Positions 1 to 64,000 of a stretch of DNA of 64,000 nucleotides are shown here, piece after piece; within the stretch, counting starts at the first letter, position 1, and every line of letters begins with the position of its first letter. The notes below the pieces were generated by a model, which saw only the letters and a list, made by a program, of their open reading frames with translations, made no database searches and had not been told where the DNA came from. A program made the translations under genes and the position numbers. Location of the stretch: the IMG/VR virus record IMGVR_UViG_2541047596_000003, one strand, 5' to 3'. The stretch comes from a virus (lineage: Duplodnaviria > Heunggongvirae > Uroviricota > Caudoviricetes).

Positions 1-237
1 GCAGTCGCTGAATTTGAACGAGACCTTTTACTTGAACGCACTCATTCCGGGATAGTAAGAGCCCGCGGCGCAGGGAAACGTTTTGGTCGACTACCTGTGT
101 TAAATGAAGAACAGAAACAGGTGGTATTCGAACGAATTAAGTCAGGTGTAAGTATAAGTGCCATTGCCCGGGAATTCAAAACCTCGCGGCAAACCATTTT
201 AAGAGCCAAAGCAAAACTTCAGACACCTGACATATAA
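1..237 (+). CDS. serine recombinase (invertase/resolvase family), C-terminal part; 5' end outside window
   Basis: Frame 1 is open from the window edge to TAA at 235-237; product ends ...[15 protein letters not shown]...[22 protein letters not shown], i.e. catalytic-domain end plus C-terminal HTH typical of resolvase/invertase. Confidence 0.6.
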
Positions 238-457
238 AAAATAATCTCAGTGTGAGATGCTTTACGTCTTCCAAGCCCCCTTCCTTGCCGTAAATGGAAA
301 GATACATCTAATTATAGAATTTATATGTTTTACCCTACGGCAGTGCTGGCCATTCAATATCCTGTGCAGTTGACGTATCAACACGGTTCAGCAACACCCG
401 ATACTTCTTCCAGGCTTCCACCACCAGCACGACAAGATGCCGCATACAGTGACCCAG

Positions 458-652
458 TCAGTCCAGTTTCCAGACAACCAGTGCGTCACCTTTTTGAAGG
501 CGCTTTAAAGCACGTTTTAATCCAGGTCGGCCTGTCCTTATTCCGCTTAATTTATCTTCAAATATTTGTTCACATCCTGCACAAACAAGAGCGTTTCGTT
601 GCAGGTCTGTATTCTGGTCATTTGTTGATACCCTTACATAGCCAATCAGCAC
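458..652 (-). pseudogene. pin-like DNA invertase, N-terminal 64-codon fragment (truncated)
   Basis: GTG at 652 then LIGYVRVSTNDQNTDLQRNAL...VVWKLD followed by a stop; matches recalled N-terminus of Pin/Gin/Hin invertases but ends after ~64 aa. Confidence 0.6.
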
Positions 653-706
653 GCTGAATCTCCCGTCCAAAAGCACAAATCATGCCATGCAGGCCAGAAA
701 CCGCCA

Positions 707-732
707 TTATCTAAAACCTCGGTTTACAGGAA
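707..732. other. gix/pix-like invertase crossover site
   Basis: TTATCTAAAACCTCGGTTTACAGGAA, one mismatch to my recollection of the Mu gix site (TTATCCAAAACCTCGGTTTACAGGAA); lies between pin fragment start and tail-fibre exon. Confidence 0.55.
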
Positions 733-1677
733 ACGATAAATCAGGCTTCTGGCGCATTACAGAAAAACCAGAACGGCGCAGATATTCCGGGAAAAGATAC
801 CTTCACCAAAAACATTGGTGCCTGCCGCGCATATAGCGCATGGCTGAATATTGGAGGCGATAGTCAGGTCTGGACAACTGCGCAATTTATTTCGTGGCTG
901 GAGAGTCAGGGGGCATTTAACCATCCTTACTGGATGTGCAAAGGCTCATGGGCTTATGCAAATAATAAGGTTATTACAGATACAGGTTGCGGAAATATTT
1001 GTCTTGCAGGTGCTGTGGTGGAAGTTATTGGCACTCGCGGCGCAATGACCATACGCGTTACTACGCCGAGCACGTCCAGCGGTGGCGGAATTACTAACGC
1101 TCAATTCACTTATATTAATCATGGTGATGCTTACGCTCCTGGCTGGCGACGAGACTACAACACGAAAAACCAGCAGCCTGCATTTGCTTTAGGGCAAACA
1201 GGACGCAGGGTCGCAAATGATAAAGCTGTTGGCTGGAACTGGAATAGCGGTGTTTATGATGCAGATATCAGTGGTGCATCGACATTAATCCTCCACTTCA
1301 ATATGAATGCGGGGAGTTGCCCTGCTGTACAGTTCCGCGTGAATTACAGGAACGGCGGTATTTTTTATCGTTCAGCGCGTGATGGTTATGGCTTTGAAGC
1401 TAACTGGTCAGAGTTTTACACCACAACACGCAAACCCTCTGCGGGGGATGTTGGTGCATATACGCAGGCAGAATGTAACTCAAGGTTTATTACAGGTATT
1501 CGCCTTGGCGGTCTGTCATCTGTTCAGACATGGAAAGGCCCCGGCTGGTCTGACAGGTCAGGTTATGTCGTTACGGGTTCAGTTAACGGAAACCGTGATG
1601 AATTAATTGATACAACTCAGGCAAGGCCAATTCAGTATTGCATTAATGGGACGTGGTATAACGCGGGGAGTATTTAA
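715..1677 (+). CDS. tail fibre C-terminal variable segment (no N-terminal constant part; ORF track start 934)
   Basis: Frame is open from the stop at 712-714, which lies inside the gix-like site, so the exon would be fused by inversion; Gly/Asn-rich fibre-tip-like sequence followed directly by tfa. Confidence 0.6.
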   Translation, partial: NLGLQETINQASGALQKNQNGADIPGKDTFTKNIGACRAYSAWLNIGGDSQVWTTAQFISWLESQGAFNHPYWMCKGSWAYANNKVITDTGCGNICLAGAVVEVIGTRGAMTIRVTTPSTSSGGGITNAQFTYINHGDAYAPGWRRDYNTKNQQPAFALGQTGRRVANDKAVGWNWNSGVYDADISGASTLILHFNMNAGSCPAVQFRVNYRNGGIFYRSARDGYGFEANWSEFYTTTRKPSAGDVGAYTQAECNSRFITGIRLGGLSSVQTWKGPGWSDRSGYVVTGSVNGNRDELIDTTQARPIQYCINGTWYNAGSI

Positions 1678-1679
1678 CG

Positions 1680-2213
1680 ATGATGCACTTAAAAAACATT
1701 ACTGCTGGCAACCCTAAAACAAAAGAGCAATACCAGCTAACAAAGCAATTTAACATCAAATGGCTTTATTCAGATGATGGAAAAAACTGGTATGAGGAAC
1801 AAAAGAATTTCCAGCCAGACACTTTGAAAATGGTCTATGACCATAACGGCGTTATTATTTGTATTGAAAAGGATGTTTCAGCAATTAATCCAGAGGGTGC
1901 AAGCGTCGTTGAATTACCTGATATTACAGCAAATCGCCGGGCTGATATTTCGGGGAAATGGATGTTCAAAGATGGCGTAGTGATAAAGCGAACTTATACC
2001 GAGGAAGAGCAGAGGCAACAAGCGGAAAATGAAAAGCAAAGCCTGTTGCAACTTGTCAGGGATAAAACCCAGCTATGGGACTCACAGCTACGGCTGGGCA
2101 TCATTTCCGACGAGAATAAACAAAAATTAACCGAGTGGATGCTCTATGCGCAGAAAGTCGAATCTACAGACACTTCCGGCCTGCCAGTAACGTTTCCCGA
2201 ACAACCAGAATGA
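1680..2213 (+). CDS. tail fibre assembly protein (Tfa)
   Basis: 177 aa immediately downstream of the fibre segment; Tfa-like size and position. Confidence 0.75.
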   Translation: MMHLKNITAGNPKTKEQYQLTKQFNIKWLYSDDGKNWYEEQKNFQPDTLKMVYDHNGVIICIEKDVSAINPEGASVVELPDITANRRADISGKWMFKDGVVIKRTYTEEEQRQQAENEKQSLLQLVRDKTQLWDSQLRLGIISDENKQKLTEWMLYAQKVESTDTSGLPVTFPEQPE

Positions 2214-2388
2214 GAGAAGGCCCGCTAGACTATCTTTAATTTCTCGCTCATACAGCCTTGCTTTATGAATAAAACGCACCCCAGCAGCCAGTGCTACTGG
2301 GGACGGAGGTGTTGCTGGTAAAGTTAGGTATTGGATCAATGAGTGAGTCAACATAATATTAAACTCACAATTATAAATCAGCCATATA

Positions 2389-3846
2389 TTAGGAGCGCCA
2401 AAAAAAACCTGAAAACAATATAATAACAGGATAAATTTCAAGGCGACCAAGAATCATAGCTATGCACATTAAACATTTTGCAATGTCATTAAGCACTCCG
2501 AATGACGATGCAGTAGCCCCAAAACCTAATCCCATATTATTAATACATGCAGCCACTGTTGCAAATGATGTAAGAAAATCATATCCCATACCATTTAACA
2601 CCAGTATAAAAAACACCGTGAAGAGAGTATAAAGAAAAAAGAAACTCCATACAGACCTCATTACACGATCTGTAACTATCTTCCCTCCTACATTTACACT
2701 CAACAACGCTCTGGGATGAGAAAGCTGATTTATCTCGTGTTTGCTTTGTTTGAAAAGTATAAGAAATCGAAGTGACTTAATTCCACCACAAGTTGAACCT
2801 ATACATCCCCCAAAGAAACTTGACAACAGCAAAAACACTATCGTGTGCGTGGGCCAACTTGCATAATCCTGCGTAGCTAAACCATTATCAGTGAGCATGG
2901 AGCTGGCAAGAAAAAACGAATGAATAAAACTTCCATGCAAGTCATACATACCTATATGCCAGACCTGGAAAGAGGTAACAATGATCACCCCTAAGGCTAT
3001 TAACAGAAAGAAACGAAGTTCAATATCTCTGATTAAAGGTTTTATCGTTTTCCTGCTAATAACAATATACCAAAGAGTGAAGTTGAAAGCCGATAGCAGG
3101 GAAAAAGAACCAGCCACCAGCTCAACCAAATAGTTATTAAAATATCCGATACTCTCGCTATGAGTTGAGAAACCACCAAGCGAAACTGTGGAAATCCCGT
3201 GACAAATAGCATCAAACAAAGGCATTCCTGCAAGTCTATAACAGACAATACAAGCAATACCTAATAAAGAATAAGTTATCCACAGTGTCCGTGACGTATC
3301 GGCCAGGCGGGGAGTGAGTTTGTCATCCTTAAATGGCCCCGGCATTTCTGACTGATAAAGCTTTGCACCACCAATACCCAATAATGGCAATACTGCAACC
3401 GCCAGAACAATAACTCCTAAACCACCTATAAAATTTAACTGTGACCGATAGTACAAATATGCCCGAGGTAATGAACTAACATCATCAATTACAGTTGCTC
3501 CTGTTGTTGTTATTCCAGAAACCCCTTCAAACAGAGCATCAATGAACGTTAAATTAAGTTCTGAGTCAATCCATAAAGGGAATGCACTAATAACAGAAAA
3601 CAAAATCCAAAACATTACAATTATAATAAACCCATCACGGGTACGTAATTGAATGCCAGATTTCTTAGTTGTATACCACGCTCCGCCACCAATGCAAAAA
3701 AATATAACGAAAGTTATAAAGAAAACGAACAGGATTTTTTCTTTATAAAACAATGCTACAACCATTGGTGGCAACATTGAAAGACTATAGAGCCAAACCA
3801 AGAACCCACACATATGAGTAACAACTCTTACATGAGATGTATTCAT
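2389..3846 (-). CDS. trkG: Trk-system potassium uptake protein TrkG
   Basis: Polytopic membrane protein with TrkH/TrkG-type sequence; ATG at 3846 (MNTSHVRVV) gives 485 aa as in Rac TrkG; ORF track start 3864. Confidence 0.85.
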   Translation of the reverse strand: MNTSHVRVVTHMCGFLVWLYSLSMLPPMVVALFYKEKILFVFFITFVIFFCIGGGAWYTTKKSGIQLRTRDGFIIIVMFWILFSVISAFPLWIDSELNLTFIDALFEGVSGITTTGATVIDDVSSLPRAYLYYRSQLNFIGGLGVIVLAVAVLPLLGIGGAKLYQSEMPGPFKDDKLTPRLADTSRTLWITYSLLGIACIVCYRLAGMPLFDAICHGISTVSLGGFSTHSESIGYFNNYLVELVAGSFSLLSAFNFTLWYIVISRKTIKPLIRDIELRFFLLIALGVIIVTSFQVWHIGMYDLHGSFIHSFFLASSMLTDNGLATQDYASWPTHTIVFLLLSSFFGGCIGSTCGGIKSLRFLILFKQSKHEINQLSHPRALLSVNVGGKIVTDRVMRSVWSFFFLYTLFTVFFILVLNGMGYDFLTSFATVAACINNMGLGFGATASSFGVLNDIAKCLMCIAMILGRLEIYPVIILFSGFFWRS

Positions 3847-3983
3847 ATCTAAATATTCTTTCAATTATAACCACCTTGCTGCAATATTATGATTATACTG
3901 TATAAAATTTAACTCCTCTTAGATCTTACTTCACTGTTCCTTATGAAACAATCATCAAAATGAATCATATTGTAGTTAAGATT

Positions 3984-4460
3984 TTACTTTAAACACTGCT
4001 CGGTTATGTATTGCTGAGCACCTTCAAGTTGGGCCTGCATCATTACCAGTCGTTCCCGGAGGGTGAAATAATCCCGTTCAGCGGTGTCTGCCAGTCGGGG
4101 GGAGGCTGCATTATCCACGCCGGAGGCGGTGGTGGCTTCACGCACTGACTGACAGACTGCTTTGATGTGCAACCGACGACGACCAGCGGCAACATCATCA
4201 CGCAGAGCATCATTTTCAGCTTTCGCATCAGCTAACTCCTTCGTGTATTTTGCATCGAGCGCAGCAACATCACGCTGACGCATCTGCATGTCAGTAATTG
4301 CCGCGTTCGCCAGCTTCAGTTCTCTGGCATTTTTGTCGCGCTGGGCTTTGTAGGTAATGGCGTTATCACGGTAATGATTAACAGCCCATGACAGGCAGAC
4401 GATGATGCAGATAACCAGAGCGGAGATAATCGCGGTTACTCTGTTCATTGCTGACCCCAC
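3984..4460 (-). CDS. Rz-like i-spanin
   Basis: 158 aa, N-terminal TM then coiled-coil, directly downstream of the endolysin; contains embedded +1 lipoprotein ORF. Confidence 0.75.
4043..4228 (-). CDS. Rz1-like o-spanin lipoprotein (embedded in Rz)
   Basis: [20 protein letters not shown] lipobox plus proline-rich body, wholly inside the Rz frame. Confidence 0.65.
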
Positions 4461-4942
4461 AAACAGATTTCACGCTCAATCTCACGACGAGTCATGAGAC
4501 CTTTCCATTGCTTACCGCCAGCATATGTCCAGCGACGTAGCTGATCACATGCGCCTTTGATATCGCCCTGGTTTATTTTGCGAAGAAGCGTCGATGTTCT
4601 GAAATTGCCAGCACCCACGTTGTAAACGAATGAGTAAAGAGCGCCGCGCGTTGTTTCCGGTATATCGACTTTGATGTACGGGTTAATTTGTCTGGCGACC
4701 GTGGCAAGGTCTTTATTCAAGAGTGTTTTGCATTCTGCTTTGGTATACGTTTTACCGAGCATGATGTCTTTTCCTGTATGCCCGTGACATACAGTCCATA
4801 CACCAACAATATCTTTGTATGGTATGTAGCTGACACCTTCCAGACCATCGTTACCACTTGGGCCAGTGATTAACACTGATGCTATAGCAATTGCTCCGCC
4901 ATCAATAGCAGCAGCAACGACTTTTCGTAATGATGGAGGCAT
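4445..4942 (-). CDS. phage lysozyme / endolysin (GH24-like)
   Basis: 165 aa with the lysozyme R family signature ...[19 protein letters not shown]...; between holin and Rz. Confidence 0.85.
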
Positions 4943-5157
4943 TATTCACCTCTCGCAGCCTTGCGCTTATCTTCTTTAATCTTGAAATAAAGGTTTGTCA
5001 GGTACGTCAGCAGGCCAAATACCAGACTACCCAGCACACCGATTGCAGCCCACTGTGACGGAGTTACTCTATCGAGCAACTGTAAAAACCAGTAGCCAGC
5101 ACTGCCTGCGGAGGTGCCGTAGGCAATGCCTGTTGAAATTTTGTCCATGGATTTCAT
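4942..5157 (-). CDS. holin (EssD-like, class II)
   Basis: [26 protein letters not shown]... with SD GGAGGTGA upstream of the ATG at 5157; ORF track start 5214. Confidence 0.75.
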
Positions 5158-5257
5158 AGCCTCACCTCCGCACGGAACGGATGGCATAGTTATTATGTGT
5201 AGGCTTTCAGACACATCAATCAGAGCCTTAATTGATATATATGCTGGAGACGATGCA

Positions 5258-5283
5258 ATATAAAAAGCTCGCCGTAGCGAGCT
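5258..5283 (-). terminator. rho-independent terminator after the lipoprotein pair
   Basis: Hairpin AGCTCGC-CGTA-GCGAGCT (5266-5283); minus-strand RNA follows it with a U-run (A-run 5262-5266 on +). Confidence 0.5.
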
Positions 5284-5408
5284 AATAAAATGTATTTCTC
5301 TGATATTATGTTTATTTGTATTAGCTCAGACTTGACATCACAGGTTTCGTATATAGAACATCATCAAATCTGTCAGTTTGCTATGAATGAGATATAGTAA
5401 TTGAAGAG

Positions 5409-5804
5409 CTAACCTCGCATGTCAAAGCCAGATTTCTGAAAATCTCTGTAGACTTCCGGATTGTTGAAGGCCGGAAATTTGGCTTTATGAGCTGCGGACT
5501 TTATCGCTTCGCAATAGGCTTTATCACCGTTACTGGTAGATATTTTTAACGCCGTGCCATCCTGAGAGAATTCCATATGCAACCTGCATTTTTTCCCTTT
5601 CCAGTTATGCGGCTCATCAAGTTTGGCATTAATTGCAGCTCTGATTCCCCGCGCTTGCGCCCCCCATTCATCCTGATCATCCCAGCGTCCTGAACTGCAA
5701 CTACCTGTAGCAGTAGTTTTGTGGCAATCTGAAGGGTGTAAAGGTGTGCATCCCGCAACAAAACCGACCCAAAAAGTCAACATAACGATTTTCTTTAATC
5801 CCAC
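5409..5804 (-). CDS. lipoprotein with divergent TolA domain III-like C-terminus
   Basis: Signal peptide with lipobox VAGC; C-terminus ...KGKKCRLHMEFSQDGTALKISTSNGDKAYCEAIKSAAHKAKFPAFNNPEVYRDF resembles TolA-III; start 5804 is GTG with SD GAGGAG. Confidence 0.6.
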   Translation of the reverse strand: MGLKKIVMLTFWVGFVAGCTPLHPSDCHKTTATGSCSSGRWDDQDEWGAQARGIRAAINAKLDEPHNWKGKKCRLHMEFSQDGTALKISTSNGDKAYCEAIKSAAHKAKFPAFNNPEVYRDFQKSGFDMRG

Positions 5805-5954
5805 TTCTTGCTCCTCAATCCATTAAAATCTCAGCAATAGTAGTTGTTACGTCCGCCACTGGCTCAGAGCTGACTATCCGCTAAATTTAGCTCAGTGCCG
5901 TAGCTGTGTCAGAACAAACCTAAGCCGAAACCGTTTATTACAAAACAATAAATA

Positions 5955-6383
5955 TCAGGGTTTAAAATCCAGCACCCCATTTTGAAATACTTTATATACT
6001 TCCGGCGAAGGGGGGGCAGGTATATCAGCATTCTTTATCGCATTCATCGCTTCACGACATAAATCGAGGTCTCCACTTTCTCTTTTAACCTCCAGTAGAA
6101 GGCCATTCGGGGCCATATGCATTCTCAGTGTACACTCTTTTCCTGAATACTTACTCGCATCCCCGAACTGTTTTTCGATGGCGCTCTTGATTTGATGGGC
6201 ATACAGACGGATATCCTCACTAACATCAGAAGTACGTTCAGATGAACTCACATACTGTGTCTCTATTGCTTTATCGGAGTAATATGATGTACGGTCATGA
6301 TAATTTGTCGATACAGCATCAGTGCACCCGATAATAATCCCACTAATAATCAACGTAAGAATTGATGCGCTACGAAAACCCAT
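5955..6383 (-). CDS. lipoprotein with TolA domain III-like C-terminus
   Basis: Signal peptide with lipobox IIGC; C-terminal ~90 aa YAHQIKSAIEKQFGDASKYSGKECTLRMHMAPNGLLLEV...CREAMNAIKNADIPAPPSPEVYKVFQNGVLDFKP closely parallels recalled E. coli TolA C-terminus ending ...VYEVFKNAPLDFKP. Confidence 0.65.
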   Translation of the reverse strand: MGFRSASILTLIISGIIIGCTDAVSTNYHDRTSYYSDKAIETQYVSSSERTSDVSEDIRLYAHQIKSAIEKQFGDASKYSGKECTLRMHMAPNGLLLEVKRESGDLDLCREAMNAIKNADIPAPPSPEVYKVFQNGVLDFKP

Positions 6384-6413
6384 TTTTCCTCACATATGTC
6401 ATATAGTAAAGGA

Positions 6414-6442
6414 TTATATATACCGTTGTTTTGGACGCTCAA
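6414..6442 (-). promoter_or_regulatory. candidate sigma70 promoter of the lipoprotein cassette
   Basis: On the minus strand TTGAGC-17 bp-ATATAA(T), about 30 nt upstream of the lipoprotein ATG at 6383. Confidence 0.35.
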
Positions 6443-7319
6443 ACAGCGAATCAGATCAAATAAAACGCACATTTGTTAACATTTACACAAAGTCTGCGTG
6501 GGATATTCTGAAAGAATATCCATAATGTGGAGAGAATCTATTGAAGTGCATGGTGCCGGGTGCCTCCCGGTGAACAAAATGTTCGTGATACCTGTCGGCG
6601 ACAGAAAAGGTTAATGGTATCACCCCACCGCACAGGGGGATTCACCATGCAGGAGTTTTCTTAGCAAACTCACTGCGCGCCCGGCAACTCCCAACCACAT
6701 AAAATGCGGAGTTTGTGGTATTTATGCATATAACTCGCAGGAATTATCTTAAAAAACTGATGTCGATCCGGATTAAAAAGAAGCAGGTCATCATCAGATG
6801 ACTGGAAAAAAGGAAAACAAAAAATACTCATCATACAGTTTTGATTGCAGGGATGAGCCTGCTATGCACAATATGCAGAATATAAGCAAGATAAAAATAT
6901 GCAGGCATATTATTTCGGATTTTGTTATTAACACAACCTTTTTAATAATCATTTGGCATACAATAAACCAGCCCAAAAAGAACCGCCTAAACAGGCGGTT
7001 GGTCAATACAAAGGATGCTTCGTCTTTATTATAGTAATCTGAGGCGTCGGGTGTCTTGTATCAGACAACATATTGTCCCGCTAAACAGCGAATTACAAAC
7101 CACCCTGCAATGATCTCTCATCTCATTTTATATGAGTTGACGACATCAGGATAACGCATCATCAGCCCCTGCCAAGAAATATCAAAACTCCCGCCAGCAA
7201 TGTGTTATCACAATATTGTAAAAAAAACACAGCACCGAAACTATAACTGGTCTCTGTTATAATTTGGAGCAGAAAGACCAGTTGCCCAACTAGCAGCATT
7301 CTCCCCTGCTTTCCTGACG

Positions 7320-7348
7320 TAAAAAAACCGCATTAAGCGGTTTTTTTA
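7320..7348 (-). terminator. tR'-like rho-independent terminator downstream of the Q-like gene
   Basis: AAAAAAACCGC-ATTAA-GCGGTTTTTTT, a symmetric hairpin with U-runs on both strands, ~80 nt after the Q-like stop. Confidence 0.5.
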
Positions 7349-7427
7349 CGATGTCCATGTCTGCAATCCGCCTCGCGATACAGCTTTGCGAAGCATAGCA
7401 AAATTGAAGCAGTTTATACGTAAGAAA

Positions 7428-7970
7428 TCAAGCCATTTTCTCAGCAAATGATTCACGCATGGGAATATATAGGGCATACTCAGCAACAGCTAACCAATTA
7501 GCAATCCGTTTTTCGCATGTGCTAAAACACCACTCTGGGTGTGCATCATTTAGCAATTCAGCCATTTTGCGCTTAGTCATCCCCCGCCCTTCATAGCGTT
7601 GCCGGAGAATGCAAATCAATCCTGGATGCTCTGCCAGCACCTCACTTATGACTCGATCAATACATAACGCCTCTGCATCAGTACAATGCGCCAGCCAGCT
7701 CTTTTGCTTGCCGTTGATCATCTCTCGCAAAAACGCTTCCAGCTCAGCTTTCTCTATTCCCGCTTTTTTCATTCTGCGCAGGGCTTCATTAATGGCTGTT
7801 TTCGTCAGTTTTTTGGATGCCAACAACTGATTGAACATATTCCCTGACCTGCCACCGCCAATATACGACCAGCGCCCCCACATACGTAGTTTTCCCTGAA
7901 TCCAGACACTTTCCAGCGTGGTGAGGCGAAGGTGTTCTCCGCTTTTTCCTGTATTCGTTGGGTAAATCAT
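7428..7970 (-). CDS. putative late-gene antiterminator (Q-like)
   Basis: 180 aa ORF at the Q position, between ybcO-like and the terminator/lysis region; assignment positional. Confidence 0.45.
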   Translation of the reverse strand: MIYPTNTGKSGEHLRLTTLESVWIQGKLRMWGRWSYIGGGRSGNMFNQLLASKKLTKTAINEALRRMKKAGIEKAELEAFLREMINGKQKSWLAHCTDAEALCIDRVISEVLAEHPGLICILRQRYEGRGMTKRKMAELLNDAHPEWCFSTCEKRIANWLAVAEYALYIPMRESFAEKMA

Positions 7971-8257
7971 AAATGACCTTTCTTTCTCCAGATTTCTTGT
8001 GTGCGAAAAACCCCTTCAGCATGCATCAGGCGCAATTCTTCTTTGGTGTAATCGCTGGTTTTTACCCGCCCGTCGATTAGATCGTGGCATGAGCTACAGG
8101 CTATCGCCGCCTGCATATCGTGTGGTTTTGTCGCTGTTCCGCACGTCCCCGCCAGCCTGTAATGCGCCAGCACAGAGGTTTCGGGATTGTGATTGCAGTA
8201 GCCAGGGATTCTGATCTGGCACATCTGGCCTTTAGCCGCTTTACGTAAATTCACCAT
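7967..8257 (-). CDS. YbcO-like putative nuclease (DUF1364)
   Basis: 96 aa, Cys/His-rich (CSSCHDLIDGR); resembles DLP12 YbcO; ATGA overlap with the Q-like start. Confidence 0.55.
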   Translation of the reverse strand: MVNLRKAAKGQMCQIRIPGYCNHNPETSVLAHYRLAGTCGTATKPHDMQAAIACSSCHDLIDGRVKTSDYTKEELRLMHAEGVFRTQEIWRKKGHL

Positions 8258-8856
8258 TACGCAAACTCCAGTAGTTGTGCGGCCACATTTTCAACTTCCT
8301 CCTGAGAGGAGAATTTACGAAACAGAATCCAGTTCCACAGCACATTCAGTACAGATTTATAAACCTGCTGAAACTCGACTTCGTCCATATTCGCAAAAGC
8401 GATGGATTTTGCCCGACGCCCACGGCTACCGTCCGGATAAATATGCTCGGTGTAAAATCCGGCCTGAATGGTTACCCACTCGCGGAAAGCCTCAAACGAC
8501 TTTAGCAACGCCGTATCCCGGGTTCTACGAGTCGCAACGGTGTTAAGGTATTGCTCTGCGGCATCACTCAGGGCTGGCGTGTGTTCCCGACCAACTGATT
8601 CGCACAGGTAATCAACGAAACCAGACAGCAGTTCTCGTTCGCGAGGCGTGATCGCCCCACCGACCGGAGTCCAGTAATCGAATCCCAGTTGCAGGAGTTT
8701 GAAAAAACGCTTGTGGAATGCGTAGTTACGCACACGCTTAAAGTCTGCGTGTATCCACTCACCTATTTTGATTTGATGCAGAAAATCGCAACTCTCCGGC
8801 GTCGCCGGGAGAAGTAAACCAGAAGAAGTTTGTTTGACCAGTTGTATATGCGCCAT
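8257..8856 (-). CDS. YdfU-like DUF1367 phage protein
   Basis: 199 aa ORF coupled to ybcO-like; similarity to Qin YdfU recalled, not computed. Confidence 0.45.
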   Translation of the reverse strand: MAHIQLVKQTSSGLLLPATPESCDFLHQIKIGEWIHADFKRVRNYAFHKRFFKLLQLGFDYWTPVGGAITPRERELLSGFVDYLCESVGREHTPALSDAAEQYLNTVATRRTRDTALLKSFEAFREWVTIQAGFYTEHIYPDGSRGRRAKSIAFANMDEVEFQQVYKSVLNVLWNWILFRKFSSQEEVENVAAQLLEFA

Positions 8857-9136
8857 TTCTCAATCTCTCGATGGCGCAGCGCAGCAGATGCCAGTTGTTC
8901 AGGCTGACGAATAAAGTATAAATAAACTGGCTATGGTGTAAAGCCCCACATAGCATGAACAAACACTACATATCAAATAGCTGGTACAAGGATAGAAATA
9001 CGACATTTATTATTAAAAACGATTAGATAAATTACATTTTAATGTTATGCAAAAGTTCTTTTTTATCATAACATTTCAATAAAAGCATTACAGATGCAAT
9101 CATCCCGTCATCATCAATTATTTAAGGTGGTTAAAC

Positions 9137-9223
9137 ATGGAAAATAACAAGTTCGCACATCTCGCTCCTTTTTTATCCGTAATCCTTTTCGCTTGTTGTT
9201 TTATATGGGCATTATTTTTATAA
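9137..9223 (+). CDS. 28-codon hydrophobic peptide ORF (MENNKFAHLAPFLSVILFACCFIWALFL)
   Basis: ATG 9137 preceded by SD AAGGTGG; single predicted TM; lies in an AT-rich stretch with no ORF of 60 aa or more. Confidence 0.3.
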   Translation: MENNKFAHLAPFLSVILFACCFIWALFL

Positions 9224-9627
9224 AGTAGCCACATGATAAGTTGCTGGAATCATATTTCCCACTCAAGTCATTAACATTTGATAAGATATATCTAAAAGGA
9301 CGCCTTTACATTATTTATGTGTATATAATTTATTTATATACACAGTAAAGGTATCCTGGGAAAATATTTATCGTTAAAAAATACATCATAAATAATTAAG
9401 CTGAAATTTCAGAACACAACTAATACACACAATAAGGTTCAGTAACAATAATCTATGTGGACTACATCGAGATTTTTTGATTAAACTTTAATAACTTATT
9501 CCTAACACACAGAATGCATAAACTAAAAGTAAAACAAATAGTTATACGAAAAACAACCATATTTATTATATCTTCTCCTCTAATCAACATATCAATTATG
9601 TGTTTCATAACAGCTTGACATAACCCT

Positions 9628-9658
9628 CAAAAACACGCATTTATAATGCATGTTTTTG
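9628..9658. promoter_or_regulatory. operator-like palindrome over a TATAAT box upstream of the yeaR-like gene
   Basis: CAAAAACACGCAT-TTATAA-TGCATGTTTTTG (13-bp arms, one mismatch); TTGACA at 9615-9620; resembles NsrR-type sites as I recall them. Confidence 0.35.
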
Positions 9659-9669
9659 AGGAGGTGGTT

Positions 9670-10008
9670 ATGACACACAAGAGAATTCCTAAAGATTGGG
9701 TAATCAAACGCTCAACTCCGTTCTTCACAAAAGAGAACGTACCTTCAGCGTTATTAACACATCATAATACAGCAGCAGGTGTTTTTGGGCAGTTGTGCGT
9801 AATGGAAGGCACTGTAACATATTATGGTTTTACTGATGAGAATGCTACTGAACCGGAGATAAAAGTAGTCATTAATGCTGGCGCTTTTGCAACAAGCCCA
9901 CCACAATACTGGCACCGTGTTGAACTAAGCGATGATGCTCAGTTTAATATTAACTTTTGGGTCGCTCCAGACTTCTCGGGCGAAAAAGTCTATAGCACCA
10001 AAAAATAG
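9670..10008 (+). CDS. YeaR-like DUF1971 protein (TehB N-domain-like)
   Basis: 112 aa from ATG 9670 with SD GAGGAGGTGG; motifs STPFF, HHNTAAGV, MEGTVTYYGF, FNINFWVAP resemble chromosomal YeaR; ORF track start 9646. Confidence 0.6.
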   Translation: MTHKRIPKDWVIKRSTPFFTKENVPSALLTHHNTAAGVFGQLCVMEGTVTYYGFTDENATEPEIKVVINAGAFATSPPQYWHRVELSDDAQFNINFWVAPDFSGEKVYSTKK

Positions 10009-10037
10009 ATGATCATATTAAAAATGCTTTAACAGTC

Positions 10038-10075
10038 AGACCCGGCAGGGCTATCCCCGACGGGTCTCATTTTTG
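10038..10075 (+). terminator. rho-independent terminator after the yeaR-like gene
   Basis: Stem AGACCCG / CGGGTCT with a 16-nt loop, then TTTT at 10071-10074. Confidence 0.45.
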
Positions 10076-10459
10076 TAAATATATTGGTTCTACATTGACA
10101 GGAGACTTCAACCATAAGAAGTAATCTGAATACTTGAGCAATAAATTTACTTAAGATTAATGAGCGCACCTTGCCGGACAAAGATAAACCAAGGTAACAC
10201 CTTTTTTCTAGCCAGTATGTAATCAATCAGAAAGCCGCTCCATAAGAACAACAGCAAGACAATAAATTGCCATTACAGCCGCAATAGCCAGCGCACATTT
10301 GAGAACCAGCACGACACCCCCCTGTATTAGACGCACACCAGTCCTGATAAATATAAGGCTGTCTCGTCAGTGATTCAATACAACTATTGGGTATAGTTTC
10401 TGTGATTTTATTCTGTAGAAATGGAACACAACAACCAGTCACCACCAGCACTTCTTTAA

Positions 10460-10471
10460 ATACGCCAAGTC
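10460..10471. repeat. 12-bp direct repeat AATACGCCAAGT, left copy
   Basis: Perfect copy of the 12-mer also at 12239-12250; the two bracket the low-GC HEPN-like gene. Confidence 0.5.
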
Positions 10472-10484
10472 CGACGCAAGCTAA

Positions 10485-10550
10485 CCTTCTAGTCCGCTTT
10501 GAGCGAGAAGCGGAAGTCTCGGTCTTATTATGTTCTGAGACTAGAAGGTA
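10485..10550. repeat. nested inverted-repeat element
   Basis: Outer 11-bp arms ACCTTCTAGTC / GACTAGAAGGT 44 bp apart, enclosing TCCGCTT/AAGCGGA and AGTCTC/GAGACT stems. Confidence 0.4.
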
Positions 10551-10678
10551 TTTCTTAAGGATGATTATTCGTTACGCCTACATATAATAGAAACAGAAAT
10601 TTAAAGTTTAAATCTAGGTATCTGGCTAATGATACCTAGATTGAATTTGAATCATATTTTGTTAGTTAACTTTAACTA

Positions 10679-12046
10679 TTATCTTTCTCCAACATCCTCT
10701 TCTAAAACATGATCTATCTTATCTACAGGAAGATTATCATACTTAGAAAAATCAAAACCATCGGGAAGTTTATTTTTTGCTGCTTTTAATATTCTTATTG
10801 AATCGTTACCGTTTCTAGAGCGATTTCGCCAATAACATTGATTGTTTTTGTTTGCTCCTTCAAGCAGGGTTAACATTTGCTCGCTTGAGTAATTAGCCAA
10901 GTCTTTGTCAATAAATCTATCAAAATATATATCGGCTCGTTCGAAATCAGCACTATTTATAAAACAAGCAATTCCAAAATCGCGATACTCTGATTCCAAA
11001 CCTAATTCGCTGCAAACATTTTTAAAAATTGCCAAATGTTGCTGGTTGAGAAAATTCCCATTATCCCCGTATTTTTTGTAATATTTTTCAGATATTCTTT
11101 TTGTTACGCGATTAATGTGTTCCTCCGGCGATTCAGATATAAAAAAGGCTATTCCAAAATAAGATATGTTATCTTTTATAATAGGCTTTATGAGTTCTTT
11201 TACTGAATCATCCAAGGCGTTATATATTTCTTTCTCCATGGAAATGAACTCAATTAGTGCCTTAATTGCATCATGGTTATTGGAAATATTGGAGTAATAA
11301 GCAGTTTCTGCTTTAACCGAGTCCACCATGGCTTGCCTGTCTTTTTCAAATATCAGTTTCATAGCTCTGATATTTATCTCTCTATTTTCTAATGGCTTAG
11401 CTTCTTCAGATCTAAACGAAAACTTCCACAACCCCTTGAATATCTTAACTAATACTTCCTTGTTTAAAGATTTGAAATATTTAACATCTAAGTATTTTTT
11501 TAGCGCGTTATCGGAAGGGAATAGGTCCTTTACCTTTTCTAGATCTGCAACAAATGTGGAAAGTATTTTTTGAGACATAAATGGCGGCTTGCTTAATATT
11601 ACTTCTATACTATTCCTAATGTCACTTCTAATCATTTCCTGTGTTGGCTCGAATAACGTATCTTCGTCACTTATTACGGGATGGGCAGATAAATGCCTGT
11701 GTTTTTGAATAAGTAAAACTTTATGGTTTGAAGCAGTGTCTAATAATTGAGTTCTTTCAAAAACTCTTTTAATAAGCTCTTTTTCCCATTTAGGAGAGTA
11801 AGGATCATCGTTTTGTAGTGCTTCAATTTCTAATAATATCTTTTCCGCAACAGCATCGTTATGAACATCTCGCAGTTCTTGGAGCTTAAAAATAATATCA
11901 CATACAACTACTGACCATAGCATCACGGTAGCAGAACGGTAACAACCATTAGCATAGCTCTTATAAACCTCTTCAAAATATTTTCTAGTTCTTCTATCAT
12001 AAATTTTACTCTTCTGAGATTCTAATGAGAATATTCTAACGTCCAT
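10679..12046 (-). CDS. HEPN-like protein, candidate abortive-infection/defence effector (function unproven)
   Basis: 455 aa from ATG 12046 with SD GGAGA; markedly AT-rich versus neighbours; KHRHLSAHP contains an R-x4-H motif after a predicted helical N-terminal region; ORF track start 12094. Confidence 0.6.
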
Positions 12047-12238
12047 AATTTCTCCATGAAAAATATTTAACTCAAATAATTGAATATGAATCATGTAGTC
12101 ATAAATACTTCAAAATTATATTTTTAGCCCACTTAATTCATACAAAACTTCTTTAATAAACTGATTCAGGCCTCATGCATTATGCTTTTAACAAACTATC
12201 CTAACCTTCATAGTGTAAATCTTGATGTTCAATTTTAC

Positions 12239-12250
12239 AATACGCCAAGT
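12239..12250. repeat. 12-bp direct repeat AATACGCCAAGT, right copy
   Basis: Second perfect copy, 1779 bp from the first. Confidence 0.5.
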
Positions 12251-12434
12251 TTCCGTAAATCAATGAATGCGTCGGATTTTACAATAATTTAAAAGAGATG
12301 TTGAATAGTATCCATGAAGTGTAAGGTTAATATACCCAAAACGTCCGCCTCTGGCACAAAGCGGACAACCACGCTAGCTCTACCCTGTGCCACAAAATGT
12401 CAATTTGCATCTGAACTAATGCACTTTAATCTCG

Positions 12435-12857
12435 TCACTTCAATAAATACCGAACATCACCCTGATAAAACGACAATATGCGCTGCATAACTTCACTCTT
12501 CCGGCACTCGCGACAGATTATGTTCTGACGCCTGTCGTAGCGACGTATTTCTCCGTCAGGTAATGACCAGATAAGGTCCGGATCAACCGCAGATGGTTTC
12601 TTCAGCTTTGCCCTTGAGAGCTTTTTACGGGCATTTTGCCAGTCCTTACGCGCCTGTTCAGACGGGAATAACCCGTAACCAGAGTTGTATACATCGCCGC
12701 TGGCAACCAGCTCTCTTGCGAGAACGCTCATCAGATATCTTGTCGCATCTGTCTTGACTTCCAGTTGCCGTAACGTCTCGCGTCCACTCCGGCGTACTAG
12801 CTCAACAACCTGCCCTTTAATTTTTTCCCGCTCTTCCTGTGTAAAAACTTTTGCCAT
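12435..12857 (-). CDS. hypothetical phage protein
   Basis: 140 aa from ATG 12857 (MAKVFTQEER) with SD GGAGG; contains a CRECRK motif; ORF track start 12872 is TTG. Confidence 0.45.
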   Translation of the reverse strand: MAKVFTQEEREKIKGQVVELVRRSGRETLRQLEVKTDATRYLMSVLARELVASGDVYNSGYGLFPSEQARKDWQNARKKLSRAKLKKPSAVDPDLIWSLPDGEIRRYDRRQNIICRECRKSEVMQRILSFYQGDVRYLLK

Positions 12858-12872
12858 AAGCGCCTCCGGCAA

Positions 12873-13634
12873 TCACTTTTCCGACACAATACGACTGGAG
12901 GAATCGACAATCTGTCGGACAATATCCCGGTGCTTGTTCAGCTCCCGCAGCGCGGCGCAGACTCGCTCCCACTTCTGGACATGATTTTTCGCCCGACGCA
13001 GTTCGCGGTTTGCCATATGCAGCGATGGTAAAACCAGGTCATCCGCTTGCGTTTCAGTAAACGATGGCAGCGACTGCACAATGTCCGCCACAGTTTCTGT
13101 TTTAATATCTTCCTGTGTTGCCGCTTCCTGTACTGGTAACGCAACACCGGCTGGCTGAGGAAAGGCTTTACCATCAGTTTCCGCTACCGATGCAGCTTTC
13201 GGCTCTGCTGGTAAATTATCGCCCGGCATGCAGTAACGAAATTTACCGTTCTGATTAACGCGAATCAGACGACCTTTATTGATTGCCATTGCCAGCGTTG
13301 AAGCCACTTTGCGTGATGTGATGCCGAAAAACGTAGCCAGTTCATCCGCCGTTTGTGGGCCACGTTGTTCAATCGTCGCAGTTAAATCGCACTCCGAAAT
13401 TTTTGCGACTGTTGCCGTGGTGGTTTCTTCCGGCAGTTCTGCCTGCTCTGGCTGTTCCTGCTGAACGTTGTTATCAGCCACGCGCCAGGTGTATACGCTT
13501 TTATCAACGAAGCCAGCCTTTTTCAGTTCCCACAGCTCGTTCAGCACTTCTTCACGACTGATATCAAGTCGCGCAGCCAGTTCTACCGACGTAGCTTTCC
13601 CCATTGCTTTCAGTGCGTCAAAAACAGTCTCCAT
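12873..13634 (-). CDS. winged-helix DNA-binding phage protein
   Basis: ATG 13634 ([43 protein letters not shown]) with SD GGGAGAA; ORF track start 13685. Confidence 0.5.
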
Positions 13635-13656
13635 TAAATTTTTCTCCCGGTAAAAA

Positions 13657-14403
13657 TTACTTCGCAATTCCTGGCTGGACGACATTCGGACGCCAGCTCT
13701 CCCAGTTAAAATTCACCCATCGCCCGCCGTTCATGGTCATGCGATCCATAATCCGCTCGCCGAGCAATGTTTTCATGGCCTCATAGTTCAGGTTTGTCAG
13801 CATTCCCACGCTACGCATCGACGCTGTCCGTCGATCAATAATCTGGTGCAGTACCACCTGCTCGTTTTTCGTCTCGCGCTGAATGCCAATTTCATCAAGA
13901 ACCAGCAGATCCACTTCGCACAGTTCCCGCAAAAATTTTTCGCCTGACTGCCCGTCGTCATAGCTGGCGTGGAGGGCACTCATAACATCAGCCACGGTAA
14001 CCACAATCACTGTCTGACCGTCTTTCAGCAGGCGATTCCCGATAGCTGCCGCTAAGTGATTCTTCCCGGTACCAGGTTTTCCGCTGAACGCAAAATTTGT
14101 ACACCCGGTCATCAGTTCATCAGCGATGGATTTCGCCTGACTCAACGCGTATCGCTGCCCTTCGTTCTGCACCTGGTAATTCGAAAACGAGCATTTGCGG
14201 TGCAATGGCTGGATGCCAGAGCGATTCAGAATTTTTTCCACCCGCAACTGACGATTCTGACGGTTGATCTCCTCACAACGTTTCTGGCCTTCGGAAAGTT
14301 GCCACTCGCGCCACTCCGCTACCGTCTTGAATGGCGCGGTTACATGTGACGGGGCCAGTCTGCGGATACGTTCAAGAACGTCGCCTGTCGCAATATTTTT
14401 CAT
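13657..14403 (-). CDS. ydaV: DnaC-like replication protein (helicase loader)
   Basis: 248 aa with Walker [16 protein letters not shown] and Walker [10 protein letters not shown]; same length as Rac YdaV. Confidence 0.85.
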
Positions 14404-14511
14404 GGTCAGTTACCCCCTGAAGCCTGGCGGGATCGCACTATCCGGTAACGAGACGGTGTTAACCTGTCGGAGTAACGTCTCAGGTCGAACACCTTTCGGC
14501 GCGAACAAGCC

Positions 14512-15198
14512 CTAGTATTCGTTGGCGATGCTGTGTCGAATCACCTGCTCAGGTGAAAAACCCTGCTGGCGGAATTTTTCCAGCTCCCGTATCGCCCCGT
14601 TAGCGCCCTGCTCCGTTCGAATCGGTTTTCGCAATGCCTGCCTGAACTGAACCCACTCATGCCAGAGTGTTTCCGGCAACCAGTCAGGCAGCTCGATAGC
14701 CTCCGGTTCGAATTTTTTAGACGCTCGTTTTTGGCGAGGGGGATTTAGGGGGAGATAAGTATTTATATCTTCCTCTTTCTCTTCCTCTGGTAACGCTTTT
14801 TGATCCGTTTTTGTAACGCTGGCAGCGTTACCTTTTCGTTTCAGTTCTCGTATTTTTGTTACTCTCTCGTTTGTAACCGCCCGTTTTTTAGAGCTTTTCC
14901 CGTTATGGCGCTCAAAGTTAGGAAGCGACAACACACCATTAGTTTCGACCAGCCATCCAACCTGAATTAACGCATCAGCAAAACCAGCCATAAAAGTGAT
15001 GCGATCTATTGCACTTTTTGTAACGCCGCGAGCGTTACACTCTGCGTTACCGTCTATCATTTGTTGATCCGCCCATGCCCAGAAGCGAATGACTTTCCCT
15101 AATGCGGCATCTGGATCAATATTCAGAATCTCAGCAAGCCTGAATATTTCCGGCTTATCCGGCGTAATAACTTCGAGCTTTATCCAGTTTGAAGCCAT
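14512..15198 (-). CDS. replication initiation/organiser protein (YdaU-like)
   Basis: 228 aa upstream of the DnaC-like gene, basic C-terminal half; positional call. Confidence 0.55.
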   Translation of the reverse strand: MASNWIKLEVITPDKPEIFRLAEILNIDPDAALGKVIRFWAWADQQMIDGNAECNARGVTKSAIDRITFMAGFADALIQVGWLVETNGVLSLPNFERHNGKSSKKRAVTNERVTKIRELKRKGNAASVTKTDQKALPEEEKEEDINTYLPLNPPRQKRASKKFEPEAIELPDWLPETLWHEWVQFRQALRKPIRTEQGANGAIRELEKFRQQGFSPEQVIRHSIANEY

Positions 15199-15275
15199 TT
15201 GTTTTCACCTTGTAACGCTCGCAGCGTTACATTTAACTGATACCGAACAAAACAGTTCGGTACGATTAATTTCAA

Positions 15276-15698
15276 TCAATGCACTACGACAGAATCGCTA
15301 GGAGAACCGCCGCCGCTGAAATGTGCTTTACGGTAAACGGCCTGGACTGCATCATCATGCGCATCAATTGCCGTACTCAGTGCATCCTGTGCCGCCAGTA
15401 ATGCACGGCGTTCCAGGGTATCGAAGATGCAGAGTCGGTGACGCAGCTCGCGAGGAAGAATTGCCAGAACCGCAGGGATCAGTTTCTGAATTTTTTCCCT
15501 TTGCGCATTCGTTTCACCTTTCAACCAACGATGATAGATATTCTGCTGATTGTTCCAGTCCTTGCCTGGTACCAGGGGCAATTCGCCGCCCCCCTGGCGC
15601 AGATATTCTTCAGTAATTGCGTTAGCGACCCACGCCTGCCCTTTTTCGGCTGCCAGGGCTAACAACACTGATTCGATGTGCTCATGCTTGATTTTCAT
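15276..15698 (-). CDS. ydaT: YdaT-like prophage protein
   Basis: 140 aa (MKIKHEHIESVLLALAAEKGQ...), same length and position as Rac YdaT, co-oriented with the Cro-like gene. Confidence 0.65.
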   Translation of the reverse strand: MKIKHEHIESVLLALAAEKGQAWVANAITEEYLRQGGGELPLVPGKDWNNQQNIYHRWLKGETNAQREKIQKLIPAVLAILPRELRHRLCIFDTLERRALLAAQDALSTAIDAHDDAVQAVYRKAHFSGGGSPSDSVVVH

Positions 15699-15949
15699 GA
15701 ATCAACTCCCATCAGCTTTTTCGTAGTAGTTTTATTTCTGCCAATAGTTAAAATTGCATCGGCAGAAAATAATCCGTTTGATGCATGAGCGATTTTTTCA
15801 GCGTAATTTGTTTCGCCGGTATATTCTGTGCGAGGCAATTTTCCGTTATCCATCCATTTGTAGATTGCTCTTTGGCTGACACCACAAACGTCGGCCACAA
15901 CAGAAACGCGAACAGTTTTGATTACATCTTCAAGTGTTTTCTGGTTCAT
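15695..15949 (-). CDS. Cro/YdaS-like HTH regulator
   Basis: ATG 15949 (MNQKTLEDVIKTVRVSVVADVCGVSQRAIYKWMDNGKLP); ORF track start 16021 would leave no room for divergent promoters. Confidence 0.6.
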   Translation of the reverse strand: MNQKTLEDVIKTVRVSVVADVCGVSQRAIYKWMDNGKLPRTEYTGETNYAEKIAHASNGLFSADAILTIGRNKTTTKKLMGVDS

Positions 15950-16028
15950 ATCACCCTCACAATGTGAACTTTGAGTACATGCTATAACAGAACTGACAGT
16001 ACATTCAAGAGCGAATATCATTGAACTT
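15950..16028. promoter_or_regulatory. immunity-region divergent promoter/operator segment
   Basis: 79-bp gap between divergent HTH genes; contains direct repeats AGTACAT 26 bp apart. Confidence 0.4.
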
Positions 16029-16448
16029 ATGGTTCATGAAGATAAAGCGCGTAAAGAGTTCGCCAGTAGGCTTGCGCTAGCCTGTGAAAACGCTGGTTAT
16101 GAACAACATGGAAGGCAGGCAGAAATTGCCCGTCGAATGAAATTAACACCAAAAGCGGTTAGCAAATGGTTTAATGGTGAAACAATTCCTCGCCGAGAGA
16201 AATTAAGGGAATTAGCAACACTCATTGGAACAACACCAACCTATCTTTTGGGAGAGGATACAGAAGAAAGTGGACAGATACGTTTCTATCAGGAGTTAAA
16301 TCCAAGACAAAAAATCATCATTGACCTTCTGGACGAGCTCCCTGACAGTGAGACAGATGAACTTTTAAAAACTCTTGAGGAGAAAAAACAGAAGTACAAT
16401 GCAATTTACGAAGAGTTAGCACGAAAGAAAAAACAAAAAGCCTCTTAA
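16029..16448 (+). CDS. XRE-family prophage repressor (RacR-like)
   Basis: 139 aa with HTH ...KLTPKAVSKWFNGETIPRREKLRELATLIGTTPTYLLGE; divergent from the Cro-like gene. Confidence 0.65.
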   Translation: MVHEDKARKEFASRLALACENAGYEQHGRQAEIARRMKLTPKAVSKWFNGETIPRREKLRELATLIGTTPTYLLGEDTEESGQIRFYQELNPRQKIIIDLLDELPDSETDELLKTLEEKKQKYNAIYEELARKKKQKAS

Positions 16449-16735
16449 ACCAGCATAAATCCGGTAGCGTCCCCCTCCGGGTTTGTGCTTCACTTTATCC
16501 CGTCTCATTTTTTTATACATAAAATGTACTTAAAGTACTTTACAATGATGAACACAAAGTACATTATATACCTACCAACCCACCCCGCCCCACAGAACGC
16601 CGGGCAATACTTCGAGTTACCAGGCAGTGGTCAGGGGTTAAGTAGCCAGCCCGAGGCGTATGAACATGACGGCGGGATTCAAATTTTGCAGTGCAGCAGT
16701 TAGTTCCGCCACCCGGCGTTAAGGGGATAGATAAG

Positions 16736-16870
16736 ATGGTGCATTACGAAGTAGTTCAGTATTTGATGGATTGTTGCGGTATCACTTACAACCAGGCTGT
16801 GCAGGCTTTACGCAGCAACGACTGGGATCTCTGGCAGGCAGAAGTCGCTATACGTAGCAACAAGATGTGA
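16736..16870 (+). CDS. ydaG: small Rac protein YdaG-like (44 aa)
   Basis: Hand translation MVHYEVVQYLMDCCGITYNQAVQALRSNDWDLWQAEVAIRSNKM; below the ORF-track size cutoff. Confidence 0.55.
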   Translation: MVHYEVVQYLMDCCGITYNQAVQALRSNDWDLWQAEVAIRSNKM

Positions 16871-16880
16871 GATTCGCAAA

Positions 16881-17036
16881 ATGCAAAAAATCGACCTCGG
16901 CAACAACGAATCCCTGGTGTGCGGCGTGTTCCCCAACCAGGATGGAACGTTCACTGCCATGACGTATACCAAAAGCAAAACATTTAAAACCGAAACTGGT
17001 GCGCGCCGATGGTTGGAGAAGCACACAGTAAGCTAA
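16881..17036 (+). CDS. ydaF: small Rac protein YdaF-like (51 aa)
   Basis: Hand translation MQKIDLGNNESLVCGVFPNQDGTFTAMTYTKSKTFKTETGARRWLEKHTVS. Confidence 0.55.
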   Translation: MQKIDLGNNESLVCGVFPNQDGTFTAMTYTKSKTFKTETGARRWLEKHTVS

Positions 17037-17521
17037 CGATTAAAACGTCTACTCCTGCTGTTCCAGAATAACTTCATAAAATGGGAGTATTTTTCGGTGA
17101 CGAGATAATAAGAACAGTTTGCGCTATCACTCTGATGTTGAATGATGCCCTTCCGTTCTAATTTTTTCATAACCGGGTTACGGCAAGGAGAAGTGATAAT
17201 AAGATTTCCTGTTTTAAGGAAATCTTTAAATACAGCGATTTCTTTCTCAGATAAACGAAGCAATACTCGTTGCTCTGGTAGTAATGAATAATGCTTTTGA
17301 ATATGTGCTCGCAATCTTGAGAAGGAAATGGCGACCACGAAAGAAAAGGCAAAAACGATAATCTGAAAGAGCCAAGGTATTTCAGTATAAGCATTGAATG
17401 CGGCAGTAAACTCTTTCGGTATCAGCCAGAGAGTGAGACCAAAAATGATAATCGTATACATAAGTCTTTCGAGTGGCTCGTTAGCAAAAAGTTTCAACAA
17501 TGGAGTAAATACATCCAACAT
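17033..17521 (-). CDS. sieB: superinfection exclusion protein B
   Basis: 162 aa from ATG 17521 (MLDVFTPLLKLFANEPLERLMYTIIIFGL), membrane N-terminus; ORF track start 17644. Confidence 0.75.
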   Translation of the reverse strand: MLDVFTPLLKLFANEPLERLMYTIIIFGLTLWLIPKEFTAAFNAYTEIPWLFQIIVFAFSFVVAISFSRLRAHIQKHYSLLPEQRVLLRLSEKEIAVFKDFLKTGNLIITSPCRNPVMKKLERKGIIQHQSDSANCSYYLVTEKYSHFMKLFWNSRSRRFNR

Positions 17522-17962
17522 ATCAATAACTCTCAACTGTAAGGGTATTGAAATGTTAACACAAGCTCTCGCTGTAGGGGTATAGCCGAGACCACCGAAG
17601 TCTGGAGGTGGTGAAATAAAACCGGGCACAACACGAAGGCGCATTTCCGATATCCATAAAGAGTCGGTCTTGTCTGTTAAATTTAAATGGTGGGAGTGCG
17701 CCTCCGGTTGTAAATAACGACATTGCTGTGTGTAGTCCTGGCGGCATCAGTTTTTTTCTTGAAGTTCGGCTGATGTCCGCCCTTTTTAAAGTGAATTTTG
17801 TGATGCGGTGAATGCGGCTAAGCGCACGTGGCACAGTTAAAAGTCATGTTAGTCCTTATTGGTTTGGGTGGGAAAGCCGACTGTAATTGTTAACTGGTTG
17901 CAGTCACCTGGAGGCACCAGGCACCGCATCAACAAAGTTCATTTGTAAAAATGGAGATAATT

Positions 17963-18184
17963 ATGATTGCACATCACTTCGGAACTGATGAAATACCACG
18001 TCAGTGTGTGACTCCTGGCGATTATGTTCTTCATGAAGGCCGGACATATATTGCCTCGGCAAACAATATTAAAAAGCGAAAACTATATATTCGTAACCTG
18101 ACCACAAAAACATGCATTACTGACCGCATGATTAAAGTCTTCCTCGGTCGTGATGGTTTACCTGTAAAGGCGGAGTCATGGTGA
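17963..18184 (+). CDS. kilR: KilR cell-division inhibitor
   Basis: 73 aa [29 protein letters not shown]... from ATG 17963 with SD GGAGA. Confidence 0.8.
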
Positions 18185-18354
18185 TGACTAAGAAAATAAA
18201 ATGTGCTTACCACCTTTGCAAAAAAGACGTTGAAGAAAGCAAAGCTATTGAAAGAATGCTTCACTTCATGCACGGGATTTTATCAAAAGACGAACCGAGA
18301 AAATATTGCAGTGAAGCTTGTGCCGAAAAAGACCAGATGGCACATGAACTTTAA
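18184..18354 (+). CDS. ydaE: YdaE-like small Cys-rich protein (56 aa)
   Basis: Hand translation [56 protein letters not shown]. Confidence 0.65.
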   Translation: MTKKIKCAYHLCKKDVEESKAIERMLHFMHGILSKDEPRKYCSEACAEKDQMAHEL

Positions 18355-18428
18355 TTAATTGACTATTCGAAACTGAATTTATGCCAGAAATGGCAGGTAT
18401 TCGCTCAACCTTAATTAAGGAGAAAAAC

Positions 18429-18704
18429 ATGATTACCAATTATGAAGCCACTGTTGTAACTACCGATGACATTGTTCACGAGGTGAATCTGGAAGGAAAG
18501 CGCATTGGCTACGTAATTAAAACAGAAAATAAAGAAACCCCATTCACTGTGGTTGATATCGATGGTCCATCAGGCAACGTAAAAACACTTGATGAAGGTG
18601 TCAAAAAAATGTGCCTGGTGCATATCGGAAAGAATCTGCCCGCAGAAAAAAAAGCCGAATTTCTGGCAACTCTAATTGCAATGAAATTAAAAGGTGAAAT
18701 CTGA
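18429..18704 (+). CDS. racC: RacC
   Basis: 91 aa from ATG 18429 (MITNYEATVVTTDD...) with SD AAGGAG. Confidence 0.75.
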   Translation: MITNYEATVVTTDDIVHEVNLEGKRIGYVIKTENKETPFTVVDIDGPSGNVKTLDEGVKKMCLVHIGKNLPAEKKAEFLATLIAMKLKGEI

Positions 18705-18805
18705 AAGAAATAGCCTGCGTATGGCGCAGGCTATGAACAGTGTGTATCCGGCAAGATCATTCACTGAACAAAACGAATTTTAATCTGAGTTGAGGTTAAA
18801 AAACA

Positions 18806-21406
18806 ATGAGCACAAAACCACTCTTCCTGTTACGGAAAGCGAAAAAATCATCCGGTGAACCTGACGTCGTCCTGTGGGCAAGCAACGATTTTGAATCGAC
18901 CTGTGCCACTCTGGACTACCTGATCGTTAAGTCAGGTAAAAAACTGAGCAGCTATTTTAAAGCTGTTGCCACGAATTTTCCTGTCGTTAATGACCTGCCC
19001 GCTGAAGGTGAGATCGATTTTACCTGGAGTGAACGCTATCAACTCAGCAAAGACTCCATGACATGGGAACTAAAACCGGGAGCAGCACCAGACAACGCTC
19101 ATTATCAAGGCAATACCAACGTCAACGGCGAAGACATGACTGAGATTGAGGAGAATATGCTAATCCCAATTTCTGGCCAGGAACTGCCCATTCGTTGGCT
19201 TGCTCAACACGGCAGCGAAAAACCGGTAACGCACGTTTCACGCGACGGACTCCAGGCATTACACATTGCTCGGGCTGAAGAACTACCGGCTGTTACTGCC
19301 CTGGCTGTTTCCCACAAAACCAGCCTGCTCGACCCGCTGGAAATTCGCGAACTCCACAAACTGGTTCGTGACACTGACAAAGTTTTCCCTAATCCTGGTA
19401 ATTCAAACCTGGGACTGATAACTGCTTTTTTCGAAGCATACCTGAACGCTGACTACACCGATCGAGGACTGCTGACAAAAGAGTGGATGAAGGGTAATCG
19501 TGTTTCACACATCACTCGCACGGCTTCCGGTGCTAATGCTGGCGGCGGAAACCTCACCGATCGCGGCGAAGGTTTCGTACACGATCTGACGTCACTGGCG
19601 CGCGACGTAGCCACTGGCGTACTGGCCCGTTCAATGGATCTGGACATCTATAACCTTCATCCGGCACACGCTAAACGCATTGAGGAAATTATCGCTGAAA
19701 ATAAACCGCCCTTTTCTGTTTTCCGCGACAAATTCATCACCATGCCTGGCGGGCTGGATTATTCCCGCGCCATCGTGGTTGCGTCCGTAAAAGAAGCACC
19801 AATTGGGATCGAGGTCATCCCCGCGCACGTCACTGAATATCTGAACAAAGTACTGACTGAAACCGATCATGCCAACCCTGATCCGGAAATCGTGGATATT
19901 GCCTGCGGTCGCTCCTCTGCCCCGATGCCGCAGCGAGTAACAGAAGAAGGAAAACAGGATGATGAAGAAAAACCGCAACCATCTGGAACAACGGCAGTTG
20001 AACAGGGAGAGGCTGAAACAATGGAACCGGACGCAACTGAACATCATCAGGACACGCAGCCGCTGGATGCTCAGTCACAGGTAAATTCTGTTGATGCGAA
20101 ATATCAGGAACTGCGGGCAGAACTCCATGAAGCCCGGAAAAACATTCCATCAAAAAATCCTGTCGATGCCGATAAATTGCTTGCTGCATCACGTGGTGAA
20201 TTTGTTGACGGAATTAGCGACCCGAACGATCCGAAATGGGTAAAGGGGATCCAGACTCGCGATTGTGTGTACCAGAACCAGCCAGAAACGGAAAAAACCA
20301 GCCCAGATATGAATCAACCTGAGCCAGTAGTGCAACAGGAACCGGAAATAGCCTGCAATGCCTGCGGCCAGACTGGCGGGGATAACTGCCCTGACTGTGG
20401 TGCGGTGATGGGCGACGCAACATACCAGGAAACATTCGATGAAGAGAGTCAGGTTGAAGCTAAGGAAAATGATCCGGAGGAAATGGAAGGCGCTGAACAT
20501 CCGCACAATGAGAATGCTGGCAGCGATCCGCATCACGATTGCAGTGATGAAACTGGCGAAGTCGCAGATCCCGTAATCGTAGAAGACATAGAGCCAGGTA
20601 TTTATTACGGAATTTCGAATGAGAATTACCACGCGGGTCCCGGTATCAGTAAGTCTCAGCTCGATGACATTGCTGATACTCCGGCACTATATTTGTGGCG
20701 TAAAAATGCCCCCGTGGACACCACAAAGACAAAAACGCTCGATTTAGGAACTGCTTTCCACTGCCGGGTACTTGAACCGGAAGAATTCAGTAACCGCTTT
20801 ATCGTAGCACCTGAATTTAACCGCCGTACAAACGCCGGAAAAGAAGAAGAGAAAGCGTTTCTGATGGAATGCGCAAGCACAGGAAAAACGGTTATCACTG
20901 CGGAAGAAGGCCGGAAAATTGAACTCATGTATCAAAGCGTTATGGCTTTGCCGCTGGGGCAATGGCTTGTTGAAAGCGCCGGACACGCTGAATCATCAAT
21001 TTACTGGGAAGATCCTGAAACAGGAATTTTGTGTCGGTGCCGTCCGGACAAAATTATCCCTGAATTTCACTGGATCATGGACGTGAAAACTACGGCGGAT
21101 ATTCAACGATTCAAAACCGCTTATTACGACTACCGCTATCACGTTCAGGATGCATTCTACAGTGACGGTTATGAAGCACAGTTTGGAGTGCAGCCAACTT
21201 TCGTTTTTCTGGTTGCCAGCACAACTATTGAATGCGGACGTTATCCGGTTGAAATTTTCATGATGGGCGAAGAAGCAAAACTGGCAGGTCAACAGGAATA
21301 TCACCGCAATCTGCGAACCCTGTCTGACTGCCTGAATACCGATGAATGGCCAGCTATTAAGACATTATCACTGCCCCGCTGGGCTAAGGAATATGCAAAT
21401 GACTAA
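18806..21406 (+). CDS. recE: exonuclease VIII (RecE)
   Basis: 866 aa, the length of K-12 RecE; acidic linker and C-terminal nuclease domain; followed by recT with overlapping ATGACTAA. Confidence 0.9.
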
Positions 21407-22208
21407 GCAACCACCAATCGCAAAAGCCGATCTGCAAAAAACTCAGGGAAACCGTGCACCAGCAGCAGTTAAAAATAGCGACGTGATTAGTTTTATTAAC
21501 CAGCCATCAATGAAAGAGCAACTGGCAGCAGCTCTTCCACGCCATATGACGGCTGAACGTATGATCCGTATCGCCACTACAGAAATTCGTAAAGTTCCGG
21601 CGTTAGGAAACTGTGACACTATGAGTTTTGTCAGTGCGATCGTACAGTGTTCACAGCTCGGACTTGAGCCAGGTAGCGCCCTCGGTCATGCATATTTACT
21701 GCCTTTTGGTAATAAAAACGAAAAGAGCGGTAAAAAGAACGTTCAGCTAATCATTGGCTATCGCGGCATGATTGATCTGGCTCGCCGTTCTGGTCAAATC
21801 GCCAGCCTGTCAGCCCGTGTTGTCCGTGAAGGTGACGAGTTTAGCTTCGAATTTGGCCTTGATGAAAAGTTAATACACCGCCCGGGAGAAAACGAAGATG
21901 CCCCGGTTACCCACGTCTATGCTGTCGCAAGACTGAAAGACGGAGGTACTCAGTTTGAAGTTATGACGCGCAAACAGATTGAGCTGGTGCGCAGCCTGAG
22001 TAAAGCTGGTAATAACGGGCCGTGGGTAACTCACTGGGAAGAAATGGCAAAGAAAACGGCTATTCGTCGCCTGTTCAAATATCTGCCCGTATCAATTGAG
22101 ATCCAGCGTGCAGTATCAATGGATGAAAAGGAACCACTGACAATCGATCCTGCAGATTCCTCTGTATTAACCGGGGAATACAGTGTAATCGATAATTCAG
22201 AGGAATAA
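21399..22208 (+). CDS. recT: recombinase RecT
   Basis: 269 aa from ATG 21399 ([14 protein letters not shown]...) overlapping the recE stop; ORF track start 21342. Confidence 0.9.
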
Positions 22209-22264
22209 TTCAGCCTGGCGGTGTAATGCACCGCCAACTTGAAATATTTTTTATGAGAAAAATT

Positions 22265-22459
22265 ATGAGATATGACAATGTTAAACCATGTCCATTTTGT
22301 GGTTGTCCATCAGTAACGGTGAAAGCCATTTCAGGATATTACCGAGCGAAGTGTAACGGATGCGAATCCCGAACCGGTTATGGTGGAAGTGAAAAAGAAG
22401 CACTCGAAAGATGGAATAAACGAACCACTGGAAATAATAATGGAGGTGTTCATGTATAA
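22265..22459 (+). CDS. ralR: restriction alleviation protein RalR (Lar)
   Basis: 64 aa MRYDNVKPCPFCGCPSVTVKAISGYYRAKCNGCESRTGYGG... Confidence 0.8.
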   Translation: MRYDNVKPCPFCGCPSVTVKAISGYYRAKCNGCESRTGYGGSEKEALERWNKRTTGNNNGGVHV

Positions 22460-22661
22460 AATTACCGCCACTATTGAAAAGGAAGGTGGCACTCCTACTA
22501 ACTGGACAAGATATTCAAAATCTAAACTAACGAAATCAGAATGCGAAAAAATGCTCTCAGGTAAAAAAGAAGCAGGCGTTTCCAGAGAGCAGAAAGTAAA
22601 ACTGATAAATTTTAATTGCGAGAAACTTCAGTCCTCGAGAATTGCATTGTATTCAAATTAA
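22452..22661 (+). CDS. ydaC: YdaC
   Basis: 69 aa from ATG 22452 (MYKITATIEKEGGTPTNW...). Confidence 0.6.
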   Translation: MYKITATIEKEGGTPTNWTRYSKSKLTKSECEKMLSGKKEAGVSREQKVKLINFNCEKLQSSRIALYSN

Positions 22662-22739
22662 AACTTCATAGCTGATTATTAATAATCAACATCGGGCGTC
22701 AATTTCAGTCTAACATTGGCGCCTGCCAGAGGTGATGCG

Positions 22740-22955
22740 ATGGCACAAGTAATCTTTAATGAAGAGTGGATGGTTGAATACGGCCTGATGCTTCGCACTG
22801 GTCTGGGGGCCAGACAAATTGAAGCATACCGCCAGAACTGTTGGGTGGAGGGCTTCCACTTCAAACGAGTATCTCCTTTAGGTAAGCCAGACAGCAAACG
22901 AGGGATTATCTGGTACAACTATCCAAAGATAAATCAGTTTATCAAAGACTCATGA
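22740..22955 (+). CDS. xisR: excisionase (XisR)
   Basis: 71 aa from ATG 22740 with SD GAGGTGA, immediately upstream of the integrase. Confidence 0.7.
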
Positions 22956-22956
22956 T

Positions 22957-24192
22957 ATGTCTAAATTACCAACAGGTGTCGAGATTAGAGGTAGATACAT
23001 TCGCATCTGGTTCATGTTTCGAGGAAAACGATGTCGGGAAACATTAAAAGGCTGGGAGATTACAAACAGTAATATTAAAAAGGCCGGAAATTTAAGAGCG
23101 CTGATAGTTCATGAAATAAACTCCGGTGAATTTGAGTATTTAAGACGTTTTCCCCAGTCCAGCACTGGGGCAAAAATGGTGACAACGAGAGTCATAAAAA
23201 CGTTCGGAGAGCTTTGTGATATCTGGACAAAAATTAAAGAGACAGAGTTAACAACAAACACAATGAAGAAAACGAAATCACAATTAAAAACACTCAGAAT
23301 AATAATTTGTGAAAGTACCCCGATATCACATATTCGTTATAGCGATATCTTAAACTACCGGAATGAACTGCTGCATGGAGAAACGCTTTACCTGGATAAT
23401 CCAAGATCCAACAAAAAAGGAAGAACCGTGCGCACAGTTGATAACTATATCGCCCTGCTCTGTTCGCTATTGCGTTTTGCGTATCAGTCGGGATTTATAT
23501 CAACCAAACCATTTGAAGGAGTAAAAAAATTACAGCGAAACAGAATAAAGCCTGATCCGTTATCTAAAACAGAATTCAATGCATTAATGGAAAGTGAAAA
23601 AGGACAGAGCCAGAACTTGTGGAAATTTGCCGTTTACTCAGGACTTCGTCACGGGGAACTGGCAGCTCTGGCGTGGGAGGATGTGGATCTCGAAAAGGGA
23701 ATAGTGAATGTCAGAAGAAACCTGACGATACTTGATATGTTCGGTCCCCCAAAAACAAATGCCGGGATCCGAACAGTAACACTACTGCAGCCTGCTCTTG
23801 AAGCACTGAAGGAGCAATACAAACTGACCGGGCATCATCGCAAAAGCGAAATCACCTTTTATCATCGGGAGTACGGCAGAACCGAAAAGCAAAAACTGCA
23901 TTTTGTTTTCATGCCCAGGGTGTGTAACGGAAAACAAAAACCTTATTACTCGGTAAGCAGTTTGGGGGCAAGGTGGAATGCAGCAGTAAAACGTGCTGGT
24001 ATTCGCCGCCGTAATCCGTACCATACGCGGCATACTTTTGCCTGCTGGCTGTTGACGGCAGGAGCGAACCCGGCATTTATAGCCAGCCAAATGGGGCATG
24101 AAACTGCGCAGATGGTGTATGAAATTTACGGTATGTGGATTGATGACATGAACGACGAACAGATAGCCATGTTGAATGCGCGGTTATCGTAG
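22957..24192 (+). CDS. intR: tyrosine integrase IntR
   Basis: 411 aa; C-terminal catalytic region with ...HTRHTFACWLLTAGANPAFIASQMGHE...; ends 52 bp before ttcA. Confidence 0.9.
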   Translation: MSKLPTGVEIRGRYIRIWFMFRGKRCRETLKGWEITNSNIKKAGNLRALIVHEINSGEFEYLRRFPQSSTGAKMVTTRVIKTFGELCDIWTKIKETELTTNTMKKTKSQLKTLRIIICESTPISHIRYSDILNYRNELLHGETLYLDNPRSNKKGRTVRTVDNYIALLCSLLRFAYQSGFISTKPFEGVKKLQRNRIKPDPLSKTEFNALMESEKGQSQNLWKFAVYSGLRHGELAALAWEDVDLEKGIVNVRRNLTILDMFGPPKTNAGIRTVTLLQPALEALKEQYKLTGHHRKSEITFYHREYGRTEKQKLHFVFMPRVCNGKQKPYYSVSSLGARWNAAVKRAGIRRRNPYHTRHTFACWLLTAGANPAFIASQMGHETAQMVYEIYGMWIDDMNDEQIAMLNARLS

Positions 24193-24243
24193 TTGCAAAG
24201 TTTGCCCCCAATTTGCCCCATTTAGTACCAGAGAACTGAAATA

Positions 24244-25179
24244 ATGCAAGAAAATCAACAAATTACAAAGAAAGAACAATACAACCTGAACAAATTACAA
24301 AAACGTCTGCGTCGTAACGTGGGCGAAGCCATTGCTGACTTCAATATGATTGAAGAAGGCGATCGCATCATGGTTTGCCTCTCCGGGGGTAAAGACAGCT
24401 ATACCATGCTGGAGATTCTGCGCAATTTGCAGCAAAGCGCGCCAATCAATTTTTCGCTGGTGGCTGTTAACCTCGATCAAAAGCAACCGGGCTTCCCGGA
24501 ACACGTTCTGCCCGAGTATCTTGAAAAGCTGGGCGTTGAGTACAAGATTGTTGAAGAGAATACTTACGGTATCGTGAAAGAGAAGATTCCAGAGGGCAAA
24601 ACCACTTGCTCACTGTGTTCTCGCCTTCGTCGCGGTATCCTTTATCGTACCGCAACGGAACTGGGGGCGACGAAGATCGCGTTGGGTCACCATCGTGACG
24701 ATATCCTGCAAACGTTGTTCTTAAATATGTTCTACGGCGGTAAGATGAAAGGTATGCCTCCGAAACTGATGAGCGATGATGGCAAACATATCGTTATTCG
24801 TCCGCTGGCCTACTGCCGCGAGAAAGATATTCAGCGATTTGCCGATGCAAAAGCGTTCCCGATTATTCCGTGCAACCTGTGCGGTTCACAGCCTAACCTG
24901 CAACGTCAGGTGATTGCTGACATGTTGCGTGACTGGGATAAACGTTATCCAGGGCGTATCGAGACGATGTTCAGCGCGATGCAGAATGTGGTGCCGTCGC
25001 ATCTGTGCGATACCAACCTGTTCGATTTCAAAGGCATCACCCACGGTTCTGAAGTGGTTAACGGGGGTGATCTGGCGTTTGATCGCGAAGAGATCCCACT
25101 ACAACCGGCGGGCTGGCAGCCAGAAGAAGATGAAAATCAGTTGGATGAGTTACGGCTGAATGTGGTTGAAGTGAAATAA
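24244..25179 (+). CDS. ttcA: tRNA 2-thiocytidine biosynthesis protein TtcA
   Basis: 311 aa with PP-loop SGGKDS and CxxC motifs; the known Rac integration-site gene. Confidence 0.9.
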
Positions 25180-25187
25180 TCAGGATA

Positions 25188-25259
25188 GCGCCCGATGCGC
25201 AAGCGTATCGGGCTACTCTTATGGAGGCCGGATAAGACGCGGCCAGCGTCGCATCCGGC
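25188..25259. repeat. REP/BIME element (two REP units)
   Basis: GCGCCCGATGCGCAAGCGTATCGGGC and GCCGGATAAGACGCGGCCAGCGTCGCATCCGGC, canonical E. coli REP palindromes. Confidence 0.6.
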
Positions 25260-25307
25260 AATCCCGAATAAGATGTTTACTCTTGCACCCGGCAATTCAA
25301 CATTTCA

Positions 25308-26681
25308 TTATTTTAATAACCGCACCCGGCACGTTTTTCCTTTAATCTTCCCGCCCTGTAACTGTTTCCATGCTTTATGAGCAACAGCCTGACGGACCGC
25401 GACATAGACATGCGCCGGATGCACGGCGATTTTGCCAATATCTGCGCCATCAAGCCCGATATCTCCTGTCAGTGCACCTAATACATCACCCGGGCGCATT
25501 TTGGCTTTTTTCCCGCCATCGATACACAACGTTGCCATTTCTGCTTCCAGCGTCGCAATGGAACTATTAGCTGGCGGCGTTTGCCAGTTAAGTTTTATCT
25601 GCAACATGTCAGAAATGATATTGGCCCGCTGTGCTTCTTCCGGAGCACAGAAACTAATCGCCAGACCGCTATTTCCTGCACGAGCTGTACGACCGATGCG
25701 ATGTACATGAACTTCAGGGTCCCACGCCAGCTCAAAGTTCACCACCAGCTCAAGCGATTTAATATCCAGACCACGCGCAGCAACATCAGTCGCGACCAGT
25801 ACACGGGCGCTACCGTTAGCAAAACGTACCAGGGTCTGATCGCGATCGCGTTGCTCCAAATCGCCGTGTAATGACAATGCACTTTGCCCTACTTCATTCA
25901 GCGCGTCGCAGACAGCCTGGCAATCTTTTTTGGTATTGCAAAACACCACGCAAGAGGATGGCTGATGCAAGCTTAATAACCGTTGCAACAGAGGAATTTT
26001 GCCTTTGCTGGATGTCTCATAAAATTGTTGTTCAATGGGTGGCAAAGCATCTGTTGAGTCAATTTCAATCGCCAAAGGATCGCGTTGCACTCGTCCGCTG
26101 ATTGCAGCGATGGCTTCCGGCCAGGTTGCCGAAAACAGAAGCGTCTGTCGAGATGCAGGCGCAAAACGGATGACATCATCAATGGCATCGCTAAATCCCA
26201 TATCCAGCATGCGGTCGGCCTCATCCATCACCAGCGTATTCAACGCATCCAGTGATACCGTGCCTTTTTGCAGGTGATCCAGCAAACGCCCCGGCGTTGC
26301 CACGATAATATGCGGCGCATGTTGCAACGAATCACGCTGCATACCGAACGGTTGACCACCGCACAACGTCAAAATTTTGGTATTTGGCAGAAAACGCGCC
26401 AGCCGACGCAATTCACCTGCCACCTGATCCGCCAGTTCACGCGTAGGACACAGCACTAAAGCCTGGGTTTGAAATAGCGACGCATCAATTTGCTGTAACA
26501 AGCCGAGGCCAAAAGCCGCCGTTTTGCCGCTGCCGGTTTTCGCCTGCACGCGAACATCTTTTCCGGCAAGGATCGCCGGAAGCGCGGCGGCCTGCACCGG
26601 CGTCATGGTTAAATAACCCAACTCATTAAGGTTCGTGAGTTGGGCGGGAGGCAAAACATTCAGGGTAGAAAAAGCGGTCAC
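25308..26681 (-). CDS. dbpA: ATP-dependent RNA helicase DbpA
   Basis: 457 aa DEAD-box helicase: GSGKT Walker A, DEAD box, SAT, HRIGRTAR. Confidence 0.9.
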   Translation of the reverse strand: MTAFSTLNVLPPAQLTNLNELGYLTMTPVQAAALPAILAGKDVRVQAKTGSGKTAAFGLGLLQQIDASLFQTQALVLCPTRELADQVAGELRRLARFLPNTKILTLCGGQPFGMQRDSLQHAPHIIVATPGRLLDHLQKGTVSLDALNTLVMDEADRMLDMGFSDAIDDVIRFAPASRQTLLFSATWPEAIAAISGRVQRDPLAIEIDSTDALPPIEQQFYETSSKGKIPLLQRLLSLHQPSSCVVFCNTKKDCQAVCDALNEVGQSALSLHGDLEQRDRDQTLVRFANGSARVLVATDVAARGLDIKSLELVVNFELAWDPEVHVHRIGRTARAGNSGLAISFCAPEEAQRANIISDMLQIKLNWQTPPANSSIATLEAEMATLCIDGGKKAKMRPGDVLGALTGDIGLDGADIGKIAVHPAHVYVAVRQAVAHKAWKQLQGGKIKGKTCRVRLLK

Positions 26682-26710
26682 AATCTATTCTCGTGGTCAT
26701 CGACGCAAAG

Positions 26711-26884
26711 TTAGCAGGCGCGTATCCTCGCAGATCTACGCTCACGATGCGACAATTTAATCGGTTCTTCATCGGGTGGTGGGTCAGGCATGGGTTGCGG
26801 GCGAGGGATCGGATCGGGCACTGGAACAGGATCGCCAGGAATCGGTTCAGGGACAGGAATTTGCAAATAAATAAGTGTCGTCAT
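26711..26884 (-). CDS. proline-rich small ORF (57 aa), uncertain
   Basis: MTTLIYLQIPVPEPIPGDPVPVPDPIPRPQPMPDPPPDEEPIKLSHRERRSARIRAC with SD GAGGG; below ORF-track cutoff. Confidence 0.3.
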   Translation of the reverse strand: MTTLIYLQIPVPEPIPGDPVPVPDPIPRPQPMPDPPPDEEPIKLSHRERRSARIRAC

Positions 26885-26941
26885 ATTTCCCTCTGGTCAT
26901 TGGGTGGACTCTTAAAGGGTAGACGCTGATAAATAACAGGC

Positions 26942-26969
26942 AAAAAAAAGCCGACTCATCAAAGTCGGC
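26942..26969 (-). terminator. rho-independent terminator downstream of zntB
   Basis: Hairpin AGCCGACT-CATCAA-AGTCGGC preceded on + by A8, giving a U-run on the minus transcript. Confidence 0.45.
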
Positions 26970-27158
26970 GTCGTACGAATCAATTGTGCTATGCAGTAAT
27001 TCAAAAAAGGAAGTAAGACAATATGGAGCGCAACGCCCATCGCTTGACGTTGCATTCACCTGCAAGAGAGATATTGCCCTGAATGGGTAGAGAGTTTATT
27101 GACTTCGCTCAAACTTTGCGGCGTTTTTGTATACAGACAGCCGGAAAAATTGCTTTTG

Positions 27159-28163
<1,005 letters not shown>

Positions 28164-28537
28164 TTATTTTGTAGTCTAGCCTTCTGGCCCTGTTACGCAA
28201 CATCTCATCACCCCATTACCCTGAAATGATTAATAAAATTCTGTCTAAATTGAATACAAAAAGCAAAATGCTTTTCCGTATACAAACCGTGTGAAGTGTT
28301 AAATAGCGTCTATCATTATCAGAATTATCTGATCATATGACGTGGCTTTTTTGCGATCGGATAGCAACAAAAATTGATAAAAATAACGGGATCTCAATGA
28401 TTACGCACAACTTCAATACCCTGGACTTACTCACCAGTCCTGTCTGGAATGATTAGTGTAACGAATAATCATTTATAAAACATAATGTTATGTTGTTTTT
28501 GATTTTAGTTTTTGATATTTGGTCACTATTTGGTACA

Positions 28538-28567
28538 CAAAAAGAAACGAGGCGTTAGCCTCGTTTC
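28538..28567 (-). terminator. rho-independent terminator at the prophage tail-fibre end
   Basis: Hairpin GAAACGAGGC-GTTA-GCCTCGTTTC; the minus transcript follows with a U-run. Confidence 0.45.
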
Positions 28568-28610
28568 TCGGCGATGCTTTCAACATCACCATGCTATCAC
28601 TGCCGCATCA

Positions 28611-28895
28611 TTAAGCCCATGCGCGGACGCCTGGATCTGGAACGATGAAAGGCTCAAGCTGAGAAATATCAACATCGTCACCAGTTATACGCACGTTGAC
28701 GTAATAACCTTTTTTCCCAATAAGTACAGGTGTCTCGCTTTCTGGATCGTCGAATACAAGGACAAAACCGATATCATCAATAAACACGGTTGACCAATTG
28801 GCATCCAGCCAGCCGCTATTAATCACAATGTCGTTGTATTGCTGTTTGTCAGTAAATTGCAAGCTAACGTCTTTCATGTTAACCACCTTAAACAA
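28611..28895 (-). CDS. hypothetical protein downstream of tail fibre (possible fibre chaperone)
   Basis: 94 aa, start overlaps the tail-fibre stop. Confidence 0.4.
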   Translation of the reverse strand: MFKVVNMKDVSLQFTDKQQYNDIVINSGWLDANWSTVFIDDIGFVLVFDDPESETPVLIGKKGYYVNVRITGDDVDISQLEPFIVPDPGVRAWA

Positions 28896-30684
28896 TTTCG
28901 CTTAATTGCGCATCAGTTAATGCCTTATGCCATACTCGAAAATTTCTAACATGACCAAATAAATGACGTTGTCCTGTCGTTGTCTGACCACCGATACGAA
29001 TAGTTGCGGAGCTTTGAATATAAGTCCAGGTTGTTTTTGTTTCGCTGCTTAACTTACCGTTACTGACTACACATGTGGACCGTTCGGACTTTACCCGCAT
29101 ACCAATAAGCATTTTTTCCAGCCCGGCATTTTCATTTATTCGTCGGTTTGAACCACCTATATCACAATACGGAAAACCGTCGTACCCACCTGATGAACCA
29201 AACCCCATTACGATCGCCGCTCCGGTTTGATGACCGCCGGTATCAAAAACACGCGGCGCTGCATTTGGCGTTTTATACCAGTTCTTATGTACCTCACAAA
29301 GAACCGTAAAAGGAAGATTATAAAGGTTATTCTTGATTGGGACTGTCACCATATCGCTTGCCCGCGTTGCTGGTGCCGACCCCGTAACAATAAAAGATGA
29401 TGCGCCTGCACCAGCCTCAATCTGTGGAGTGGTTACATCGAGACAATCCCCTGATGCCACCATCTGACCTGTATCCGGAGAATACTGGACGAAACCACCA
29501 ACCGTATTTTCTGTTGTATCTGCTTTTAATGTAGCCTCAAAAAATATCCAGCCAGTTGCATCATCCTTAACAGACCTTGCTGTAACACGGCTTGTCTGAC
29601 CTGTCTTGCTAATTATGCGGGTGGTAAGGTTCAGGTTTGCTGCTCCTATTGATGTCCTTACCTCCCCATCATAATGTTCAAATAAAATACGAACGGCGAT
29701 ATTATCAACTTCACTTTTTACCCGACAGGATATAGTTACATGCTTTTCGTCCCCTGAAGTATCAACCCCTCCGGCACTCGAATACAGTCCGATAATGGTA
29801 TGCGCTTTACTTGTACCAACAATCGAATCCTGTACGACAAACCGGCCATAATTAAACCCAAAACTATCTGTGCCTGTTTCTGTAACGTCCAGTGAAGTTG
29901 ACTTATTCCACTTCGAAGGGTCTGTACTGTTTATTAACAGGTTTGTGCGCGTCCCCTCAATCAGTAATCCTTCGCGTTCAAAACGTGGCTCATTAATACC
30001 AGCCACAGTTAAAACACCTGATTTGTTAATGTAAGTAGCAGTGCTTGCGCGTGAGAAAGAAACAACTTTATCTGATGATATTGTTTTTTCTTCCCCATTA
30101 ATGGTTACTTTTTTAGTACCAGGGCCGTAGCCCGTGATCATATCGAGAGAATCGTTAAACGGTATCCATACGTCCGGCAGCGGTTGCAAAACATACGCGT
30201 AAGGCTGTGCGGTCTGATTGGCGTATTCGTGGGCTTCGTCTCTGTATGTCTTAGCTGAATCGGCTGCGCTTGTCGCTGTTGTTGCAGCGTTGGTTGCAGT
30301 GGTAGCTGATTGTGATGCTAATTTTGAGGCTGAAATCACATCTTTGTTGTCGCTAAAAAATTCAACTGCGTCCGCTATTTCTGATTCTTTGCCCTGATAG
30401 TAACGCAGTGTTTCGGCGACATCCTGAGCAAGACCATCCACAGAGATCGAATCTGAAAGCAGGATGCTAAATTTAGTTCCAGCCGGAATAGCCGGACTTG
30501 CCGCAGGAGTTACCGACAAACTTGTTGCGCTTTTTACCTTTGTGATTGAAAAAATCTGCACCGGATCGCTAATGGCAATAAGAGTGCAACCCACTCTGAT
30601 CAGAGATAATGCGGCGTTGAATTCAGTCCCTGCCCCGGTAACTGTGTTTCCGCTAACAGCTATAGTGCCTGTTGTGTAAATCAT
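28888..30684 (-). CDS. side tail fibre protein
   Basis: 598 aa, Thr/Ser/Gly-rich, downstream of J. Confidence 0.7.
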   Translation of the reverse strand: MIYTTGTIAVSGNTVTGAGTEFNAALSLIRVGCTLIAISDPVQIFSITKVKSATSLSVTPAASPAIPAGTKFSILLSDSISVDGLAQDVAETLRYYQGKESEIADAVEFFSDNKDVISASKLASQSATTATNAATTATSAADSAKTYRDEAHEYANQTAQPYAYVLQPLPDVWIPFNDSLDMITGYGPGTKKVTINGEEKTISSDKVVSFSRASTATYINKSGVLTVAGINEPRFEREGLLIEGTRTNLLINSTDPSKWNKSTSLDVTETGTDSFGFNYGRFVVQDSIVGTSKAHTIIGLYSSAGGVDTSGDEKHVTISCRVKSEVDNIAVRILFEHYDGEVRTSIGAANLNLTTRIISKTGQTSRVTARSVKDDATGWIFFEATLKADTTENTVGGFVQYSPDTGQMVASGDCLDVTTPQIEAGAGASSFIVTGSAPATRASDMVTVPIKNNLYNLPFTVLCEVHKNWYKTPNAAPRVFDTGGHQTGAAIVMGFGSSGGYDGFPYCDIGGSNRRINENAGLEKMLIGMRVKSERSTCVVSNGKLSSETKTTWTYIQSSATIRIGGQTTTGQRHLFGHVRNFRVWHKALTDAQLSEIV

Positions 30685-30729
30685 CGCAATAACTCCGTTT
30701 TGTTAATTAACTAAACAATTCTACCATTT

Positions 30730-30745
30730 TGTGATCTGTGTTACA
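30730..30745. promoter_or_regulatory. CRP-like site TGTGATCTGTGTTACA
   Basis: TGTGA-N6-TTACA; overlaps a CCATTTTG motif at 30724-30731. Confidence 0.3.
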
Positions 30746-30881
30746 CTTTGGGCTTATACATAATGTATTTTTTGATCTATATCAACATACGAAATGATAG
30801 CTTCTGCGGTGATTTGCTCATCGGATGGGTGGATCATCACGAACAACAAATGACAGTAAAACAAACAGTAAGGTGAATACA

Positions 30882-31127
30882 ATGAAAAAACTAATTGTTG
30901 CTTGCATCTTATCAGCTCTGTCTTTTGGTGCTTTTGCTTCTGTAAATTCGACAGATAAGAGTGATGCTGGCACTGCTCAATATGGTGATACTGGCCTTGA
31001 TAACCAACGTTCGAGTTATTTCAATACTGACTCATGGAAAGAAAAACAACTACAAGGTAAAATTATTGACAGTGAATGTAATTTACCTATCCATTTTTCT
31101 GGTGTAAATGATGGGTGTAAAAAATAA
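30882..31127 (+). CDS. small secreted protein (antisense moron between J and the tail fibre)
   Basis: ATG 30882 with SD AAGGTGA; signal peptide MKKLIVACILSALSFGAFA; ORF track start 30825. Confidence 0.5.
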   Translation: MKKLIVACILSALSFGAFASVNSTDKSDAGTAQYGDTGLDNQRSSYFNTDSWKEKQLQGKIIDSECNLPIHFSGVNDGCKK

Positions 31128-31140
31128 AAACAATGCATAA

Positions 31141-31170
31141 AAAAAACGGGGCTTATGCCCCGTTTTTTAT
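31141..31170. terminator. bidirectional rho-independent terminator
   Basis: AAAAAA-CGGGGC-TTAT-GCCCCG-TTTTTT between convergent J and the moron. Confidence 0.6.
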
Positions 31171-34100
31171 GCTGTCGTTGATGTTCTAAATGATCCGGTG
31201 CCTCTTGCTACTATCATTGTTGGAGAATACAACGCGGTACAATATGCGTATCCTTCAGATGATGATGTTTGAGGACAATATATTTTCCCGATAATATCTG
31301 ATGCTTTTAAACCAGAAAAAGCGCATTGCACTGTTAATGTGCATCCACCATAAGGCACGTAATATGAAATTGTTTTGTTTTTATCTCCGCAACTAAACGT
31401 TACGTTATAAGTGGATCTATATTCACCAGACATTAATGAAATAGTCGCCATAAGCATAACTGATTTCGTCAATGCATTATCCGTGCTGTCTTTATATGTG
31501 ATGGTTGCGCTATAACTTCCGTTATGCCCAAGCACTCGATCTGGACCAACCCCCATGTTAGCAACGTCACCGACAAATGATTTTGCCTCTACTGTACCTT
31601 TAAACTTCCCGCTTGTGGCCTGAATCTCACCAGTGAATTTACCAGATGTTGCGTACACCGTACCGCGTACAGTGACGTTGTTGAACTCCGCATTGCCGTT
31701 TTTATTTAGCATCCAGCCAGCCGAACCAGCTTTATAGTTGGTTGACTGAATTTGCTGCGCAATCTTCGCGGTAGTGATTGATGCGTCTCTGATCCACGCA
31801 TCACGGATGTAGCAAGCACCGTTAGTAACATAGAACGGGGTCTGATAGGAGCCACCTGCCGCAGTCATAAGCACGAAACGGTCAACGAGGAAAATACACT
31901 GCGATTGAACGTTAGTCCCGCTACCAGTAAGGCCGAGCGACATTCCTGTAGCGTATTTCATACCGTTTTTATCAGTGGCAATCTTAATTGAATATGACGC
32001 ATCAACGTTACCTTTGAAGTCAGTCAGTGCTTTTGATGTCGTTTCTATCGCCGTTGTGTTTCCGTTAATAGTTACTTTCAACTGGTCGATTCTGGTTGAC
32101 AATGCCTCGTCTGCCGTTGCCATAGCCTGTGACCATTCCGTGATGCTTGAGTTTACATCGTCGAAAGATGCCGAGATCTGGCCAAATTTTTCCGCGCTTG
32201 ATGTTTCATGCGTAGAAAGTGCAGTTGACACTTCGGATACTTTCGAATTAATCGTACTGGTAAGCGATGAGTTAAGGCTGCTGATTGCGTCAGTGCGTGC
32301 ATTCTTCTCATCTGCGATCGCTTTATCCATCCTGGTTACGTTGCTTGTCACCTTGCTATCGAGCGTGGAAATTGACGCATTAACCCCGCTAATAGCTTCT
32401 GCGCGTGCGCTCGCCTCATCTGCGATTGCTTTATCAAGACGGGAAACGCTCGCGTCGGTTTTGCTTTCAAGACTACTGACGCTGGCGTTAACGTTGCTAA
32501 TAGCTTCTGCGCGTGCGCTCGCCTCATCTGCGATTGCTGTGTCTACCCTTGCTATTTCCGCTTTTGTTTTTGTTTGTCCTTTCCTGTATTTCGCCTCAAT
32601 AACAGTGCTCATCTTGCTTTGCGCCATTGAGTTATTAATAAGCGCCAGAGATGCGTTTTGCAGACTTGCTTTCGCCTGATCTATCTCGTCGCTGTTTTTA
32701 TCAACCTCACTTTTAACGCCGCCAAGCGTCGCGCTGATACCTGATATCGCCTGAGCACGTGCGCTTGATTCATCAGCGATAGCTTGATCAAGACGGCTAA
32801 CACTGGCATTTGTGTTATTTTCAAGCGTTGTTAAATCAGCTTTAACCACTGTTATTGCGTCGCTTCTTGCCTGCGTTTCATCTGATATTGCATTATCGAG
32901 GCGCTTAACGCTGGCGTCAGTTTTCTTGTCAAGTGTTGAGATACTTGCGTTCACGTCGCTGATAGCCTGAGTACGCGCACTTGTTTCGTCTGCAATTGCC
33001 TGATCAAGACGGTTTACGCTGGCGTCAGTTTTCTTGTCAAGATTGCTTATTGAGGCATTTACACCGTTAATAGCTTCAGCGCGGGCGCTGGCCTCGTCAG
33101 CTACTGCGCGTTGCACATTAGAGATCTGACCTTTAAGGTTTGTGTCCATCACATTCATTTCTGCCGTGATGGTTTCCAGTGATTCCGCTGTCGCTTTTTT
33201 CTCTTCAGCGATAACGTTGTCAATGCGGTCAATTTCCGCTTTCGTCTCTGTCCTGCCTTTCTTGTACTGAGCGGTAAGAGTTACGCGAGTGTTAGTCTGT
33301 GCAAGCGAGTTATTAATAAGAGCAAGTGAGGCGTTTTGCAGACTTGCTTTTGCTTGCGCCAGTTCGCTGCCAACTTTTTCGCTAGACACCTCCAGCGAGT
33401 CGATTCTCGACTCATGCTGTCCAATATCATCGGCGTTTTCCTTAACTTTTTTATAAAGATCTTCCGTTTCTTTTTTGAGCGTATCAGTATCAGCTTTTAT
33501 TGATCCTGTTTCTATGGTTAGGTTGTCAGTTTCAGTCCTTAAATCGTCAGTTATGTTGGTCAGATTATCAGTTGCAGTTTTGAGGTTGTCAGTAGCAGTT
33601 TTAAGGTCATTCGTAGCGCTTTCGATAAGATCAGTGCGGTCGCCTAGATCTTTAATGTCACCAACCATTTCTTTAAATTGTTTGGAATTCATTACGTCTT
33701 TGGTGACGTAATCGGTAATTTCATCAAAGTTTTCTGTTGGCTTACCTGACGCTTCCACAAAGTCAGACACACCAAAAGCGTTACGCGCGCGCACATAAAC
33801 GTAATATGTGTGACCTGTATTCATGCCGCCAAACGTCCACTGATGACCACGCCCGGTATATTGTGCTTTAGTGGTTATTGATGCCGGATCAGTGATCTGC
33901 GTTTCACCTGAGTAATAAAACTCGTAACTGGTATCAGTGGTGAGCGTTGTTCTGCTGATCGGGTAAACTGTAGCCTGGAATACACCGGGAACCCAATTAA
34001 CGCCAACTGGGGCCGCTGGTGCGCCAATAACCAGATCGACAATGCTTTCCGCACCCTTCATGCCCGTGTCATTTCTGCCACGAATGCCTAATGAGTAGTT

Positions 34101-36137
34101 GCCAGCATCAATGCCATAAAAATCATAACTGTAATTCGTGGTTTCGTAGCTTTTAACTACAGCGCCTTCGGCGTTATACACGCGAATCTCAAAGGTCAGG
34201 CGACGCGTTGTCGTCTGTGTTTCCCATGTTGCGCGACATTGAACCGTTTCAGATCCAACGTTTAACACCTTCAGATTTTCAATGTTCGGCACGCGGAAGT
34301 GATTAAGCGTGTCGTTATTGATCTCGAAGATTGCGCCATTATCGACTACGGCCTGCTTATGTGGATCATGCTGTGCGGCCTCGATGGTGTATACGCTGTT
34401 ATTTTCTGTTTCTGCTACACTGGTGATTCGACATAAAACGGGTTTTGCTGCGTTGGTTGATACAGCAAAAACAGTGCCGTTACGAATCCACGCCGGGGCG
34501 GCTGCAAGGGTGATAATGTTCCCGTTAACTCCGATGATCTGGTGTTTTTTAAATTTACCATCGCTATCAAGTAAGCTGATGGTGTCGCCAGCCGCGATAT
34601 ATTCAGAATCAACCTTGTCGACCGTGATCGCTCTGCCATTGTTCGCCACGATGCGACCGCCTAAACGAGCGCCTGCGCGATTATTATCGAGGATCTCGAT
34701 TATATCCCCCGGCGTAAAGTGAATGGCGTCACGGGCCATTTTAAATGTGAATTTTGACGGCTCGCGTTTCGCTGTTTCGATCAGCCATTTACCAGCGCGG
34801 TGCGCTTGCCCGCGTGAAGTGCAACCGAACGCCTCCAACGTGGTTTCGTTATAACCATCACGGGCGATTAGTTTATCATCTGCGACATATTCTTTTGATT
34901 GCTCCCAGCCGTTTTCAGGGTCAGTCCAGGATACGATCACGGCGTTGTAGCATTCTGCGCGTGCGATACTTGAACGAGTAAACGCGCCATCAACGACGTT
35001 TGCATTTGTGATGGTGGCGATTGGATCTTGTGGCGCATCAATCATCACGGTAAGACGTTGTCCGTCCCATAACGCGATACCACGGAACATACCTGCGATG
35101 TTATCCAGTAGGTCGCGGGCGCTCATTTGCTCCGTAATGTAAGCGTTAAGCGTCATGCGAGGTTCAAGGCCACCATAGCCATCATCAACCAACTGATCGC
35201 AGTATTGAGAAAGCACGTACAAAGCGCCATCATCAACATCAATGTAACCAGCATGTCGAGCAAGTCCAAAGCGCTCGTTTTTAACCAGATACCGGAAAAG
35301 CCATGCAGGGTTATTGGTATACGCCTTTTTAAATCCACCAAGCCATAAACCTGAATATGTGCGCGTTTCAGGGTTGTAATTGTCAGGCACATCAACAATC
35401 AGGCCGCGAAGGTGATAGGTGCGGGTAGGCGTATCAGTATACTGATCATGGTCAATTACGGCGCCAGCTACAGCGGTATGAGGATAAGACAGATTATCAT
35501 CTATTATTTCGCTGTAACTACTCCACCGCGTATCATTCCGCAATAGATCGCCGTTGCTGTCTGGTGTTATGCGACGAACGCGAATATCAAACGGTTTTTC
35601 ATCCGGCGCTTTAATGATGTGAGCTTCCAGGTATTCACCGCTTTGTTTACCAGGGCCAATGTGTATGTCTTTAATCAGCGACCACGTAGAAGATGATGAC
35701 GGTTTAACATCAACCATCAACATGACGGATGTATTATATTGATTGCCCTTTTCATCTGACTGAACGAGAGCATCAACACCAAGATTCAACCTGACGCGGG
35801 TAACGTTTGGATCTGAAACAGTCCTGATTATTGGTGTGTCGTGAGTTACCTTTGCGTTGACAATAACGGTTGACTCAATGGCGTTAAAACCATTAATCGG
35901 CGATTGGTCAGCCGTGCCGTTGCGCCAGGCTATACTAATCCCCGGAATTGATGTATTCCCGTTTGCGTCAGTAACAGGAGTGTCATTAAGCATCACGTCA
36001 TTCAATGGCGCTTTCTGGTTTACCGGACCGTATATCGGCCCTTCGCTGAGAATATCTAAAACACGATAAAACTGTTTGTGATACAGGTTATCGTTCAATA
36101 ATGTTGGTGTTTTGGCTTTGCCGCCGCCGCTACTCAT
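31167..36137 (-). CDS. host specificity protein J (central tail fibre), extended 1656-aa form
   Basis: N-terminal ~1100 aa collinear with recalled lambda J (e.g. ...YHLRGLIVDVPDNYNPETRTYSG...GCTSRGQAHRAGKWL...); C-terminal extension with tandem coiled-coil repeats. Confidence 0.9.
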   Translation of the reverse strand: MSSGGGKAKTPTLLNDNLYHKQFYRVLDILSEGPIYGPVNQKAPLNDVMLNDTPVTDANGNTSIPGISIAWRNGTADQSPINGFNAIESTVIVNAKVTHDTPIIRTVSDPNVTRVRLNLGVDALVQSDEKGNQYNTSVMLMVDVKPSSSSTWSLIKDIHIGPGKQSGEYLEAHIIKAPDEKPFDIRVRRITPDSNGDLLRNDTRWSSYSEIIDDNLSYPHTAVAGAVIDHDQYTDTPTRTYHLRGLIVDVPDNYNPETRTYSGLWLGGFKKAYTNNPAWLFRYLVKNERFGLARHAGYIDVDDGALYVLSQYCDQLVDDGYGGLEPRMTLNAYITEQMSARDLLDNIAGMFRGIALWDGQRLTVMIDAPQDPIATITNANVVDGAFTRSSIARAECYNAVIVSWTDPENGWEQSKEYVADDKLIARDGYNETTLEAFGCTSRGQAHRAGKWLIETAKREPSKFTFKMARDAIHFTPGDIIEILDNNRAGARLGGRIVANNGRAITVDKVDSEYIAAGDTISLLDSDGKFKKHQIIGVNGNIITLAAAPAWIRNGTVFAVSTNAAKPVLCRITSVAETENNSVYTIEAAQHDPHKQAVVDNGAIFEINNDTLNHFRVPNIENLKVLNVGSETVQCRATWETQTTTRRLTFEIRVYNAEGAVVKSYETTNYSYDFYGIDAGNYSLGIRGRNDTGMKGAESIVDLVIGAPAAPVGVNWVPGVFQATVYPISRTTLTTDTSYEFYYSGETQITDPASITTKAQYTGRGHQWTFGGMNTGHTYYVYVRARNAFGVSDFVEASGKPTENFDEITDYVTKDVMNSKQFKEMVGDIKDLGDRTDLIESATNDLKTATDNLKTATDNLTNITDDLRTETDNLTIETGSIKADTDTLKKETEDLYKKVKENADDIGQHESRIDSLEVSSEKVGSELAQAKASLQNASLALINNSLAQTNTRVTLTAQYKKGRTETKAEIDRIDNVIAEEKKATAESLETITAEMNVMDTNLKGQISNVQRAVADEASARAEAINGVNASISNLDKKTDASVNRLDQAIADETSARTQAISDVNASISTLDKKTDASVKRLDNAISDETQARSDAITVVKADLTTLENNTNASVSRLDQAIADESSARAQAISGISATLGGVKSEVDKNSDEIDQAKASLQNASLALINNSMAQSKMSTVIEAKYRKGQTKTKAEIARVDTAIADEASARAEAISNVNASVSSLESKTDASVSRLDKAIADEASARAEAISGVNASISTLDSKVTSNVTRMDKAIADEKNARTDAISSLNSSLTSTINSKVSEVSTALSTHETSSAEKFGQISASFDDVNSSITEWSQAMATADEALSTRIDQLKVTINGNTTAIETTSKALTDFKGNVDASYSIKIATDKNGMKYATGMSLGLTGSGTNVQSQCIFLVDRFVLMTAAGGSYQTPFYVTNGACYIRDAWIRDASITTAKIAQQIQSTNYKAGSAGWMLNKNGNAEFNNVTVRGTVYATSGKFTGEIQATSGKFKGTVEAKSFVGDVANMGVGPDRVLGHNGSYSATITYKDSTDNALTKSVMLMATISLMSGEYRSTYNVTFSCGDKNKTISYYVPYGGCTLTVQCAFSGLKASDIIGKIYCPQTSSSEGYAYCTALYSPTMIVARGTGSFRTSTTA

Positions 36138-36150
36138 GGTTTTTCTCCTG

Positions 36151-36681
36151 TTAACTTACAACGTCTAAGGCGTCTCTATTGTTGCTTGTGTCTATGCCTA
36201 ACGATCCGACGTTTGAACCTATTTTCATTTCACCTAATAGTATTGGCACTGGTCTACCCTGGCCCACCTTGTTTTCAATGCTGGTGTAGGTGTTGTTCGT
36301 TATGGTGTTATCTTGTGCGCTTTCTGCCGATGTTTTTATCTTCATGTTGCGGGACATAAAGATTGAGAACGCAACGCTAACCACCGAAACACCAATCAGG
36401 ATCCAGCCTACAACACCAATCCCAGCAATACCGCCTTCAACTACTGGCGCAATAATGACGGTAGTTCCGTCAGGGTATTTACTATTAACCGCTGCCGGGG
36501 CCGTCTTTTCGTTATAATCTTTCCCGGCAATCCGTAACCGCAAAGGTGTATTTAAAAAAGCCTTCTTGAACTCCTGATTCTGCGCGGTCAATAGGCTAAG
36601 TCCTTGTGCTGGCGTATCAACGTTTAAACACACTTTGCCGTAATATCTTCGAAGATTGCCCGTAAATCTAAATTTGAGCAT
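36151..36681 (-). CDS. tail assembly protein I
   Basis: 176 aa between K and J, lambda gene order. Confidence 0.75.
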   Translation of the reverse strand: MLKFRFTGNLRRYYGKVCLNVDTPAQGLSLLTAQNQEFKKAFLNTPLRLRIAGKDYNEKTAPAAVNSKYPDGTTVIIAPVVEGGIAGIGVVGWILIGVSVVSVAFSIFMSRNMKIKTSAESAQDNTITNNTYTSIENKVGQGRPVPILLGEMKIGSNVGSLGIDTSNNRDALDVVS

Positions 36682-37355
36682 TTGTCAGATCTCCATATTG
36701 AATGCGTTTGTCGAACATACGCGGGCCGCATTTGCTCGCGGCGGCTTAGCAGTCCGGCATTGTCATGATGCAAAACAGTGTTATCGCCCAGGTAAATCAT
36801 CGCGTGACATGGGTCAGCACCCTTGAACGGCTGGCGAATAATCACGTCACCAGGCTGAATGCTTTGCGCATCAACCATGAAAAACCCGTTCAATGGCAGG
36901 TTTTTTATGTACAGGTTTTCCCCACGCAGCCACCACCCATCGTGGCGTTCAAAGTCAGGCAGATCCACGCCGCAAAGGTGATAGGCGTCACGAAAAAGCG
37001 AGTAGCAATCTGTTTTCCCGTGTTCAAATTTACGGCCTAACAGGTGCGCCACCGGGCGGAATTTCCTCACCATGCCACCGGAACATAAAAACCACGGCAG
37101 GCCGGAAATAACCTGCTGTTGTCGATCCCGTGCCGACAATACCGGAATATCTTCAACGTGAGAGTGGAAAACGGCTGTTATAACGCCCAATTCGTCAGCT
37201 TTGATATAATCGTCAGGCGAGATTTTAAAGCTGTTGTGCGGCGTTTCAGACACGTTAGCGCACGGGTAAAAATAATCGTTATCTATCACCAGCCCGCACA
37301 CTTCCTCGCGCGGGTGGGCTGCTGCATAGCGAATCATTTTATCTTCAAGTGCCAT
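36624..37355 (-). CDS. tail assembly protein K
   Basis: ATG 37355 (MALEDKMIRYAAAHPREEVCG...); ORF track start 37451. Confidence 0.8.
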   Translation of the reverse strand: MALEDKMIRYAAAHPREEVCGLVIDNDYFYPCANVSETPHNSFKISPDDYIKADELGVITAVFHSHVEDIPVLSARDRQQQVISGLPWFLCSGGMVRKFRPVAHLLGRKFEHGKTDCYSLFRDAYHLCGVDLPDFERHDGWWLRGENLYIKNLPLNGFFMVDAQSIQPGDVIIRQPFKGADPCHAMIYLGDNTVLHHDNAGLLSRREQMRPAYVRQTHSIWRSDKCSNLDLRAIFEDITAKCV

Positions 37356-37357
37356 AA

Positions 37358-38062
37358 TCAACCCACCTTGCTCGATCCTGGGAAACATGAAATTGGTAAC
37401 GGATTCGGGCGCGGGAAACGTAAACGGCAACCGCTCAGGCGGTGGCTGCATTTATCCAGCTTTGGATCGCTGGTCGATTCGTCTTTATCAGTAGCTACAG
37501 GGCCGCCACTGTATCCGCAACCGTCGCCGCGATATTGCCATTGGCAAACGTCAGCAAGGATTGTGCGCCCTGGGATAACCGCCTTGTCAGCATCAATTGG
37601 CGTTGACAGCTCATATTGCACCTGGTCGGCTGTTTCTTCGCTCATCGCCTCAACGACGTAAAAAGACACCGCCTCGATAGACGGATCTGCATCCGGGTTG
37701 CCGTTGGGGAAGTTGATGGCGTCCAGGTATTTTACTTCCACCTGGCGGCGTGTAACTTTCATTCCTCGCAGGTCGTTGAAATCGTTATTCATCCCGGTGA
37801 TTAGGCCGCCAATGTTGGCTACAACCATTTGCGGGCGTGAATAGACACCCTCGTTTTTCATTTCGAAGCCAGTGGCCTCGATAGGGTAGCTGTTGTAAGC
37901 CACCCCCTTCCAGATAACCGGGCCGTAATAGCCATTCACGCCGGAATGGAAGCGGATAACCTCGCCACCCAGGGGCGTGAGGTCTAATTCAAACAAGTCA
38001 ATTACCGCGCCGACTCCGGCATCGACGGAATCAATAATCATTTCTCTCGGAATATTGCGCAT
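37358..38062 (-). CDS. minor tail protein L
   Basis: 234 aa collinear with recalled lambda L (...GVGAVIDLFELDLTPLGGE..., CQWQYRGDGCGYSG). Confidence 0.85.
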   Translation of the reverse strand: MRNIPREMIIDSVDAGVGAVIDLFELDLTPLGGEVIRFHSGVNGYYGPVIWKGVAYNSYPIEATGFEMKNEGVYSRPQMVVANIGGLITGMNNDFNDLRGMKVTRRQVEVKYLDAINFPNGNPDADPSIEAVSFYVVEAMSEETADQVQYELSTPIDADKAVIPGRTILADVCQWQYRGDGCGYSGGPVATDKDESTSDPKLDKCSHRLSGCRLRFPRPNPLPISCFPGSSKVG

Positions 38063-38080
38063 TTTCTCACCTTGTCATTC

Positions 38081-38096
38081 TGTGATCTGCGTCACG
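38081..38096. promoter_or_regulatory. CRP-like site TGTGATCTGCGTCACG
   Basis: TGTGA-N6-TCACg centred ~63 bp upstream of the predicted start of the adjacent moron promoter. Confidence 0.35.
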
Positions 38097-38116
38097 CTAA
38101 ATCATACCAAAATGGA

Positions 38117-38145
38117 TTGATCGCGGTTTTTACAATATGTATATT
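38117..38145 (+). promoter_or_regulatory. candidate sigma70 promoter of moron cassette 1
   Basis: TTGATC-17 bp-TATATT, preceded by CAAAATGG at 38108-38115. Confidence 0.4.
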
Positions 38146-38191
38146 TTACTCAAACGGAAGCATAGTTAACAAAATGGCGCGGAGGTGCGTT

Positions 38192-38380
38192 ATGACTGAA
38201 AAGCTATGGAAGTTGACGGTATTCATGACAGACGGTAGGGAAAAGGTTATCGCCCTGTATGACGACGAGGGTGAAGCATTGGTTGACGCGCTTTTACTTG
38301 CTGAGGATGACCGCCTTTTGGGATACCAGATCGAACCTGTCAAATATGAGGCTAACAAAAATGAAAAAATACAGTCTTGA
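38192..38380 (+). CDS. hypothetical small protein (moron cassette 1, paralogue a)
   Basis: 62 aa MTEKLWKLTVFMTDGREKVIALYDDEGEALVDALLLAEDDRLLGYQIEPVKYEAN... with SD GGAGG. Confidence 0.4.
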   Translation: MTEKLWKLTVFMTDGREKVIALYDDEGEALVDALLLAEDDRLLGYQIEPVKYEANKNEKIQS

Positions 38381-38708
38381 TGTGTGGTTAAGTGGTAGCA
38401 AGGAGTGTTTCGGATTATTTGATAGCGAAGAAGTAGCCCTGGAAGAAGGCAGGATTCTTGAATGTAGTTTAGGCCATCCAGTGAAATATGCTGCTAATCC
38501 GGTACAGATAGTTGATGAGGTGGAAGATATGAACCCGAAAGATATTAATGGTAGCTTCACTGCTTATTATGCAGATTCTATGGACCAGTCTTGCCCTGGT
38601 GAAATACACGCAAAAGGTTTCCCGGCTGACGATCCAGAAGCAAAACGCGAATACGAAAAAGCGGCGAAAGATTTCTGTATCGATAACCTTTCAGCATTCG
38701 ATAAATAA
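38361..38708 (+). CDS. hypothetical protein (moron cassette 1, paralogue b)
   Basis: 115 aa; N-terminal 45 aa share the L.V....G...L.D.E..AL.....LG....KY.AN pattern with the upstream ORF. Confidence 0.4.
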   Translation: MKKYSLDVWLSGSKECFGLFDSEEVALEEGRILECSLGHPVKYAANPVQIVDEVEDMNPKDINGSFTAYYADSMDQSCPGEIHAKGFPADDPEAKREYEKAAKDFCIDNLSAFDK

Positions 38709-38717
38709 GGCGGCAAC

Positions 38718-38966
38718 ATGGGGCGGCGCAATCACGGTGATTATGTGTACACGTTGAAACAGGCCGCCCGCCTCATCGGTTATCATGAACACGAATTTAT
38801 TGATTTGCTGATTGAGCGCGGGATACTGTACCAGGTCTGTTTAACGCTGTACCCGAAAGCGAAATACCTACATGAAAAGTTATTCATCATCATGACGGAT
38901 GAAAACCAGGTTAACCATTCATTCGTCACTGATAAGGGCGTTAATTATCTGCGTGATAACTTATAG
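38718..38966 (+). CDS. hypothetical small protein with possible HTH (moron cassette 1)
   Basis: 82 aa; YTLKQAARLIGYHEHEFIDLLIERGIL is helix-turn-helix-like. Confidence 0.4.
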   Translation: MGRRNHGDYVYTLKQAARLIGYHEHEFIDLLIERGILYQVCLTLYPKAKYLHEKLFIIMTDENQVNHSFVTDKGVNYLRDNL

Positions 38967-39091
38967 GTGACTGATTATAAAAATAGAAGTTTTGGCGCTA
39001 ATAATAATGGGGTTGATAGTATTTGGCGTTCATGCTGTAGATCTGGACTGGAAAACGATAGCAGAAAATATAGCATTAATGGAAATAGAAT

Positions 39092-39125
39092 AAAAATAAC
39101 CCCGCTTCGCGCGGGGTCGTGTTTA
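39092..39125. terminator. bidirectional rho-independent terminator
   Basis: CCCCGC-TTCGC-GCGGGG between the + moron cassette and the minus 65-aa ORF; U-rich flank on the minus transcript. Confidence 0.55.
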
Positions 39126-39320
39126 TACGCCATCAACCAAAAATAAAACCTCCTTCCCTTCCCGGGATCTACACCCAACGTACCCATCACCAACGTCGTG
39201 AAGATACCATATATCGCCGTTGTCAGCTTTTACAGTAAGGTCGTTGATCTCATAGTCGTCAAACAATGTAAAAGCGTAAGTTTTGTCAACTACACAAGTC
39301 CCGTACATAACAACCCCCAT
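39123..39320 (-). CDS. hypothetical small protein downstream of M
   Basis: 65 aa, start coupled to the M stop. Confidence 0.4.
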   Translation of the reverse strand: MGVVMYGTCVVDKTYAFTLFDDYEINDLTVKADNGDIWYLHDVGDGYVGCRSREGKEVLFLVDGV

Positions 39321-39673
39321 TAGCCAACAACTTGCTCAAACGTTGCGTTTAGCGTGTACAAAGGCCCGTCTTTAGTCATGCTCCATTGCCGACAGACAAA
39401 AAGCCTTTGCACGTTATCCATTGACGGCGACCAGTAAAAAGCCTCGACCGCGCCGCGCGCCCTCAAGAATGCTTCCGCCTGGATTGCTACGTTTCCACCA
39501 TCACCACATCCGGCGCTACTGCCTTTAAACACCAGGGTGTAGCTATCAAGCAATGGATTGATACCTTTTACCTGTCTTTGCTCATAACCATCGCCCAGCT
39601 TAACAACAGATACGTCTGGCTTCCTGGTCACGCTGTAGCTTCTTTGCGGCGTCCATCTGAACACTTCCGGCAT
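39320..39673 (-). CDS. minor tail protein M
   Basis: 117 aa; ...KLGDGYEQR... and C-terminal FEQVV as in recalled lambda M. Confidence 0.8.
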   Translation of the reverse strand: MPEVFRWTPQRSYSVTRKPDVSVVKLGDGYEQRQVKGINPLLDSYTLVFKGSSAGCGDGGNVAIQAEAFLRARGAVEAFYWSPSMDNVQRLFVCRQWSMTKDGPLYTLNATFEQVVG

Positions 39674-39732
39674 AAAACCCCCACAAGTTACATTTTGTAT
39701 ATATCTTTACGCGCTTCTACGCGAAAAATAAG

Positions 39733-39749
39733 ATCATTGTCACAATGAT
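39733..39749. promoter_or_regulatory. 17-bp perfect palindrome (operator-like)
   Basis: ATCATTGT-C-ACAATGAT upstream of the moron cassette 2 promoter. Confidence 0.3.
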
Positions 39750-39771
39750 TATAGCTAGTTTACAAAATGGC

Positions 39772-39800
39772 TTCACATAGCACGCAACAAGATGTATATA
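39772..39800 (+). promoter_or_regulatory. candidate sigma70 promoter of moron cassette 2
   Basis: TTCACA-17 bp-TATATA preceded by CAAAATGG at 39763-39770. Confidence 0.4.
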
Positions 39801-39840
39801 GAAAGCAAGAAGAAAGTAGTACCAACGAAGGAGGCCCAAA

Positions 39841-39996
39841 ATGAAACGCTATGTAGTAGTAATGCTAAATAACGCATTCGAACAAGTGGAAATAGCAATC
39901 GTTAAGGGTTTCGACGACGCATTCAAATACGGTCAATTCATGATGAATGCGAAAGAAGATGAATACCGGGACTTCTTCCTGAAGGCACTTAACTAA
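39841..39996 (+). CDS. hypothetical small protein (51 aa, moron cassette 2)
   Basis: MKRYVVVMLNNAFEQVEIAIVKGFDDAFKYGQFMMNAKEDEYRDFFLKALN with strong SD GAAGGAGG. Confidence 0.4.
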   Translation: MKRYVVVMLNNAFEQVEIAIVKGFDDAFKYGQFMMNAKEDEYRDFFLKALN

Positions 39997-40013
39997 GGAT
40001 GATGGGGTGAGTT

Positions 40014-40268
40014 ATGAAACTGGTAGCGATTGACAGAAATCTGAAAGCACAGAAAAACGCACAGGACCGGATCATCAAGAAAGGTAAGGAATTACTTAAA
40101 GCCTTTCTGAGAAAAGAAGTTTACCCCAAAAAGTTACGCGACGGTTACGGATACAAAATGGATATCAATCTTGATTGGAGGCTGTTTAGCGAAGATTTGA
40201 AGGTTTGGTTAATTGTTGAGCACCATGCCTATAACAAGTTATGTGGCGTGAAAGGCACTCATAAGTGA
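40014..40268 (+). CDS. hypothetical basic protein (84 aa, moron cassette 2)
   Basis: ORF-track ORF with SD GGGGTGAG. Confidence 0.45.
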   Translation: MKLVAIDRNLKAQKNAQDRIIKKGKELLKAFLRKEVYPKKLRDGYGYKMDINLDWRLFSEDLKVWLIVEHHAYNKLCGVKGTHK

Positions 40269-40321
40269 GTCGAGATATTCGAAAGGGGATATATCGCGCG
40301 GAATGGTCGTTTATAAATACG

Positions 40322-40360
40322 AAAAATAACCCCGGCATTGCACCGGGGTTTAGTTTATTT
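40322..40360. terminator. bidirectional rho-independent terminator
   Basis: CCCCGG-CATTGCA-CCGGGG with T-rich tail; overlaps the tape-measure stop. Confidence 0.5.
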
Positions 40361-42697
40361 GCGGCGAGGTTGCAACATTCCGCCTGGTCTTTGAGATTCC
40401 CTTGTTATCATTTTCATGGCTACACGTTCCATTGTTAATTCAAGTCTGCGGCTGTCTTCGTCGCTGAATCCGTTCGTGGTCTGAATGCTGATACTGACAG
40501 GCATACTAATACCGCCACCGCCGCCAATATCACGGCCCGGAATAACTCTGCCGTTCTCGCCAGGGATCATATATTGATTGCCGTTAGATGTCTGGAATAG
40601 CTCCGGCCTGTTGTGTTCCCCTACGCGGTACATATTACCACCAATGACGCTACCACCATTAAAGCGACCGCCGCCGAAAATTGACGTAGCCAGCGACATG
40701 ATCGCAGTGAGCGCCGCCGAACCAGCCGCCGCCCAGCTACCGCCAGTTGACGCCGCAGTTGCCGCCGCTGCTGGGGCCGCCGCCGCAGCAATGCTTCCCT
40801 GAGCTGCTACCGCGCTTGCTGTTGTACTTGTTTGCGTGGCCTTGCTTTGTGTCTCCATCATGATCTGATCTGCTATCCAGTTTGCAGCTATGTCTGAGAG
40901 TCTGTTACCGATATTGCCGAGTATATTGCTTCCTAAGTTAGCAAAAACATCACTCAATGATTGAGTGCCGTTTAACAGGCCAACAAGTGCATTGCTCATA
41001 CCACCTTTAAGGCCATTAACGCAATCACCGATAAGGCTGTTTGTGTCGCTTTGCGCCTGCCATTGCTCCCACTTCAGATCGCGGATCTGTTGCTCATAGG
41101 CTAACAGTTCCTGTTTCTGTTGCGCTTCCGTCACGCCCAGGTCGATAAGCATTTGCTTACGGACGGCCCATTCATTTTGAACCTGCTGAATAGGGTCTAC
41201 TTCGCCCTTTAGCTGATCCATCGGGCTTACTATTTGCTCCCATTTGTCGCGCAATTCCTCTACCGGAATTTGTGCTAATTCTTCCTTTAGTTCCTTACCT
41301 ATCCCTTTTTGCGCGGCGCGGTACTCAAGGAGAGTGATTTTACCCTGGGCGAATGCAGCATCAATGGCCTTGCCGCTCTCTAACGCTTTGCGCATAGCGG
41401 CGGCGTCTTTGTTGTACTGGTCAGAAACGCTTATACCTTTATCGCCAAGACGATCAGCTTCAGATTTCTTCTCTTTTTTCTGTTTTTTCGGTTTGTCTAC
41501 TGGCTTGTCGAATCCGGTAATCGCTCCGTCATTGGCGGCATTCTGTTCATTTTTCCTTGCTTCTTCTGTAGCCTGGATTGCTGCGGTCAGATCATCCTGT
41601 AGTTGCATGACCTTGCCAACGGTCTTACCGTATTTCTTCTCGTAGTTGCTGTTATATTCGTCGGTTTGCTCTCCTACGACCTCCTTCATCCATTTGTAGG
41701 CATCCATTAGTGCCTTGATTGGCGTCACCATTGCGATGATCTTCTCGGCTACCTCGCCAGCCTTGATTCTGACATCTTCAAACATGTCGATGAATTCGCC
41801 ACCAGCCGTCTTCAGGGTGTTAAAGCAGGTTTTAGCGAAATCAGCGCCTTCACCTAAAGCCTTAACACCTTTCGTTACAAGATCGATACCAGCAACAACC
41901 GTATCGGATACACCGAAAAGATCATCCAATTGCTCAATAAGTCCCATAACCTCGACTTTAAGCTCATTCAGGGCCATGCCGGATGTGCGCGGCAACTGCG
42001 CAAACTTCTCGTTTGTTTCCTGCGTAGCCGCCTGGATTGCGTTAACCATCCTTTCTGCCGTGATCTTACCGTCCAGCATTTCGGCGCGGAATTGGCCCAT
42101 TGATAACCCCATCTGGCGTGCCATTGTCTGTACGATGGTCGGGGTGTTTTCTAACAGGCTGTTGAATTCTTCAGCACGCAACACGCCACCGTCGATAGAC
42201 TGACGGAATTGACGCATTGAGTTTGACATCTGCTCCGCTGACGCGCCGCCCAACGCCCCCATTTTCTGAATCGTACCTACCAGGTTAAGCAATTGCCCTT
42301 CAGTGGCGGACGTGTTCTTCAGTGAGATAGCTAAGCCTTGCCACAGATCCCCGGTATCCTTCATGCTTTGGCCTGTTTCTTTTGATATTGCTTTCAGGCC
42401 ATCAAAAACCCGTCCGGCGGACTCCGCATCGCCCGTAAGCATTTTGATTTTTACGCGAAGCATTTTTGCTTGCTCCGCCATATCCATAAATTGACGCACG
42501 GCCTCCGCAGCAATTAGCAAATGGATAACCCTGGTCAGTGCCTTGATGGATGTTTTCAGGGTGTTTACCTGGCGGTCAGCCTGTTTTGCGCCGCGCTCTA
42601 TACGCCCAAAGGCCTGGTCTGCCTGTCGTTGTGCAACGAGAAGTTGACCAGTTTTCGCATCAACTTCGTAATAAATTGTACCTACACTGGTAGCCAT
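40355..42697 (-). CDS. tail length tape measure protein
   Basis: 780 aa, long helical protein with Ala/Gly-rich C-terminus, upstream of M. Confidence 0.85.
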   Translation of the reverse strand: MATSVGTIYYEVDAKTGQLLVAQRQADQAFGRIERGAKQADRQVNTLKTSIKALTRVIHLLIAAEAVRQFMDMAEQAKMLRVKIKMLTGDAESAGRVFDGLKAISKETGQSMKDTGDLWQGLAISLKNTSATEGQLLNLVGTIQKMGALGGASAEQMSNSMRQFRQSIDGGVLRAEEFNSLLENTPTIVQTMARQMGLSMGQFRAEMLDGKITAERMVNAIQAATQETNEKFAQLPRTSGMALNELKVEVMGLIEQLDDLFGVSDTVVAGIDLVTKGVKALGEGADFAKTCFNTLKTAGGEFIDMFEDVRIKAGEVAEKIIAMVTPIKALMDAYKWMKEVVGEQTDEYNSNYEKKYGKTVGKVMQLQDDLTAAIQATEEARKNEQNAANDGAITGFDKPVDKPKKQKKEKKSEADRLGDKGISVSDQYNKDAAAMRKALESGKAIDAAFAQGKITLLEYRAAQKGIGKELKEELAQIPVEELRDKWEQIVSPMDQLKGEVDPIQQVQNEWAVRKQMLIDLGVTEAQQKQELLAYEQQIRDLKWEQWQAQSDTNSLIGDCVNGLKGGMSNALVGLLNGTQSLSDVFANLGSNILGNIGNRLSDIAANWIADQIMMETQSKATQTSTTASAVAAQGSIAAAAAPAAAATAASTGGSWAAAGSAALTAIMSLATSIFGGGRFNGGSVIGGNMYRVGEHNRPELFQTSNGNQYMIPGENGRVIPGRDIGGGGGISMPVSISIQTTNGFSDEDSRRLELTMERVAMKMITRESQRPGGMLQPRRK

Positions 42698-42717
42698 GAT
42701 TTAACCTCATGCAAAAA

Positions 42718-42733
42718 TGTGATCTGTGTATCT
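42718..42733. promoter_or_regulatory. CRP-like half-site element TGTGATCTGTG
   Basis: Same 11-mer as at 30730; centred ~60 bp upstream of the predicted start of the cassette 3 promoter. Confidence 0.3.
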
Positions 42734-42750
42734 ATTTTATACAAAATGGC

Positions 42751-42779
42751 TTTACTTCAACGACTCCATTTTGTATAAA
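42751..42779 (+). promoter_or_regulatory. candidate sigma70 promoter of moron cassette 3
   Basis: TTTACT-17 bp-TATAAA; CAAAATGG at 42742-42749 and inverted copy at 42766-42773. Confidence 0.4.
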
Positions 42780-42824
42780 GAAGCCAAAGGGAATGGTCAG
42801 TAAATCAAGTTAGCGTGGTGGGTT

Positions 42825-43484
42825 ATGAAACGGTTAGCAAAAGTGGCAATGATTGCGGCGGTATTGGGTCTGGTTGGTTGCAATGAGGATAATGAAAAAG
42901 CGCCTATAGTGACCACTCAAGAACAACAAGCATTAGCAGAGAAAAATGCTAAATGGCTTGCAGAACAACAAGCAAAACAAGCCGCATATGAGGCACAGTT
43001 AGCAAAAGAAAAAGCTGGTAAACAGTGGCTTGTGGTCGAAAGAAAAGATGATATGCAGGACACAAAAAACGTGTTCCTTTTCGTGAAAGCAGAACATTTC
43101 AGCGGAAGTCTTGATGCTTTCCCTACACTGAAAGCACGGGATGAAAACAAACCTGTATTAACAATCGCTTGCCAGGGTAATAAAACAAAAATGTTCGTAG
43201 CATGGTCAAACCATGTAACTGACGCTGGGGACACTACTTATATTAACTACCGGATCGGCGATCACAAAGCTGTAGCTACTGAATGGAGTCGGTCAACTAA
43301 CTATAAAGCTCTTGGATTATGGAACGGCAAAAAAGCCATTCCAATGATTAAAAAACTGGTTAACGAAAAACAATTTATCATTGAAGTAGTGCCGGAAGCT
43401 GGCGACATTGAGAAAGCAGTGTTTAACATTGATGGTCTTTATAACCACATCGACAAAGTGAAAAACGCTTGCAACTGGAATTAA
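42825..43484 (+). CDS. lipoprotein (moron cassette 3)
   Basis: 219 aa; signal peptide MKRLAKVAMIAAVLGLVGC with lipobox; coiled-coil-like N-terminal region. Confidence 0.6.
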   Translation: MKRLAKVAMIAAVLGLVGCNEDNEKAPIVTTQEQQALAEKNAKWLAEQQAKQAAYEAQLAKEKAGKQWLVVERKDDMQDTKNVFLFVKAEHFSGSLDAFPTLKARDENKPVLTIACQGNKTKMFVAWSNHVTDAGDTTYINYRIGDHKAVATEWSRSTNYKALGLWNGKKAIPMIKKLVNEKQFIIEVVPEAGDIEKAVFNIDGLYNHIDKVKNACNWN

Positions 43485-43493
43485 GGGTGAAAC

Positions 43494-43814
43494 ATGAAAC
43501 GCGATGAATGGATGAGAAAATGGGAACATAAACAAGTAGCATATAATCGCAAGATGAACCGCGAATTTGACTTCGGTGTCGCAGAGCGTGATTGTGGGTA
43601 TAAAGGAAATCTAAATGGTGCATATGTTCAACATGTTGGCGATAAACAGTATTATTACATTGTCAACTTCAACCATGTATTGCACGCAGATCTGGTTGTT
43701 ATTGATGGGAAAACAAAAATAGTAGCGAATAAACGCATTAATAAGAACGCAGCAATCAATATATTAACAGTGATTCGCACCCAGATGAATGTGCTTTACG
43801 AAAAAATAGCATAA
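43494..43814 (+). CDS. hypothetical protein (moron cassette 3)
   Basis: 106 aa with SD AAGGGTGA, 10 bp after the lipoprotein gene. Confidence 0.5.
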   Translation: MKRDEWMRKWEHKQVAYNRKMNREFDFGVAERDCGYKGNLNGAYVQHVGDKQYYYIVNFNHVLHADLVVIDGKTKIVANKRINKNAAINILTVIRTQMNVLYEKIA

Positions 43815-43831
43815 GCGAACTTAACAAAAAC

Positions 43832-43855
43832 GCCCGGATCTACCGGGCTTTTTCT
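43832..43855. terminator. rho-independent terminator of moron cassette 3
   Basis: GCCCGG-ATCTAC-CCGGGC followed by TTTTT. Confidence 0.6.
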
Positions 43856-44526
43856 TGCTCGCGATTTTTCATTCTTTTTAGTATCTCCATAGCACCATTC
43901 ATTCCATCGTCATAAGCCTTTTTATCCAGCAATACATTTGGGCGTTTTTGTTTGTTTCTTGCTTCTGGCGGCGTTTTAGCGCGTACAACGGCCCTATATC
44001 CGGTCATTGTCATATTCCATGCTTCTGATTCTGATAACCCCAGGTGAGCTACGGCAGAATAAACGAATTCCAGCACGTTAAAAGTCGGCTTATATTCCCC
44101 TTCCCGGATCTCTCCGGCGTCTTCTTCTGGCCCGTCACCGATTAAACCGTGGTACATGCAATGTTGTGCCAGCGTGATAACGTCACTGGTCGGCATCAGT
44201 CCGGGTTTTAGTCGTAACTTGCCGGAAGAAGTTAACCTACATTCACCCAATAACGGGGCTATTTCGTCGTCTGAGCAACATTTCAGGATGCGCATTGACG
44301 TTTGTACTATCTCACCATAACACCGCGCCATAATGCGATTGCGGAGGCCTGGATCTGTAGGCAATCGTGATGGGTATTTGCTGCCGTGGATAAGTGCGAA
44401 ATATTCGACAAGCTCACTATCGTTGCCGATTTTAGCCATCGCAGCAAAGCAAGGATTAAACTCATAGCGCTTACCGTTCACCACAGCCGCAAATTGTCCT
44501 GTACGAACATGGATCATAGTATTCAC
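43840..44526 (-). CDS. putative tail assembly chaperone (G/GT-position protein)
   Basis: 228 aa between the major tail and tape measure genes; positional call. Confidence 0.4.
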   Translation of the reverse strand: MNTMIHVRTGQFAAVVNGKRYEFNPCFAAMAKIGNDSELVEYFALIHGSKYPSRLPTDPGLRNRIMARCYGEIVQTSMRILKCCSDDEIAPLLGECRLTSSGKLRLKPGLMPTSDVITLAQHCMYHGLIGDGPEEDAGEIREGEYKPTFNVLEFVYSAVAHLGLSESEAWNMTMTGYRAVVRAKTPPEARNKQKRPNVLLDKKAYDDGMNGAMEILKRMKNREQEKAR

Positions 44527-44572
44527 CTTAAAAGAAAAGGGGCCAAATGGCCCCGATTGTTAATATTGGCTG

Positions 44573-45049
44573 TTATGCTGGCGGAACGTCGCCTACCGTT
44601 ACCTTGCCAGCGCTTTCGCACTCAATGGACCAGGTGGAAACATCATCGTGTGGATCTTCTTCTTTAAAGGAAGTGCAAAGGAATGGGCCTTCAGTTACGT
44701 CTACAGGAGAAACGATCTTCAGCCATACATAAGGTTGTGATCCGGTGGTTTCACCTGGCGTAATTACGTGGCGTTTCAGCGCTTTCTGATTATGGATTTC
44801 TTCAGTGCGGGACACACCGTCGCCGGAGAAAGAAACGGATTTGTAAGTAACCATTGATTCTTTCGTGTAATCGGCTGATTTATCGGCGGTGGCGTCAGCG
44901 GTTTCCCATTCAACGGAAAGTGTTTTACCACGCATCATGCCTAACGCTTTGTACGCTCCAGTTTCCGGCTTCGCATTTGGACAAGCGATAGCGAAGAATA
45001 CAGCAACGTCACGGCCTGTAAACGTGCCTTTTTCGCAAGTCTGAGACAT
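44573..45049 (-). CDS. major tail (tube) protein
   Basis: 158 aa immediately upstream of the chaperone position; positional call. Confidence 0.5.
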   Translation of the reverse strand: MSQTCEKGTFTGRDVAVFFAIACPNAKPETGAYKALGMMRGKTLSVEWETADATADKSADYTKESMVTYKSVSFSGDGVSRTEEIHNQKALKRHVITPGETTGSQPYVWLKIVSPVDVTEGPFLCTSFKEEDPHDDVSTWSIECESAGKVTVGDVPPA

Positions 45050-45062
45050 GTTAATTTACCTC

Positions 45063-45449
45063 TTATCTTGATATGATGGTTTGAAAAGCTACGGTAAAAA
45101 TAAAGCGCCCTTCTCTTGTCTGCATTGCAGGGATAGCGCCAACTGGCTTCATGTGTGTAATTTTATCAGTTTTATATTCTGTTAACATACTTTGACGGAT
45201 GGCATCGGCAAGGTCTTCCACTTCACTGATATTTGTATCATTACGCGCTGAAATAACCAGAATGCGGAAATAATCACGGGTTATTGCTTCTTCACCAGCC
45301 GCGCCGCCGTTTTGCTGGATTACGATGTATCTGTCATTATTCGAATTGCTCCGCTCATTCCAGAAACGGGCCTGCAAAATATAGCCCTCATCGTATCCGT
45401 GGGATTGAATCCAATCCCTTATTTCGTCGTATACTTCGCTGCGCTTCAT
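45063..45449 (-). CDS. tail terminator / minor tail protein (U-position)
   Basis: 128 aa; positional call. Confidence 0.4.
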   Translation of the reverse strand: MKRSEVYDEIRDWIQSHGYDEGYILQARFWNERSNSNNDRYIVIQQNGGAAGEEAITRDYFRILVISARNDTNISEVEDLADAIRQSMLTEYKTDKITHMKPVGAIPAMQTREGRFIFTVAFQTIISR

Positions 45450-45910
45450 GTTTTGTAACCTTCTACAATCTCTTTATAAATATCGTCGGCGTTGTTTGGA
45501 TCTTCGAATGCCTTGCGCAAGAATTCCGGCTCCGCGTTTGGGTCCCAATATTTACCTTTGCCAGTACCGCCGCCGAACTCAATTACCTGTTTCGGCCCGA
45601 AATCTGAAAGGTTATTTGTTTTCCCGAAATGTTCACGCGGCTGGCCTTTTAATGTGCCTGGCATATTGTGCACCCATTCAGCGTAACGGGCTGTATATCC
45701 CAGCCGTAACTGCATACCCTCCGCCGTGTTACCTATATATTGAAATTGGCTGTTAATTAAAAAACCCGTATCAACTGGTGTCATGTTTGCCGCAAAGCCA
45801 CCAGCCAGCATACCGACGCGCCATAAAACTTCGTGCGTCTTTTTATCGGTGATTTCCTTTAGCTCCTGCTTTAATCTCTCACGGACGCGTTTAACTCCCC
45901 TGATAGGCAT
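45446..45910 (-). CDS. tail completion protein (HK97 gp10-like position)
   Basis: 154 aa; positional call. Confidence 0.45.
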   Translation of the reverse strand: MPIRGVKRVRERLKQELKEITDKKTHEVLWRVGMLAGGFAANMTPVDTGFLINSQFQYIGNTAEGMQLRLGYTARYAEWVHNMPGTLKGQPREHFGKTNNLSDFGPKQVIEFGGGTGKGKYWDPNAEPEFLRKAFEDPNNADDIYKEIVEGYKT

Positions 45911-45912
45911 GA

Positions 45913-46302
45913 TTAACCCCCTGTCACGATCTTATAATCCGGCGTGTCGTTAAACATGCTCATATCCCATTCAACGATCCCGGTTATAACGTTGGCCCCA
46001 GCCGCAAGCGGGTCGGCAATAGCAGTAGTGTCACCAGTGGCAAGCATCCATCCTTTTTCCGGGCGCTGTACTGGCTGCATCTTGTGAAGCAGTTCGGTAT
46101 ATACGGTTATTGTGTTGCTCACCTCGTTGCCGTTTGCGTCTGTTGCAGTTCCGTCAGTACGCTCCCATGCACAATCTACCAGGTATGGCGTACCGTATAC
46201 ATCGGAGTTTGTCCAGTCGTCACGCGTTACGGGGTAAATGGTGGCTAACGCCTTGTAAGTAAATCTCGATAGCTTACTCATAGCCGTAACTCCATTTAAC
46301 AA
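45913..46302 (-). CDS. head-tail adaptor / head closure protein
   Basis: 129 aa; positional call. Confidence 0.4.
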   Translation of the reverse strand: MLNGVTAMSKLSRFTYKALATIYPVTRDDWTNSDVYGTPYLVDCAWERTDGTATDANGNEVSNTITVYTELLHKMQPVQRPEKGWMLATGDTTAIADPLAAGANVITGIVEWDMSMFNDTPDYKIVTGG

Positions 46303-46465
46303 TTTTCGGATGAGTTTTCGCCACGCGCGGGCAAAGAATTACCCATAAGCCAGCATCATTGAGGTAGGCCGCCACCTGGCGTCCGCTATCCGTTTTAACC
46401 CACACGCGGGTAAATGGTTTCGGCAATACTGGATTTGGTAATGTCAGGTCGTTCCACATTGTCAC
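46274..46465 (-). CDS. hypothetical small structural-module protein
   Basis: 63 aa ORF coupled between connector genes. Confidence 0.3.
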   Translation of the reverse strand: MTMWNDLTLPNPVLPKPFTRVWVKTDSGRQVAAYLNDAGLWVILCPRVAKTHPKIVKWSYGYE

Positions 46466-46884
46466 ATCCTCCTGCTCTTACCAATCCACAGCCCGGCGTG
46501 CGCGGTGTTTTCTGGATCTGCTGGAATCAGTTCGGCTGTACAGTGATGTTTATCAATGGAGTAAAGCAACGAATAGGCCGCCTTCCATCGTTTGTTGAAA
46601 TCGACATAGCGGTATGACTGACTCGCACCGTTCGGCCCAGTCTGCGAGGAAACGTATTTATCAGCCTGGCTTAGTCCTAACAGGCCAATCAGATAAAGCT
46701 GAATCAATGTTGCAGTGGAGGCCGGATAGTTGGCATCAAGGCATTCATTAACGCTATTTGCCTGCTCCACCAGCAAAGATAAGATAATGTCTGGCAGGTC
46801 AATACCCTGGCTTTCAAGATATTCCCGCGCCTGTTCTGTAGTGACCATTTTGTTTGCTCCACATACAAAAAAAATCCCCGGCAT
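46462..46884 (-). CDS. head-tail connector protein (gp6-like position)
   Basis: 140 aa directly downstream of the capsid gene. Confidence 0.45.
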   Translation of the reverse strand: MPGIFFVCGANKMVTTEQAREYLESQGIDLPDIILSLLVEQANSVNECLDANYPASTATLIQLYLIGLLGLSQADKYVSSQTGPNGASQSYRYVDFNKRWKAAYSLLYSIDKHHCTAELIPADPENTAHAGLWIGKSRRM

Positions 46885-46913
46885 CGCGCCGGGGAGTTAC
46901 AGGAAATACGAAA

Positions 46914-47966
46914 TTATTTGTGACCGTAAACAACACCGGAACGGCCCAGCATGTCGCAGGTGATTTGTAAGCCTTCGGCAGACATGATTTTGAAGTTGTA
47001 GTTATCGGTAGGCATGGTGCGCGGCAGAGGCACTACGCCAGTAGTCATACCAACCAGCGGGGTAATGACGTTGCGGCGGCGTTGATAGGCAATGAACTCG
47101 TTGCCTTTCAGTGCATAGGTCTGACGGATTTCTTTAACCGGAATGAACGGTTTAACGATATTCAGAACACTGCCTACGACAGTCCCGTTTGCAATGTGCG
47201 GCGCTGCCAGGTTAGCCATAATTTCAGGTGACACCCACATGAGATCATACTGGTCAACGCGGTTGTTGCGGGCCATAACACCGAATGCACCAGTGGTGAA
47301 GAATTTGATGAGAGCATCGAATCCGTCAGTGGTGAGATCTTCGGAGGTCATGACTAGTTTCTGGGTATTGCGGTGATTTTTAATACCCTGGCCAGGTTTA
47401 CCGTTGACGTTGATTTTTGCGTTACCGTTAAGGTAATAATCAACGCGGGCCTTGTTGAATTTTTGCAGTTTCAGGCGCTGGCTATCCAGTGCAAGGTCAA
47501 TACCAACAGTTTTCAGACCTTCGGAATGACGCCAGCTGACACCGTAACCCGCTGCGAACATCGGGATCGGGTCGCCATCGCTGCCATATTCAGTGTGATC
47601 GAAGCCATGCGGGGCTTGACCATCGATACTAACGACAACTTCATCGTTAATATCACCGGATACGCTGTACATTTTCTCGGTTTTACCGATTGGCAATACG
47701 GTTTGCACAGCCATCAAATCGTTTACGATTTCAATACCAGTCTCTTCGGTGCTCATTTCGATAATCTGGTTATCGACAGCTTTCCAGAACTCCTGATCGA
47801 AGCCGCCAACGGCATTACATGCCAGGATGTCAGCGGTCATGTTTGCCATATTTGCGGCAATAAGAGCGCCGTCCTGATCATTGAACATGTTGCGCTGCGC
47901 CCAAAGGTGATCCCACTGGGCACGAATGCGGCTGTTGGTAGCAAGGTTGTGTTTATTAAACAACAT
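46914..47966 (-). CDS. major capsid protein
   Basis: 350 aa at the capsid position; not lambda E-like in sequence. Confidence 0.7.
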   Translation of the reverse strand: MLFNKHNLATNSRIRAQWDHLWAQRNMFNDQDGALIAANMANMTADILACNAVGGFDQEFWKAVDNQIIEMSTEETGIEIVNDLMAVQTVLPIGKTEKMYSVSGDINDEVVVSIDGQAPHGFDHTEYGSDGDPIPMFAAGYGVSWRHSEGLKTVGIDLALDSQRLKLQKFNKARVDYYLNGNAKINVNGKPGQGIKNHRNTQKLVMTSEDLTTDGFDALIKFFTTGAFGVMARNNRVDQYDLMWVSPEIMANLAAPHIANGTVVGSVLNIVKPFIPVKEIRQTYALKGNEFIAYQRRRNVITPLVGMTTGVVPLPRTMPTDNYNFKIMSAEGLQITCDMLGRSGVVYGHK

Positions 47967-47985
47967 AGTTTTTCACCTCTTATTA

Positions 47986-48387
47986 TTATGCAACGCGGAC
48001 ACGTACAAAATCAGCCGCTTCAAGGGTTACAGTTTCCTGGCAGAAAGCGAAAACAGGTTCATCAGATGTAACCAATTTAAAGCCACCTTCACCAATGGTG
48101 ATGGCAGCGTCTTTGGTGTAAGCACCTTCAGGAAGCAGAATCGCAAATTCACGTCCTTCTTCTGCGTAGTCAGCAACCACGGAATGACCAACCGGGATCG
48201 CATCTTCAATGCCTAAACCTTCATGGTATGCCGGGTTAACAACATAAATACGTCCTGTGGTATCAGTTGCGGCAGCGAATTTACCAGACGCCATTTTTAC
48301 CGGAGTACCCGGCTTAAGTGCTGCGGCAGATACTGCTGTTTCAGTAACGGATTTGCCGTCAATATTTACACGACGAAAACGGGCCAT
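47986..48387 (-). CDS. putative head decoration / structural protein
   Basis: 133 aa between scaffold-like and capsid genes. Confidence 0.4.
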   Translation of the reverse strand: MARFRRVNIDGKSVTETAVSAAALKPGTPVKMASGKFAAATDTTGRIYVVNPAYHEGLGIEDAIPVGHSVVADYAEEGREFAILLPEGAYTKDAAITIGEGGFKLVTSDEPVFAFCQETVTLEAADFVRVRVA

Positions 48388-48397
48388 AATTCACCTC

Positions 48398-49684
48398 TTA
48401 TGCGAAATAGTTGTTAATGTCAGGGGTGGCAGGTTTATTTCCACCAGCGGCTGAGTTTGCTGCCATTGGTGCTGCTTTACCCAGGGATTTAAACATTGCG
48501 TCTAACGCTTCACCACTTAATGCGTTAGCAACAATTTCGCCGTGTACTTTTGCTACTGCGGCGCGTTTTTCTGCTTCTTCTTTATTTGCGTTTGCTGCGA
48601 TCTCTTCTTTAATCGCTTTCTGATTGGTCTGTAATTCTTCAACGCTTGCCTGTACTGGTTTTAATGCCTCTGCTACTGCATTAGCGATATTGGCGGATAA
48701 GCCTTCGTTAATTTCTTTTACCAGTTCGGCGCGTTCTTCTTTGGTCAAAGGCATGGGATCGTCCTCCGATTTATTGGCCTTAATTTTTTCATTCAGGGAG
48801 AAAAGATTAGAAAGGTGTTCAGCGAACTGCGTAAACCAGGATTTACTTTCCTCGTTGGTTGCAAGCTCGCCATTATTGAGAATAATTTTATCAGCCTGTT
48901 TTTCATATGCGCAAACTTGAGCACTTTCTGTATTAGTGGCGATCGTCACTTCTTTATCAGTGAAGTCCACCACATACACGTAATCGGCATCAGGAAATAA
49001 TTCACGCGCCGCGTCGGTTAATTGTTTCTCAAGCGTACGGTAACTGTTTTCTTTCATTGCCACCGCCATTAACGGTTTCGCCTGGTCAGTATTAACCATC
49101 AACCCTACACCCTGTTCAGGTGATGCGGCTGGCGGCTCATGCAGCAAAATAGCGTCATGGTCGATCGACATAATTTTTACTACATGGTCAGCGCCCTGGG
49201 CTTTCATCTCTTCAGTAGCTGGCATACGCTGACGATATACAGCGACGGACGACCAGATAGGATCTTTGCTTTCTCCTTTCTCCAGTGCTTCCAGTCGGGT
49301 TAATAATTCACGCCCCTGTTCTGAATGGCTGGCTGTTTCAATATCCACCCATTTTTCCACATAAACACGATTGCCGCGTAATTCAACGTTTCTGTTCCAC
49401 GCTCCACAAAACCCGGTGTTCAATCCTTCCGGGCTAAATGCGGAAACAAATTTACCGTCAACGGTAGGATGACCCAGCGGGGCGAGTGTCCCCTCCAGTG
49501 ACTGGTAATTAGCGATAATTTCAGCTTCCGGGTAATATTCACGATTCATAACGATATTGAATGGCAGCGTATATGATGGCACAACAATGTGCTCGCGTCC
49601 GTTATAAGTTTCCCGGCGTATGGTATTAGCGGTTAATTTGGTATTAACCTGAATCAGTTCTTTACTCACGGTTTTTACTCCCAA
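48398..49684 (-). CDS. putative prohead protease / scaffolding protein
   Basis: 428 aa; C-terminal half Ala/Glu/Lys-rich coiled-coil-like. Confidence 0.5.
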   Translation of the reverse strand: MGVKTVSKELIQVNTKLTANTIRRETYNGREHIVVPSYTLPFNIVMNREYYPEAEIIANYQSLEGTLAPLGHPTVDGKFVSAFSPEGLNTGFCGAWNRNVELRGNRVYVEKWVDIETASHSEQGRELLTRLEALEKGESKDPIWSSVAVYRQRMPATEEMKAQGADHVVKIMSIDHDAILLHEPPAASPEQGVGLMVNTDQAKPLMAVAMKENSYRTLEKQLTDAARELFPDADYVYVVDFTDKEVTIATNTESAQVCAYEKQADKIILNNGELATNEESKSWFTQFAEHLSNLFSLNEKIKANKSEDDPMPLTKEERAELVKEINEGLSANIANAVAEALKPVQASVEELQTNQKAIKEEIAANANKEEAEKRAAVAKVHGEIVANALSGEALDAMFKSLGKAAPMAANSAAGGNKPATPDINNYFA

Positions 49685-50616
49685 TCTTCGCCATATTTAG
49701 CGTGCGCAACTTTATAGTTTTCTTGCGCCCGATCTAATATTCGTTCGTTTAATATGTTACCGTCTTCGTCAACTAATACGGTAATCGTGCTACATTTGCA
49801 GTTAATTGAATTAGGGGATCTACTCCACCATTCGCGCTGCTCATCTATGGTGTATGTTTTACCGTGCCGCTGCGCGTGCGATAGCCTGGTAGTCGGTGAT
49901 AATGCCGAAATGTGCATTTGCATAGTGCGCAGATTAAATTCTTCTGTCGCCGCTTCTGCCTCATCCATACGCGCTGTGCGTAACGCTGTGCATATTTCAG
50001 TTCGAGCAATACGTTTACACCTGTATAGCGGTAATTGCGTCTCCTGATTCAATGTGCGCGCTATTTCCAGTGGGTTTAAACCACGGGCCATGCCTTCAGT
50101 TAATCGCCGGGCCATATCCTTTTTGATCTGTGCGGTCAGCCCGCGCATTTCCTCAAATACACGGGTACGGACCAGAGCAAGGCGTGTTCGGTAAGTTGTA
50201 CTGGATAACACGGCAGATACATCAGGGTAGGCGCTTGAGTACGTGACAGACTGGTTAGCAAGGTTGGCATGTTCCTGTGCCGTGCCGCGCTGATAGGCCA
50301 CCTTCACGTAATTCTGCCAGAACCAGAAGTTTTCCGGGTCTGTTAGCTCGAATATCTCATCAATCATGTCGCTGGCATCCTCCAGCATGTCGTGAAATTC
50401 ATCCATGTAAATCTGAAAGGTGTATTTCTTATTAACAGCCAGGCTATATTGTATCCTGTCCAATATGGCGATATATGGATCGGCTACTTTTTTCAGGCAG
50501 GATTTGAAACGCTTAATAGCGCCAGACCTCAACCTCCCTGTCATGGTCGGGTCTTCGGTGTTAGATGGCATTATCGCGGCTGGAGGTATTCGCCTGATTA
50601 TTTTCTTCACCTTCAT
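49675..50616 (-). CDS. head morphogenesis protein (minor head protein, Mu F / SPP1 gp7-like)
   Basis: 313 aa downstream of the portal gene. Confidence 0.55.
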   Translation of the reverse strand: MKVKKIIRRIPPAAIMPSNTEDPTMTGRLRSGAIKRFKSCLKKVADPYIAILDRIQYSLAVNKKYTFQIYMDEFHDMLEDASDMIDEIFELTDPENFWFWQNYVKVAYQRGTAQEHANLANQSVTYSSAYPDVSAVLSSTTYRTRLALVRTRVFEEMRGLTAQIKKDMARRLTEGMARGLNPLEIARTLNQETQLPLYRCKRIARTEICTALRTARMDEAEAATEEFNLRTMQMHISALSPTTRLSHAQRHGKTYTIDEQREWWSRSPNSINCKCSTITVLVDEDGNILNERILDRAQENYKVAHAKYGEDWE

Positions 50617-51955
50617 TGTCGTTTTCCTCGTCGTCCAGTTCTACTTCCTGCGTTGGCCCTTCATACCCGGCAGCCTCGCGGATCTCGTCACCGTCGAATA
50701 CTTGTTCACCTGTGGCGAGACATGCCTGATTGATTTGCGCCATTTTGTATGCCGCGTCGAGTAGCTCGGCTTTCGTCATGGCGTTAAGGTCGTCCCACAG
50801 TACCGACACGTCGACTGGCATACTGATAAGGCGGAGATCTGCCATCTTGCGGAATAGTTCCTCAAGCTCGCCTCCTATTTCCTCCCGGCGGGTCATACAG
50901 CGGTTATTGAAGTAGCGGAGGTCTTCGGTTGATGCACGCTCACCCTGCTGATTCCCAACCAGGATACGCGTTGGAATGTCGATACCAGCGGCGGCGGTTT
51001 GCAGGTTGACGTCATAGGTAGCTGATGGATCCGCCACGGCAGTAACCAGCGGGCTAACGGTTGCTCCCTGTAATGCCATCATCACATCATTACCTTTATT
51101 TATATCCTCTGCCGCTTCATTGAATTTTTCGCGTAGCTCTGCAACGTCGCAACCGTATGTTGCAGCCAGGGAACGAAAATCAATCTCTTTGTCGAATGAG
51201 ATAGCCAGTTGACGCGCTGCGTTTTTCAGAAAGGATTCACCGCTACCGCCTTCCACTTTCTCCAGCGATACAAAAGCGTTATAGGACGGCTCAAGGAAAG
51301 CGATGGCATCATCAGAATAATCACCGAAGATAAATATGCGATCTGGATGTATCTTTCTTGCTATGGTCTTACTGTTAATGCGCTCCTTGTATTCCCACCA
51401 TGTCGGCAGGCCATAGCTTTCACTTTCCGGATCTTCTTCGAAGTCCTTCGGTGTAAGAGCACCAGCCCATACAGGGGTAAATTTGGCAATGCCTACACCT
51501 TTCGTCACTGGCTGATCCCACGGCTGGTTATCCCTGACGTGAATTAACAGGCCAGCATAACGACCAATGAGGCGGCGGCGATCGCATTCAGCTATGACGC
51601 GCCAGAAACGATTATCAAATCGTTTTTTGATTTCTCTTTCCCACGGCGTTTCCTTTTTTGCTTTCTCGTCTTCCGTACCTTCGATCAGCGTTGGCCTGGT
51701 GCGCCAGCACGTAGTGATGATCTTCTCAATAGCACCGTGAGCGATACCACCGCGACGATACAGTTTGTATAAATCGGCATAGGTGATTTCTTCTTTGAAT
51801 CCGTATTCACTCCACGCAGCATCACGTTTTGCATCAATACCCATTGAGAATGGGTTAGCGGCTGCATAGCGGGCAAAGGCCGCCTGTCGTTGTGACAAGG
51901 CAGCATTAACCGCCAGTTCTACATTAGATGGCATAATGTTTACTCCTGAATACAT
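50561..51955 (-). CDS. portal protein
   Basis: 464 aa downstream of the large terminase, acidic C-terminal tail. Confidence 0.75.
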   Translation of the reverse strand: MYSGVNIMPSNVELAVNAALSQRQAAFARYAAANPFSMGIDAKRDAAWSEYGFKEEITYADLYKLYRRGGIAHGAIEKIITTCWRTRPTLIEGTEDEKAKKETPWEREIKKRFDNRFWRVIAECDRRRLIGRYAGLLIHVRDNQPWDQPVTKGVGIAKFTPVWAGALTPKDFEEDPESESYGLPTWWEYKERINSKTIARKIHPDRIFIFGDYSDDAIAFLEPSYNAFVSLEKVEGGSGESFLKNAARQLAISFDKEIDFRSLAATYGCDVAELREKFNEAAEDINKGNDVMMALQGATVSPLVTAVADPSATYDVNLQTAAAGIDIPTRILVGNQQGERASTEDLRYFNNRCMTRREEIGGELEELFRKMADLRLISMPVDVSVLWDDLNAMTKAELLDAAYKMAQINQACLATGEQVFDGDEIREAAGYEGPTQEVELDDEENDNEGEENNQANTSSRDNAI

Positions 51956-52082
51956 GTTTACGCGTTGCTACGCGAAAAATAGAAAAACTTGCGGGGGATT
52001 GTGGGACAGATTTTATGTAGCCAATTGAGAATTATTCTTGTTCATCTTCGAAAATTTTTCGAAGTTGATAATAATCAATAAC

Positions 52083-53597
52083 TTAAAATCCGCGCAGGCG
52101 TTTAGGTAACATAAGACCCATCGCCTGTGGTTGGCTTAATTCAGTGATCCCCCATACCATCGCATCCATACGGTCAGGGGATTTTTTAGCGGTAGCTGGC
52201 ACATATTCCATCATTTGATTTTCCAGCGTGTACAGGCTGCCAGTGTGGGCTACCCTACCCTGTGCATACAATGCAGATATTGGTTCGGCGCGGGCAAATT
52301 TACCCTTGCTTGCGTGCACCTTAACAATGCGGCCCTTAAATCCTGCATTGCGTAGTGTGGCCTCTGCCATATCACCACCCTGGTTGGTTTCGATAACCAT
52401 CGCGTCAGCTTCATGGATGTTGTAGGCGTTCATTGCTGCTTGCGCCCAGTCATTAGGTGACATGCGGCCTGAGTAGTCACCGTCTACTGAATACTGAGCA
52501 TTCTTGCCACCACCATAAGCGGAACAGGCTACAATCCCTGTTTCGTCTGACTCATCAGATGATGTTGTCGCCGGGTCGATGGCTATCACCGTGCGAATTT
52601 TCTCCTGCGTTATCTGCATCCTGTGCGCGGCGGTTATCATCGCTTCAGTCCACAATGCGCCCTCTTGATCGAACTTGCGCGGACACTGCATATATTGAGC
52701 TTCGAATGTTCGGCGATGTGATTTAAGAGTTGATTCATCTTTATCACTATGCTTATGCAACCATAGCCAGCCATCCGGCAGGTTGTGAGGAACAGGAATA
52801 GCGAATTTGTTTTCCGGGTACAGATCCCAATAGTCAAGACTGTTGTCGATCTTCACTGGCAGGCAAAGGTGATGCCATTTCTCACCACTACCGCCACGTA
52901 ACAGGTAGCCGGATAAATCATCGTAGTGGATACGCTGCATGATGACGATCACTGGCGTTGTTTGCACAGCCAGGCGCGAAGAAAGCGTGTCGTTGTAATT
53001 GGTATTAACCTGCTTTCGCACCACATCAGAATAAGCGTCAGCTGGTTTCAGGGGATCATCAATAATCATTGCGCCGTTAAACCCAGGTTCCATGTACCCG
53101 GCGCGGAACCCTGTCACCTGTCCAAGCGATGACGTCGCATACACGCCGCCACCCTGAGTGGTCCACCACAGGTTTTTCGCGTTCGAATCGTTGCGCATTT
53201 GCATAGGCCACAATTCCTGATATTGCGGCATCGTGATTATGTTTCTTGTCTCTGAGGAATTAAGCAAGGCGAGTCCGTGTGAATACGATACATGCAGGAA
53301 TCTGGTGCGGGGTTCTATTGCGAGGCAGCGGGCCATCATGTGAATTGTGGCAATCATTGTTTTGCCATAGCCCGGTGGGATGTTGATTATCAACCTGGTG
53401 ATTTCACCATTAATAACTCGTTGTAGCGTATCGGCAATTATTCTGTGATGACGCCCAACCAAAAAGTCCTTGCCAACCTGTTGCTTATAAAAGTAGGAAC
53501 TAAAAAACAAAGGTGCTGATATGTCTTTGGGAGCACAACCTTTAACACACAACCCCCTTAGAACCTCTCTGTCAATCTTTGTCGTCGCAGTCTCCAT
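52083..53597 (-). CDS. terminase large subunit
   Basis: 504 aa; ATPase motifs PPGYGKT and MIIDDPLKP; C-terminal nuclease-like region; overlaps the small subunit end. Confidence 0.85.
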   Translation of the reverse strand: METATTKIDREVLRGLCVKGCAPKDISAPLFFSSYFYKQQVGKDFLVGRHHRIIADTLQRVINGEITRLIINIPPGYGKTMIATIHMMARCLAIEPRTRFLHVSYSHGLALLNSSETRNIITMPQYQELWPMQMRNDSNAKNLWWTTQGGGVYATSSLGQVTGFRAGYMEPGFNGAMIIDDPLKPADAYSDVVRKQVNTNYNDTLSSRLAVQTTPVIVIMQRIHYDDLSGYLLRGGSGEKWHHLCLPVKIDNSLDYWDLYPENKFAIPVPHNLPDGWLWLHKHSDKDESTLKSHRRTFEAQYMQCPRKFDQEGALWTEAMITAAHRMQITQEKIRTVIAIDPATTSSDESDETGIVACSAYGGGKNAQYSVDGDYSGRMSPNDWAQAAMNAYNIHEADAMVIETNQGGDMAEATLRNAGFKGRIVKVHASKGKFARAEPISALYAQGRVAHTGSLYTLENQMMEYVPATAKKSPDRMDAMVWGITELSQPQAMGLMLPKRLRGF

Positions 53598-54087
53598 GAG
53601 TATTGTACTCCTTATTCAGGTTATCGATTATCTCAAGGACAGTAGTCTGATTTACTTCTACCTGGACGGGTGCTTCTTCCTTGTTACCGACGATCTCCTG
53701 TGTGACGCGTTCGCCGTATTTGCGCGGCTGGAGTTTTGCCAGTAGCCACTTGCGTGTCTCAATCATCAGTTGATGGCGGCGCAATTGGTCCTTATCTGCG
53801 TTCTCTGCGGCATCAGCCAGATCGATGATTTCATCAGCCAACACCTCGAAGCCGATCTCCTTCGCGCGTACATACATGTCCGAAAATTCAGGCACATCAC
53901 GAAACCATTTCAGGATTGTTGAACGGGTAGGCATACCAGGCATTTTTGATATTTTGTTAATACTCTGACCGTCCGCTACCAGTTCGCAGATCTCTAACGC
54001 TTTCTCTTCGGTATAACCATGCGGACGGCCCACCTTTTTAGCGGCTGGCTTTTTGTCGTCAGCTTTTGCATTTTTAGTGCGGGCCAT
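53572..54087 (-). CDS. terminase small subunit
   Basis: 171 aa with N-terminal HTH-like region, immediately upstream of the large subunit. Confidence 0.65.
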   Translation of the reverse strand: MARTKNAKADDKKPAAKKVGRPHGYTEEKALEICELVADGQSINKISKMPGMPTRSTILKWFRDVPEFSDMYVRAKEIGFEVLADEIIDLADAAENADKDQLRRHQLMIETRKWLLAKLQPRKYGERVTQEIVGNKEEAPVQVEVNQTTVLEIIDNLNKEYNTHGDCDDKD

Positions 54088-54252
54088 AATTCACCTCTCA
54101 ATATTTATTGATGATATATACGCAAGCAACAAAACTTGCACAGTATGTTAATACTTCCAACCAATCGAATAGCTCCTTCATTGTTTGCCCTTTATGTGAA
54201 GAAAACGATAACGACTAATAACGTGCATATAGCCATGATTAAGAAATCGCCG

Positions 54253-54327
54253 TCAGACATTAATAATAAGCCCCACAATAACAACCGCAGCGATACATAC
54301 GAATAATACGGCTTCGATAGCTTCCAT
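54253..54327 (-). CDS. micro-ORF 7, 24-aa hydrophobic peptide MEAIEAVLFVCIAAVVIVGLIINV
   Basis: ATG 54327, SD AGGTGA, TGA at 54253-54255; single predicted TM. Confidence 0.3.
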   Translation of the reverse strand: MEAIEAVLFVCIAAVVIVGLIINV

Positions 54328-54335
54328 ATATTCAC

Positions 54336-54404
54336 CTATTGAGTCAGCGCGGTCATGGTAAGAACAATCGCAACGATCAGGAAAAAGAAATCAAGCCATT
54401 TCAT
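54336..54404 (-). CDS. micro-ORF 6, 22-aa hydrophobic peptide MKWLDFFFLIVAIVLTMTALTQ
   Basis: ATG 54404 overlaps the upstream stop as ATGA. Confidence 0.3.
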   Translation of the reverse strand: MKWLDFFFLIVAIVLTMTALTQ

Positions 54405-54481
54405 TTTTTAAACTCCCGATAAACATCTACGGCAATGACTACAACTACAGCCACCAGCAATAGCATTTCGTATGCGTTCAT
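54401..54481 (-). CDS. micro-ORF 5, 26-aa hydrophobic peptide MNAYEMLLLVAVVVVIAVDVYREFKK
   Basis: ATG 54481 with SD GAAGGT. Confidence 0.3.
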   Translation of the reverse strand: MNAYEMLLLVAVVVVIAVDVYREFKK

Positions 54482-54492
54482 TGTGGATACCT

Positions 54493-54567
54493 TCAGCTTT
54501 CAATGAATATCATGATCGCCAGCCATACAGCGACGCAGGCAGAAAGGATAATTAGCGGGTCAATCAT
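54493..54567 (-). CDS. micro-ORF 4, 24-aa hydrophobic peptide MIDPLIILSACVAVWLAIMIFIES
   Basis: ATG 54567 with SD GGGGTGA. Confidence 0.3.
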   Translation of the reverse strand: MIDPLIILSACVAVWLAIMIFIES

Positions 54568-54572
54568 ATTTT

Positions 54573-54683
54573 TCACCCCACCAAATACTTGATATATACG
54601 TTTATCAGCGCAACTATAATAGAACCAGCAAGAAACACAGAAACGCCGATTAATCCGGCAATGATGTAAGCGTCCATAATCAT
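54573..54683 (-). CDS. micro-ORF 3, 36-aa hydrophobic peptide MIMDAYIIAGLIGVSVFLAGSIIVALINVYIKYLVG
   Basis: ATG 54683 with SD GGAAG; shares MDAY(I/L) start with micro-ORF 2; translation checked codon by codon. Confidence 0.35.
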   Translation of the reverse strand: MIMDAYIIAGLIGVSVFLAGSIIVALINVYIKYLVG

Positions 54684-54745
54684 TACTTCCACAACAAAAA
54701 CAATATTACAGCCGCCGCCATTCCGATAAATAAATAAGCGTCCAT
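54683..54745 (-). CDS. micro-ORF 2, 20-aa hydrophobic peptide MDAYLFIGMAAAVILFLLWK
   Basis: ATG 54745; stop overlaps the next start. Confidence 0.3.
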   Translation of the reverse strand: MDAYLFIGMAAAVILFLLWK

Positions 54746-54747
54746 AA

Positions 54748-54837
54748 TCAGTCTCGCATAGACATAACTACCAGAAACAGGCAAAGGATGAATCCAGCCG
54801 CCATCCCGCCGACGAAAGTTAGTATTGACGCAATCAT
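54748..54837 (-). CDS. micro-ORF 1, 29-aa hydrophobic peptide MIASILTFVGGMAAGFILCLFLVVMSMRD
   Basis: ATG 54837 with SD GAGG, 5 nt after the HExxH gene stop; translation checked codon by codon. Confidence 0.35.
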   Translation of the reverse strand: MIASILTFVGGMAAGFILCLFLVVMSMRD

Positions 54838-54839
54838 AA

Positions 54840-55382
54840 TCAGCCTCGTTTAAAACTCATAACACGCGGTACAAGCGCTTCTTTTGCTTTCGGCTTACGT
54901 TTACCTTTCTTCGCTGGCTTTTCTTCTTCCTTCGGCTGTTCTGCCTGTTCCAGCGCCTGATCGACGACTTCTGCCGCCTGCATTGCTGCAACCTGTGCTT
55001 CGTTTGATTCTGCTAGGATAGGGAAAAACGCATCGAAGATACGGCCTACCATGTAAGCGTAAGTCTCATTCGCCGGATGGGTAGGATCCGTGGTAGCCAC
55101 GACGCCTACATCACTTAAAACGTGGAATGTAGTGTGGGCGCATTCATGGACCAGCGTTCCCAACTCATTGTTGAATACTGCGATCACGTAGAAGTTACCA
55201 CCATTCTCGCCAGTGCAAGTAAGCGTTAATCCTCCAGCCAACTCGAAATCAGGTTCAATCGGAATTCCTGCCTTTTCGCAAAATTCATAGAACATCTCGC
55301 GGGTCGGGCAAAAGAAAACGGTTGTATGCTCAAAGAGTGGGATCTTAAATTGAGGCAATTTAATGCCTTTAGCCTTAGCCAT
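54840..55382 (-). CDS. HExxH-motif protein, putative zinc metallopeptidase
   Basis: 180 aa with SD AGGAGA; LVHECAHTTFH motif; Lys-rich C-terminal tail. Confidence 0.5.
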   Translation of the reverse strand: MAKAKGIKLPQFKIPLFEHTTVFFCPTREMFYEFCEKAGIPIEPDFELAGGLTLTCTGENGGNFYVIAVFNNELGTLVHECAHTTFHVLSDVGVVATTDPTHPANETYAYMVGRIFDAFFPILAESNEAQVAAMQAAEVVDQALEQAEQPKEEEKPAKKGKRKPKAKEALVPRVMSFKRG

Positions 55383-55661
55383 CAGAATAATCTCCTATTC
55401 TGAAAAATATAACCCCCGCAAAACTCGACACCGCAGGGAGTGAAAACAGTTATAAAACACTGAAAACGGCGCTTCATCAGTACCGTTTCCAGAATTTTAT
55501 AAAATTGGTGAATGGCGCTTTCTTCTACCCAGGTAGCGCCTGACCTGTTAATGGGACTGTTGATCCGGTATTACGTGTTTTTGACTATTCCGCCGTCGCT
55601 CGCGGGAAGGATTGGCCCGGTTATGGCTGGCTGACAGAAACGGCGACACGTCCACGCGCTG

Positions 55662-56150
55662 CTATTCTTTGCGTAAACACTGAGTTTTGATGTAGTCCTG
55701 TAGGCCAGTGATCTGTGCGTCTTTCTCTTTTAGTTGTTCTCTGAGGGATAGATAAGATTGTCTAGCAGTGGCATCAAGCTCGCAGGTGGCTCCATCAATG
55801 CGGCTGGCGGTCGCGGCGGGGTCGGACACTCGCACGGGTATTGCGTTGACGCGCAACCGGATAGTACCGTTATCAATGCCAGTGCGCAGATCGGCAATGT
55901 CAGATCTGATAGCTTTAATCTCATCGTGATACCTCTTATCAAGTTTTGACAGTTCGGCGTTTCGCTCCTTCATCTGCTGAATAGTGTTACTTGCCGTTTT
56001 CAGTGCGCCTTTCGTTACCGTGACTTCTTCCTGTAACCTTGCCGCCTCACCCTGGTAATAACATGTTACGGCGGTCAGTCCGGCAATAATGCAAACAACA
56101 GCGGCGAAAATTAACGCCTTCACCTTGTCCACGTTTCCCCCCATTCGCAA
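55662..56150 (-). CDS. Rz-like i-spanin
   Basis: 162 aa, N-terminal TM plus coiled coil, contains embedded lipoprotein ORF. Confidence 0.75.
55730..55924 (-). CDS. Rz1-like o-spanin lipoprotein (embedded)
   Basis: ATG 55924; [24 protein letters not shown] lipobox then proline-rich body; ORF track start 55942. Confidence 0.6.
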   Translation of the reverse strand: MRLKLSDLTLPICALALITVLSGCASTQYPCECPTPPRPPAALMEPPASLMPLLDNLIYPSENN

Positions 56151-56611
56151 ACGGCATATTCAACCTCGCGGCGGTTTACCAGGCCTTGCCACTTCTTACC
56201 GCCAGCGTATACCCAGCGTTTAAGCTGTGCGCACGCTTCTGATTTCTTGCCGTCATTGAGTAGTTTTAGTAAGGTTGATGTTTTGAAGTTGGTAGCGCCT
56301 ACGTTATAGGCGAATGAATAAAGTGCTGCGCGGGTAAAATCTGATATTTCGACTTTGATATATGGGTCAATCGCTTTTGCGGTCTTGTGTAGATCTTTAT
56401 TTAACAAAGCATCGCATTCTGATTGCGTGTAAGTCTTACCAAGCATGATGTCTTTTCCGACGTGTCCATAACATATCGTGTAAACACCGATGACATCTCT
56501 GTATGGCTTATACTCAACGCCTTCAAGATCTTTTATCATCACCGCCGCAATAGCGATCGCCCCACCAGCCGCCGCCGCAACAATCTTGTTTTTCAGCGAT
56601 TGGCTAATCAT
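56120..56611 (-). CDS. phage lysozyme / endolysin
   Basis: 163 aa paralogous to the Rac-type endolysin at 4445-4942. Confidence 0.85.
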
Positions 56612-56812
56612 TTACTTATTCCCCATTCGCGCGTCGTGTTCCTCTTGCGCCCGCTTGTTCTCCTGTGATTTGAAGTAATAATTAACGGCAAATGTGCCTA
56701 CGGTTGATAAGATACCAACGAAAACAGCGATGTCATTGATGGTTATCGCGCCGAAAAAAGCAGTTACGGCCCCAGTCACATACGCACACGCCTCCCGTAT
56801 TCTGTCGAACAT
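56612..56812 (-). CDS. holin
   Basis: 66 aa with two hydrophobic helices and charged C-terminus, directly upstream of the endolysin, SD GGAGG. Confidence 0.7.
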   Translation of the reverse strand: MFDRIREACAYVTGAVTAFFGAITINDIAVFVGILSTVGTFAVNYYFKSQENKRAQEEHDARMGNK

Positions 56813-56830
56813 AGATTTTCCTCCAACAAA

Positions 56831-56855
56831 GCAAAAACCCGGCGCGGGGCCGGGT
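56831..56855 (-). terminator. rho-independent terminator just upstream of the holin
   Basis: CCCGGC-GCGGG-GCCGGG followed on the minus transcript by UUUUUGCUUU. Confidence 0.5.
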
Positions 56856-56919
56856 AATTACAATTTCGCATTGTTAGGAAATATTTTAATCTGTTTGTTT
56901 GCGCTCTACAAATACGGCG

Positions 56920-57147
56920 TTAACGATAAGGTCCAAGCAAACGAACAAGCCATTCTTTGTATTTGACGGCAACGTGTTTTGGTGCAAAATATCCTTGCAC
57001 TTCCTTACCGCCTCGCCACTCCCTTCTAAATTCGCACTCGTTTTGATACTCCTTTCCGCTTTTACTATCCAGCCAGCAAGCAGGTGAGTAACCTTTTTCA
57101 CTTCCGAACCGATGCCATATTGATGACAGCAAAACCCTTTCTTCCAT
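56920..57147 (-). CDS. hypothetical small protein upstream of the lysis cassette
   Basis: 75 aa ORF at the position where an antiterminator would be expected; no recognisable Q features. Confidence 0.3.
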   Translation of the reverse strand: MEERVLLSSIWHRFGSEKGYSPACWLDSKSGKEYQNECEFRREWRGGKEVQGYFAPKHVAVKYKEWLVRLLGPYR

Positions 57148-57342
57148 ATTACCCCCAACAAATACGGCTTTACTGCTTTCTGTATATCAGGCCATTATCA
57201 AGCAATGTTTGCATGTGTTCGCGATCCATGCCGCTTGATTCCCAATGTGGATCGTCATCAGGTCTTATCATCACCTTATTACCTTTAAGTAAATAGACGA
57301 TGTTAAATACCTTATGCAAATAGATGCCGTCTTCGATCTCGT

Positions 57343-57525
57343 TCACAGGTCGCTAACCTTCACCACGTCGCCGTTATAAAGCATGATTTCAATTATTTCC
57401 CGCGTCATATCCATGAATGGCTCTTTCCACTCGCCACCATCGATACTGATACGAATATCATTACCCTCCACGCGGTAAAACATTTCATCAATGAGGTTCA
57501 CGGCGTATATACCATCTTCAATCAT
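57343..57525 (-). CDS. hypothetical early-region protein
   Basis: 60 aa, coupled array. Confidence 0.4.
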   Translation of the reverse strand: MIEDGIYAVNLIDEMFYRVEGNDIRISIDGGEWKEPFMDMTREIIEIMLYNGDVVKVSDL

Positions 57526-57750
57526 TTAATCGCCCTCTTTAAACATCCTGAACTTAATATCGCCAATCTTGCTCCAATGTCCGTGATTAAACATCGTGAT
57601 AACTTCTTTCGCTGTCACAGGTAAAACCGTTTCATGCCACGGTTCAAACTGGCGTGATCGCATCATTACGTGTTCACCTTCAAGGCGATAATAAGCGCGT
57701 GACACCAATGACTGATAAACGCCGTCATATTGATGGTCGCTATTTCCCAT
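57526..57750 (-). CDS. hypothetical early-region protein
   Basis: 74 aa, coupled array. Confidence 0.4.
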   Translation of the reverse strand: MGNSDHQYDGVYQSLVSRAYYRLEGEHVMMRSRQFEPWHETVLPVTAKEVITMFNHGHWSKIGDIKFRMFKEGD

Positions 57751-57940
57751 TTTTACGCTCCTTAATGGCTCGCTTAATCTGCACTAGCGTTGCATCGAAG
57801 AAAGCGATAAACACCGCTACAGGCCAGAAAGGAATCTCAAGGCCACCACGATCGAGATCGTTATATTTGATGAAACAAGACATCAGGATAGCGCCAGCGA
57901 TATAAAGGAGAAATACAGCAAAGATAAGACATTCAATCAT
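57740..57940 (-). CDS. small membrane protein (two TM helices)
   Basis: 66 aa, MIECLIFAVFLLYIAGAILMSCF... and PFWPVAVFIAFF... Confidence 0.4.
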   Translation of the reverse strand: MIECLIFAVFLLYIAGAILMSCFIKYNDLDRGGLEIPFWPVAVFIAFFDATLVQIKRAIKERKNGK

Positions 57941-58075
57941 CCTCTTTCTCCCCGCCTAAATGTTGATATATTTTTTCAGCATTTTCCCCGCGCTCAAAAC
58001 AATAATGCTCAAACATGCGCCAGTGTTCACTAAGAAACATAACAATAAACTTGTTTACGTATTCGTCATCCATCG

Positions 58076-58387
58076 TTAATCATCCTCTTCATCGTCTTCT
58101 TGTTCAGCTAGGAAATCATCGACAGAACAGTAAGTAACTGGCGGGATATATTCGAAGTCATCCGTATCAAGATCGAGCGTCCTGCTGTCGCCGTCGTCGT
58201 CAATCGTATTCATTCCTAACTCACCGAAAGGGCCGTACCCAATGTGGCCCAGGTATTCGCAACCAATCGTAAACCCAGGGTATTCGCCTTTACACCGGAT
58301 TTTGTAAGGTTTATTTGATGCGCTCAATTTCCGACCCTCCACTTTCTGCTTCAGTGATTTTGTATTCTGCCGCCAGTTCAGCGCCAA
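58076..58387 (-). CDS. acidic small protein (start uncertain)
   Basis: C-terminal ~45 aa are ~45% Asp/Glu; track start overlaps upstream gene by 77 nt, internal ATG at 58213 possible. Confidence 0.4.
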   Translation of the reverse strand: MALNWRQNTKSLKQKVEGRKLSASNKPYKIRCKGEYPGFTIGCEYLGHIGYGPFGELGMNTIDDDGDSRTLDLDTDDFEYIPPVTYCSVDDFLAEQEDDEEDD

Positions 58388-58634
58388 GCAATTCCACTTC
58401 CATATTAGCGATACCCTGGAACATCAGATAGGCAAAAACTAGGCTTTTAATTCTATCCGGGTCTTCAAGATGGTCTGCATTAAAAGGCGGTTCCGATACG
58501 TGGAAGCATTTAACATGCGCATCGTCTTCAGTGGCTACACGGAAACATGCGCCAGGTTGCCCGGCGAATTCCCCCAATCTTTCTTCGTTCGGTAAAGTAC
58601 CACGGAAAACTTTAACGCTGATAAATTTAGTCAT
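58311..58634 (-). CDS. hypothetical early-region protein
   Basis: 107 aa ORF. Confidence 0.45.
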   Translation of the reverse strand: MTKFISVKVFRGTLPNEERLGEFAGQPGACFRVATEDDAHVKCFHVSEPPFNADHLEDPDRIKSLVFAYLMFQGIANMEVELLGAELAAEYKITEAESGGSEIERIK

Positions 58635-58637
58635 TGT

Positions 58638-58892
58638 TTATTCTCCTTCGTAAAGAGTTGCCACCAGTTCGGCATCTGTTAGCGTGTTATAATCTGTATA
58701 AAACCCGCAACGCATAAGTGAAGAAAGGCCAGCCACTTTGCACCACATAGGGGTCGATTCGCTCAAATATTCATTCTCCCTTTTTTCGCTGTATTCCAGT
58801 TCATAAAACCGACTATTGTTAACACTCTCAATTACACGGCTGTATGTGCCATCAAGCCTACTAACTCCGCGCCATAGTCTGATCACAACCAT
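58638..58892 (-). CDS. hypothetical early-region protein
   Basis: 84 aa ORF. Confidence 0.4.
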   Translation of the reverse strand: MVVIRLWRGVSRLDGTYSRVIESVNNSRFYELEYSEKRENEYLSESTPMWCKVAGLSSLMRCGFYTDYNTLTDAELVATLYEGE

Positions 58893-58931
58893 AATTTCTA
58901 CTCCGTTTGATGGGGCTATTCGGCCCCGTGT

Positions 58932-59072
58932 TTATTCTTCTTCTCCTCCTCTAAATCCTAAGCACTCCGCGTATTCGTCAATGCTTAATGCTTCTTCACC
59001 TGGTGCCAATACTTCAAAGTAGCGGGCGTATAGTTCGAAAACCCAGGCCGGATATTTAGCGTTAGCGTTCAT
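58932..59072 (-). CDS. hypothetical small protein (46 aa)
   Basis: Hand-translated MNANAKYPAWVFELYARYFEVLAPGEEALSIDEYAECLGFRGGEEE with SD AAGGGGG; below track cutoff. Confidence 0.3.
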   Translation of the reverse strand: MNANAKYPAWVFELYARYFEVLAPGEEALSIDEYAECLGFRGGEEE

Positions 59073-59081
59073 GGTTCCCCC

Positions 59082-59360
59082 TTATGCCATGCGTGCAAAT
59101 TCAAGTGATTTGCATTCGTAGTCTTCCTCTGCCTGTTCGATGACTGCCATCATCATTTCGTTTGCGTTGTTGAATGCGTTGCTTTGTGCGAACTTGTCGG
59201 CTCCACCTTCTTCTTCGAACTCCGCGTTGTTTGCTGCAATGTAGTGATATTCGATGTTGTTCAGGTAAGGGCTTGCAGCGTGTGCTGGGTCTTCTTTCTC
59301 CACCATCTCCCAAAATGCGTTTAAGCGAGATTCGACTTCTTTGTTAATCCAGCGTTTCAT
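59082..59360 (-). CDS. hypothetical early-region protein
   Basis: 92 aa ORF. Confidence 0.45.
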   Translation of the reverse strand: MKRWINKEVESRLNAFWEMVEKEDPAHAASPYLNNIEYHYIAANNAEFEEEGGADKFAQSNAFNNANEMMMAVIEQAEEDYECKSLEFARMA

Positions 59361-59441
59361 TTTTCTACCCTCCGCATCGTTCTCTCTTCAGCTTCTTTAT
59401 AACAAAATGGCACTTCCGAAACAATGCCATTTCGTAAACCT

Positions 59442-59457
59442 TGTGATACAGATCACA
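59442..59457. promoter_or_regulatory. perfect CRP-type palindrome TGTGATACAGATCACA
   Basis: TGTGA-N6-TCACA in the 98-bp gap between early genes; adjacent AAATGGCA/TGCCATTT inverted repeat at 59404-59433. Confidence 0.4.
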
Positions 59458-59458
59458 T

Positions 59459-59683
59459 TTACGTTTCTTCCGTAAAAGTAACCTTCATCGCCCCATCCGA
59501 ACTACGGACAACATAACGACCAATACCGCCTAGCGGCCCTGCATACCATAAGTGACCGTAAGTGTCAGTCACGACGATAAACGGAAATTTAGGAGACAAT
59601 CCCATCGGTTTTTCAGCCGTATACTGTGCGCCTTCTTCAAAACAGCCTAATTTCGATTCGTTACACGTTAAAATCATTTTCAT
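59459..59683 (-). CDS. small early protein, paralogue family member D
   Basis: 74 aa; shares F-E-E-G..Y...TD...W motif with the three upstream ORFs. Confidence 0.45.
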   Translation of the reverse strand: MKMILTCNESKLGCFEEGAQYTAEKPMGLSPKFPFIVVTDTYGHLWYAGPLGGIGRYVVRSSDGAMKVTFTEET

Positions 59684-59919
59684 ACCCCTACATACGAAAA
59701 CGCAGCAAAAGCACCACCACCAGCACGCGCATAAACAAGTGCCGTGCCATACCCCATCTTATAAAATCGCCATAACTGACCCTGGTCGTCAGTAATGGCA
59801 TGAATATATTCCTGATCCTTTGCGTCAACCAATGCCGCGCCAACCTCGTAGATCTTGCCATTCTTAAAAAACGCGCTGCATCGTGAGTATGTGCACTGGT
59901 ATCTATGTTTCCGATTCAT
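59680..59919 (-). CDS. small early protein, paralogue family member C
   Basis: 79 aa ...FFKNGKIYEVG...ITDDQGQLWRFY... Confidence 0.45.
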   Translation of the reverse strand: MNRKHRYQCTYSRCSAFFKNGKIYEVGAALVDAKDQEYIHAITDDQGQLWRFYKMGYGTALVYARAGGGAFAAFSYVGV

Positions 59920-59929
59920 AGCACCTCAC

Positions 59930-60187
59930 TTATTCCGGTTTACTGCCTTCGCGGGCGCAAAACTCCGCGATCTCACGGAAATCATGCACTATGCGATAAA
60001 TATACAAACCAGCGGCGTTATTGATATAGCTAACATAAGCGAAATAAACTTTATCATCATCGCCAGTTATCGCCATTGCACCATCACCGCCCGGTGCGCC
60101 GTGAAGTTGAACGCCGCAATAGATCTTCCCTTCTTCAAATATATTGCGGTCGCGCGTCTGTATTAGCTCAAAATATAAATGTTTCAT
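59930..60187 (-). CDS. small early protein, paralogue family member B
   Basis: 85 aa ...FEEGKIYCGV...ITGDDDKVYFAY... Confidence 0.45.
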   Translation of the reverse strand: MKHLYFELIQTRDRNIFEEGKIYCGVQLHGAPGGDGAMAITGDDDKVYFAYVSYINNAAGLYIYRIVHDFREIAEFCAREGSKPE

Positions 60188-60196
60188 GCTTAACCC

Positions 60197-60412
60197 TCAC
60201 CACTTAACAAAACGCGCCATTACGCGATTATCAAAACTACCCTTAACAACCCCTTTCGCATGATCGCCGTAAAATTGCCACGCATCGCCGTCATTATCTT
60301 TTACATAATGAATACCGCCCGCGCCGCGCTTGCACCCGTTAAGAAGGTCAACGCTATATAATTCCCCAACAGTAAAGCACACAGTGTCAGAATAAACGCA
60401 CCTTGCAAACAT
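60197..60412 (-). CDS. small early protein, paralogue family member A
   Basis: 71 aa ...FTVGELYSVD...VKDNDGDAWQFY... Confidence 0.45.
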   Translation of the reverse strand: MFARCVYSDTVCFTVGELYSVDLLNGCKRGAGGIHYVKDNDGDAWQFYGDHAKGVVKGSFDNRVMARFVKW

Positions 60413-60414
60413 AA

Positions 60415-60666
60415 TCAGAAAACCCCTTTATAATCGACCGTGTATTTTACCACCAATTTCCACTCGCTATAGTTTTCCATGTCGCGCGGCTGCCAGCCTT
60501 TCATGCCTACAGCACTACGCGCAGCGTGGCGGCGATAATCGTCATTAAGATCGGCAATGCACCACGGTTGAAGGAAGAACATATAATTCGCTTCGTTAAC
60601 CAGAATAGCCATCATCCGTCCAGTGGCCTTATCTTTCGCCCTGAAATAACTTACCTTGATTTTCAT
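60415..60666 (-). CDS. hypothetical early-region protein
   Basis: 83 aa ORF. Confidence 0.4.
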   Translation of the reverse strand: MKIKVSYFRAKDKATGRMMAILVNEANYMFFLQPWCIADLNDDYRRHAARSAVGMKGWQPRDMENYSEWKLVVKYTVDYKGVF

Positions 60667-60878
60667 TTTAATACCTCGTCGATCAGCATTTCTTCTTCCA
60701 GGTTAGCCGGACGTTTACGGAATATCCCGGCAAAAACCAGGTCATCAAGTAGGTCTTTGCGTTTAAATAGCCACTCTTTCATTATTACCCCGTCATCGCT
60801 GCGATATACGACGCCGTTTTTCAAAAAATAAAAAGTGCGGGTATTTGTTTGAAGGTATAAATCTTCGTAGACGTCCAT
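60663..60878 (-). CDS. hypothetical early-region protein
   Basis: 71 aa ORF, ATGA coupling. Confidence 0.4.
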   Translation of the reverse strand: MDVYEDLYLQTNTRTFYFLKNGVVYRSDDGVIMKEWLFKRKDLLDDLVFAGIFRKRPANLEEEMLIDEVLK

Positions 60879-60882
60879 GATA

Positions 60883-61110
60883 TTAACCCTCGACTACTTG
60901 CAAGCCGCGCCCCTTATCGCCTACGAAGTCGCCCAGGCTAAACGTATATGACCACGCCGGGTTAATGTAGTAATCATCAGCACCGTGAGCGATAAGGTCT
61001 TTACCCAAAATGACGCAGGTCACATCATCAGAATGAACAACGTCTACCGTTTCCCCTACCACGCGTTTTAATGATGGGTAGCCGTGATCGTGCAAGAATT
61101 TAACTTTCAT
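60883..61110 (-). CDS. hypothetical early-region protein
   Basis: 75 aa ORF. Confidence 0.4.
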   Translation of the reverse strand: MKVKFLHDHGYPSLKRVVGETVDVVHSDDVTCVILGKDLIAHGADDYYINPAWSYTFSLGDFVGDKGRGLQVVEG

Positions 61111-61394
61111 ATTTCTTTCCCTTTATAAGTAACAGCATCAGCGATCAACAATACCGCCAGCAATTCACCGTCATGTAACGGGTCTGGAATAGCAAAAAAT
61201 ATGTCGCTGTTTTTGTCCGGCACTACTACGCGCATATTTCCCTGTTTGTCTTCATGCACGAACCACGGCTTTTCGTGTGGCTCAAACATGCCGAAAAGTA
61301 ATTTAAGATCTATTTCTTCACCCTTCGTGAATAACGACACATCAGTTGTAGTGATAACTAACGCTTTCTGATCTGCTGTTTTCTTCGCTCTCAT
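61107..61394 (-). CDS. hypothetical early-region protein
   Basis: 95 aa ORF, ATGA coupling. Confidence 0.4.
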   Translation of the reverse strand: MRAKKTADQKALVITTTDVSLFTKGEEIDLKLLFGMFEPHEKPWFVHEDKQGNMRVVVPDKNSDIFFAIPDPLHDGELLAVLLIADAVTYKGKEI

Positions 61395-61624
61395 TCCTCT
61401 GTCTCCCAGCGGTCTATGCTGATTAAAAAGTCCCGGATAGCGTGTCGCTCGTCGCGCGTCGGTTTACGCTTCCGGTAAATTTTGAAATCGAACCATTCTT
61501 TTTCTTGTTCGAAGTCCAGATCGTAAGCAAGCGCCTCGATATATCCGCAGTCGTGATACTGGTAAGCCACGCCAGCACGAACAAAAAAGCGGGTTTTATC
61601 CCGCTTGTGTTCATAGATACGCAT
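61391..61624 (-). CDS. hypothetical early-region protein
   Basis: 77 aa ORF. Confidence 0.4.
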   Translation of the reverse strand: MRIYEHKRDKTRFFVRAGVAYQYHDCGYIEALAYDLDFEQEKEWFDFKIYRKRKPTRDERHAIRDFLISIDRWETEE

Positions 61625-61634
61625 ATTTGCCCCA

Positions 61635-61865
61635 CTATGCAGTCGTGTAACTATCTACCAGCTTTTCATCCTTCATTCTGGCAAGCTGGGAGATATTCAT
61701 CGTGTAGCCTTCATCAGAGAAAAGCCACTCCGCAGCCTTGCGACGAAAAGCTATATCATCATGGTTGCGCGTCCATGTAGCGATCACCACGCGCTTTCCA
61801 TCAGTGGCAAACATGGTTAATTCGTTATCAACAACGTCGATAGCCTGCCAGATTTTTAGTTCCAT
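61635..61865 (-). CDS. hypothetical early-region protein
   Basis: 76 aa ORF. Confidence 0.4.
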   Translation of the reverse strand: MELKIWQAIDVVDNELTMFATDGKRVVIATWTRNHDDIAFRRKAAEWLFSDEGYTMNISQLARMKDEKLVDSYTTA

Positions 61866-62221
61866 GATTTATCACCGTAGATCTTGAATAGTTCACACGC
61901 TTTCTGATCTTCAAATATATTCATATGCAGGTCACGCAGACGGCGCATTGTTCGGAATCGCGGTCTAAACTCCTGGCTCCGTTTAATGTATTTGCCGCCA
62001 ATTGAATAAATATGCCCGTATGAATACCATCTATTCCCTACCCATATTTCATATTCTTTGCCTTCGTAATTGAATTTTATCGTTAGCTCGTCCACTTCAA
62101 CTATTAACCCTTTATCAATGATGCCATTAAGCATTTCGTCCCATTCTTTCAGGAATGGATGCTGATAAAAACCGAAAAGCGTATTTGCAGCGTGGCAAAG
62201 GTAATCAATGATTATTTGCAT
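61856..62221 (-). CDS. hypothetical early-region protein
   Basis: 121 aa ORF. Confidence 0.45.
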   Translation of the reverse strand: MQIIIDYLCHAANTLFGFYQHPFLKEWDEMLNGIIDKGLIVEVDELTIKFNYEGKEYEIWVGNRWYSYGHIYSIGGKYIKRSQEFRPRFRTMRRLRDLHMNIFEDQKACELFKIYGDKSWN

Positions 62222-62441
62222 ATTCCCACCTTCTCAATATGTAGTAAATGTTATCGTAAGCTATATTATCCGCATCTTCCTGTGTTATATGTCTGGCATC
62301 AAAAAAGAAATCAGCGTCGTGCCATACATGAAAAAGAAGTCGCGCGAATTGTCTGCGGCGGCGCTTACTGCGTGATAGTTCGTTAAATTCTATTAACGCT
62401 TTATCATATGCTCTTATCATGCGCTTACGGTTACTTTTCAT
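62205..62441 (-). CDS. small basic early protein, tandem paralogue 2
   Basis: 78 aa MKSNRKRMIRAYDKALIEFNEL..., paralogous to 62446-62646. Confidence 0.45.
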   Translation of the reverse strand: MKSNRKRMIRAYDKALIEFNELSRSKRRRRQFARLLFHVWHDADFFFDARHITQEDADNIAYDNIYYILRRWEYANNH

Positions 62442-62445
62442 ATTG

Positions 62446-62646
62446 TCACCACATCATATAGTAAACGTTATCATCTGCTAATTCGTCTGCGTCTCTTTGG
62501 CAGTCGATTGTCGCATCATCTTCGTGCCATTCTTTAGCAAATAAACGCGCCCATTTACGACGCTCACGTTTATTGTGCCGCAGGTCACTAAAAACCATTA
62601 AAGCCTTGTCGTAAGCTCTTACCAGGCGTTTCATTCTACTTTTCAT
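62446..62646 (-). CDS. small basic early protein, tandem paralogue 1
   Basis: 66 aa MKSRMKRLVRAYDKALMVFSDL... Confidence 0.45.
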   Translation of the reverse strand: MKSRMKRLVRAYDKALMVFSDLRHNKRERRKWARLFAKEWHEDDATIDCQRDADELADDNVYYMMW

Positions 62647-62852
62647 TTTTCACCCTTCCTTAATTCCTTAATTTCAATATTGCGTAACCGGACGTCGCAC
62701 GGCGTTTCAGATTTACCAGTAAGCGCCAGCGTCAGGTTTTCAGGTGTCGTGTAAAGAATTATCTCTTTACCAGTGCTAAATTTAATTTCTATGCGGATCT
62801 CGTTTTCATCACCGCACAATACGCGGCTAATTGACAGGCCAGCTTTTTTCAT
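62643..62852 (-). CDS. hypothetical early-region protein
   Basis: 69 aa ORF. Confidence 0.4.
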   Translation of the reverse strand: MKKAGLSISRVLCGDENEIRIEIKFSTGKEIILYTTPENLTLALTGKSETPCDVRLRNIEIKELRKGEK

Positions 62853-62865
62853 TGCTCAACAAACC

Positions 62866-63165
62866 TTAAAATCTGTATTGCCAGTAAATATCACACTTTA
62901 TTGCAAATACCTTCACCGGATCAGGGCCGAATAGTGGATGTTGAATCAACTTGATTTCGTACCCCATGTAAGGCAATACGATAATCCGGTCTTTCTCATC
63001 ATCCGATGGATAACCCCATTTAATGATTAATCTTGTGTACTCCCGCCCCTCCAGGCGTTTACGCCAGTATTCATTGTAAAGCCGGTATTCTTCCACCTTC
63101 TTTCCCGCCCGGATGGCGTGGAAGTATTCACCTTTTAAATTCAAATGTAAGTGTTTATTTGCCAT
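62866..63165 (-). CDS. possible ASCH/DUF3850-like protein
   Basis: 99 aa; ...LKGEYFHAIRAGKKVEEYRL... resembles the ASCH-like N-terminal motif; weak. Confidence 0.35.
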   Translation of the reverse strand: MANKHLHLNLKGEYFHAIRAGKKVEEYRLYNEYWRKRLEGREYTRLIIKWGYPSDDEKDRIIVLPYMGYEIKLIQHPLFGPDPVKVFAIKCDIYWQYRF

Positions 63166-63424
63166 CGCTATGATCCTGTAAACAGTCGTTATAGCCTTCG
63201 ATGTATCCGGTTAATCCTGTGTTACTTACTGACCAATCAGCCGAACGGCGCTTGATGGCCTTGTCCATAGTCATCTCGTCACCTGGCCCGCCTGGCTCGA
63301 TGTATTTTCTTAAATCCCTTACTATCCACGCCCTTAATTGTTGCGTATCACTGCACACACGCGCCGTTAATGTCAGATTATTAACCAGCTTTGCGAATAG
63401 ATGTTCTTTTAATTTAGGCTTCAT
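63155..63424 (-). CDS. hypothetical early-region protein
   Basis: 89 aa ORF. Confidence 0.4.
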   Translation of the reverse strand: MKPKLKEHLFAKLVNNLTLTARVCSDTQQLRAWIVRDLRKYIEPGGPGDEMTMDKAIKRRSADWSVSNTGLTGYIEGYNDCLQDHSDGK

Positions 63425-63614
63425 CCTTCACCTCGCGACGATAGATTTCTACTGGCTTAACCGGAATAGCGTTAAAATCCCCTTCATCCAGTGCGGCAAT
63501 AAACGTTAGCGCCAACCGTGCTTCAACACCGCTTAAATACTTGCACCATGCCTCACCGTTATAATCTTCAAAAAGAATAATCACTTTTTTCATGTTTATC
63601 TCTTGTTGTTTCAT
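63414..63614 (-). CDS. hypothetical early-region protein
   Basis: 66 aa ORF. Confidence 0.4.
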   Translation of the reverse strand: MKQQEINMKKVIILFEDYNGEAWCKYLSGVEARLALTFIAALDEGDFNAIPVKPVEIYRREVKDEA

Positions 63615-64000
63615 TATTCACCCCGTGTCACTCGTTTAATTTCGTTATCAGCCCGCGCCTCTTCTTTGAACAATTCAGTAATGGCGTCTTCATAGAAAGC
63701 ACGGTATTTCTTCCACCACGTTGATCGGCTTACCGGAAATACAAGCTGATTAACCGCACGCCGGACAAGATCTACAGGGAAACGCGAGTACCCGCGCCCG
63801 CCGCAGTGCTGGCACGTTTTGAATACTGGCATTTCCGCCGCTTCGCTGGCTGCTTTATCCGGTACTTCGCCACGCCCCTTGCACCTCTGGCAATGGTTTT
63901 TAACGTAGCCTTTGCCGTTGCACCGCGAGCAAACTGTCGATGTGTATTCACAATATGGATTCGGTAAAAGCCCGTTACCTCCGCACTTAGGGCAAACCTT
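63614..64000 (-). CDS. DnaJ-type zinc-finger (CxxCxGxG x4) protein, 5' end outside window
   Basis: Frame is open from the window edge down through the track ORF 63614-63832; four motifs CPKCGGNG, CSRCNGKG, CQRCKGRG, CQHCGGRG. Confidence 0.55.
   Translation of the reverse strand, partial: KVCPKCGGNGLLPNPYCEYTSTVCSRCNGKGYVKNHCQRCKGRGEVPDKAASEAAEMPVFKTCQHCGGRGYSRFPVDLVRRAVNQLVFPVSRSTWWKKYRAFYEDAITELFKEEARADNEIKRVTRGE

Follow-up and report, generated by a model that had tools for sequence, protein, structure and literature searches.

The gene at positions 10679-12046 of the DNA analysed here almost certainly encodes DARNA (ssDNA-Activated RNase), also known as PD-T7-3 and 'Dandelion', a single-gene abortive-infection defence system. 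DARNA is already known, and there is nothing new in the gene itself. It is carried by a Rac-type prophage in the window, the term used here for the whole stretch of 64,000 nucleotides (IMG/VR record IMGVR_UViG_2541047596_000003). Judging from homology breakpoints, the cargo slot that holds the gene is edged by two conserved 24-bp hairpins in inverted orientation and not by the 12-bp direct repeats singled out in an initial annotation. The window contributes only another prophage context (Rac) for a known defence gene, and at this locus only the slot between the hairpins merits further work.

Identity of the DARNA gene

The gene and the parts of its product are located as follows.

10679..12046, minus strand: DARNA / PD-T7-3 / 'Dandelion' coding sequence, 455 aa plus a TAA stop
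11570..12046, minus strand: N-terminal HEPN RNase domain, aa 1-159
11681..11698, minus strand: catalytic R117-H-L-S-A-H122 (R-x4-H), translating to RHLSAH
10682..11569, minus strand: C-terminal alpha-helical ssDNA-sensor domain, aa 160-455 (PDB 9wwz covers aa 156-455; F368 and W406 are present)

The 455-aa protein matches the PADLOC profile PDLC04108 (PD-T7-3) with E = 3e-168 and 558 bits, residues 5-440 aligning to positions 3-429 of 432. It is identical to PDB 9wxf_A over 455/455 residues (9wxf has 12 chains). PDB 9wwz and 9wx2 ('Dandelion', 'Dandelion-hepn') are also identical and cover the two domains. Residues F6, N33, R98, R117, H122, K201, K204, E347, F368, and W406 all occur at their published DARNA positions, and no difference was found between the window ORF and the characterised protein. 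SCZE5 has RefSeq WP_001703208.1 at the corresponding position, and both the Rac and the P2-like copies carry this protein accession. The cassette in the window has 99.7% DNA identity to the ECOR30 (P2-EC30) copy and the same native promoter region; compared with the characterised copy, only the genomic context differs.

The initial annotation had described an AT-rich, minus-strand ORF with its own Shine-Dalgarno sequence, and this description is accurate. The GC content of the ORF is 0.33 (GC3 0.28), compared with 0.49-0.52 in the neighbouring prophage genes. Scans of the 455-aa protein against Pfam, NCBIfam, and PHROG returned no meaningful family, the only match being a sub-threshold one to DUF6559.

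The gene was sequenced earlier as 'ORF1' of P2-EC30 (GenBank AJ512676). Defence by PD-T7-3 was shown in 2022 with ECOR30 as the source, where the 1368-nt ORF was labelled HEPN (Vassallo et al. 2022, Nat Microbiol, PMC9519451). The structure and mechanism of DARNA followed in 2026 (Puteikiene et al., bioRxiv 10.64898/2026.02.22.705581). A literature search for 'Dandelion' and HEPN found no paper behind the depositions 9wxf, 9wwz, and 9wx2. The novelty implied by the initial annotation is thus lost to this earlier work.

HEPN fold and catalytic motif

The initial annotation had proposed a HEPN RNase defence protein on the basis of a KHRHLSAHP segment with an R-x4-H arrangement. Both the segment and the assignment hold: the protein is the one recognised by the PD-T7-3 profile and solved as 9wxf, and it has the four-helix up-and-down HEPN fold. 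The R-x4-6-H motif of HEPN domains is present as RHLSAH at aa 117-122. R117 and H122 do not vary across 41 homologues, whose identity goes down to 33%, and conservation at positions 118-121 is at least 90%. N401, Q403, and R407 are also invariant in homologues.

The profile and structure search that had been suggested for a HEPN domain gave a divided answer. The fold was recovered, but sequence profiles found neither a HEPN family nor another HEPN structure. There is no curated HEPN family match in Pfam or NCBIfam for the window protein, and a PDB profile search with the homologue alignment finds only the protein's own entries. HEPN membership therefore rests on the fold, as seen in the structure, and on the motif.

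Other HEPN RNases include Csm6/Csx1, HepT (of HEPN-MNT), and AbiV, as well as the anticodon nucleases PrrC, RloC, ApeA, and HepS. No similarity between DARNA and a Pfam HEPN family can be detected at the sequence level. It differs from the other HEPN RNases in its ~300-aa Pds5-like C-terminal ssDNA sensor, which is unique, and in forming a dodecamer, as described in the 2026 preprint. According to the same preprint, DARNA is switched on by ssDNA, whereas other HEPN RNases respond to cOA, an antitoxin, or a restriction-enzyme partner.

Activity and mechanism of the identical protein

The present analysis shows which protein the cassette encodes, its fold and conserved motif, that a single gene makes up the unit, the prophage around it, and where homology breaks off. 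Activity and activation are taken from the literature on the identical protein, with one 2026 preprint as the source for the mechanism. Under its native promoter, DARNA is reported to defend against T3, T5, T7, and T4, and escape mutants map to SSB. Cleavage of tRNA anticodons was reported in vivo and in vitro, together with activation by ssDNA and cryo-EM structures. Mutated residues comprise the catalytic R117 and H122, the RNA contacts R98, K201, and K204, the ssDNA contacts F368 and W406, and the oligomerisation residues F6, N33, and E347. The H122A variant is catalytically dead, and its tRNA cleavage is abolished (bioRxiv 10.64898/2026.02.22.705581).

In the published mechanism, HEPN-mediated dimers stack into a dodecamer whose C-terminal helical domains bind ssDNA at 'CT' dinucleotides. 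Such ssDNA is accessible when replication intermediates are coated by phage SSBs (T7 gp2.5, T4 gp32, T5 D11) and not by host SSB. Binding activates the R117/H122 HEPN sites, and the anticodon loop of most tRNAs is then cut. Translation and phage development halt as a result.

Organisation of the cassette

Three transcription and translation signals accompany the gene.

12232..12259, minus strand: the cassette's own sigma-70-like promoter, from a promoter scan (-35 TTTACG at 12254-12259, 16-nt spacer, -10 TAAAAT at 12232-12237)
12052..12055, minus strand: Shine-Dalgarno GGAG, 6 nt upstream of the ATG
10608..10645, minus strand: probable intrinsic terminator of the DARNA gene, a hairpin followed by a U-rich tail, just 3' of the stop codon

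The minus_35 and minus_10 annotations of GenBank AJ512676 coincide with the scanned promoter. Folding of the RNA from 10590-10680 (minus strand) gives an 11-bp stem with z = -4.3, and 0/200 shuffles were as stable. The stem at 10608-10645 also appears in the repeat search as inverted repeat I8.

The Rac, P2-like, and third contexts have only 10491-12366 in common, a segment with one ORF, a promoter, and a terminator, in agreement with the single-gene system that had been predicted. In the window, DARNA is a self-contained moron with its own promoter, Shine-Dalgarno sequence, and terminator, and the Rac-type prophage carries it in a cargo slot of variable content. From the intact promoter, Shine-Dalgarno sequence, and ORF, the copy in the Rac context is predicted to be expressed, and it is presumably protective. 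Some related genomes carry an IS3 element inside the 10300-12500 region, so not every DARNA copy need be functional. DARNA in the Rac context occurs in ~0.3% of complete E. coli genomes.

Rac and P2-like contexts

Positions 1115-14645 and 20406-28448 of the window have at least 99.9% identity to the Rac region of SCZE5. That region is annotated with trkG, essD, ydaV, recT, ralR, rcbA, xisR, and intR, followed by ttcA. By synteny and by integration next to ttcA, the prophage is confirmed as Rac-type. The slot is located between the replication module (ydaV, DUF1627, DUF977) and a set of genes ahead of the lysis genes, namely DUF1971, DUF1367, DUF1364, and DUF1133. The initial annotation had placed the cassette between the replication and late modules of such a prophage, and the synteny bears this out.

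The ECOR30 copy, according to the P2-EC30 Z-region record, belongs to a P2-like prophage, whereas the window copy belongs to a Rac-type lambdoid prophage. The same cassette (10491-12366) is found at the P2 Z/fun variable locus, known as P2 'hotspot 2' (AJ512676; Vassallo 2022). The AJ512676 record already has features for the ORF, for the -35/-10 signals, and for flanking repeats overlapping the two hairpins. The slot in the window is likewise bounded by hairpins but sits in the lambdoid Rac backbone. In the P2-like prophages, the cassette lies between genes annotated as a tail-fibre assembly protein and a tail sheath protein, which we take to be P2 genes G and FI. P2-like and lambdoid prophages have swapped the cassette at the boundary hairpins.

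Boundary hairpins

The edges of the slot are marked by the following features.

10492..10515, plus strand: boundary hairpin A (GTCCGCTTTGAGCGAGAAGCGGAA), the left edge of the cargo slot as placed by homology breakpoints
12343..12366, minus strand: boundary hairpin B (GTCCGCTTTGTGCCAGAGGCGGAC on the minus strand), the right edge as placed by homology breakpoints; terminator-like for the upstream DUF977 operon
10479..10530 and 12328..12379, no strand assigned: arms of an imperfect 52-nt inverted repeat bracketing the cassette, 73% complementary (repeat search I1)

On the left, homology to the P2-like and third contexts begins at 10491/10492, and homology to Rac and lambdoid prophages with other cargo stops at 10511-10517. 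On the right, the breakpoints are at 12340-12343 against prophages with other cargo and at 12366 against the other contexts. The hairpin motif occurs only at the two slot edges in 64 kb, where 0.08 occurrences are expected. The repeat_region features of AJ512676 are the equivalents of the 52-nt arms. An Rfam scan of 9000-13000 found no family for the hairpins or for the structured region 10480-10560, only a spurious miRNA match (E = 0.11). The boundary hairpins are not mentioned in recent hotspot papers.

According to a survey of viral contigs, A/B pairs also enclose slots in many other backbones, and tandem units of them occur as well. The hairpins occur in >120 IMG/VR loci, and in 65 of 94 cases adjacent hits form a convergent A/B pair around 0.4-5.8 kb of highly diverse cargo. 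These slots hold 43 cargos with 75 protein clusters, many of them defence genes. The outer backbones vary and include lambdoid hokD or DUF1971 to DUF977, P2 G to FI, lambda O/P-type replication modules, tail genes, and an invertase. Identical cargo is found in unrelated backbones, with the breaks at the hairpins. Among 12 unique tandem junctions, all of the form B-linker-A, the linker is 18 nt long and variable in sequence in eight.

In the loop, positions 9-15 show 93-100% conservation across unique A variants and 81-97% across unique B variants, roughly on a par with the stems, although the selection of hits by similarity to a consensus inflates the apparent conservation. Two fixed loop differences separate A from B; the loops read TGAGCGA or TGTGCCA. 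Covariation is weak. A comparison of whether the outer arm tracks the backbone and the inner arm the cargo gave a clear outcome on one side only. Where the backbone is the same and the cargo differs, changes in hairpin A are nearly confined to positions 16-24. The comparison of the same cargo in different backbones (37 pairs) is confounded by conserved sequence next to A that is common to several cargos.

The initial annotation had suggested asking whether, in prophages lacking the gene, the junction collapses to a single AATACGCCAAGT. The breakpoints lie at the hairpins instead, and a flank-only megablast turned up no clean empty site, a 272-bp remnant in strain A20 being the shortest slot content. 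Insertion of the cassette into the loop of one ancestral hairpin was also considered. It was dropped after a scan of viral contigs for a merged hairpin (GTCCGCTTTG-N2-24-CAAAGCGGAC), in which one of the three hits matched coding sequence by chance and the other two were A or B hairpins with indels.

Possible roles of the hairpins and repeats: terminators, exchange sites, or target duplication

The hairpins may be conserved terminators or insulators at module ends, with cargo swapped by ordinary short-homology recombination (RecA or phage Red/RecET-type) over ~24-50 bp. The chances of this being correct are evenly balanced. Hairpin B, on the minus strand, lies 3' of the DUF977 operon, or of the tail-fibre assembly gene in one P2-like copy, and its score is terminator-like (10-bp stem, then TTTTGGG). 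Independently transcribed morons in the slot would need insulation, and Rac itself encodes RecT and RecE. On the strand reading inward, G-U-compatible stem variants slightly outnumber A-C variants (29 vs 11 for A; 28 vs 18 for B), which also counts in favour of this reading. Rad52-like phage recombinases reportedly act on short, diverged homologies, as in work by Martinsohn in 2008 and De Paepe in 2014. Against terminators, no T-tail follows hairpin A whichever way it is read, and in other cargos the hairpin lacks a T-run after it. A loop as conserved as the stems, with two fixed differences between A and B, argues the same way, as does the constant 18-nt tandem spacing, which is not expected of terminators.

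It is also possible, with a rather low probability, that A and B are recombination sites of a dedicated site-specific cassette exchange, perhaps acting on folded single strands like integron attC, and that this exchange brought DARNA to Rac. The restriction of the hairpins to the slot edges in the window is consistent with this, as are the convergent pairs with diverse cargo across the surveyed loci and the breaks at the hairpins when identical cargo appears in unrelated outer backbones. The conserved loops and the tandem B-linker-A units point in the same direction. The title of Nilsson et al. 2004 (with Karlsson and Haggard-Ljungquist; Mol Biol Evol 21:1), which we link to the Z-region record AJ512676, invokes site-specific recombination for P2-like coliphages. 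On the other side, the slots have no associated recombinase, and the searches yielded no empty site or circular-junction sequence. Hairpin B resembles an ordinary terminator, the conservation is inflated by consensus-based hit selection, and the weak covariation also counts against dedicated exchange.

The slots bear a partial resemblance to integron cassettes with attC sites. The cargo is promiscuous, mostly of a single gene or a few genes, and appears to be delimited by short imperfect palindromes. Tandem units have a composite palindromic site between them, here the 66-nt B-N18-A. Unlike in integrons, there is no IntI-type integrase, attI, or Pc beside the slots in the window and the annotated comparators, where the neighbours are ordinary phage genes. 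The hairpins have no sequence relation to attC core sites. Two of them, in inverted orientation, enclose each cargo, whereas an integron cassette has one attC at its 3' end, and the slot cargo genes have their own promoters and lie in either orientation. An unrecognised exchange mechanism at the A/B hairpins, integron-like in logic and moving defence or moron cassettes among P2-like, lambdoid, and other temperate phages, is an improbable proposal.

The remaining explanation concerns the 12-bp direct repeats, whose two copies are located as follows.

10459..10470, plus strand: left copy of AATACGCCAAGT, in the Rac/lambdoid backbone and not at the junction; found at the same place in two prophages without DARNA
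12239..12250, plus strand: right copy of AATACGCCAAGT, internal to the cassette, in the promoter spacer between -35 and -10

The initial annotation had reported two perfect copies bracketing the unit, and there are indeed exactly two in the window. The right copy was placed correctly, but the left one had been given as 10460-10471 and lies one base further left. They do not bracket the unit. The left copy is 21 nt outside the junction, in conserved backbone, and it also occurs in the outer-left flank of many lambdoid IMG/VR loci with other cargo. The right copy is present in two P2-like cassettes and one third-context cassette, none of which has a left copy. Nor is such a repeat rare by chance, as had been supposed: an exact direct repeat of at least 12 nt turned up in 179 of 500 dinucleotide shuffles of 10300-12500 (36%), and other unrelated 12-mer pairs lie nearby (e.g., ATTATGTTCTGA at 10527 and 12517).

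Transposition or site-specific integration of the unit with duplication of a 12-bp AATACGCCAAGT target, suggested by two perfect copies 1,780 bp apart with one on each side of the gene, is extremely improbable, since four independent comparators place every breakpoint within 10491-10517 or 12340-12366, away from the 12-mers, the repeat length is within chance, the left copy occurs without DARNA, and the right copy travels with the cassette into contexts that lack the left one. Target-site duplication was rejected on these grounds. Working from the letters alone, the initial annotation correctly arrived at a HEPN abortive-infection nuclease from the R-x4-H motif and low GC, and over-read a chance 12-mer.

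Implications for phage defence hotspots

Defence hotspots of unrelated temperate phages have the same conserved hairpin pair at their edges, and cassettes break there. If the hairpins are functional exchange sites, they would explain the movement of defence genes between phage families. They would also provide a sequence handle for a systematic search of hotspot cargo.

Identity and Predicted Function of the Gene

The low-GC gene has already been fully described, under the names PD-T7-3, DARNA, and "Dandelion". The PADLOC model for PD-T7-3 matches the window protein end to end (E = 3e-168), and the protein is identical at 455 of 455 residues to PDB entry 9wxf ("Dandelion", a 12-chain entry). 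The two domains are also in the PDB as separate constructs, 9wx2 ("Dandelion-hepn") for aa 1-158 and 9wwz for aa 156-455. Pfam, NCBIfam, and PHROGs scans of the protein found no family. PD-T7-3 originates from a functional screen, as clone T7-38 from ECOR30, and its 1368-nt ORF was tabulated as "HEPN" (Vassallo et al. 2022, PMC9519451). It was renamed DARNA in a February 2026 preprint (Puteikiene et al. 2026, bioRxiv 10.64898/2026.02.22.705581). DARNA is reported to be a dodecameric assembly with an N-terminal HEPN domain (aa 1-159, catalytic motif R117-x4-H122); its C-terminal domain (aa 160-456) is helical and recognizes ssDNA at "CT" dinucleotides. It cuts tRNA anticodon loops promiscuously, leading to abortive infection, and phages escape through mutations in their SSB genes (bioRxiv 10.64898/2026.02.22.705581).

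The residues mutated in the preprint (F6, N33, R98, R117, H122, K201, K204, E347, F368, and W406) are all found at the same numbers in the window protein. The initial annotation had read the gene, from its motif KHRHLSAHP, as a single-gene HEPN RNase in a Rac-type prophage. The motif is present, and the PADLOC and PDB matches bear this reading out. Judged by sequence identity, the gene encodes a HEPN RNase and is predicted to act as a single-gene abortive-infection cassette within the prophage.

Homologues of the protein number 314 and are all annotated as "hypothetical". They come mostly from gammaproteobacteria, and some are from Myxococcus, Paenibacillus, and Bacteroidia. Among 41 aligned homologues, with identity down to 33%, R117, H122, and P123 never vary, and conservation at positions 118-121 is 90% or higher. 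Three residues near W406, which contacts ssDNA, are likewise invariant (N401, Q403, and R407). The HEPN fold and the conservation of its motif, two points that could have refuted the initial reading, are both upheld. Other HEPN structures in the PDB were out of reach for sequence profiles alone, as built from the homologue alignment.

The ORF is real and has its own Shine-Dalgarno sequence, as first proposed. The features of the gene are as follows:

10679-12046, minus strand: ORF of 455 aa with a TAA stop
11681-11698, minus strand: codons of R117-x4-H122, within KHRHLSAHP
12052-12055, minus strand: Shine-Dalgarno GGAG
12254-12259 and 12232-12237, minus strand: sigma-70-like promoter, -35 TTTACG and -10 TAAAAT
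10608-10645: strong hairpin with a U-rich tail, directly 3' of the stop codon (z = -4.3)

The AT-richness noted earlier is borne out by composition. The ORF has a GC of 0.33 (GC3 0.28), compared with 0.49-0.52 in the adjacent prophage genes DUF977, DUF1627, ydaV, and DUF1367.

Prophage Context and Distribution

The prophage is of the Rac type, as claimed. Two window segments, 1115-14645 and 20406-28448, match the Rac region of E. coli SCZE5 with an identity of 99.9% or more. That region is annotated with trkG, essD, ydaV, recT, ralR, rcbA, xisR, and intR and adjoins ttcA. About 5.8 kb (14645-20406), between a ydaU-family gene and a recE-like gene, is kept in the window and deleted in SCZE5. 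Insertions of IS1 and IS3 in SCZE5 likewise have no counterpart in the window prophage, which is therefore the more complete Rac relative. In SCZE5, an IS1 is inserted at ~9348, within a second AT-rich island (8900-9600, GC 0.26-0.27) that is more AT-rich than the DARNA cassette. This island lies between the DUF1367 and DUF1971 genes, and its longest ORF is at most 48 aa.

Among 5,426 complete E. coli genomes, about 15 have most of the DARNA cassette, which lies variously in Rac, P2-like, and other settings. In four E. coli genomes (H5-H8), an IS3-family element of ~1.3 kb lies inside the region matching 10300-12500 and may disrupt the cassette or its flanks.

Boundaries of the Cassette

The cassette was initially described as framed by two perfect copies of the 12-mer AATACGCCAAGT. 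Both copies exist and are the only two in the 64 kb, at 10459-10470 (the left start had been placed one base off) and 12239-12250. The pair is not beyond chance, as 179 of 500 shuffles that kept the dinucleotide composition of 10300-12500 also contain an exact direct repeat of at least 12 nt, and further unrelated 12-mer pairs lie near the cassette in this region. The left copy is backbone sequence, also found in prophages without the DARNA gene. The right copy is within the cassette promoter spacer and is present in P2-like copies that lack the left one. A repeat-defined junction is ruled out by the shuffles and by homology breakpoints, which were mapped against four kinds of comparator and fall elsewhere:

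L002, Rac prophage carrying another cargo gene: left flank common up to 10511, right flank from 12340
L004, lambdoid prophage with HAD and NUDIX cargo: left flank common up to 10517, right flank from 12343
L003, P2-like prophage with the same cassette: common segment 10491-12392
L005, third context, beside IS2: common segment 10492-12366
10492-10515: hairpin A, 24 bp, GTCCGCTTTGAGCGAGAAGCGGAA
12343-12366, minus-strand reading: hairpin B, 24 bp, GTCCGCTTTGTGCCAGAGGCGGAC

The breaks in all comparisons coincide with hairpins A and B. On these alignments, the real boundaries of the cargo slot are the two conserved hairpins, in inverted orientation. They are the central part of an imperfect inverted repeat of 52 nt, with arms at 10479-10530 and 12328-12379. 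Within the window, the pattern GTCCGC-N11-GCGGA occurs only at A and B, with 0.08 chance matches expected.

Approximately 20 nt outside B, the loop motif of B recurs in an inverted copy, CTGTGCCA (window 12367-12395; comparator L008 2079-2126). Since this copy is common to lambdoid and P2 backbones, the conserved site may extend past the hairpin, or may include a decayed third hairpin. At the other end, a feature peculiar to the Rac context is an 11-bp inverted repeat (ACCTTCTAGTC at 10484-10494, GACTAGAAGGT at 10539-10549) that straddles the junction of backbone and cassette. It is the outer stem of a three-way structure at 10480-10560 (z = -3.1 on the plus strand, -3.0 on the minus strand), inside which lie hairpin A and another hairpin. 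The outer stem may be fortuitous because it is absent in the P2 context.

In P2, the hairpin boundaries are not new. GenBank AJ512676 ("Bacteriophage P2-EC30 proviral Z-region, ORF1") matches window 10491-12366 at 99.7% identity. Its annotation covers the ORF, the promoter elements (-35 and -10), and repeat regions overlapping both hairpins, one labelled "left inverted repeat". The paper behind this record is presumably that of Nilsson et al. The fun locus, a second P2 hotspot, holds three of the systems from the screen (Vassallo et al., PMC9519451).

Hairpin-Bounded Slots in Other Phages

A scan of viral contigs for the hairpin pattern gave at least 120 loci. When up to 4 mismatches are allowed, the 120 loci listed contain 214 matches, against none in shuffled loci. 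The hairpins form two subtypes that differ at two loop positions (A, TGAGCGA; B, TGTGCCA), and their loops are as conserved as their stems. Among the matches listed, 65 of 94 adjacent matches form convergent A/B pairs, with 0.4-5.8 kb between A and B.

Slot backbones are varied. In lambdoid slots, DUF977 flanks B, and hokD or DUF1971 flanks A. In P2-like slots, B is flanked by a tail-fibre assembly gene and A by a tail sheath gene; the neighbors of the cassette in L003 are annotated as these two proteins. Other backbones include lambda O/P-type replication modules, tail genes, and an invertase.

Cargo is highly diverse, with at least 43 distinct cargos and at least 75 protein clusters among the loci listed. 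Many cargos are defence genes. The cargo includes retron reverse transcriptases, AbiH, SMODS, SIR2, GmrSD, other HEPN families, PRTase-CE, and adenosine deaminase. LysR regulators, transporters, and dehydrogenases are also found. Cargo can be identical between unrelated backbones, and the break then falls at the hairpins. When hairpin A is compared between loci with the same backbone and different cargo, variation is almost confined to the inner arm (positions 16-24). Several otherwise different cargos (L009, L073, L091, and L119) begin beside A with ATTRCTARCAGCNTYCTGTGTGAAT in the first 25 nt inside, which suggests that some cassettes have an extra conserved element at their A end.

Tandem units are joined as B-linker-A. 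The linker varies in sequence; of 12 unique junctions, 8 have a linker of 18 nt and 3 have one of 15-16 nt. As a whole, B-N18-A makes up an imperfect palindrome of 66 nt, with 22 of the 24 positions of B able to pair with A. Junctions are found at:

L009, 5818-5882
L018, 6889-6953
L086, 8151-8216 and 10277-10342
L082, L058, L042, and L100

One lambdoid slot (L033) holds a 5.8-kb multi-gene cargo with a 227-aa tyrosine-recombinase-family gene (5396-6076, minus strand; Pfam Phage_integrase, E = 1e-17), the only recombinase seen inside the slots listed.

Origin of the Shared Boundaries

The hairpins may be insulating terminators between which cargo is swapped by short-homology recombination, an explanation held at about even confidence. 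Hairpin B is terminator-like and Rac encodes RecET, both of which favor it. A dedicated site-specific exchange mechanism acting at the hairpins is considered unlikely. Flank-only megablast and a viral-contig scan for a single merged hairpin found no empty slot, the viral-contig scan found no circular-junction signature, and no recombinase associated with hairpin-bounded slots was found among the loci examined. The gene itself is already known; the hairpin boundaries common to phage defence hotspots are the lead worth following.

Follow-up and report, generated by a model that had tools for sequence, protein, structure and literature searches.

Four conserved slots for antisense gene cassettes, with a reused predicted promoter design and bidirectional terminators, in the tail operon of an mEp021-like prophage

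In phage phi80, the constitutively expressed defence gene taiEcA opposes the Q-dependent late operon, and its expression falls when Q is expressed (PMC11364771), an arrangement known as a 'noncontiguous operon'. The first moron, gp15 of HK97, occupies the junction of the tail chaperone and tape measure genes (PMC3594210). Within the mEpimmI phage family, described in PMC11893012, the lipoproteins Lpp021 and Lpp010, which relatives of the present prophage carry in what we call slot 1, were shown experimentally to exclude superinfecting phages; the antisense arrangement of the slots is not mentioned in that paper. Here we describe four such slots in a window of 64,000 nucleotides, the whole stretch of DNA that was analysed. 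The slots match known morons and noncontiguous operons and are not a new kind of element, the arrangement predicted from their sequence being the same as that of taiEcA. In this prophage four such units occur, kept by the whole phage family and reusing one predicted promoter design.

The prophage is 99.7% identical to a prophage of E. coli M1/5 and shares 84-88% nucleotide identity with mEp021, MagusPhagus and mEp010/013/044/515/554; 35 of 5426 complete E. coli genomes contain matches to it. On sequence identity it is assigned to the mEpimmI (mEp021-like) group of E. coli siphophages. An earlier note on this DNA had placed the tail genes on the minus strand and the cassette genes on the plus strand, and the ORF list and PGAP agree with it, coordinates included. 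The tail genes are as follows.

28888-30684, minus: stf, side tail fibre (ORF; PGAP 'phage head spike fiber domain-containing protein')
31167-36137, minus: J, tail tip (ORF)
36151-36681, minus: I, tail tip (ORF)
36624-37355, minus: K, tail tip (ORF; NlpC/P60 and JAB domains)
37358-38062, minus: L, tail tip (ORF)
39123-39320, minus: gp70-like ORF of 65 aa (mEp021_70 homologue; phrog_3249)
39320-39673, minus: M (PF05939)
40355-42697, minus: tape measure (ORF, PGAP)
43840-44526, minus: DUF6246 protein (PF19759, E 7.5e-54)

The final late gene ahead of the prophage end is stf. The last gene of the list had been called a chaperone; gene and strand stand, while the functional name follows from position only and the domain is DUF6246. 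The gp70-like ORF, whose start overlaps the stop of M, carries no PGAP annotation, and its dN/dS is about 0.07 in most comparisons.

The four slots lie at stf/J, L/gp70-M, M/tape measure and tape measure/DUF6246, and hold eight annotated plus-strand genes and a ninth, small unannotated ORF. Plus-strand cassettes at four junctions had been claimed before, and all eight genes are indeed annotated by PGAP/RefSeq in the near-identical M1/5 prophage; for the L/M cassette the three genes named earlier are there, but the gp70-like gene between this cassette and M and a fourth ORF (38992-39093) had been missed.

30882-31127, plus: C1, 81-aa exported protein (ORF; PGAP; weak phrog_2243 match)
38192-38380, plus: C2a, 62-aa small protein (phrog_29559)
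38361-38708, plus: C2b, 115 aa (phrog_38567; 20-nt overlap with C2a)
38718-38966, plus: C2c, 82 aa, a KilAC domain alone (PF03374, E 1.1e-6, over the gathering cut-off)
38992-39093, plus: C2d, unannotated hydrophobic ORF of 28-33 aa, between C2c and the terminator
39841-39996, plus: C3a, 51 aa, putative C3b partner/antitoxin (phrog_29810; strong RBS)
40014-40268, plus: C3b, 84-aa basic protein with a ParE-like toxin domain (PF24732, E 9e-12)
42825-43484, plus: C4a, 219-aa lipoprotein (lipobox LVGC; PF11319 (VasI/TagO), E 1.7e-16; phrog_1848)
43494-43814, plus: C4b, 106-aa cytoplasmic orphan (ORF; no family match)

The same four sites are used in all 56 related phages examined, and slots 2, 3 and 4, the three that can be reliably bounded, were never empty in 56 loci, with sizes of 1009-1695 bp (S2), 684-2078 bp (S3) and 646-1278 bp (S4). 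The GC content of the slots is 39.8% versus 47.6% for the tail genes, a moron-like composition. The comparison with relatives that the earlier note had proposed for finding variable cassettes separates two classes: slots 1 and 4 are exchangeable, with several unrelated alternative cargoes that all carry signal peptides or lipoboxes, and in slots 2 and 3 the cargo is common to the family and evolves under purifying selection. The view of the cassettes as insertions must thus be amended for cassettes 2 and 3, which are fixed family-wide genes and not recent insertions. PADLOC assigned no cargo protein to a defence family.

In slot 1, the protein predicted earlier to be secreted does have a type I signal peptide, which ends AFA|SV; its mature part contains two Cys, there is no usably placed lipobox, and the protein is taken to be periplasmic. 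C1 occurs in 15 of 43 family loci and shows no similarity to the Lpp/Cor lipoproteins, being a non-lipoprotein unrelated to the experimentally tested exclusion proteins. Slot 4 carries, as was claimed, a lipoprotein, C4a, identified by its lipobox; it also matches TIGR03360 below the cut-off, and is present in 19 of 51 loci. Its neighbour C4b is found in 7 of 51, with homologues in only three clusters, all from E. coli. Most likely, the cargo of slots 1 and 4 acts at the envelope in superinfection exclusion, though the features of C1 just named count against this.

The cargo of slots 2 and 3 is cytoplasmic. The paralogy proposed for the first two proteins of slot 2 is borne out, as C2a resembles the N-terminal domain of C2b (BLASTP E 7e-5; hhalign probability 61.5%, E 7.8e-5); this domain of C2b is variable, and its C-terminal domain is highly conserved. 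C2a is present in 51 of 53 loci (dN/dS mostly 0.1-0.6), and C2b in 53 of 53 (0.19-0.32); with the two genes taken together, most comparisons give about 0.2-0.6. The third protein, formerly described as HTH-like, is a real gene, but its domain is KilAC, the antirepressor C-terminal domain; it is found in 53/53 loci at 92-100% identity (dN/dS 0.03-0.36). C2d shows a dN/dS of 0.10-0.35, relatives have longer annotated versions, and a C2d-related cluster occurs in at least 29 loci. Of the two small proteins noted for slot 3, the second contains a ParE-like toxin domain and the first, encoded upstream, is its partner. C3b, in 54 of 55 loci (dN/dS 0.06-0.10), scores 45 bits against PF24732, for which the cut-off is 24.4, and all of its distant relatives match this family too; its AlphaFold2 model is poor (pLDDT 53), with no fold match. 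C3a, in 53 of 55 loci, has a dN/dS of 0.01-0.04, homologues confined to the mEp021-like phage family, and an AlphaFold2 model of a single helix (pLDDT 82); it is a member of no known antitoxin family. From these sequences, C3a and C3b would most likely form an addiction or defence pair of the toxin-antitoxin type. Against such a pair count its basis in one Pfam match, and the conservation of C3a, which exceeds that of the toxin, contrary to what is usual in toxin-antitoxin systems.

Each cassette is predicted to have its own promoter. The predicted module consists of a CRP-like site at class I/II distance, the 9-mer (A)CAAAATGG, a -35 element, a 17-bp spacer and a TGTATAWW -10 element.

30730-30771, plus: slot 1 module; CRP-like TGTGATCTGTGTTACA (30730-30745), -10-like TGTATTTT (30764-30771)
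38081-38145, plus: slot 2 module; CRP-like TGTGATCTGCGTCACG (38081-38096), CAAAATGG (38108-38115)
38117-38145, plus: slot 2 core promoter; -35 TTGATC (38117-38122), -10 TATATT (38140-38145)
39729-39800, plus: slot 3 module; CRP-like TAAGATCATTGTCACA (39729-39744), CAAAATGG (39763-39770)
39772-39800, plus: slot 3 core promoter; -35 TTCACA (39772-39777), -10 TATATA (39795-39800)
42718-42779, plus: slot 4 module; CRP-like left half-site TGTGATCT (from 42718), palindrome TATACAAAATGG-N16-CCATTTTGTATA
42751-42779, plus: slot 4 core promoter; -35 TTTACT (42751-42756), -10 TATAAA (42774-42779)
59380-59457, minus: fifth module copy; perfect CRP palindrome TGTGATCTGTATCACA, slot 4 spacing

The three core promoters had been proposed before, and their positions and 17-bp spacers are correct, but only the first passes a generic scan. 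As promoter-like sites are not enriched across the region (26 versus 31.8 +/- 5.3 in shuffles), support for the candidates comes from conservation and not from count: together with the hairpins, they are the best-conserved non-coding positions (32-47 distinct family sequences). The -35, -10, 9-mer and half-sites are nearly invariant and the spacers vary. Non-coding K is 0.02-0.28 in the slot 2 module, where flanking dS is 0.3-1.1, and mostly 0.07-0.19 in the 5' modules of slots 2 and 3 taken together, against 0.3-1.2. For stf/J, where no convincing promoter could be placed previously, we now propose the slot 1 candidate listed above; it lacks the 9-mer, which elsewhere sits just upstream of the -35, and is kept in relatives despite their differing downstream cargo. 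The slot 4 module is likewise kept in all relatives, with any cargo. The fifth copy reads in the sense of its neighbours, upstream of a 92-aa ORF (59360-59082).

The half-sites of the slot 2 CRP-like site are 94-100% invariant and its centre 44-69% (16 variants); slot 3 has TGAGA-N6-TCACA in most relatives, with TGAGA or TAAGA as left half, and the right half-site of slot 4 is xCTCT, not TCACA. The 12-mer TGTGATCT corresponds to the left half-site of the standard CRP consensus, AAATGTGATCTAGATCACATTT. There are six matches to TGTGATCTGYGT at one mismatch or fewer versus 0.53 expected, the three exact ones lying in slots 1, 2 and 4; CAAAATGG has 13 versus 4.7 expected, 6 of the 13 in slot promoter regions; and the module regex matches S2, S3 and S4 only, versus 0.06 expected. 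CRP-pattern matches are not enriched window-wide (3 versus 2.26 at one mismatch or fewer). In the approximately 620 nt of slot 5' regions there are three at two mismatches or fewer versus about 0.24 expected from the window-wide match rate (Poisson p ~0.002). From the centre of the CRP-like site to the -10, the distances in the five modules are 28.5, 48.5, 48.5, 51.5 and 58.5 nt, the first, that of slot 1, being class II-like. On this basis, cAMP-CRP probably modulates the slot promoters.

All four terminator hairpins described earlier are present, and all of them fold.

31141-31170, no strand assigned: slot 1 terminator, overlapping the J stop codon; kept in relatives carrying C1
39098-39118, no strand assigned: slot 2 terminator, in 47/53 loci, loops variable
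40328-40350, no strand assigned: slot 3 terminator, 5 nt from the tape-measure stop codon; in 51/55 loci
43832-43848, no strand assigned: slot 4 terminator, in 50/51 loci; compensatory change GCCAGGT/ACCTGGC
63617-64000, minus: Q-type late antiterminator, 3' half, cut by the window end (PF03589, E 7.4e-22)

The region is enriched in terminator-like sites (32 versus 19.8 +/- 5.0 in shuffles), and the flanking tracts, A upstream and T downstream, give each of the four hairpins a bidirectional form. For the slot 1 hairpin the folding energies are -23.7 and -24.4 kcal/mol, with z-scores of -5.7 and -6.9, and that of slot 4 has z-scores of -4.5 and -4.8; those of slots 2 and 3 are weaker. The slot 2 hairpin is inverted in mEp021, and slot 3 shows alternative stems with compensatory changes. 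The Q-type gene is 76% identical to mEp021_37, 'late gene regulator Q' (tblastn), and its position upstream on the late strand makes the suggested late read-through of the terminators plausible.

We consider it likely that the four fixed slots are autonomous, insulated transcription units that face against the late operon, and every part of the earlier interpretation that can be tested in silico is supported. Each unit would comprise a conserved sigma-70 promoter module, with its CRP-like site at about -41, -61 or -71, cargo genes, and one bidirectional intrinsic terminator immediately following the upstream tail gene. As long as the late operon is off, in the lysogen, each slot would depend on its own promoter, with probable modulation by cAMP-CRP, and the terminator would keep cassette transcripts from running antisense into the tail genes, as well as halt any stray transcription of the late strand. 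Once the prophage is induced, Q-modified RNA polymerase would pass all four hairpins and cross the cassettes. Since the tail operon is silent in a lysogen, the convergent transcription that had been expected there would be confined to the time after induction; and given that the arrangement is that of taiEcA, late transcription should lower cassette expression. What was observed in silico is the anatomy, the coding constraint, the conserved modules and hairpins, the exchange of cargo and a Q gene; that the promoters are active and depend on CRP, that late transcription reads through the terminators and silences the cassettes, and what each cargo does, we infer from there.

Could the plus-strand ORFs be chance frames in the non-coding DNA that separates the tail genes? 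A number of them have no more than 51-84 aa, Pfam has no family for C1, C2b, C3a and C4b, and the match of C2a is weak and sub-threshold. Yet the cassette ORFs show a dN/dS well under 1 even where dS reaches 1-2, a conservation as coding sequence that the earlier note had made decisive and which refutes the chance reading; three Pfam matches exceed their gathering cut-offs, PHROG families exist, the genes have ribosome-binding sites and are called by PGAP and phage annotators, and an ORF scan found no long minus-strand ORF spanning the slots, so that chance frames are next to impossible. A different question is whether slots 2 and 3 carry ordinary genes of the lytic cycle or of lysogeny establishment, on the opposite strand by happenstance and needed by the phage, for instance soon after it infects, and not lysogen-expressed morons or a toxin-antitoxin pair. 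Their presence in 51-54 of 53-55 members under purifying selection as strong as that on tail proteins is uncommon among accessory genes, the slot 3 pair has homologues almost exclusively in the mEp021-like family, and C3a differs from usual antitoxins in its conservation relative to C3b. Their sigma-70-type promoters, however, share the design of the exchangeable slots, their GC lies below that of the backbone, C3b has the ParE-like domain, and phi80 holds a constitutive defence gene in the same arrangement, all of which makes us regard ordinary phage genes as unlikely.

As for the modules, the shared motifs (TGTGATCT, CAAAATGG and the slot 4 palindrome) may be operators of a phage regulator instead of CRP sites and UP-like elements, the five modules then forming a phage-controlled regulon under C2c or a CI-like or Cro-like protein. 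The copies of the 12-mer and 9-mer resemble one another beyond what a CRP consensus would by itself demand, and a 14-bp inverted repeat lies in the modules of slot 4 and of 59.4 kb. Slot 4 also keeps a right half-site that differs from TCACA, and C2c, a probable DNA-binding domain, is conserved as are the modules. Still, operators seem doubtful: the 12-mer is itself half a CRP consensus, invariance in slot 2 falls exactly on TGTGA and TCAC with the 6-bp centre free, and the distances to the -10 are within 1-2 bp of class II and class I CRP positions. A reading that we hold to be quite improbable makes the tail region a chain of separate late units and not one read-through operon, in which the hairpins primarily end tail-gene segments, a late-strand promoter or phage-activator site in each divergent region restarts the tail genes, and the plus-strand genes fill gaps. 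It would account for the slot 2 and 3 hairpins having their better T-tract on the tail (minus) strand and not on the cassette strand, for each hairpin directly following a tail gene, for conserved 5' modules abutting the start codons of L, tape measure, M and stf, and for the palindromic slot 4 module, the regex matching both strands. Insulated units read through with the help of Q fit better with other observations, a Q-type antiterminator upstream on the same strand being the standard way past such terminators. On the minus strand no convincing -35/-10 pair is conserved (in slot 4 the -35 would be GTCGTT), and in slots 2 and 4 only 26-28 nt separate the CRP-like site from the ATG of the tail gene, which leaves too little room for activation of a promoter of that gene. 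Finally, the fifth module copy would drive a sense-strand ORF outside the tail region.

The prophage spans 28.3-64 kb of the window and carries nearly all of its genes on the minus strand. Between 37300 and 44600 it matches the E. coli M1/5 chromosome (NZ_CP053296.1) with 100% identity. Across 23 kb the window and M1/5 differ by 58 substitutions, most of which lie in the host flank; the window thus stems from a different strain that carries the same prophage, adjoining zntB/ynaN. Related copies are present in 35 of 5426 complete E. coli genomes, and the closest isolated phages are mEp021, MagusPhagus and mEp010/013/044/515/554, at 84-88% nucleotide identity. Together these isolates make up the mEpimmI group, Nus-dependent, non-lambdoid coliphages that a 2025 paper set apart as a new group at family level and that are reported to be as common as lambdoid phages in human faeces (PMC11893012). 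For comparison we used 56 loci, comprising 10 annotated relatives and 46 IMG/VR contigs, window included. Far outside the prophage, a second lysozyme homologue (4442-4843, minus strand; 66% identity to the mEp021 lysozyme) suggests another prophage or a remnant in the left part of the window.

An earlier note, made from the sequence alone, had described four antisense cassettes within the tail operon, each with its own promoter and hairpin terminator. This observation is confirmed and its interpretation supported, both with corrections. An ORF check places the tail genes on the minus strand and recovers the eight plus-strand genes that the note had located; PGAP annotates all eight in M1/5. 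The proposed promoter hexamers and hairpins were found in their places as well. We refer to these plus-strand units as slots 1 to 4, at the stf/J, L/gp70-M, M/tape measure and tape measure/DUF6246 protein junctions, and to their cargo as C1 (slot 1), C2a to C2d (slot 2), C3a and C3b (slot 3), and C4a and C4b (slot 4). At the second junction the plus-strand genes stand as described, but the boundary is not that of L and M, since a 65-aa ORF on the late strand makes it L/gp70. The corrected annotation thus gains two unannotated small genes:

39123-39320, minus strand: gp70-like ORF of 65 aa, its ATG overlapping the stop codon of M; homologue of mEp021_70; phrog_3249
38992-39093, plus strand: C2d, a hydrophobic protein of 28-33 aa, MALIIMGLIVFGVHAVDLDWKTIAENIALMEIE, between the KilAC gene and the slot 2 terminator; unannotated

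The gp70-like ORF is annotated in mEp021 (gp70) and MagusPhagus and was missed by PGAP in M1/5; its dN/dS is ~0.07 in most comparisons. It is a late operon member at the edge of slot 2. Longer versions of C2d are annotated in some relatives. The slots have a GC content of 39.8%, compared with 47.6% for the tail genes. Terminator-like sites are enriched in the region (32 versus 19.8 +/- 5.0 expected), and promoter-like sites are not (26 versus 31.8 in shuffles).

The plus-strand ORFs are conserved as coding sequence in the relatives, so that the refuting outcome named in the earlier note, a lack of such conservation, is rejected, and their dN/dS values rule out that they are spurious:

dN/dS of slot genes and tail proteins (Nei-Gojobori, window genes versus relatives)
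C3a: 0.01-0.04, with dS up to 2
C3b: 0.06-0.10
C2c: 0.03-0.36
C2b: 0.19-0.32
C2a: 0.12-0.61, and one value of 1.29 at very low divergence
C2d: 0.10-0.35
Tail proteins L, M and I: 0.03-0.10

Wherever a locus includes a junction, the slot at that junction is occupied (56 loci; three reliably bounded slots), with lengths of 1009-1695 bp for slot 2 (n=53), 684-2078 bp for slot 3 (n=55) and 646-1278 bp for slot 4 (n=51). When relatives are compared for variability, the slots fall into two kinds: the cargo of slots 2 and 3 is constant, and that of slots 1 and 4 is exchangeable. Slot 2 holds C2b and C2c in all 53 loci and C2a in 51 of them, while slot 3 holds C3b in 54/55 and C3a in 53/55; in both, optional extra genes are sometimes added downstream. 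As such, the 'core genome' of the family includes reverse-strand genes within the tail module. In slot 1, the alternatives are unrelated to one another: a Cor-like lipoprotein (21 loci), C1 (15), an 82-aa lipoprotein (13) and a DUF6453 protein (4). Likewise unrelated are the first genes of slot 4, which encode a VasI-like lipoprotein (19 loci) or a secreted protein of either 139 aa (19) or 119 aa (6); the second genes are various, C4b being found in only 7 loci. A signal peptide or lipobox is present in all inspected small slot 1 genes (70-82 aa) and slot 4 first genes, a set to which the DUF6453 gene does not belong. This replacement of cargo among relatives points to insertion and exchange at slots 1 and 4. 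Unrelated slot 4 proteins (those of loci L002, L009 and L010, and the one starting at 42825 in the window) start alike, with MKRLAK... or MKSLAK.... From these common N-terminal residues, the recombination boundary seems to lie inside the signal-peptide coding region and not upstream of the start codon.

What precedes the cargo is better conserved than its surroundings. For the 5' non-coding sequences of slots 2 and 3, K is mostly 0.07-0.19, with a single outlier of 0.28 in slot 2, compared with a dS of 0.3-1.2 for the flanking genes of the same phages, and in slots 1 and 4 the first ~90 nt are conserved even with a different gene behind them. Near-invariant are the CRP-like half-sites, the 9-mer CAAAATGG, the -35 and the TGTATAWW -10, with spacers that vary (32-47 distinct sequences); together these elements make up the predicted slot promoter, or module. 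Candidate -35 and -10 elements separated by 17 bp lie upstream of the units, which in silico gives them predicted promoters of their own, as morons have. Anchored on the -10, the slot 2, 3 and 4 modules can be aligned to one another. Furthermore, the 12-mer TGTGATCTGYGT is exact in slots 1, 2 and 4 and has 6 matches at <=1 mismatch versus 0.53 expected, and CAAAATGG has 13 matches versus 4.7 expected, 6 of the 13 being in slot promoter regions. A regular expression for the module, run over the 64 kb, matches slots 2, 3 and 4 only (0.06 expected). In a pattern scan of IMG/VR, the module was found in family members only, and the matches elsewhere were generic TTGAC-N17-TGTATAAT promoters. A fifth copy lies outside the tail operon:

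59457-59380, minus strand: fifth module copy, with the perfect palindrome TGTGATCTGTATCACA, spacing as in slot 4, and sense orientation with its neighbours

Lying between Q and the lysis genes, this copy precedes an acidic ORF of 92 aa (59082-59360, minus strand) that matched no family; a plus-strand hairpin is located nearby at 58910-58929. Two further features concern the module. That of slot 4 (42736-42779) contains a near-perfect palindrome, TTTATACAAAATGG-N16-CCATTTTGTATAAA, which could be an operator for a dimeric protein or a divergent promoter towards the tape measure gene. At 61009-61024, within a run of small minus-strand ORFs, there is a near-copy of the 12-mer (TGTGACCTGCGT on the minus strand), which may be a further site or a chance occurrence.

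Could the module respond to CRP? Its element TGTGATCT corresponds to the left half-site in the consensus for E. coli CRP, AAATGTGATCTAGATCACATTT. Compared with TGTGA-N6-TCACA, slots 1 and 2 have 1 mismatch each, slot 3 has 2 and the 59.4-kb copy has none; slot 4 has the left half only, its right half reading xCTCT. Among the 16 distinct variants of slot 2, TGTGAT is kept in 100% and TCAC in 94-100%, and positions 8-11 in only 44-69%. Such invariant halves around a variable centre are the signature of a protein that binds two half-sites. From the site centre to the first base of the -10 the distance is 28.5 nt in slot 1, 51.5 in slot 2, 58.5 in slot 3, and 48.5 in both slot 4 and the fifth copy, which, with transcription starts assumed, is near the distances for sites at -41.5, -61.5 and -71.5 (29.5, 49.5 and 59.5 expected). 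The 9-mer CAAAATGG would then be at about -46 to -38, the stretch that contains the proximal UP-element subsite. Window-wide, matches to the CRP pattern are not above chance (3 versus 2.26 expected). However, within the ~620 nt of slot 5' regions there are 3 matches at <=2 mismatches versus ~0.24 expected from the window-wide rate, which argues for non-random placement.

At their other end, the units are closed by four conserved, GC-rich hairpins with T-tracts, in line with the factor-independent terminators of morons. All four have an A-tract before and a T-tract after the stem, and are thus terminator-like on both strands. A generic scan misses the hairpin of slot 1, perhaps owing to A-T pairs that extend its stem into the T-tract. 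A hairpin closes slot 2 in 47/53 loci, slot 3 in 51/55 and slot 4 in 50/51, with loops that vary and stems that are kept, including compensatory pairs (GCCCGGT/ACCGGGC to GCCAGGT/ACCTGGC, and AAGGCCGCT/AGCGGCCTT to AAGGCCACT/AGTGGCCTT). Different hairpins can also replace each other at slot ends. The slot 2 hairpin is inverted in mEp021, and it also ends slot 1 in MagusPhagus. Since each slot has a single hairpin, directly after the upstream tail gene, it is expected to stop both the cassette transcript and an unmodified transcript of the late strand. Q-type antitermination is the standard route through intrinsic terminators in a late operon. In mEp021 a gene is annotated as 'late gene regulator Q'; its homologue in the window ends at 63617 and, over the part that the window covers, is a match to PF03589 (E 7.4e-22), and a terminator precedes the holin gene. 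By orientation and position, the opposite-facing genes interrupt the tail operon, and from the Q gene upstream we infer that the genes flanking them are co-transcribed. Q-modified late transcription would thus read through the slot hairpins. An Rfam scan of 28-47 kb (E <= 1) returned nothing in the slots; its sole match, to Hrs1 at 46868-46923 and below threshold (27.9 bits, gathering score 56.4), coincides with a strong terminator hairpin at 46875-46895 after the major capsid gene and is almost certainly due to chance.

Among the cargo proteins, C2a and the N-terminal domain of C2b are paralogues, and C2c consists of a KilAC domain alone (PF03374). The lipoprotein C4a contains a VasI domain (PF11319, E 1.7e-16). 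It scores 47 bits against the TIGR03360 equivalog, far below the cut-off of 124, meaning that it has a domain in common with VasI/TagO and is not the equivalog; near C4a we found no T6SS genes. C4b is an orphan. C1, a small exported protein, has a signal peptide of type I but lacks a lipobox in a usable place; in BLASTP against Cor, Lpp021 and Lpp010, nothing past the signal peptide matched. C3b matches the ParE-like toxin domain PF24732 at 45.3 bits (cut-off 24.4). A C3b profile searched against 1.84 billion representatives found 10 relatives, all tested ones of which also match PF24732, and their motif VGD-YRLL ... W-LL-H-YN is similar to RelE/ParE. The same profile run over one genome per species gave a single match, inside an unrelated 205-aa ORF, which we judged spurious; the cargo family does not appear to extend beyond these E. 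coli phages. For C3b, AlphaFold2 gave a poor model (pLDDT 53), whose secondary structure (a helix at 2-32, three strands and a helix at 70-76) is compatible with the toxin fold of two N-terminal helices and a 3-4-stranded sheet; Foldseek against the PDB gave no meaningful match. Sequence searches of the PDB with C3b, C4a and C2c gave no match, and PADLOC assigned none of the cargo proteins to a defence family.

The arrangement of slot 3 recalls ParDE and RelBE: a small acidic-to-neutral gene, C3a, is followed 17 nt later, in the same orientation, by the 84-aa basic PF24732 protein C3b, both behind one predicted promoter. Unlike in those systems, however, the upstream C3a lacks any known antitoxin domain, its conservation exceeds that of the putative toxin, and the family is tiny. 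C3a is confined to the mEpimmI family and belongs to no known antitoxin class; it has no Pfam or NCBIfam match, its sole PHROG match is phrog_29810, to which no function is assigned, and its AlphaFold2 prediction is an uninformative single helix. That C3a and C3b form a toxin-antitoxin pair is therefore, as read from their sequences, plausible but weak. Two related ideas were rejected. One took the palindrome ATCATTGTCACAATGAT, which lies upstream of slot 3, for a toxin-antitoxin operator, but relatives keep only TCACA of it. The other made C3a a further paralogue besides C2a and C2b (BLASTP E 7.9, hhalign probability 0.1%).

As a whole, the slots are best compared with the morons of lambdoid phages, which Juhala et al. 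reportedly described in 2000 (HK97 gp15, lambda bor and lom; review in PMC3594210). They are moron-like in being extra genes between conserved late genes, with a predicted promoter of their own, an intrinsic terminator and a deviating GC content, and as with morons, envelope cargo is linked to superinfection exclusion. In lambda, H-M-L and G/T-H are contiguous, so that the M/L and tape measure/M junctions are unoccupied. The first moron, HK97 gp15, lies between the tail chaperone and the tape measure (PMC3594210), which is the exact position of slot 4, and slot 1 has the lom/cor position beside J. Unlike lambdoid morons, the slots place four units in one tail operon, all facing against it, and have a common promoter design; the three reliably bounded ones are never empty in the family, and slots 2 and 3 are universal in mEpimmI phages where morons are sporadic. 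Accessory and defence hotspots such as those of P2 and P4 are a feature of temperate phages and their satellites. Slots 1 and 4 resemble these in their fixed positions, conserved backbone boundaries and unrelated cargo that replaces each other, but their boundaries are the promoter module on one side and the terminator on the other, so that the slot itself supplies the expression signals. PMC11364771 cites 'hotspots of immunity' and, as a noncontiguous operon, the immunity genes of S. aureus prophages (Rostol et al. 2024).

Phage phi80 offers a further parallel, in that its taiEcA/atiEcA noncontiguous operon has a reverse-facing gene within a Q-dependent late operon, as the slots do. The noncontiguous operon was reportedly defined by Saenz-Lahoya in 2019. 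In phi80, taiEcA is a constitutive defence gene opposite to the late operon; it is crossed by late transcription, and is lowered when Q is expressed (PMC11364771). In that case, one gene with a known counter-defence partner lies upstream of the packaging module, whereas here the tail module contains four multi-gene units and a bidirectional terminator closes each of them. For slot 1, Lpp021 (mEp021 gp81) and Lpp010 were shown to exclude superinfecting phages (PMC11893012). C1 has the same locus, orientation and upstream module and a similar size, and relatives carry Cor-like or other lipoproteins there; unlike Lpp and Cor, it has a type I signal peptide, no usable lipobox and no similarity to types A, C or Cor. 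No lipoprotein at all was found in 8/48 genomes of the same study (PMC11893012), and C1 is probably among these. Neither morons nor antisense orientation, promoters or CRP are mentioned in that paper. Public annotation already contains the genes, and the concept has been published; in the literature searched, four units in one tail operon, their family-wide fixation, the two constant cargos and the module with its fifth copy were not described. Searches by protein accession returned no papers, a search for a lysogen transcriptome from the family gave none, and none of the prophages in the LF82 prophage transcriptome preprint match.

The mEpimmI phages may carry an 'expression socket', a CRP-controlled promoter design plus a bidirectional terminator, in at least five copies of which four run against the tail operon; that all of these parts hold jointly we consider rather unlikely. 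In such a scheme, two sockets would take exchangeable envelope cargo, two would hold universal cytoplasmic genes of the lysogeny-to-lysis logic of the phage, and Q-driven late transcription across the sockets would shut them off. With this shut-off, the ParE-like toxin might be released from its partner, or a function mediated by KilAC might cease. The gp70-like ORF, on the late strand beside slot 2, might serve as a counter-factor, as atiEcA does in phi80. If the main predictions for the four slots hold, the tail region would be a natural system for a late operon that tolerates four head-on units, each insulated by one bidirectional terminator. With its reused module, it would also be a case in which prophage accessory genes are under nutrient-sensing (cAMP-CRP) control, and it would offer two cargo-exchange sites to mine for exclusion and envelope proteins, including the VasI-like lipoprotein and several orphans. 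In gut E. coli, add-on genes of prophages affect host range, resistance to phages and fitness. Our findings extend known concepts without a new principle. Among the parts worth an experiment are the role of the universal genes of slots 2 and 3, and the putative CRP control of the reusable promoter modules.

Two observations concern other genes of the late region. The gene in the portal position of loci L004-L010 (e.g. L004 22782-24152; ~50561-51955 in the window) is named 'anti-CBASS protein Acb1 family protein' by PGAP, DUF1073 in one relative and portal protein in the mEp021 record; the Acb1 name is probably a quirk of annotation transfer. In some relatives, the tail and head modules also carry HNH endonuclease genes (L002 7124-7690; L009 12653-13135 and 22761-23252), one of them inside slot 3 and one between I and J, which makes them a second kind of mobile insert in the region.

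Follow-up and report, generated by a model that had tools for sequence, protein, structure and literature searches.

Why do palindromes that resemble CRP sites, together with the word CAAAATGG or its inverse CCATTTTG, recur in the regulatory regions of one prophage, and what do they respond to? The 64-kb window, which is the whole stretch of DNA that was analysed, contains chromosome of a gut E. coli that carries a temperate siphophage of the mEp021 group (mEpimmI) as a prophage. We conclude, with a probability of roughly 0.6, that the recurring TGTGATCT boxes are CRP-type sites, most probably for host cAMP-CRP, within a re-used promoter module. As predicted from the sequence, one design fronts the accessory cassettes: a CRP-type site approximately 60 bp upstream of a weak predicted sigma-70 promoter. 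This suggests that the cassette genes would answer a sugar-starvation signal of the host.

The prophage and its recurring motifs

The late operon of the prophage lies on the minus strand, and its tail genes are interrupted by four reverse-oriented accessory cassettes (slots 1 to 4); mEp021 has the identical set of slots. Bidirectional terminators close the plus-strand cassettes in three of the four slots, and a search for a terminator at the slot 4 cassette detected none. The prophage encodes a Q antiterminator of the lambda type (Pfam Antiterm match). Upstream of the holin gene is a late promoter and terminator unit (56837-56911, minus strand), in which the true late promoter (56911-56883; TTGTAG-17-TAAAAT) is followed by the hairpin CCCGGCCCCGCGCCGGG and a T-run. 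This unit is not a member of the motif family. A matching arrangement, with an annotated terminator, is present in mEp021, and the copy in the window was also flagged by the terminator scan.

The word CAAAATGG occurs 13 times on the two strands of the window, versus 4.71 ± 2.16 in dinucleotide shuffles, and 0 of 100 shuffles reach 13. The prophage part (28611-64000) holds 10 copies. Seven of these are in its 4.3 kb of intergenic DNA, where 0.27 are expected (0 of 1000 shuffles), and extra copies lie within coding sequence at 40154, 46845 and 50740. All seven coordinates listed in a first-pass annotation are right. Its expectation of about one copy is too low for the whole sequence, but the enrichment within intergenic DNA is strong. 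The sequence TGTGATCTGYG is found where that annotation placed it, at 30730, 38081 and 42718 (three versus 0.07 expected), and the palindrome at 59442-59457 contributes a fourth TGTGATCT as its minus-strand half. This palindrome, also correctly described, is the sole perfect TGTGA-N6-TCACA in the window (0.05 expected). CRP cores with at most one mismatch occur in the window only at 30730, 38081 and 59442 (three versus 0.08 expected in intergenic DNA). The motifs are thus enriched against shuffled sequence, as had been predicted, and most strongly in intergenic DNA; several copies are paralogous (promoter P1 and slot 1 have CCATTTTG(T)TATAAAGAAGC in common), so the counts are not independent events.

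A weight matrix derived from 88 RegulonDB CRP sites was used to score the whole window. The top three matches are at 30730 (17.1 bits), 38081 (14.9 bits) and 59442 (14.6 bits), which correspond to the 84th to 93rd percentile among the 88 sites, and the boxes at 42718 (12.0 bits) and 39729 (11.6 bits) exceed the median of real CRP sites. Matches of at least 12 bits number 12 in the window, compared with 4.45 in shuffles (1/200). Comparison of approximately 30 distinct relatives shows fixed GTGA and TCAC half-sites and a variable spacer. At slot 3 the pattern is (C/A)GTGAY-NNNN-(G/T)ATCAC(A/G) with a free centre, and slots 2 and 4 behave likewise. Slot 1, and about half of the relatives at P1, have one conserved half-site only. 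The CRP reading proposed in the first-pass annotation holds in all in-silico tests that were run (matrix, relatives and promoter distances), including the comparison with related phages that it had suggested; control by CRP is still a prediction.

Predicted promoters at the four slots and at P1

The slot 3 box, TGTGATCTGCGTCACG (38081-38096, plus strand), is 19 bp past position 38062, where the minus-strand minor tail L gene starts. Its TGTGAT and TCAC are invariant in 33 distinct relatives, and its central bases vary. The cassette promoter (38108-38145, plus strand) comprises CAAAATGG (38108-38115), the -35 hexamer TTGATC (38117-38122), a 17-bp spacer and the -10 hexamer TATATT (38140-38145), and is directed at ORFs 38192-38966. 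It is the only promoter that passes a simple promoter scan. Both hexamers are invariant among relatives, and CAAAATGG becomes CAAAACGG in approximately one-third of them. A second CAAAATGG (38170-38177, plus strand) is located in the 5' UTR, shortly ahead of the ribosome-binding site GGAGG, and GTTAACAAAATGG in this 5' UTR is kept even in relatives with a different first cassette gene.

The slot 2 box, TAAGATCATTGTCACA (39729-39744, plus strand), is degenerate in this lineage and reads TGAGATCTTCATCACA in most relatives, which keep TCACA and vary the spacer. Its promoter (39763-39800, plus strand) consists of CAAAATGG (39763-39770), TTCACA (39772-39777), a 17-bp spacer and TATATA (39795-39800), and is kept in 37 distinct relatives. 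The genes downstream are a 51-aa ORF and a ParE-like gene (39841-40268; names from RefSeq).

The slot 1 box, TGTGATCTGTGTATCT (42718-42733, plus strand), is 21 bp past the start of the tape-measure gene (42697, minus strand) and has a single good half-site: 33 relatives share TGTGAT without exception and differ in the second half. The promoter (42742-42779, plus strand) comprises CAAAATGG (42742-42749), TTTACT (42751-42756), CCATTTTG (42766-42773) and TATAAA (42774-42779), and is directed at a VasI-like lipoprotein gene (42825-43484; VasI Pfam match). In 45 relatives, the approximately 85 bp that precede the tape-measure gene are kept, and the cargo gene differs (at least five different genes).

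The slot 4 box, TGTGATCTGTGTTACA (30730-30745, plus strand), has one core mismatch and ranks at the 93rd percentile. It is located between the start of the tail-fibre gene (30684, minus strand) and the plus-strand cassette gene (30882-31127), its 5' end is overlapped by CCATTTTG (30724-30731), and relatives retain TGYAAC(A/G)CAGATCACA. A second box, TTGATCTATATCAA (30772-30785, plus strand), is centred 41 bp downstream of the first. It is of the FNR type, or a second CRP-type site, with a perfect TTGAT-N4-ATCAA and a CRP matrix score of 14.5 bits; relatives hold the half-sites and vary the N4, for example TTGATATAAATCAA.

The P1 box (59442-59457, minus strand) has a perfect core, reads AAATGTGATCTGTATCACAAGG on the minus strand, and is one base apart from the RegulonDB azuC site TGTGATTTGTATCACA. 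Relatives keep its TGTGATCT half, and about half of them lose the other. The P1 promoter (59396-59438, minus strand) includes TTTACGAAATGGCA (59438-59425), TTGTTT (59424-59419), CCATTTTG (59410-59403) and TG-T-TATAAA, with the -10 hexamer at 59401-59396, and is directed at a 92-aa gene (59360-59082). The arms AAATGGCA and TGCCATTT and the -10 hexamer are invariant in relatives, and the -35 region is variable. The first-pass annotation assigned this palindrome to the early region; it actually precedes an internal promoter whose targets are small genes lying between Q and the true late promoter. Because the true promoter-terminator unit is found ahead of the holin gene, P1 is not itself the late promoter.

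Box distances refer to transcription starts that were predicted from hexamers, and several predicted -10 hexamers are without the conserved T at -7 (TATAAA, TATATA). The boxes are at class I, II or III CRP distances from the predicted -10 elements: -60.5 at slot 1 and at P1 (gap 40), -63.5 at slot 3, -70.5 at slot 2, and, at slot 4, -82.5 from the predicted start at 30820 for the CRP-like box and -41.5 for the FNR-type box, relative to a predicted -10 GGTGAT (30808-30813). The earlier estimate of 60 to 64 bp for the boxes at 42718 and 38081 is thus accurate. In seven modules from two genomes, the best matrix matches within -100 to -30 are at -59.5, -59.5, -60.5, -60.5, -60.5, -62.5/-63.5 and -70.5; because the modules are partly paralogous, this agreement counts as less than fully independent evidence. 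At the mEp021 Lpp021 promoter, a CRP-like box is at -40.5, and the geometry is also repeated outside the window, including at the early-left promoter. Three promoters with the same words are directly upstream of boxA-like sequences, at positions where the literature places nutL, nutR1 and nutR2 (PMC11893012), which lends independent support to the -10 assignments.

From 5' to 3', the proposed module would begin with the 16-bp box, GTGA-N6-TCAC, and continue with an A/T-rich stretch with a terminal (T)TTAYACAAAATGG at -50 to -37, the region that is occupied by the RNA polymerase alpha C-terminal domain in class I CRP promoters. A weak -35, a spacer often with a terminal CCATTTTG (a T-tract plus TG) and an imperfect -10 (TATAAA, TATATA, TATATT, TAAACT or TATACT) would complete it. 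At the four slots the module would point outward from the tail operon and drive plus-strand accessory genes, and at P1 it would act in the sense direction, upstream of the small genes. At high cAMP levels, CRP would recruit RNA polymerase from a site at about -61 or -71, as at lac, and slot 4 would combine its -82 site with the proximal FNR- or CRP-type site at -41.5. If so, host carbon status would tune the cassettes as well as, in the whole phage, the early-left promoter and the one that precedes nutR2, and slot 4 might also respond to host oxygen status.

What might read the boxes and the word

In three cases, as the first-pass annotation reported, CAAAATGG is directly upstream of a -35-like hexamer; these copies are at 38108 (TTGATC), 39763 (TTCACA) and 42742 (TTTACT), and they share a register of -44 to -37. 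Apart from this UP-proximal placement, the inverse CCATTTTG contributes a T-tract and TG beside the -10. The word is also present at box-less early promoters and in 5' UTRs, and in relatives it drifts to CAAAATGT or CAAAACGG. Given these placements and this drift, we read CAAAATGG as, most likely, a promoter-context word that is passed on with the module rather than a separate operator. The shared-motif regulator that was suggested earlier fits less well, but a phage-encoded protein may bind the word.

Such a protein, perhaps a MarR-like Cro analogue, an Lrp/AsnC-like protein or an unrecognised small protein, might replace host CRP at the GTGA-N6-TCAC boxes, at the dyad (T)ACAAAATGG ... CCATTTTGT(A), or at both, so that the cassette promoters would be co-ordinated with the phage cycle. 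Boxes and CAAAATGG words are always together, in eight modules per genome; one box is in the immunity region, approximately 30 bp upstream of the repressor start codon; and fixed half-sites with a free spacer suit any dimeric helix-turn-helix protein. An AAATGG-N16-CCATTT dyad, operator-like in its invariant arms and variable centre, flanks the -35 at P1 and slot 1, but it is limited to these two paralogous modules, and the changes in CAAAATGG occur without a compensating change in the partner arm. The word also occurs at the box-less promoters and in the 5' UTRs noted above, and candidate repressor operators in the immunity region differ (CTTG(C)-N4-6-(G)CAAG, by eye). Because the match of the boxes to the host matrix includes the flanking A/T preferences, and the prophage annotations contain no CRP/FNR-family protein, we consider a phage regulator unlikely.

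About equally doubtful is the idea that the boxes mainly repress or occlude sense-direction promoters inside the tail operon. The module would then serve to switch the direction of transcription, or to silence tail-gene promoters in the lysogen, rather than only to activate the cassettes. Because late-strand -10-like elements are 2 to 4 bp upstream of the boxes at slot 2 (TATAAT) and slot 1 (TAAAAT), the boxes might act at approximately +2 to +6 of sense promoters, instead or as well; computed centres are +1.5 to +5.5 from the putative sense starts. The sense TATAAT (39753-39748) is invariant in 37 distinct relatives with variable flanks, and its counterparts at slots 1 and 4 are almost invariant, whereas the putative slot 3 element, TGgTATGAT, varies (TATGAT, CATGAT, CGCGAT, TGTGAT). 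Re-initiation could be useful downstream of the strong late-strand terminators at cassette ends, but with a lambda-type Q and a PR'-tR' unit, late transcription should pass terminators without internal promoters. An acceptable -35 at 17 bp was not found, and such A/T-rich bases are expected anyway in UP-like DNA between CRP and the cassette -35. Still less probable is a role of the palindromes, and of the inverted repeats of CAAAATGG/CCATTTTG, as hairpins in RNA or DNA, for instance as intrinsic terminators, insulators or processing sites that separate transcription units, with an incidental likeness to CRP sites. The P1 arms can pair over 13 bp to give a hairpin with U-rich sequence after it (-16.7 kcal/mol, z -4.0), which the terminator scan did not flag. 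At Mb the palindrome forms the tip of a long hairpin (-29.8 kcal/mol, z -4.3; TERM_4 in the mEp021 annotation), and either strand of the slot 1 dyad can fold (z -5.8 and -3.75). However, no RNA structure is evident around the boxes of slots 1 and 4 (z +0.1 and +0.9); hairpins therefore cannot account for all the modules. The arms are without compensatory changes, the P1 palindrome is lost in half of relatives that nevertheless keep the TGTGATCT half, and the GTGA/TCAC bases conserved in every module are not required for pairing.

Relation to known promoters and phage cargo

Read as CRP-type sites, the boxes resemble class I promoters such as lac P1, where RegulonDB lists the CRP site at -61.5. 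A TGTGA-N6-TCACA-type site is about 61 bp, or a helical turn farther (about 71 bp), upstream of the predicted start, DNA from the site to the -35 (the alpha C-terminal domain region) is A/T-rich, and the core is weak, the slot 1 -35 being TTTACT versus TTTACA in lac. In contrast to that class, prophage centres range from -59.5 to -63.5 as counted from predicted starts, the last base of several -10 hexamers is A instead of T, and a single phage genome of 55 kb has about eight copies of the predicted design, which occur in both orientations. Slot 4, with a perfect TTGAT-N4-ATCAA at -41.5 and a CRP-like box at -82.5, is reminiscent of class II or tandem (class III) CRP/FNR promoters (galP1, FNR-dependent promoters), as is the Lpp021 promoter with its box at -40.5. 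However, the proximal slot 4 -10 (GGTGAT) is poor and its start predicted, and either FNR or CRP may use the proximal box.

The proximal subsite of rrnB P1-type UP elements is at about -46 to -38; at the three cassette promoters, as at the early-right promoter, the A-tract of CAAAATGG is at -43 to -40, in fixed register beside the -35. Yet CAAAATGG matches the UP consensus only partly and is also found inverted beside the -10 and in 5' UTRs, and its dependence on the alpha subunit is putative. Late promoters of P2 and 186 are activated by Ogr/B through TGT-N12-ACA at about -55. The prophage boxes are similar in that TGT...ACA forms the outer part of a dyad, which precedes weak phage promoters and recurs along the genome, but they are TGT-N10-ACA with conserved inner GA/TC and centres at -60 to -71, and no Ogr-like protein is among the prophage annotations.

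The cassettes resemble phage morons (lambda bor/lom, HK97-type) in being accessory genes placed among essential late genes, each unit with its own promoter and three of four ending in a bidirectional terminator, with cargo that differs among otherwise collinear relatives. Unlike in morons, one promoter design serves all four units, and it is part of the conserved backbone and not of the cargo. Expression of Lpp021, the slot 4 gene of mEp021, excludes superinfecting phage (PMC11893012), which is consistent with cassettes that work in the lysogen.

Cassette slots of the prophage

The prophage at 28611-64000 belongs to the mEpimmI group of Nus-dependent, non-lambdoid temperate siphophages from human faeces, which reportedly match lambdoid phages in frequency among human faecal E. 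coli (PMC11893012). The window is a 99.9% match to the chromosome of E. coli M1/5; its match to phage mEp021 and related phages is about 85-88%. At position 59414 the window has an A (CGGAAG on the minus strand), whereas M1/5 and most relatives have a C (CGGCAG), so the window's strain is very close to M1/5 and not identical to it.

The late operon lies on the minus strand, and its tail genes are interrupted by cassettes on the plus strand at four sites, or slots. Slot 1 precedes the tape-measure gene (start at 42697), slot 2 a minor tail gene (39673), slot 3 the L gene (38062) and slot 4 the tail-fibre gene (30684). The same four slots are present in mEp021. Bidirectional terminators close three of the four cassettes (39099-39117, 40328-40350 and 43832-43848). 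The arrangement is that of morons, or autonomous cassettes: a promoter and terminator of their own, a location between conserved genes, and variable cargo. Apart from a VasI-like domain, searches of the cassette proteins against Pfam, PHROGs and PADLOC returned nothing but families of unknown function, with no match to a defence system.

The stretch of about 85 bp that carries the slot 1 promoter, just upstream of the tape-measure start, is kept in 45 relatives (L004-L048; compared with window 42780-42830), and the cargo gene behind it falls into at least five unrelated sequence types. Because the promoter is conserved while the cargo varies, the promoter belongs to the slot and not to the cargo. 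A promoter resident in each cargo slot while the cargo changes is unusual, and would explain how cargo genes can be swapped yet still be expressed. We know of no published work on transcription of the mEpimmI accessory cassettes. The mEpimmI genome paper makes no mention of CRP or of the promoters of these genes, and searching the literature for prophage morons controlled by CRP returned nothing relevant.

CRP-like boxes and their enrichment

The core of a CRP site is the 16-bp sequence TGTGA-N6-TCACA, in which G4 and C13 are the most conserved positions (PMC3105977). The boxes that resemble it begin at 30730 (slot 4), 38081 (slot 3), 39729 (slot 2), 42718 (slot 1) and 59442, the last of these belonging to P1, a predicted promoter on the minus strand. 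The core is perfect at 59442, has one mismatch each at 30730 and 38081 and two at 39729, and retains only one intact half-site at 42718. With a weight matrix made from 88 RegulonDB sites (Table S4 of PMC3105977), the best three matches in the 64-kb window are the boxes at 30730, 38081 and 59442 (17.1, 14.9 and 14.6 bits), which fall at the 84th-93rd percentile among known sites. At 12.0 bits for slot 1 and 11.6 for slot 2, the other two boxes also exceed the known-site median of 11.1. Matches of at least 12 bits number 12 in the window, compared with 4.45 in shuffles. The P1 box is one base apart from the azuC site in RegulonDB.

The first-pass annotation had raised catabolite control as one possibility from recurrent motifs in the prophage, and its motif coordinates were all correct on re-checking. 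The 8-mer CAAAATGG occurs 13 times on both strands of the window, compared with 4.71 +/- 2.16 in dinucleotide shuffles; seven copies lie in the intergenic DNA of the prophage, which totals 4.3 kb (0.27 expected), a count reached in 0 of 1000 shuffles. TGTGATCTGYG is present three times (0.07 expected), and the perfect TGTGA-N6-TCACA at 59442-59457 is the sole copy in the window (0.05 expected). CRP cores with up to two mismatches are not enriched overall (25, with 29.8 expected). Those with at most one mismatch are only the boxes at 30730, 38081 and 59442, and confining the test to intergenic prophage DNA makes the enrichment sharper: three in 4.3 kb, with 0.08 expected and 0 of 1000 shuffles reaching this number.

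The equivalent positions in relatives give a phylogenetic footprint. At slot 3, the half-sites are fixed and the centre is free across about 30 distinct sequences, which conform to (C/A)GTGAY-NNNN-(G/T)ATCAC(A/G). The boxes of slots 2 and 4 likewise have fixed half-sites and a free centre. Slot 1, like half of the P1 relatives, retains just the TGTGATC half. In their sequences, the boxes have the defining features of a CRP site.

The promoter module and its candidate regulators

Each 16-bp box opens a module and is followed, toward the gene that the module faces, by A/T-rich sequence that ends in (T)TTAYACAAAATGG, a weak -35 element, a spacer that often carries CCATTTTG (the inverted form of CAAAATGG) at its end, and an imperfect -10 element. 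About eight copies of one promoter design in a single phage genome is unusual. CRP promoters of classes I, II and III have sites centred near -41.5, -61.5, -71.5 or -82.5. When the start is set 7 bp past the -10 hexamer, the predicted box centres are -60.5 at slot 1 and P1, -63.5 at slot 3 (-62.5 in mEp021) and -70.5 at slot 2. Like modules beyond the window have predicted centres of -59.5 at Ma, between early genes, and at Mb, ahead of ninG and Q, and of -60.5 at the early-left promoter. At slot 4 of the window, the CRP-like box is at -82.5 and a perfect TTGAT-N4-ATCAA at -41.5 from the predicted start; the mEp021 counterpart of this CRP-like box is at -40.5 of the predicted promoter for Lpp021, the gene of an exclusion lipoprotein. 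For comparison, the lac CRP site is at -61.5 (RegulonDB), and the boxes of most modules are at -59.5 to -63.5 or -70.5 relative to predicted starts. Two kinds of known system come nearest: phage morons, and CRP/FNR promoters, whether class I (lac-type), class II or tandem.

These distances depend on the start assignments. Activator-dependent promoters are expected to have weak core elements. Even so, several predicted -10 hexamers have a final A and a simple promoter scan flagged the slot 3 promoter alone, which makes the assignments weaker; the remaining ones came from manual reading, conservation and the nut-site argument. Three module promoters are directly upstream of boxA-like sequences, at the positions that the literature gives for nutR1, nutR2 and nutL, and this agreement is independent support for the -10 assignments.

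We put at roughly 0.6 the probability that CRP-type sites act at these predicted promoters. The sequence features, matrix scores and footprint of the boxes all favor the catabolite reading of the first-pass annotation, and the spacing fits it relative to predicted starts. The prediction is specific in naming sites, distances and starts. If host CRP, with FNR at one slot, drives the promoters, expression of the cargo would be tied to nutrients and oxygen in the gut; the genes affected would include superinfection-exclusion lipoproteins and a ParE-like toxin pair, among others.

A phage-encoded regulator was the other possibility raised earlier. No CRP/FNR-like protein is found among the prophage annotations. 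A Rep021-like repressor is unlikely to bind the boxes, since the immunity region has just one box and its repeats are of another form, CTTG(C)-N-(G)CAAG. Late promoters of the P2 Ogr type have TGT-N12-ACA at about -55 and accompany a gene for an Ogr/Delta zinc-finger activator; the boxes here have TGT-N10-ACA with centres at -60 to -71, and the prophage annotations include no activator of the Ogr/Delta type. Dam methylation, with GATC as the conserved unit, is eliminated by relatives that have TATCACA, CATCACA or GATTACA and still keep TCACA-type half-sites. RNA structure is another candidate, in that both the dyad at P1 and the palindrome at Mb fold into strong hairpins and Mb is a terminator in the mEp021 annotation (TERM_4). 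At slots 1 and 4, however, the box regions lack structure, and the family as a whole therefore cannot be put down to hairpins. The A at 59414 weakens the P1 hairpin by one pair.

The perfect palindrome at 59442-59457 is present as first described, and its placement is revised: it is upstream of P1, a predicted internal sense promoter that would serve small genes between Q and the lysis genes. A late promoter and terminator at 56911-56837 (minus strand), directly upstream of the holin gene, consist of TTGTAG-17-TAAAAT, a GC hairpin and a T-run. This unit, near-identical in mEp021, is probably the equivalent of a Q-dependent PR'-tR'. Its presence in both the window and mEp021 rules out P1 (59389) as the Q-dependent late promoter, and the palindrome is thus not part of the late promoter. 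P1 has a conserved initial transcribed region with AACGAT and is absent from mEp021. Farther afield, L121 (IMG/VR 2695420423_000006) carries at about 345-450 an extra P1-type module in which the AAAATGGCA/TGCCATTTT arms are those of P1 but the perfect box (TGTGACTCGTATCACA) and the gene downstream differ, which shows that the module is portable. An IMG/VR scan for the N16 dyad as a mobile element in other phages gave 58 stretches, about half of them from this phage family and the rest apparently unrelated chance matches, and the idea was dropped. The scan did turn up the P1-type module with the TGTGACTCGTATCACA box.

At Mb (about 2235-2325 in L052; 20080-20160 in mEp021), the tip of TERM_4 is a CRP-like palindrome, CGTGATGTGGATCACA. 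Downstream are a predicted promoter, TTGTTC-16-TATACT, and then a boxA-like sequence that is probably nutR2. Three nut sites are reported to be in use (PMC11893012), which a third promoter-nut pair at Mb would fit.

The recurrence of CAAAATGG is upheld, and its interpretation is revised. Copies at 38108, 39763 and 42742 occupy exactly -44 to -37, adjoining the -35 element on its upstream side. This interval is the proximal UP subsite, and at class I promoters the alpha C-terminal domain occupies it. UP elements are A/T-rich from -59 to -38, with an A-tract near -42, and are contacted by the alpha C-terminal domain; CAAAATGG fits in position and A-tract and matches the consensus partially. TATACAAAATGGA is also found ahead of a strong promoter without a box, the early-right TTGACT-17-TATATT, and CCATTTTG forms the last eight spacer bases beside the -10 element at five promoters (P1, slot 1, Ma, Mb and early-left). 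CAAAATGG is not strictly kept in relatives, where CAAAATGT and CAAAACGG are found without compensating change in the partner arm, and further copies are in 5' UTRs or coding sequence. Its position, its use without a box, its drift and these other copies suggest a promoter-context word that spread with the re-used module, and not a dedicated operator.

FNR-type boxes, opposite-strand elements and the immunity region

FNR sites have the form TTGAT-N4-ATCAA and are centred near -41.5. Perfect cores of this type are found in the window at 30772-30785 and 52065-52078. The former, in the slot 4 intergenic region, keeps its half-sites in relatives with a variable N4, and is centred at -41.5 only with GGTGAT (30808-30813) as the predicted -10 element. 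The latter is intergenic, in the 148 bp that separate the terminase gene from the portal gene. The gene at 50561-51955 (minus strand) is named "anti-CBASS protein Acb1 family protein" in RefSeq; because the collinear gp52 of mEp021 is annotated as a portal protein, the RefSeq name may be wrong.

The early-left promoter, TTGATC-16-TAAACT, is followed by nutL in NZ_CP053296.1 (L052, about 10690-11000) and in mEp021 (10860-11220). Its CRP-like box scores 16.9-18.0 bits and has a predicted centre of -60.5; the repressor start codon is about 30 bp downstream of it. This box may give the lysis-lysogeny switch a cAMP input, and if CRP does act at such boxes, the promoter next to the repressor gene might also be linked to nutrients or oxygen.

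On the late strand, -10-like hexamers are found 2-4 bp upstream of boxes. At slot 2 all of 37 sequences have TATAAT, and at slot 1 TAAAAT is nearly invariant; boxes could therefore also occlude promoters in the sense direction. The slot 3 hexamer is not conserved, and this, with the Q antiterminator, means that sense-direction promoters are not required. A broader proposal, which we consider unlikely, is that the module is a bidirectional switch of the phage backbone. Its box would be at about -61 of a weak outward promoter serving any slot cargo and also at about +2 to +6 of a consensus-like -10 element on the opposite strand. Under the control of cAMP-CRP, joined by FNR at slot 4, transcription at the four tail-operon slots would then switch direction, and cAMP-CRP would act too at the early-left promoter beside the repressor gene. 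Such a switch would feed the carbon and oxygen status of the host into accessory-gene expression and the lysis-lysogeny decision of a phage family common in the human gut.

Two further elements are near the slot 2 box. A small stem-loop on the late strand (39707-39729), CGCG-TAGAAG-CGCG, is between the box and the minor tail gene, and in relatives its stem is kept and its loop varies. A perfect palindrome, ATCATTGT-C-ACAATGAT (39733-39749), is found only in this lineage, where it overlaps the degenerate box of slot 2. Downstream of it are a 51-aa ORF and the gene for a ParE-like toxin, and because of this position the palindrome could be a toxin-antitoxin operator.
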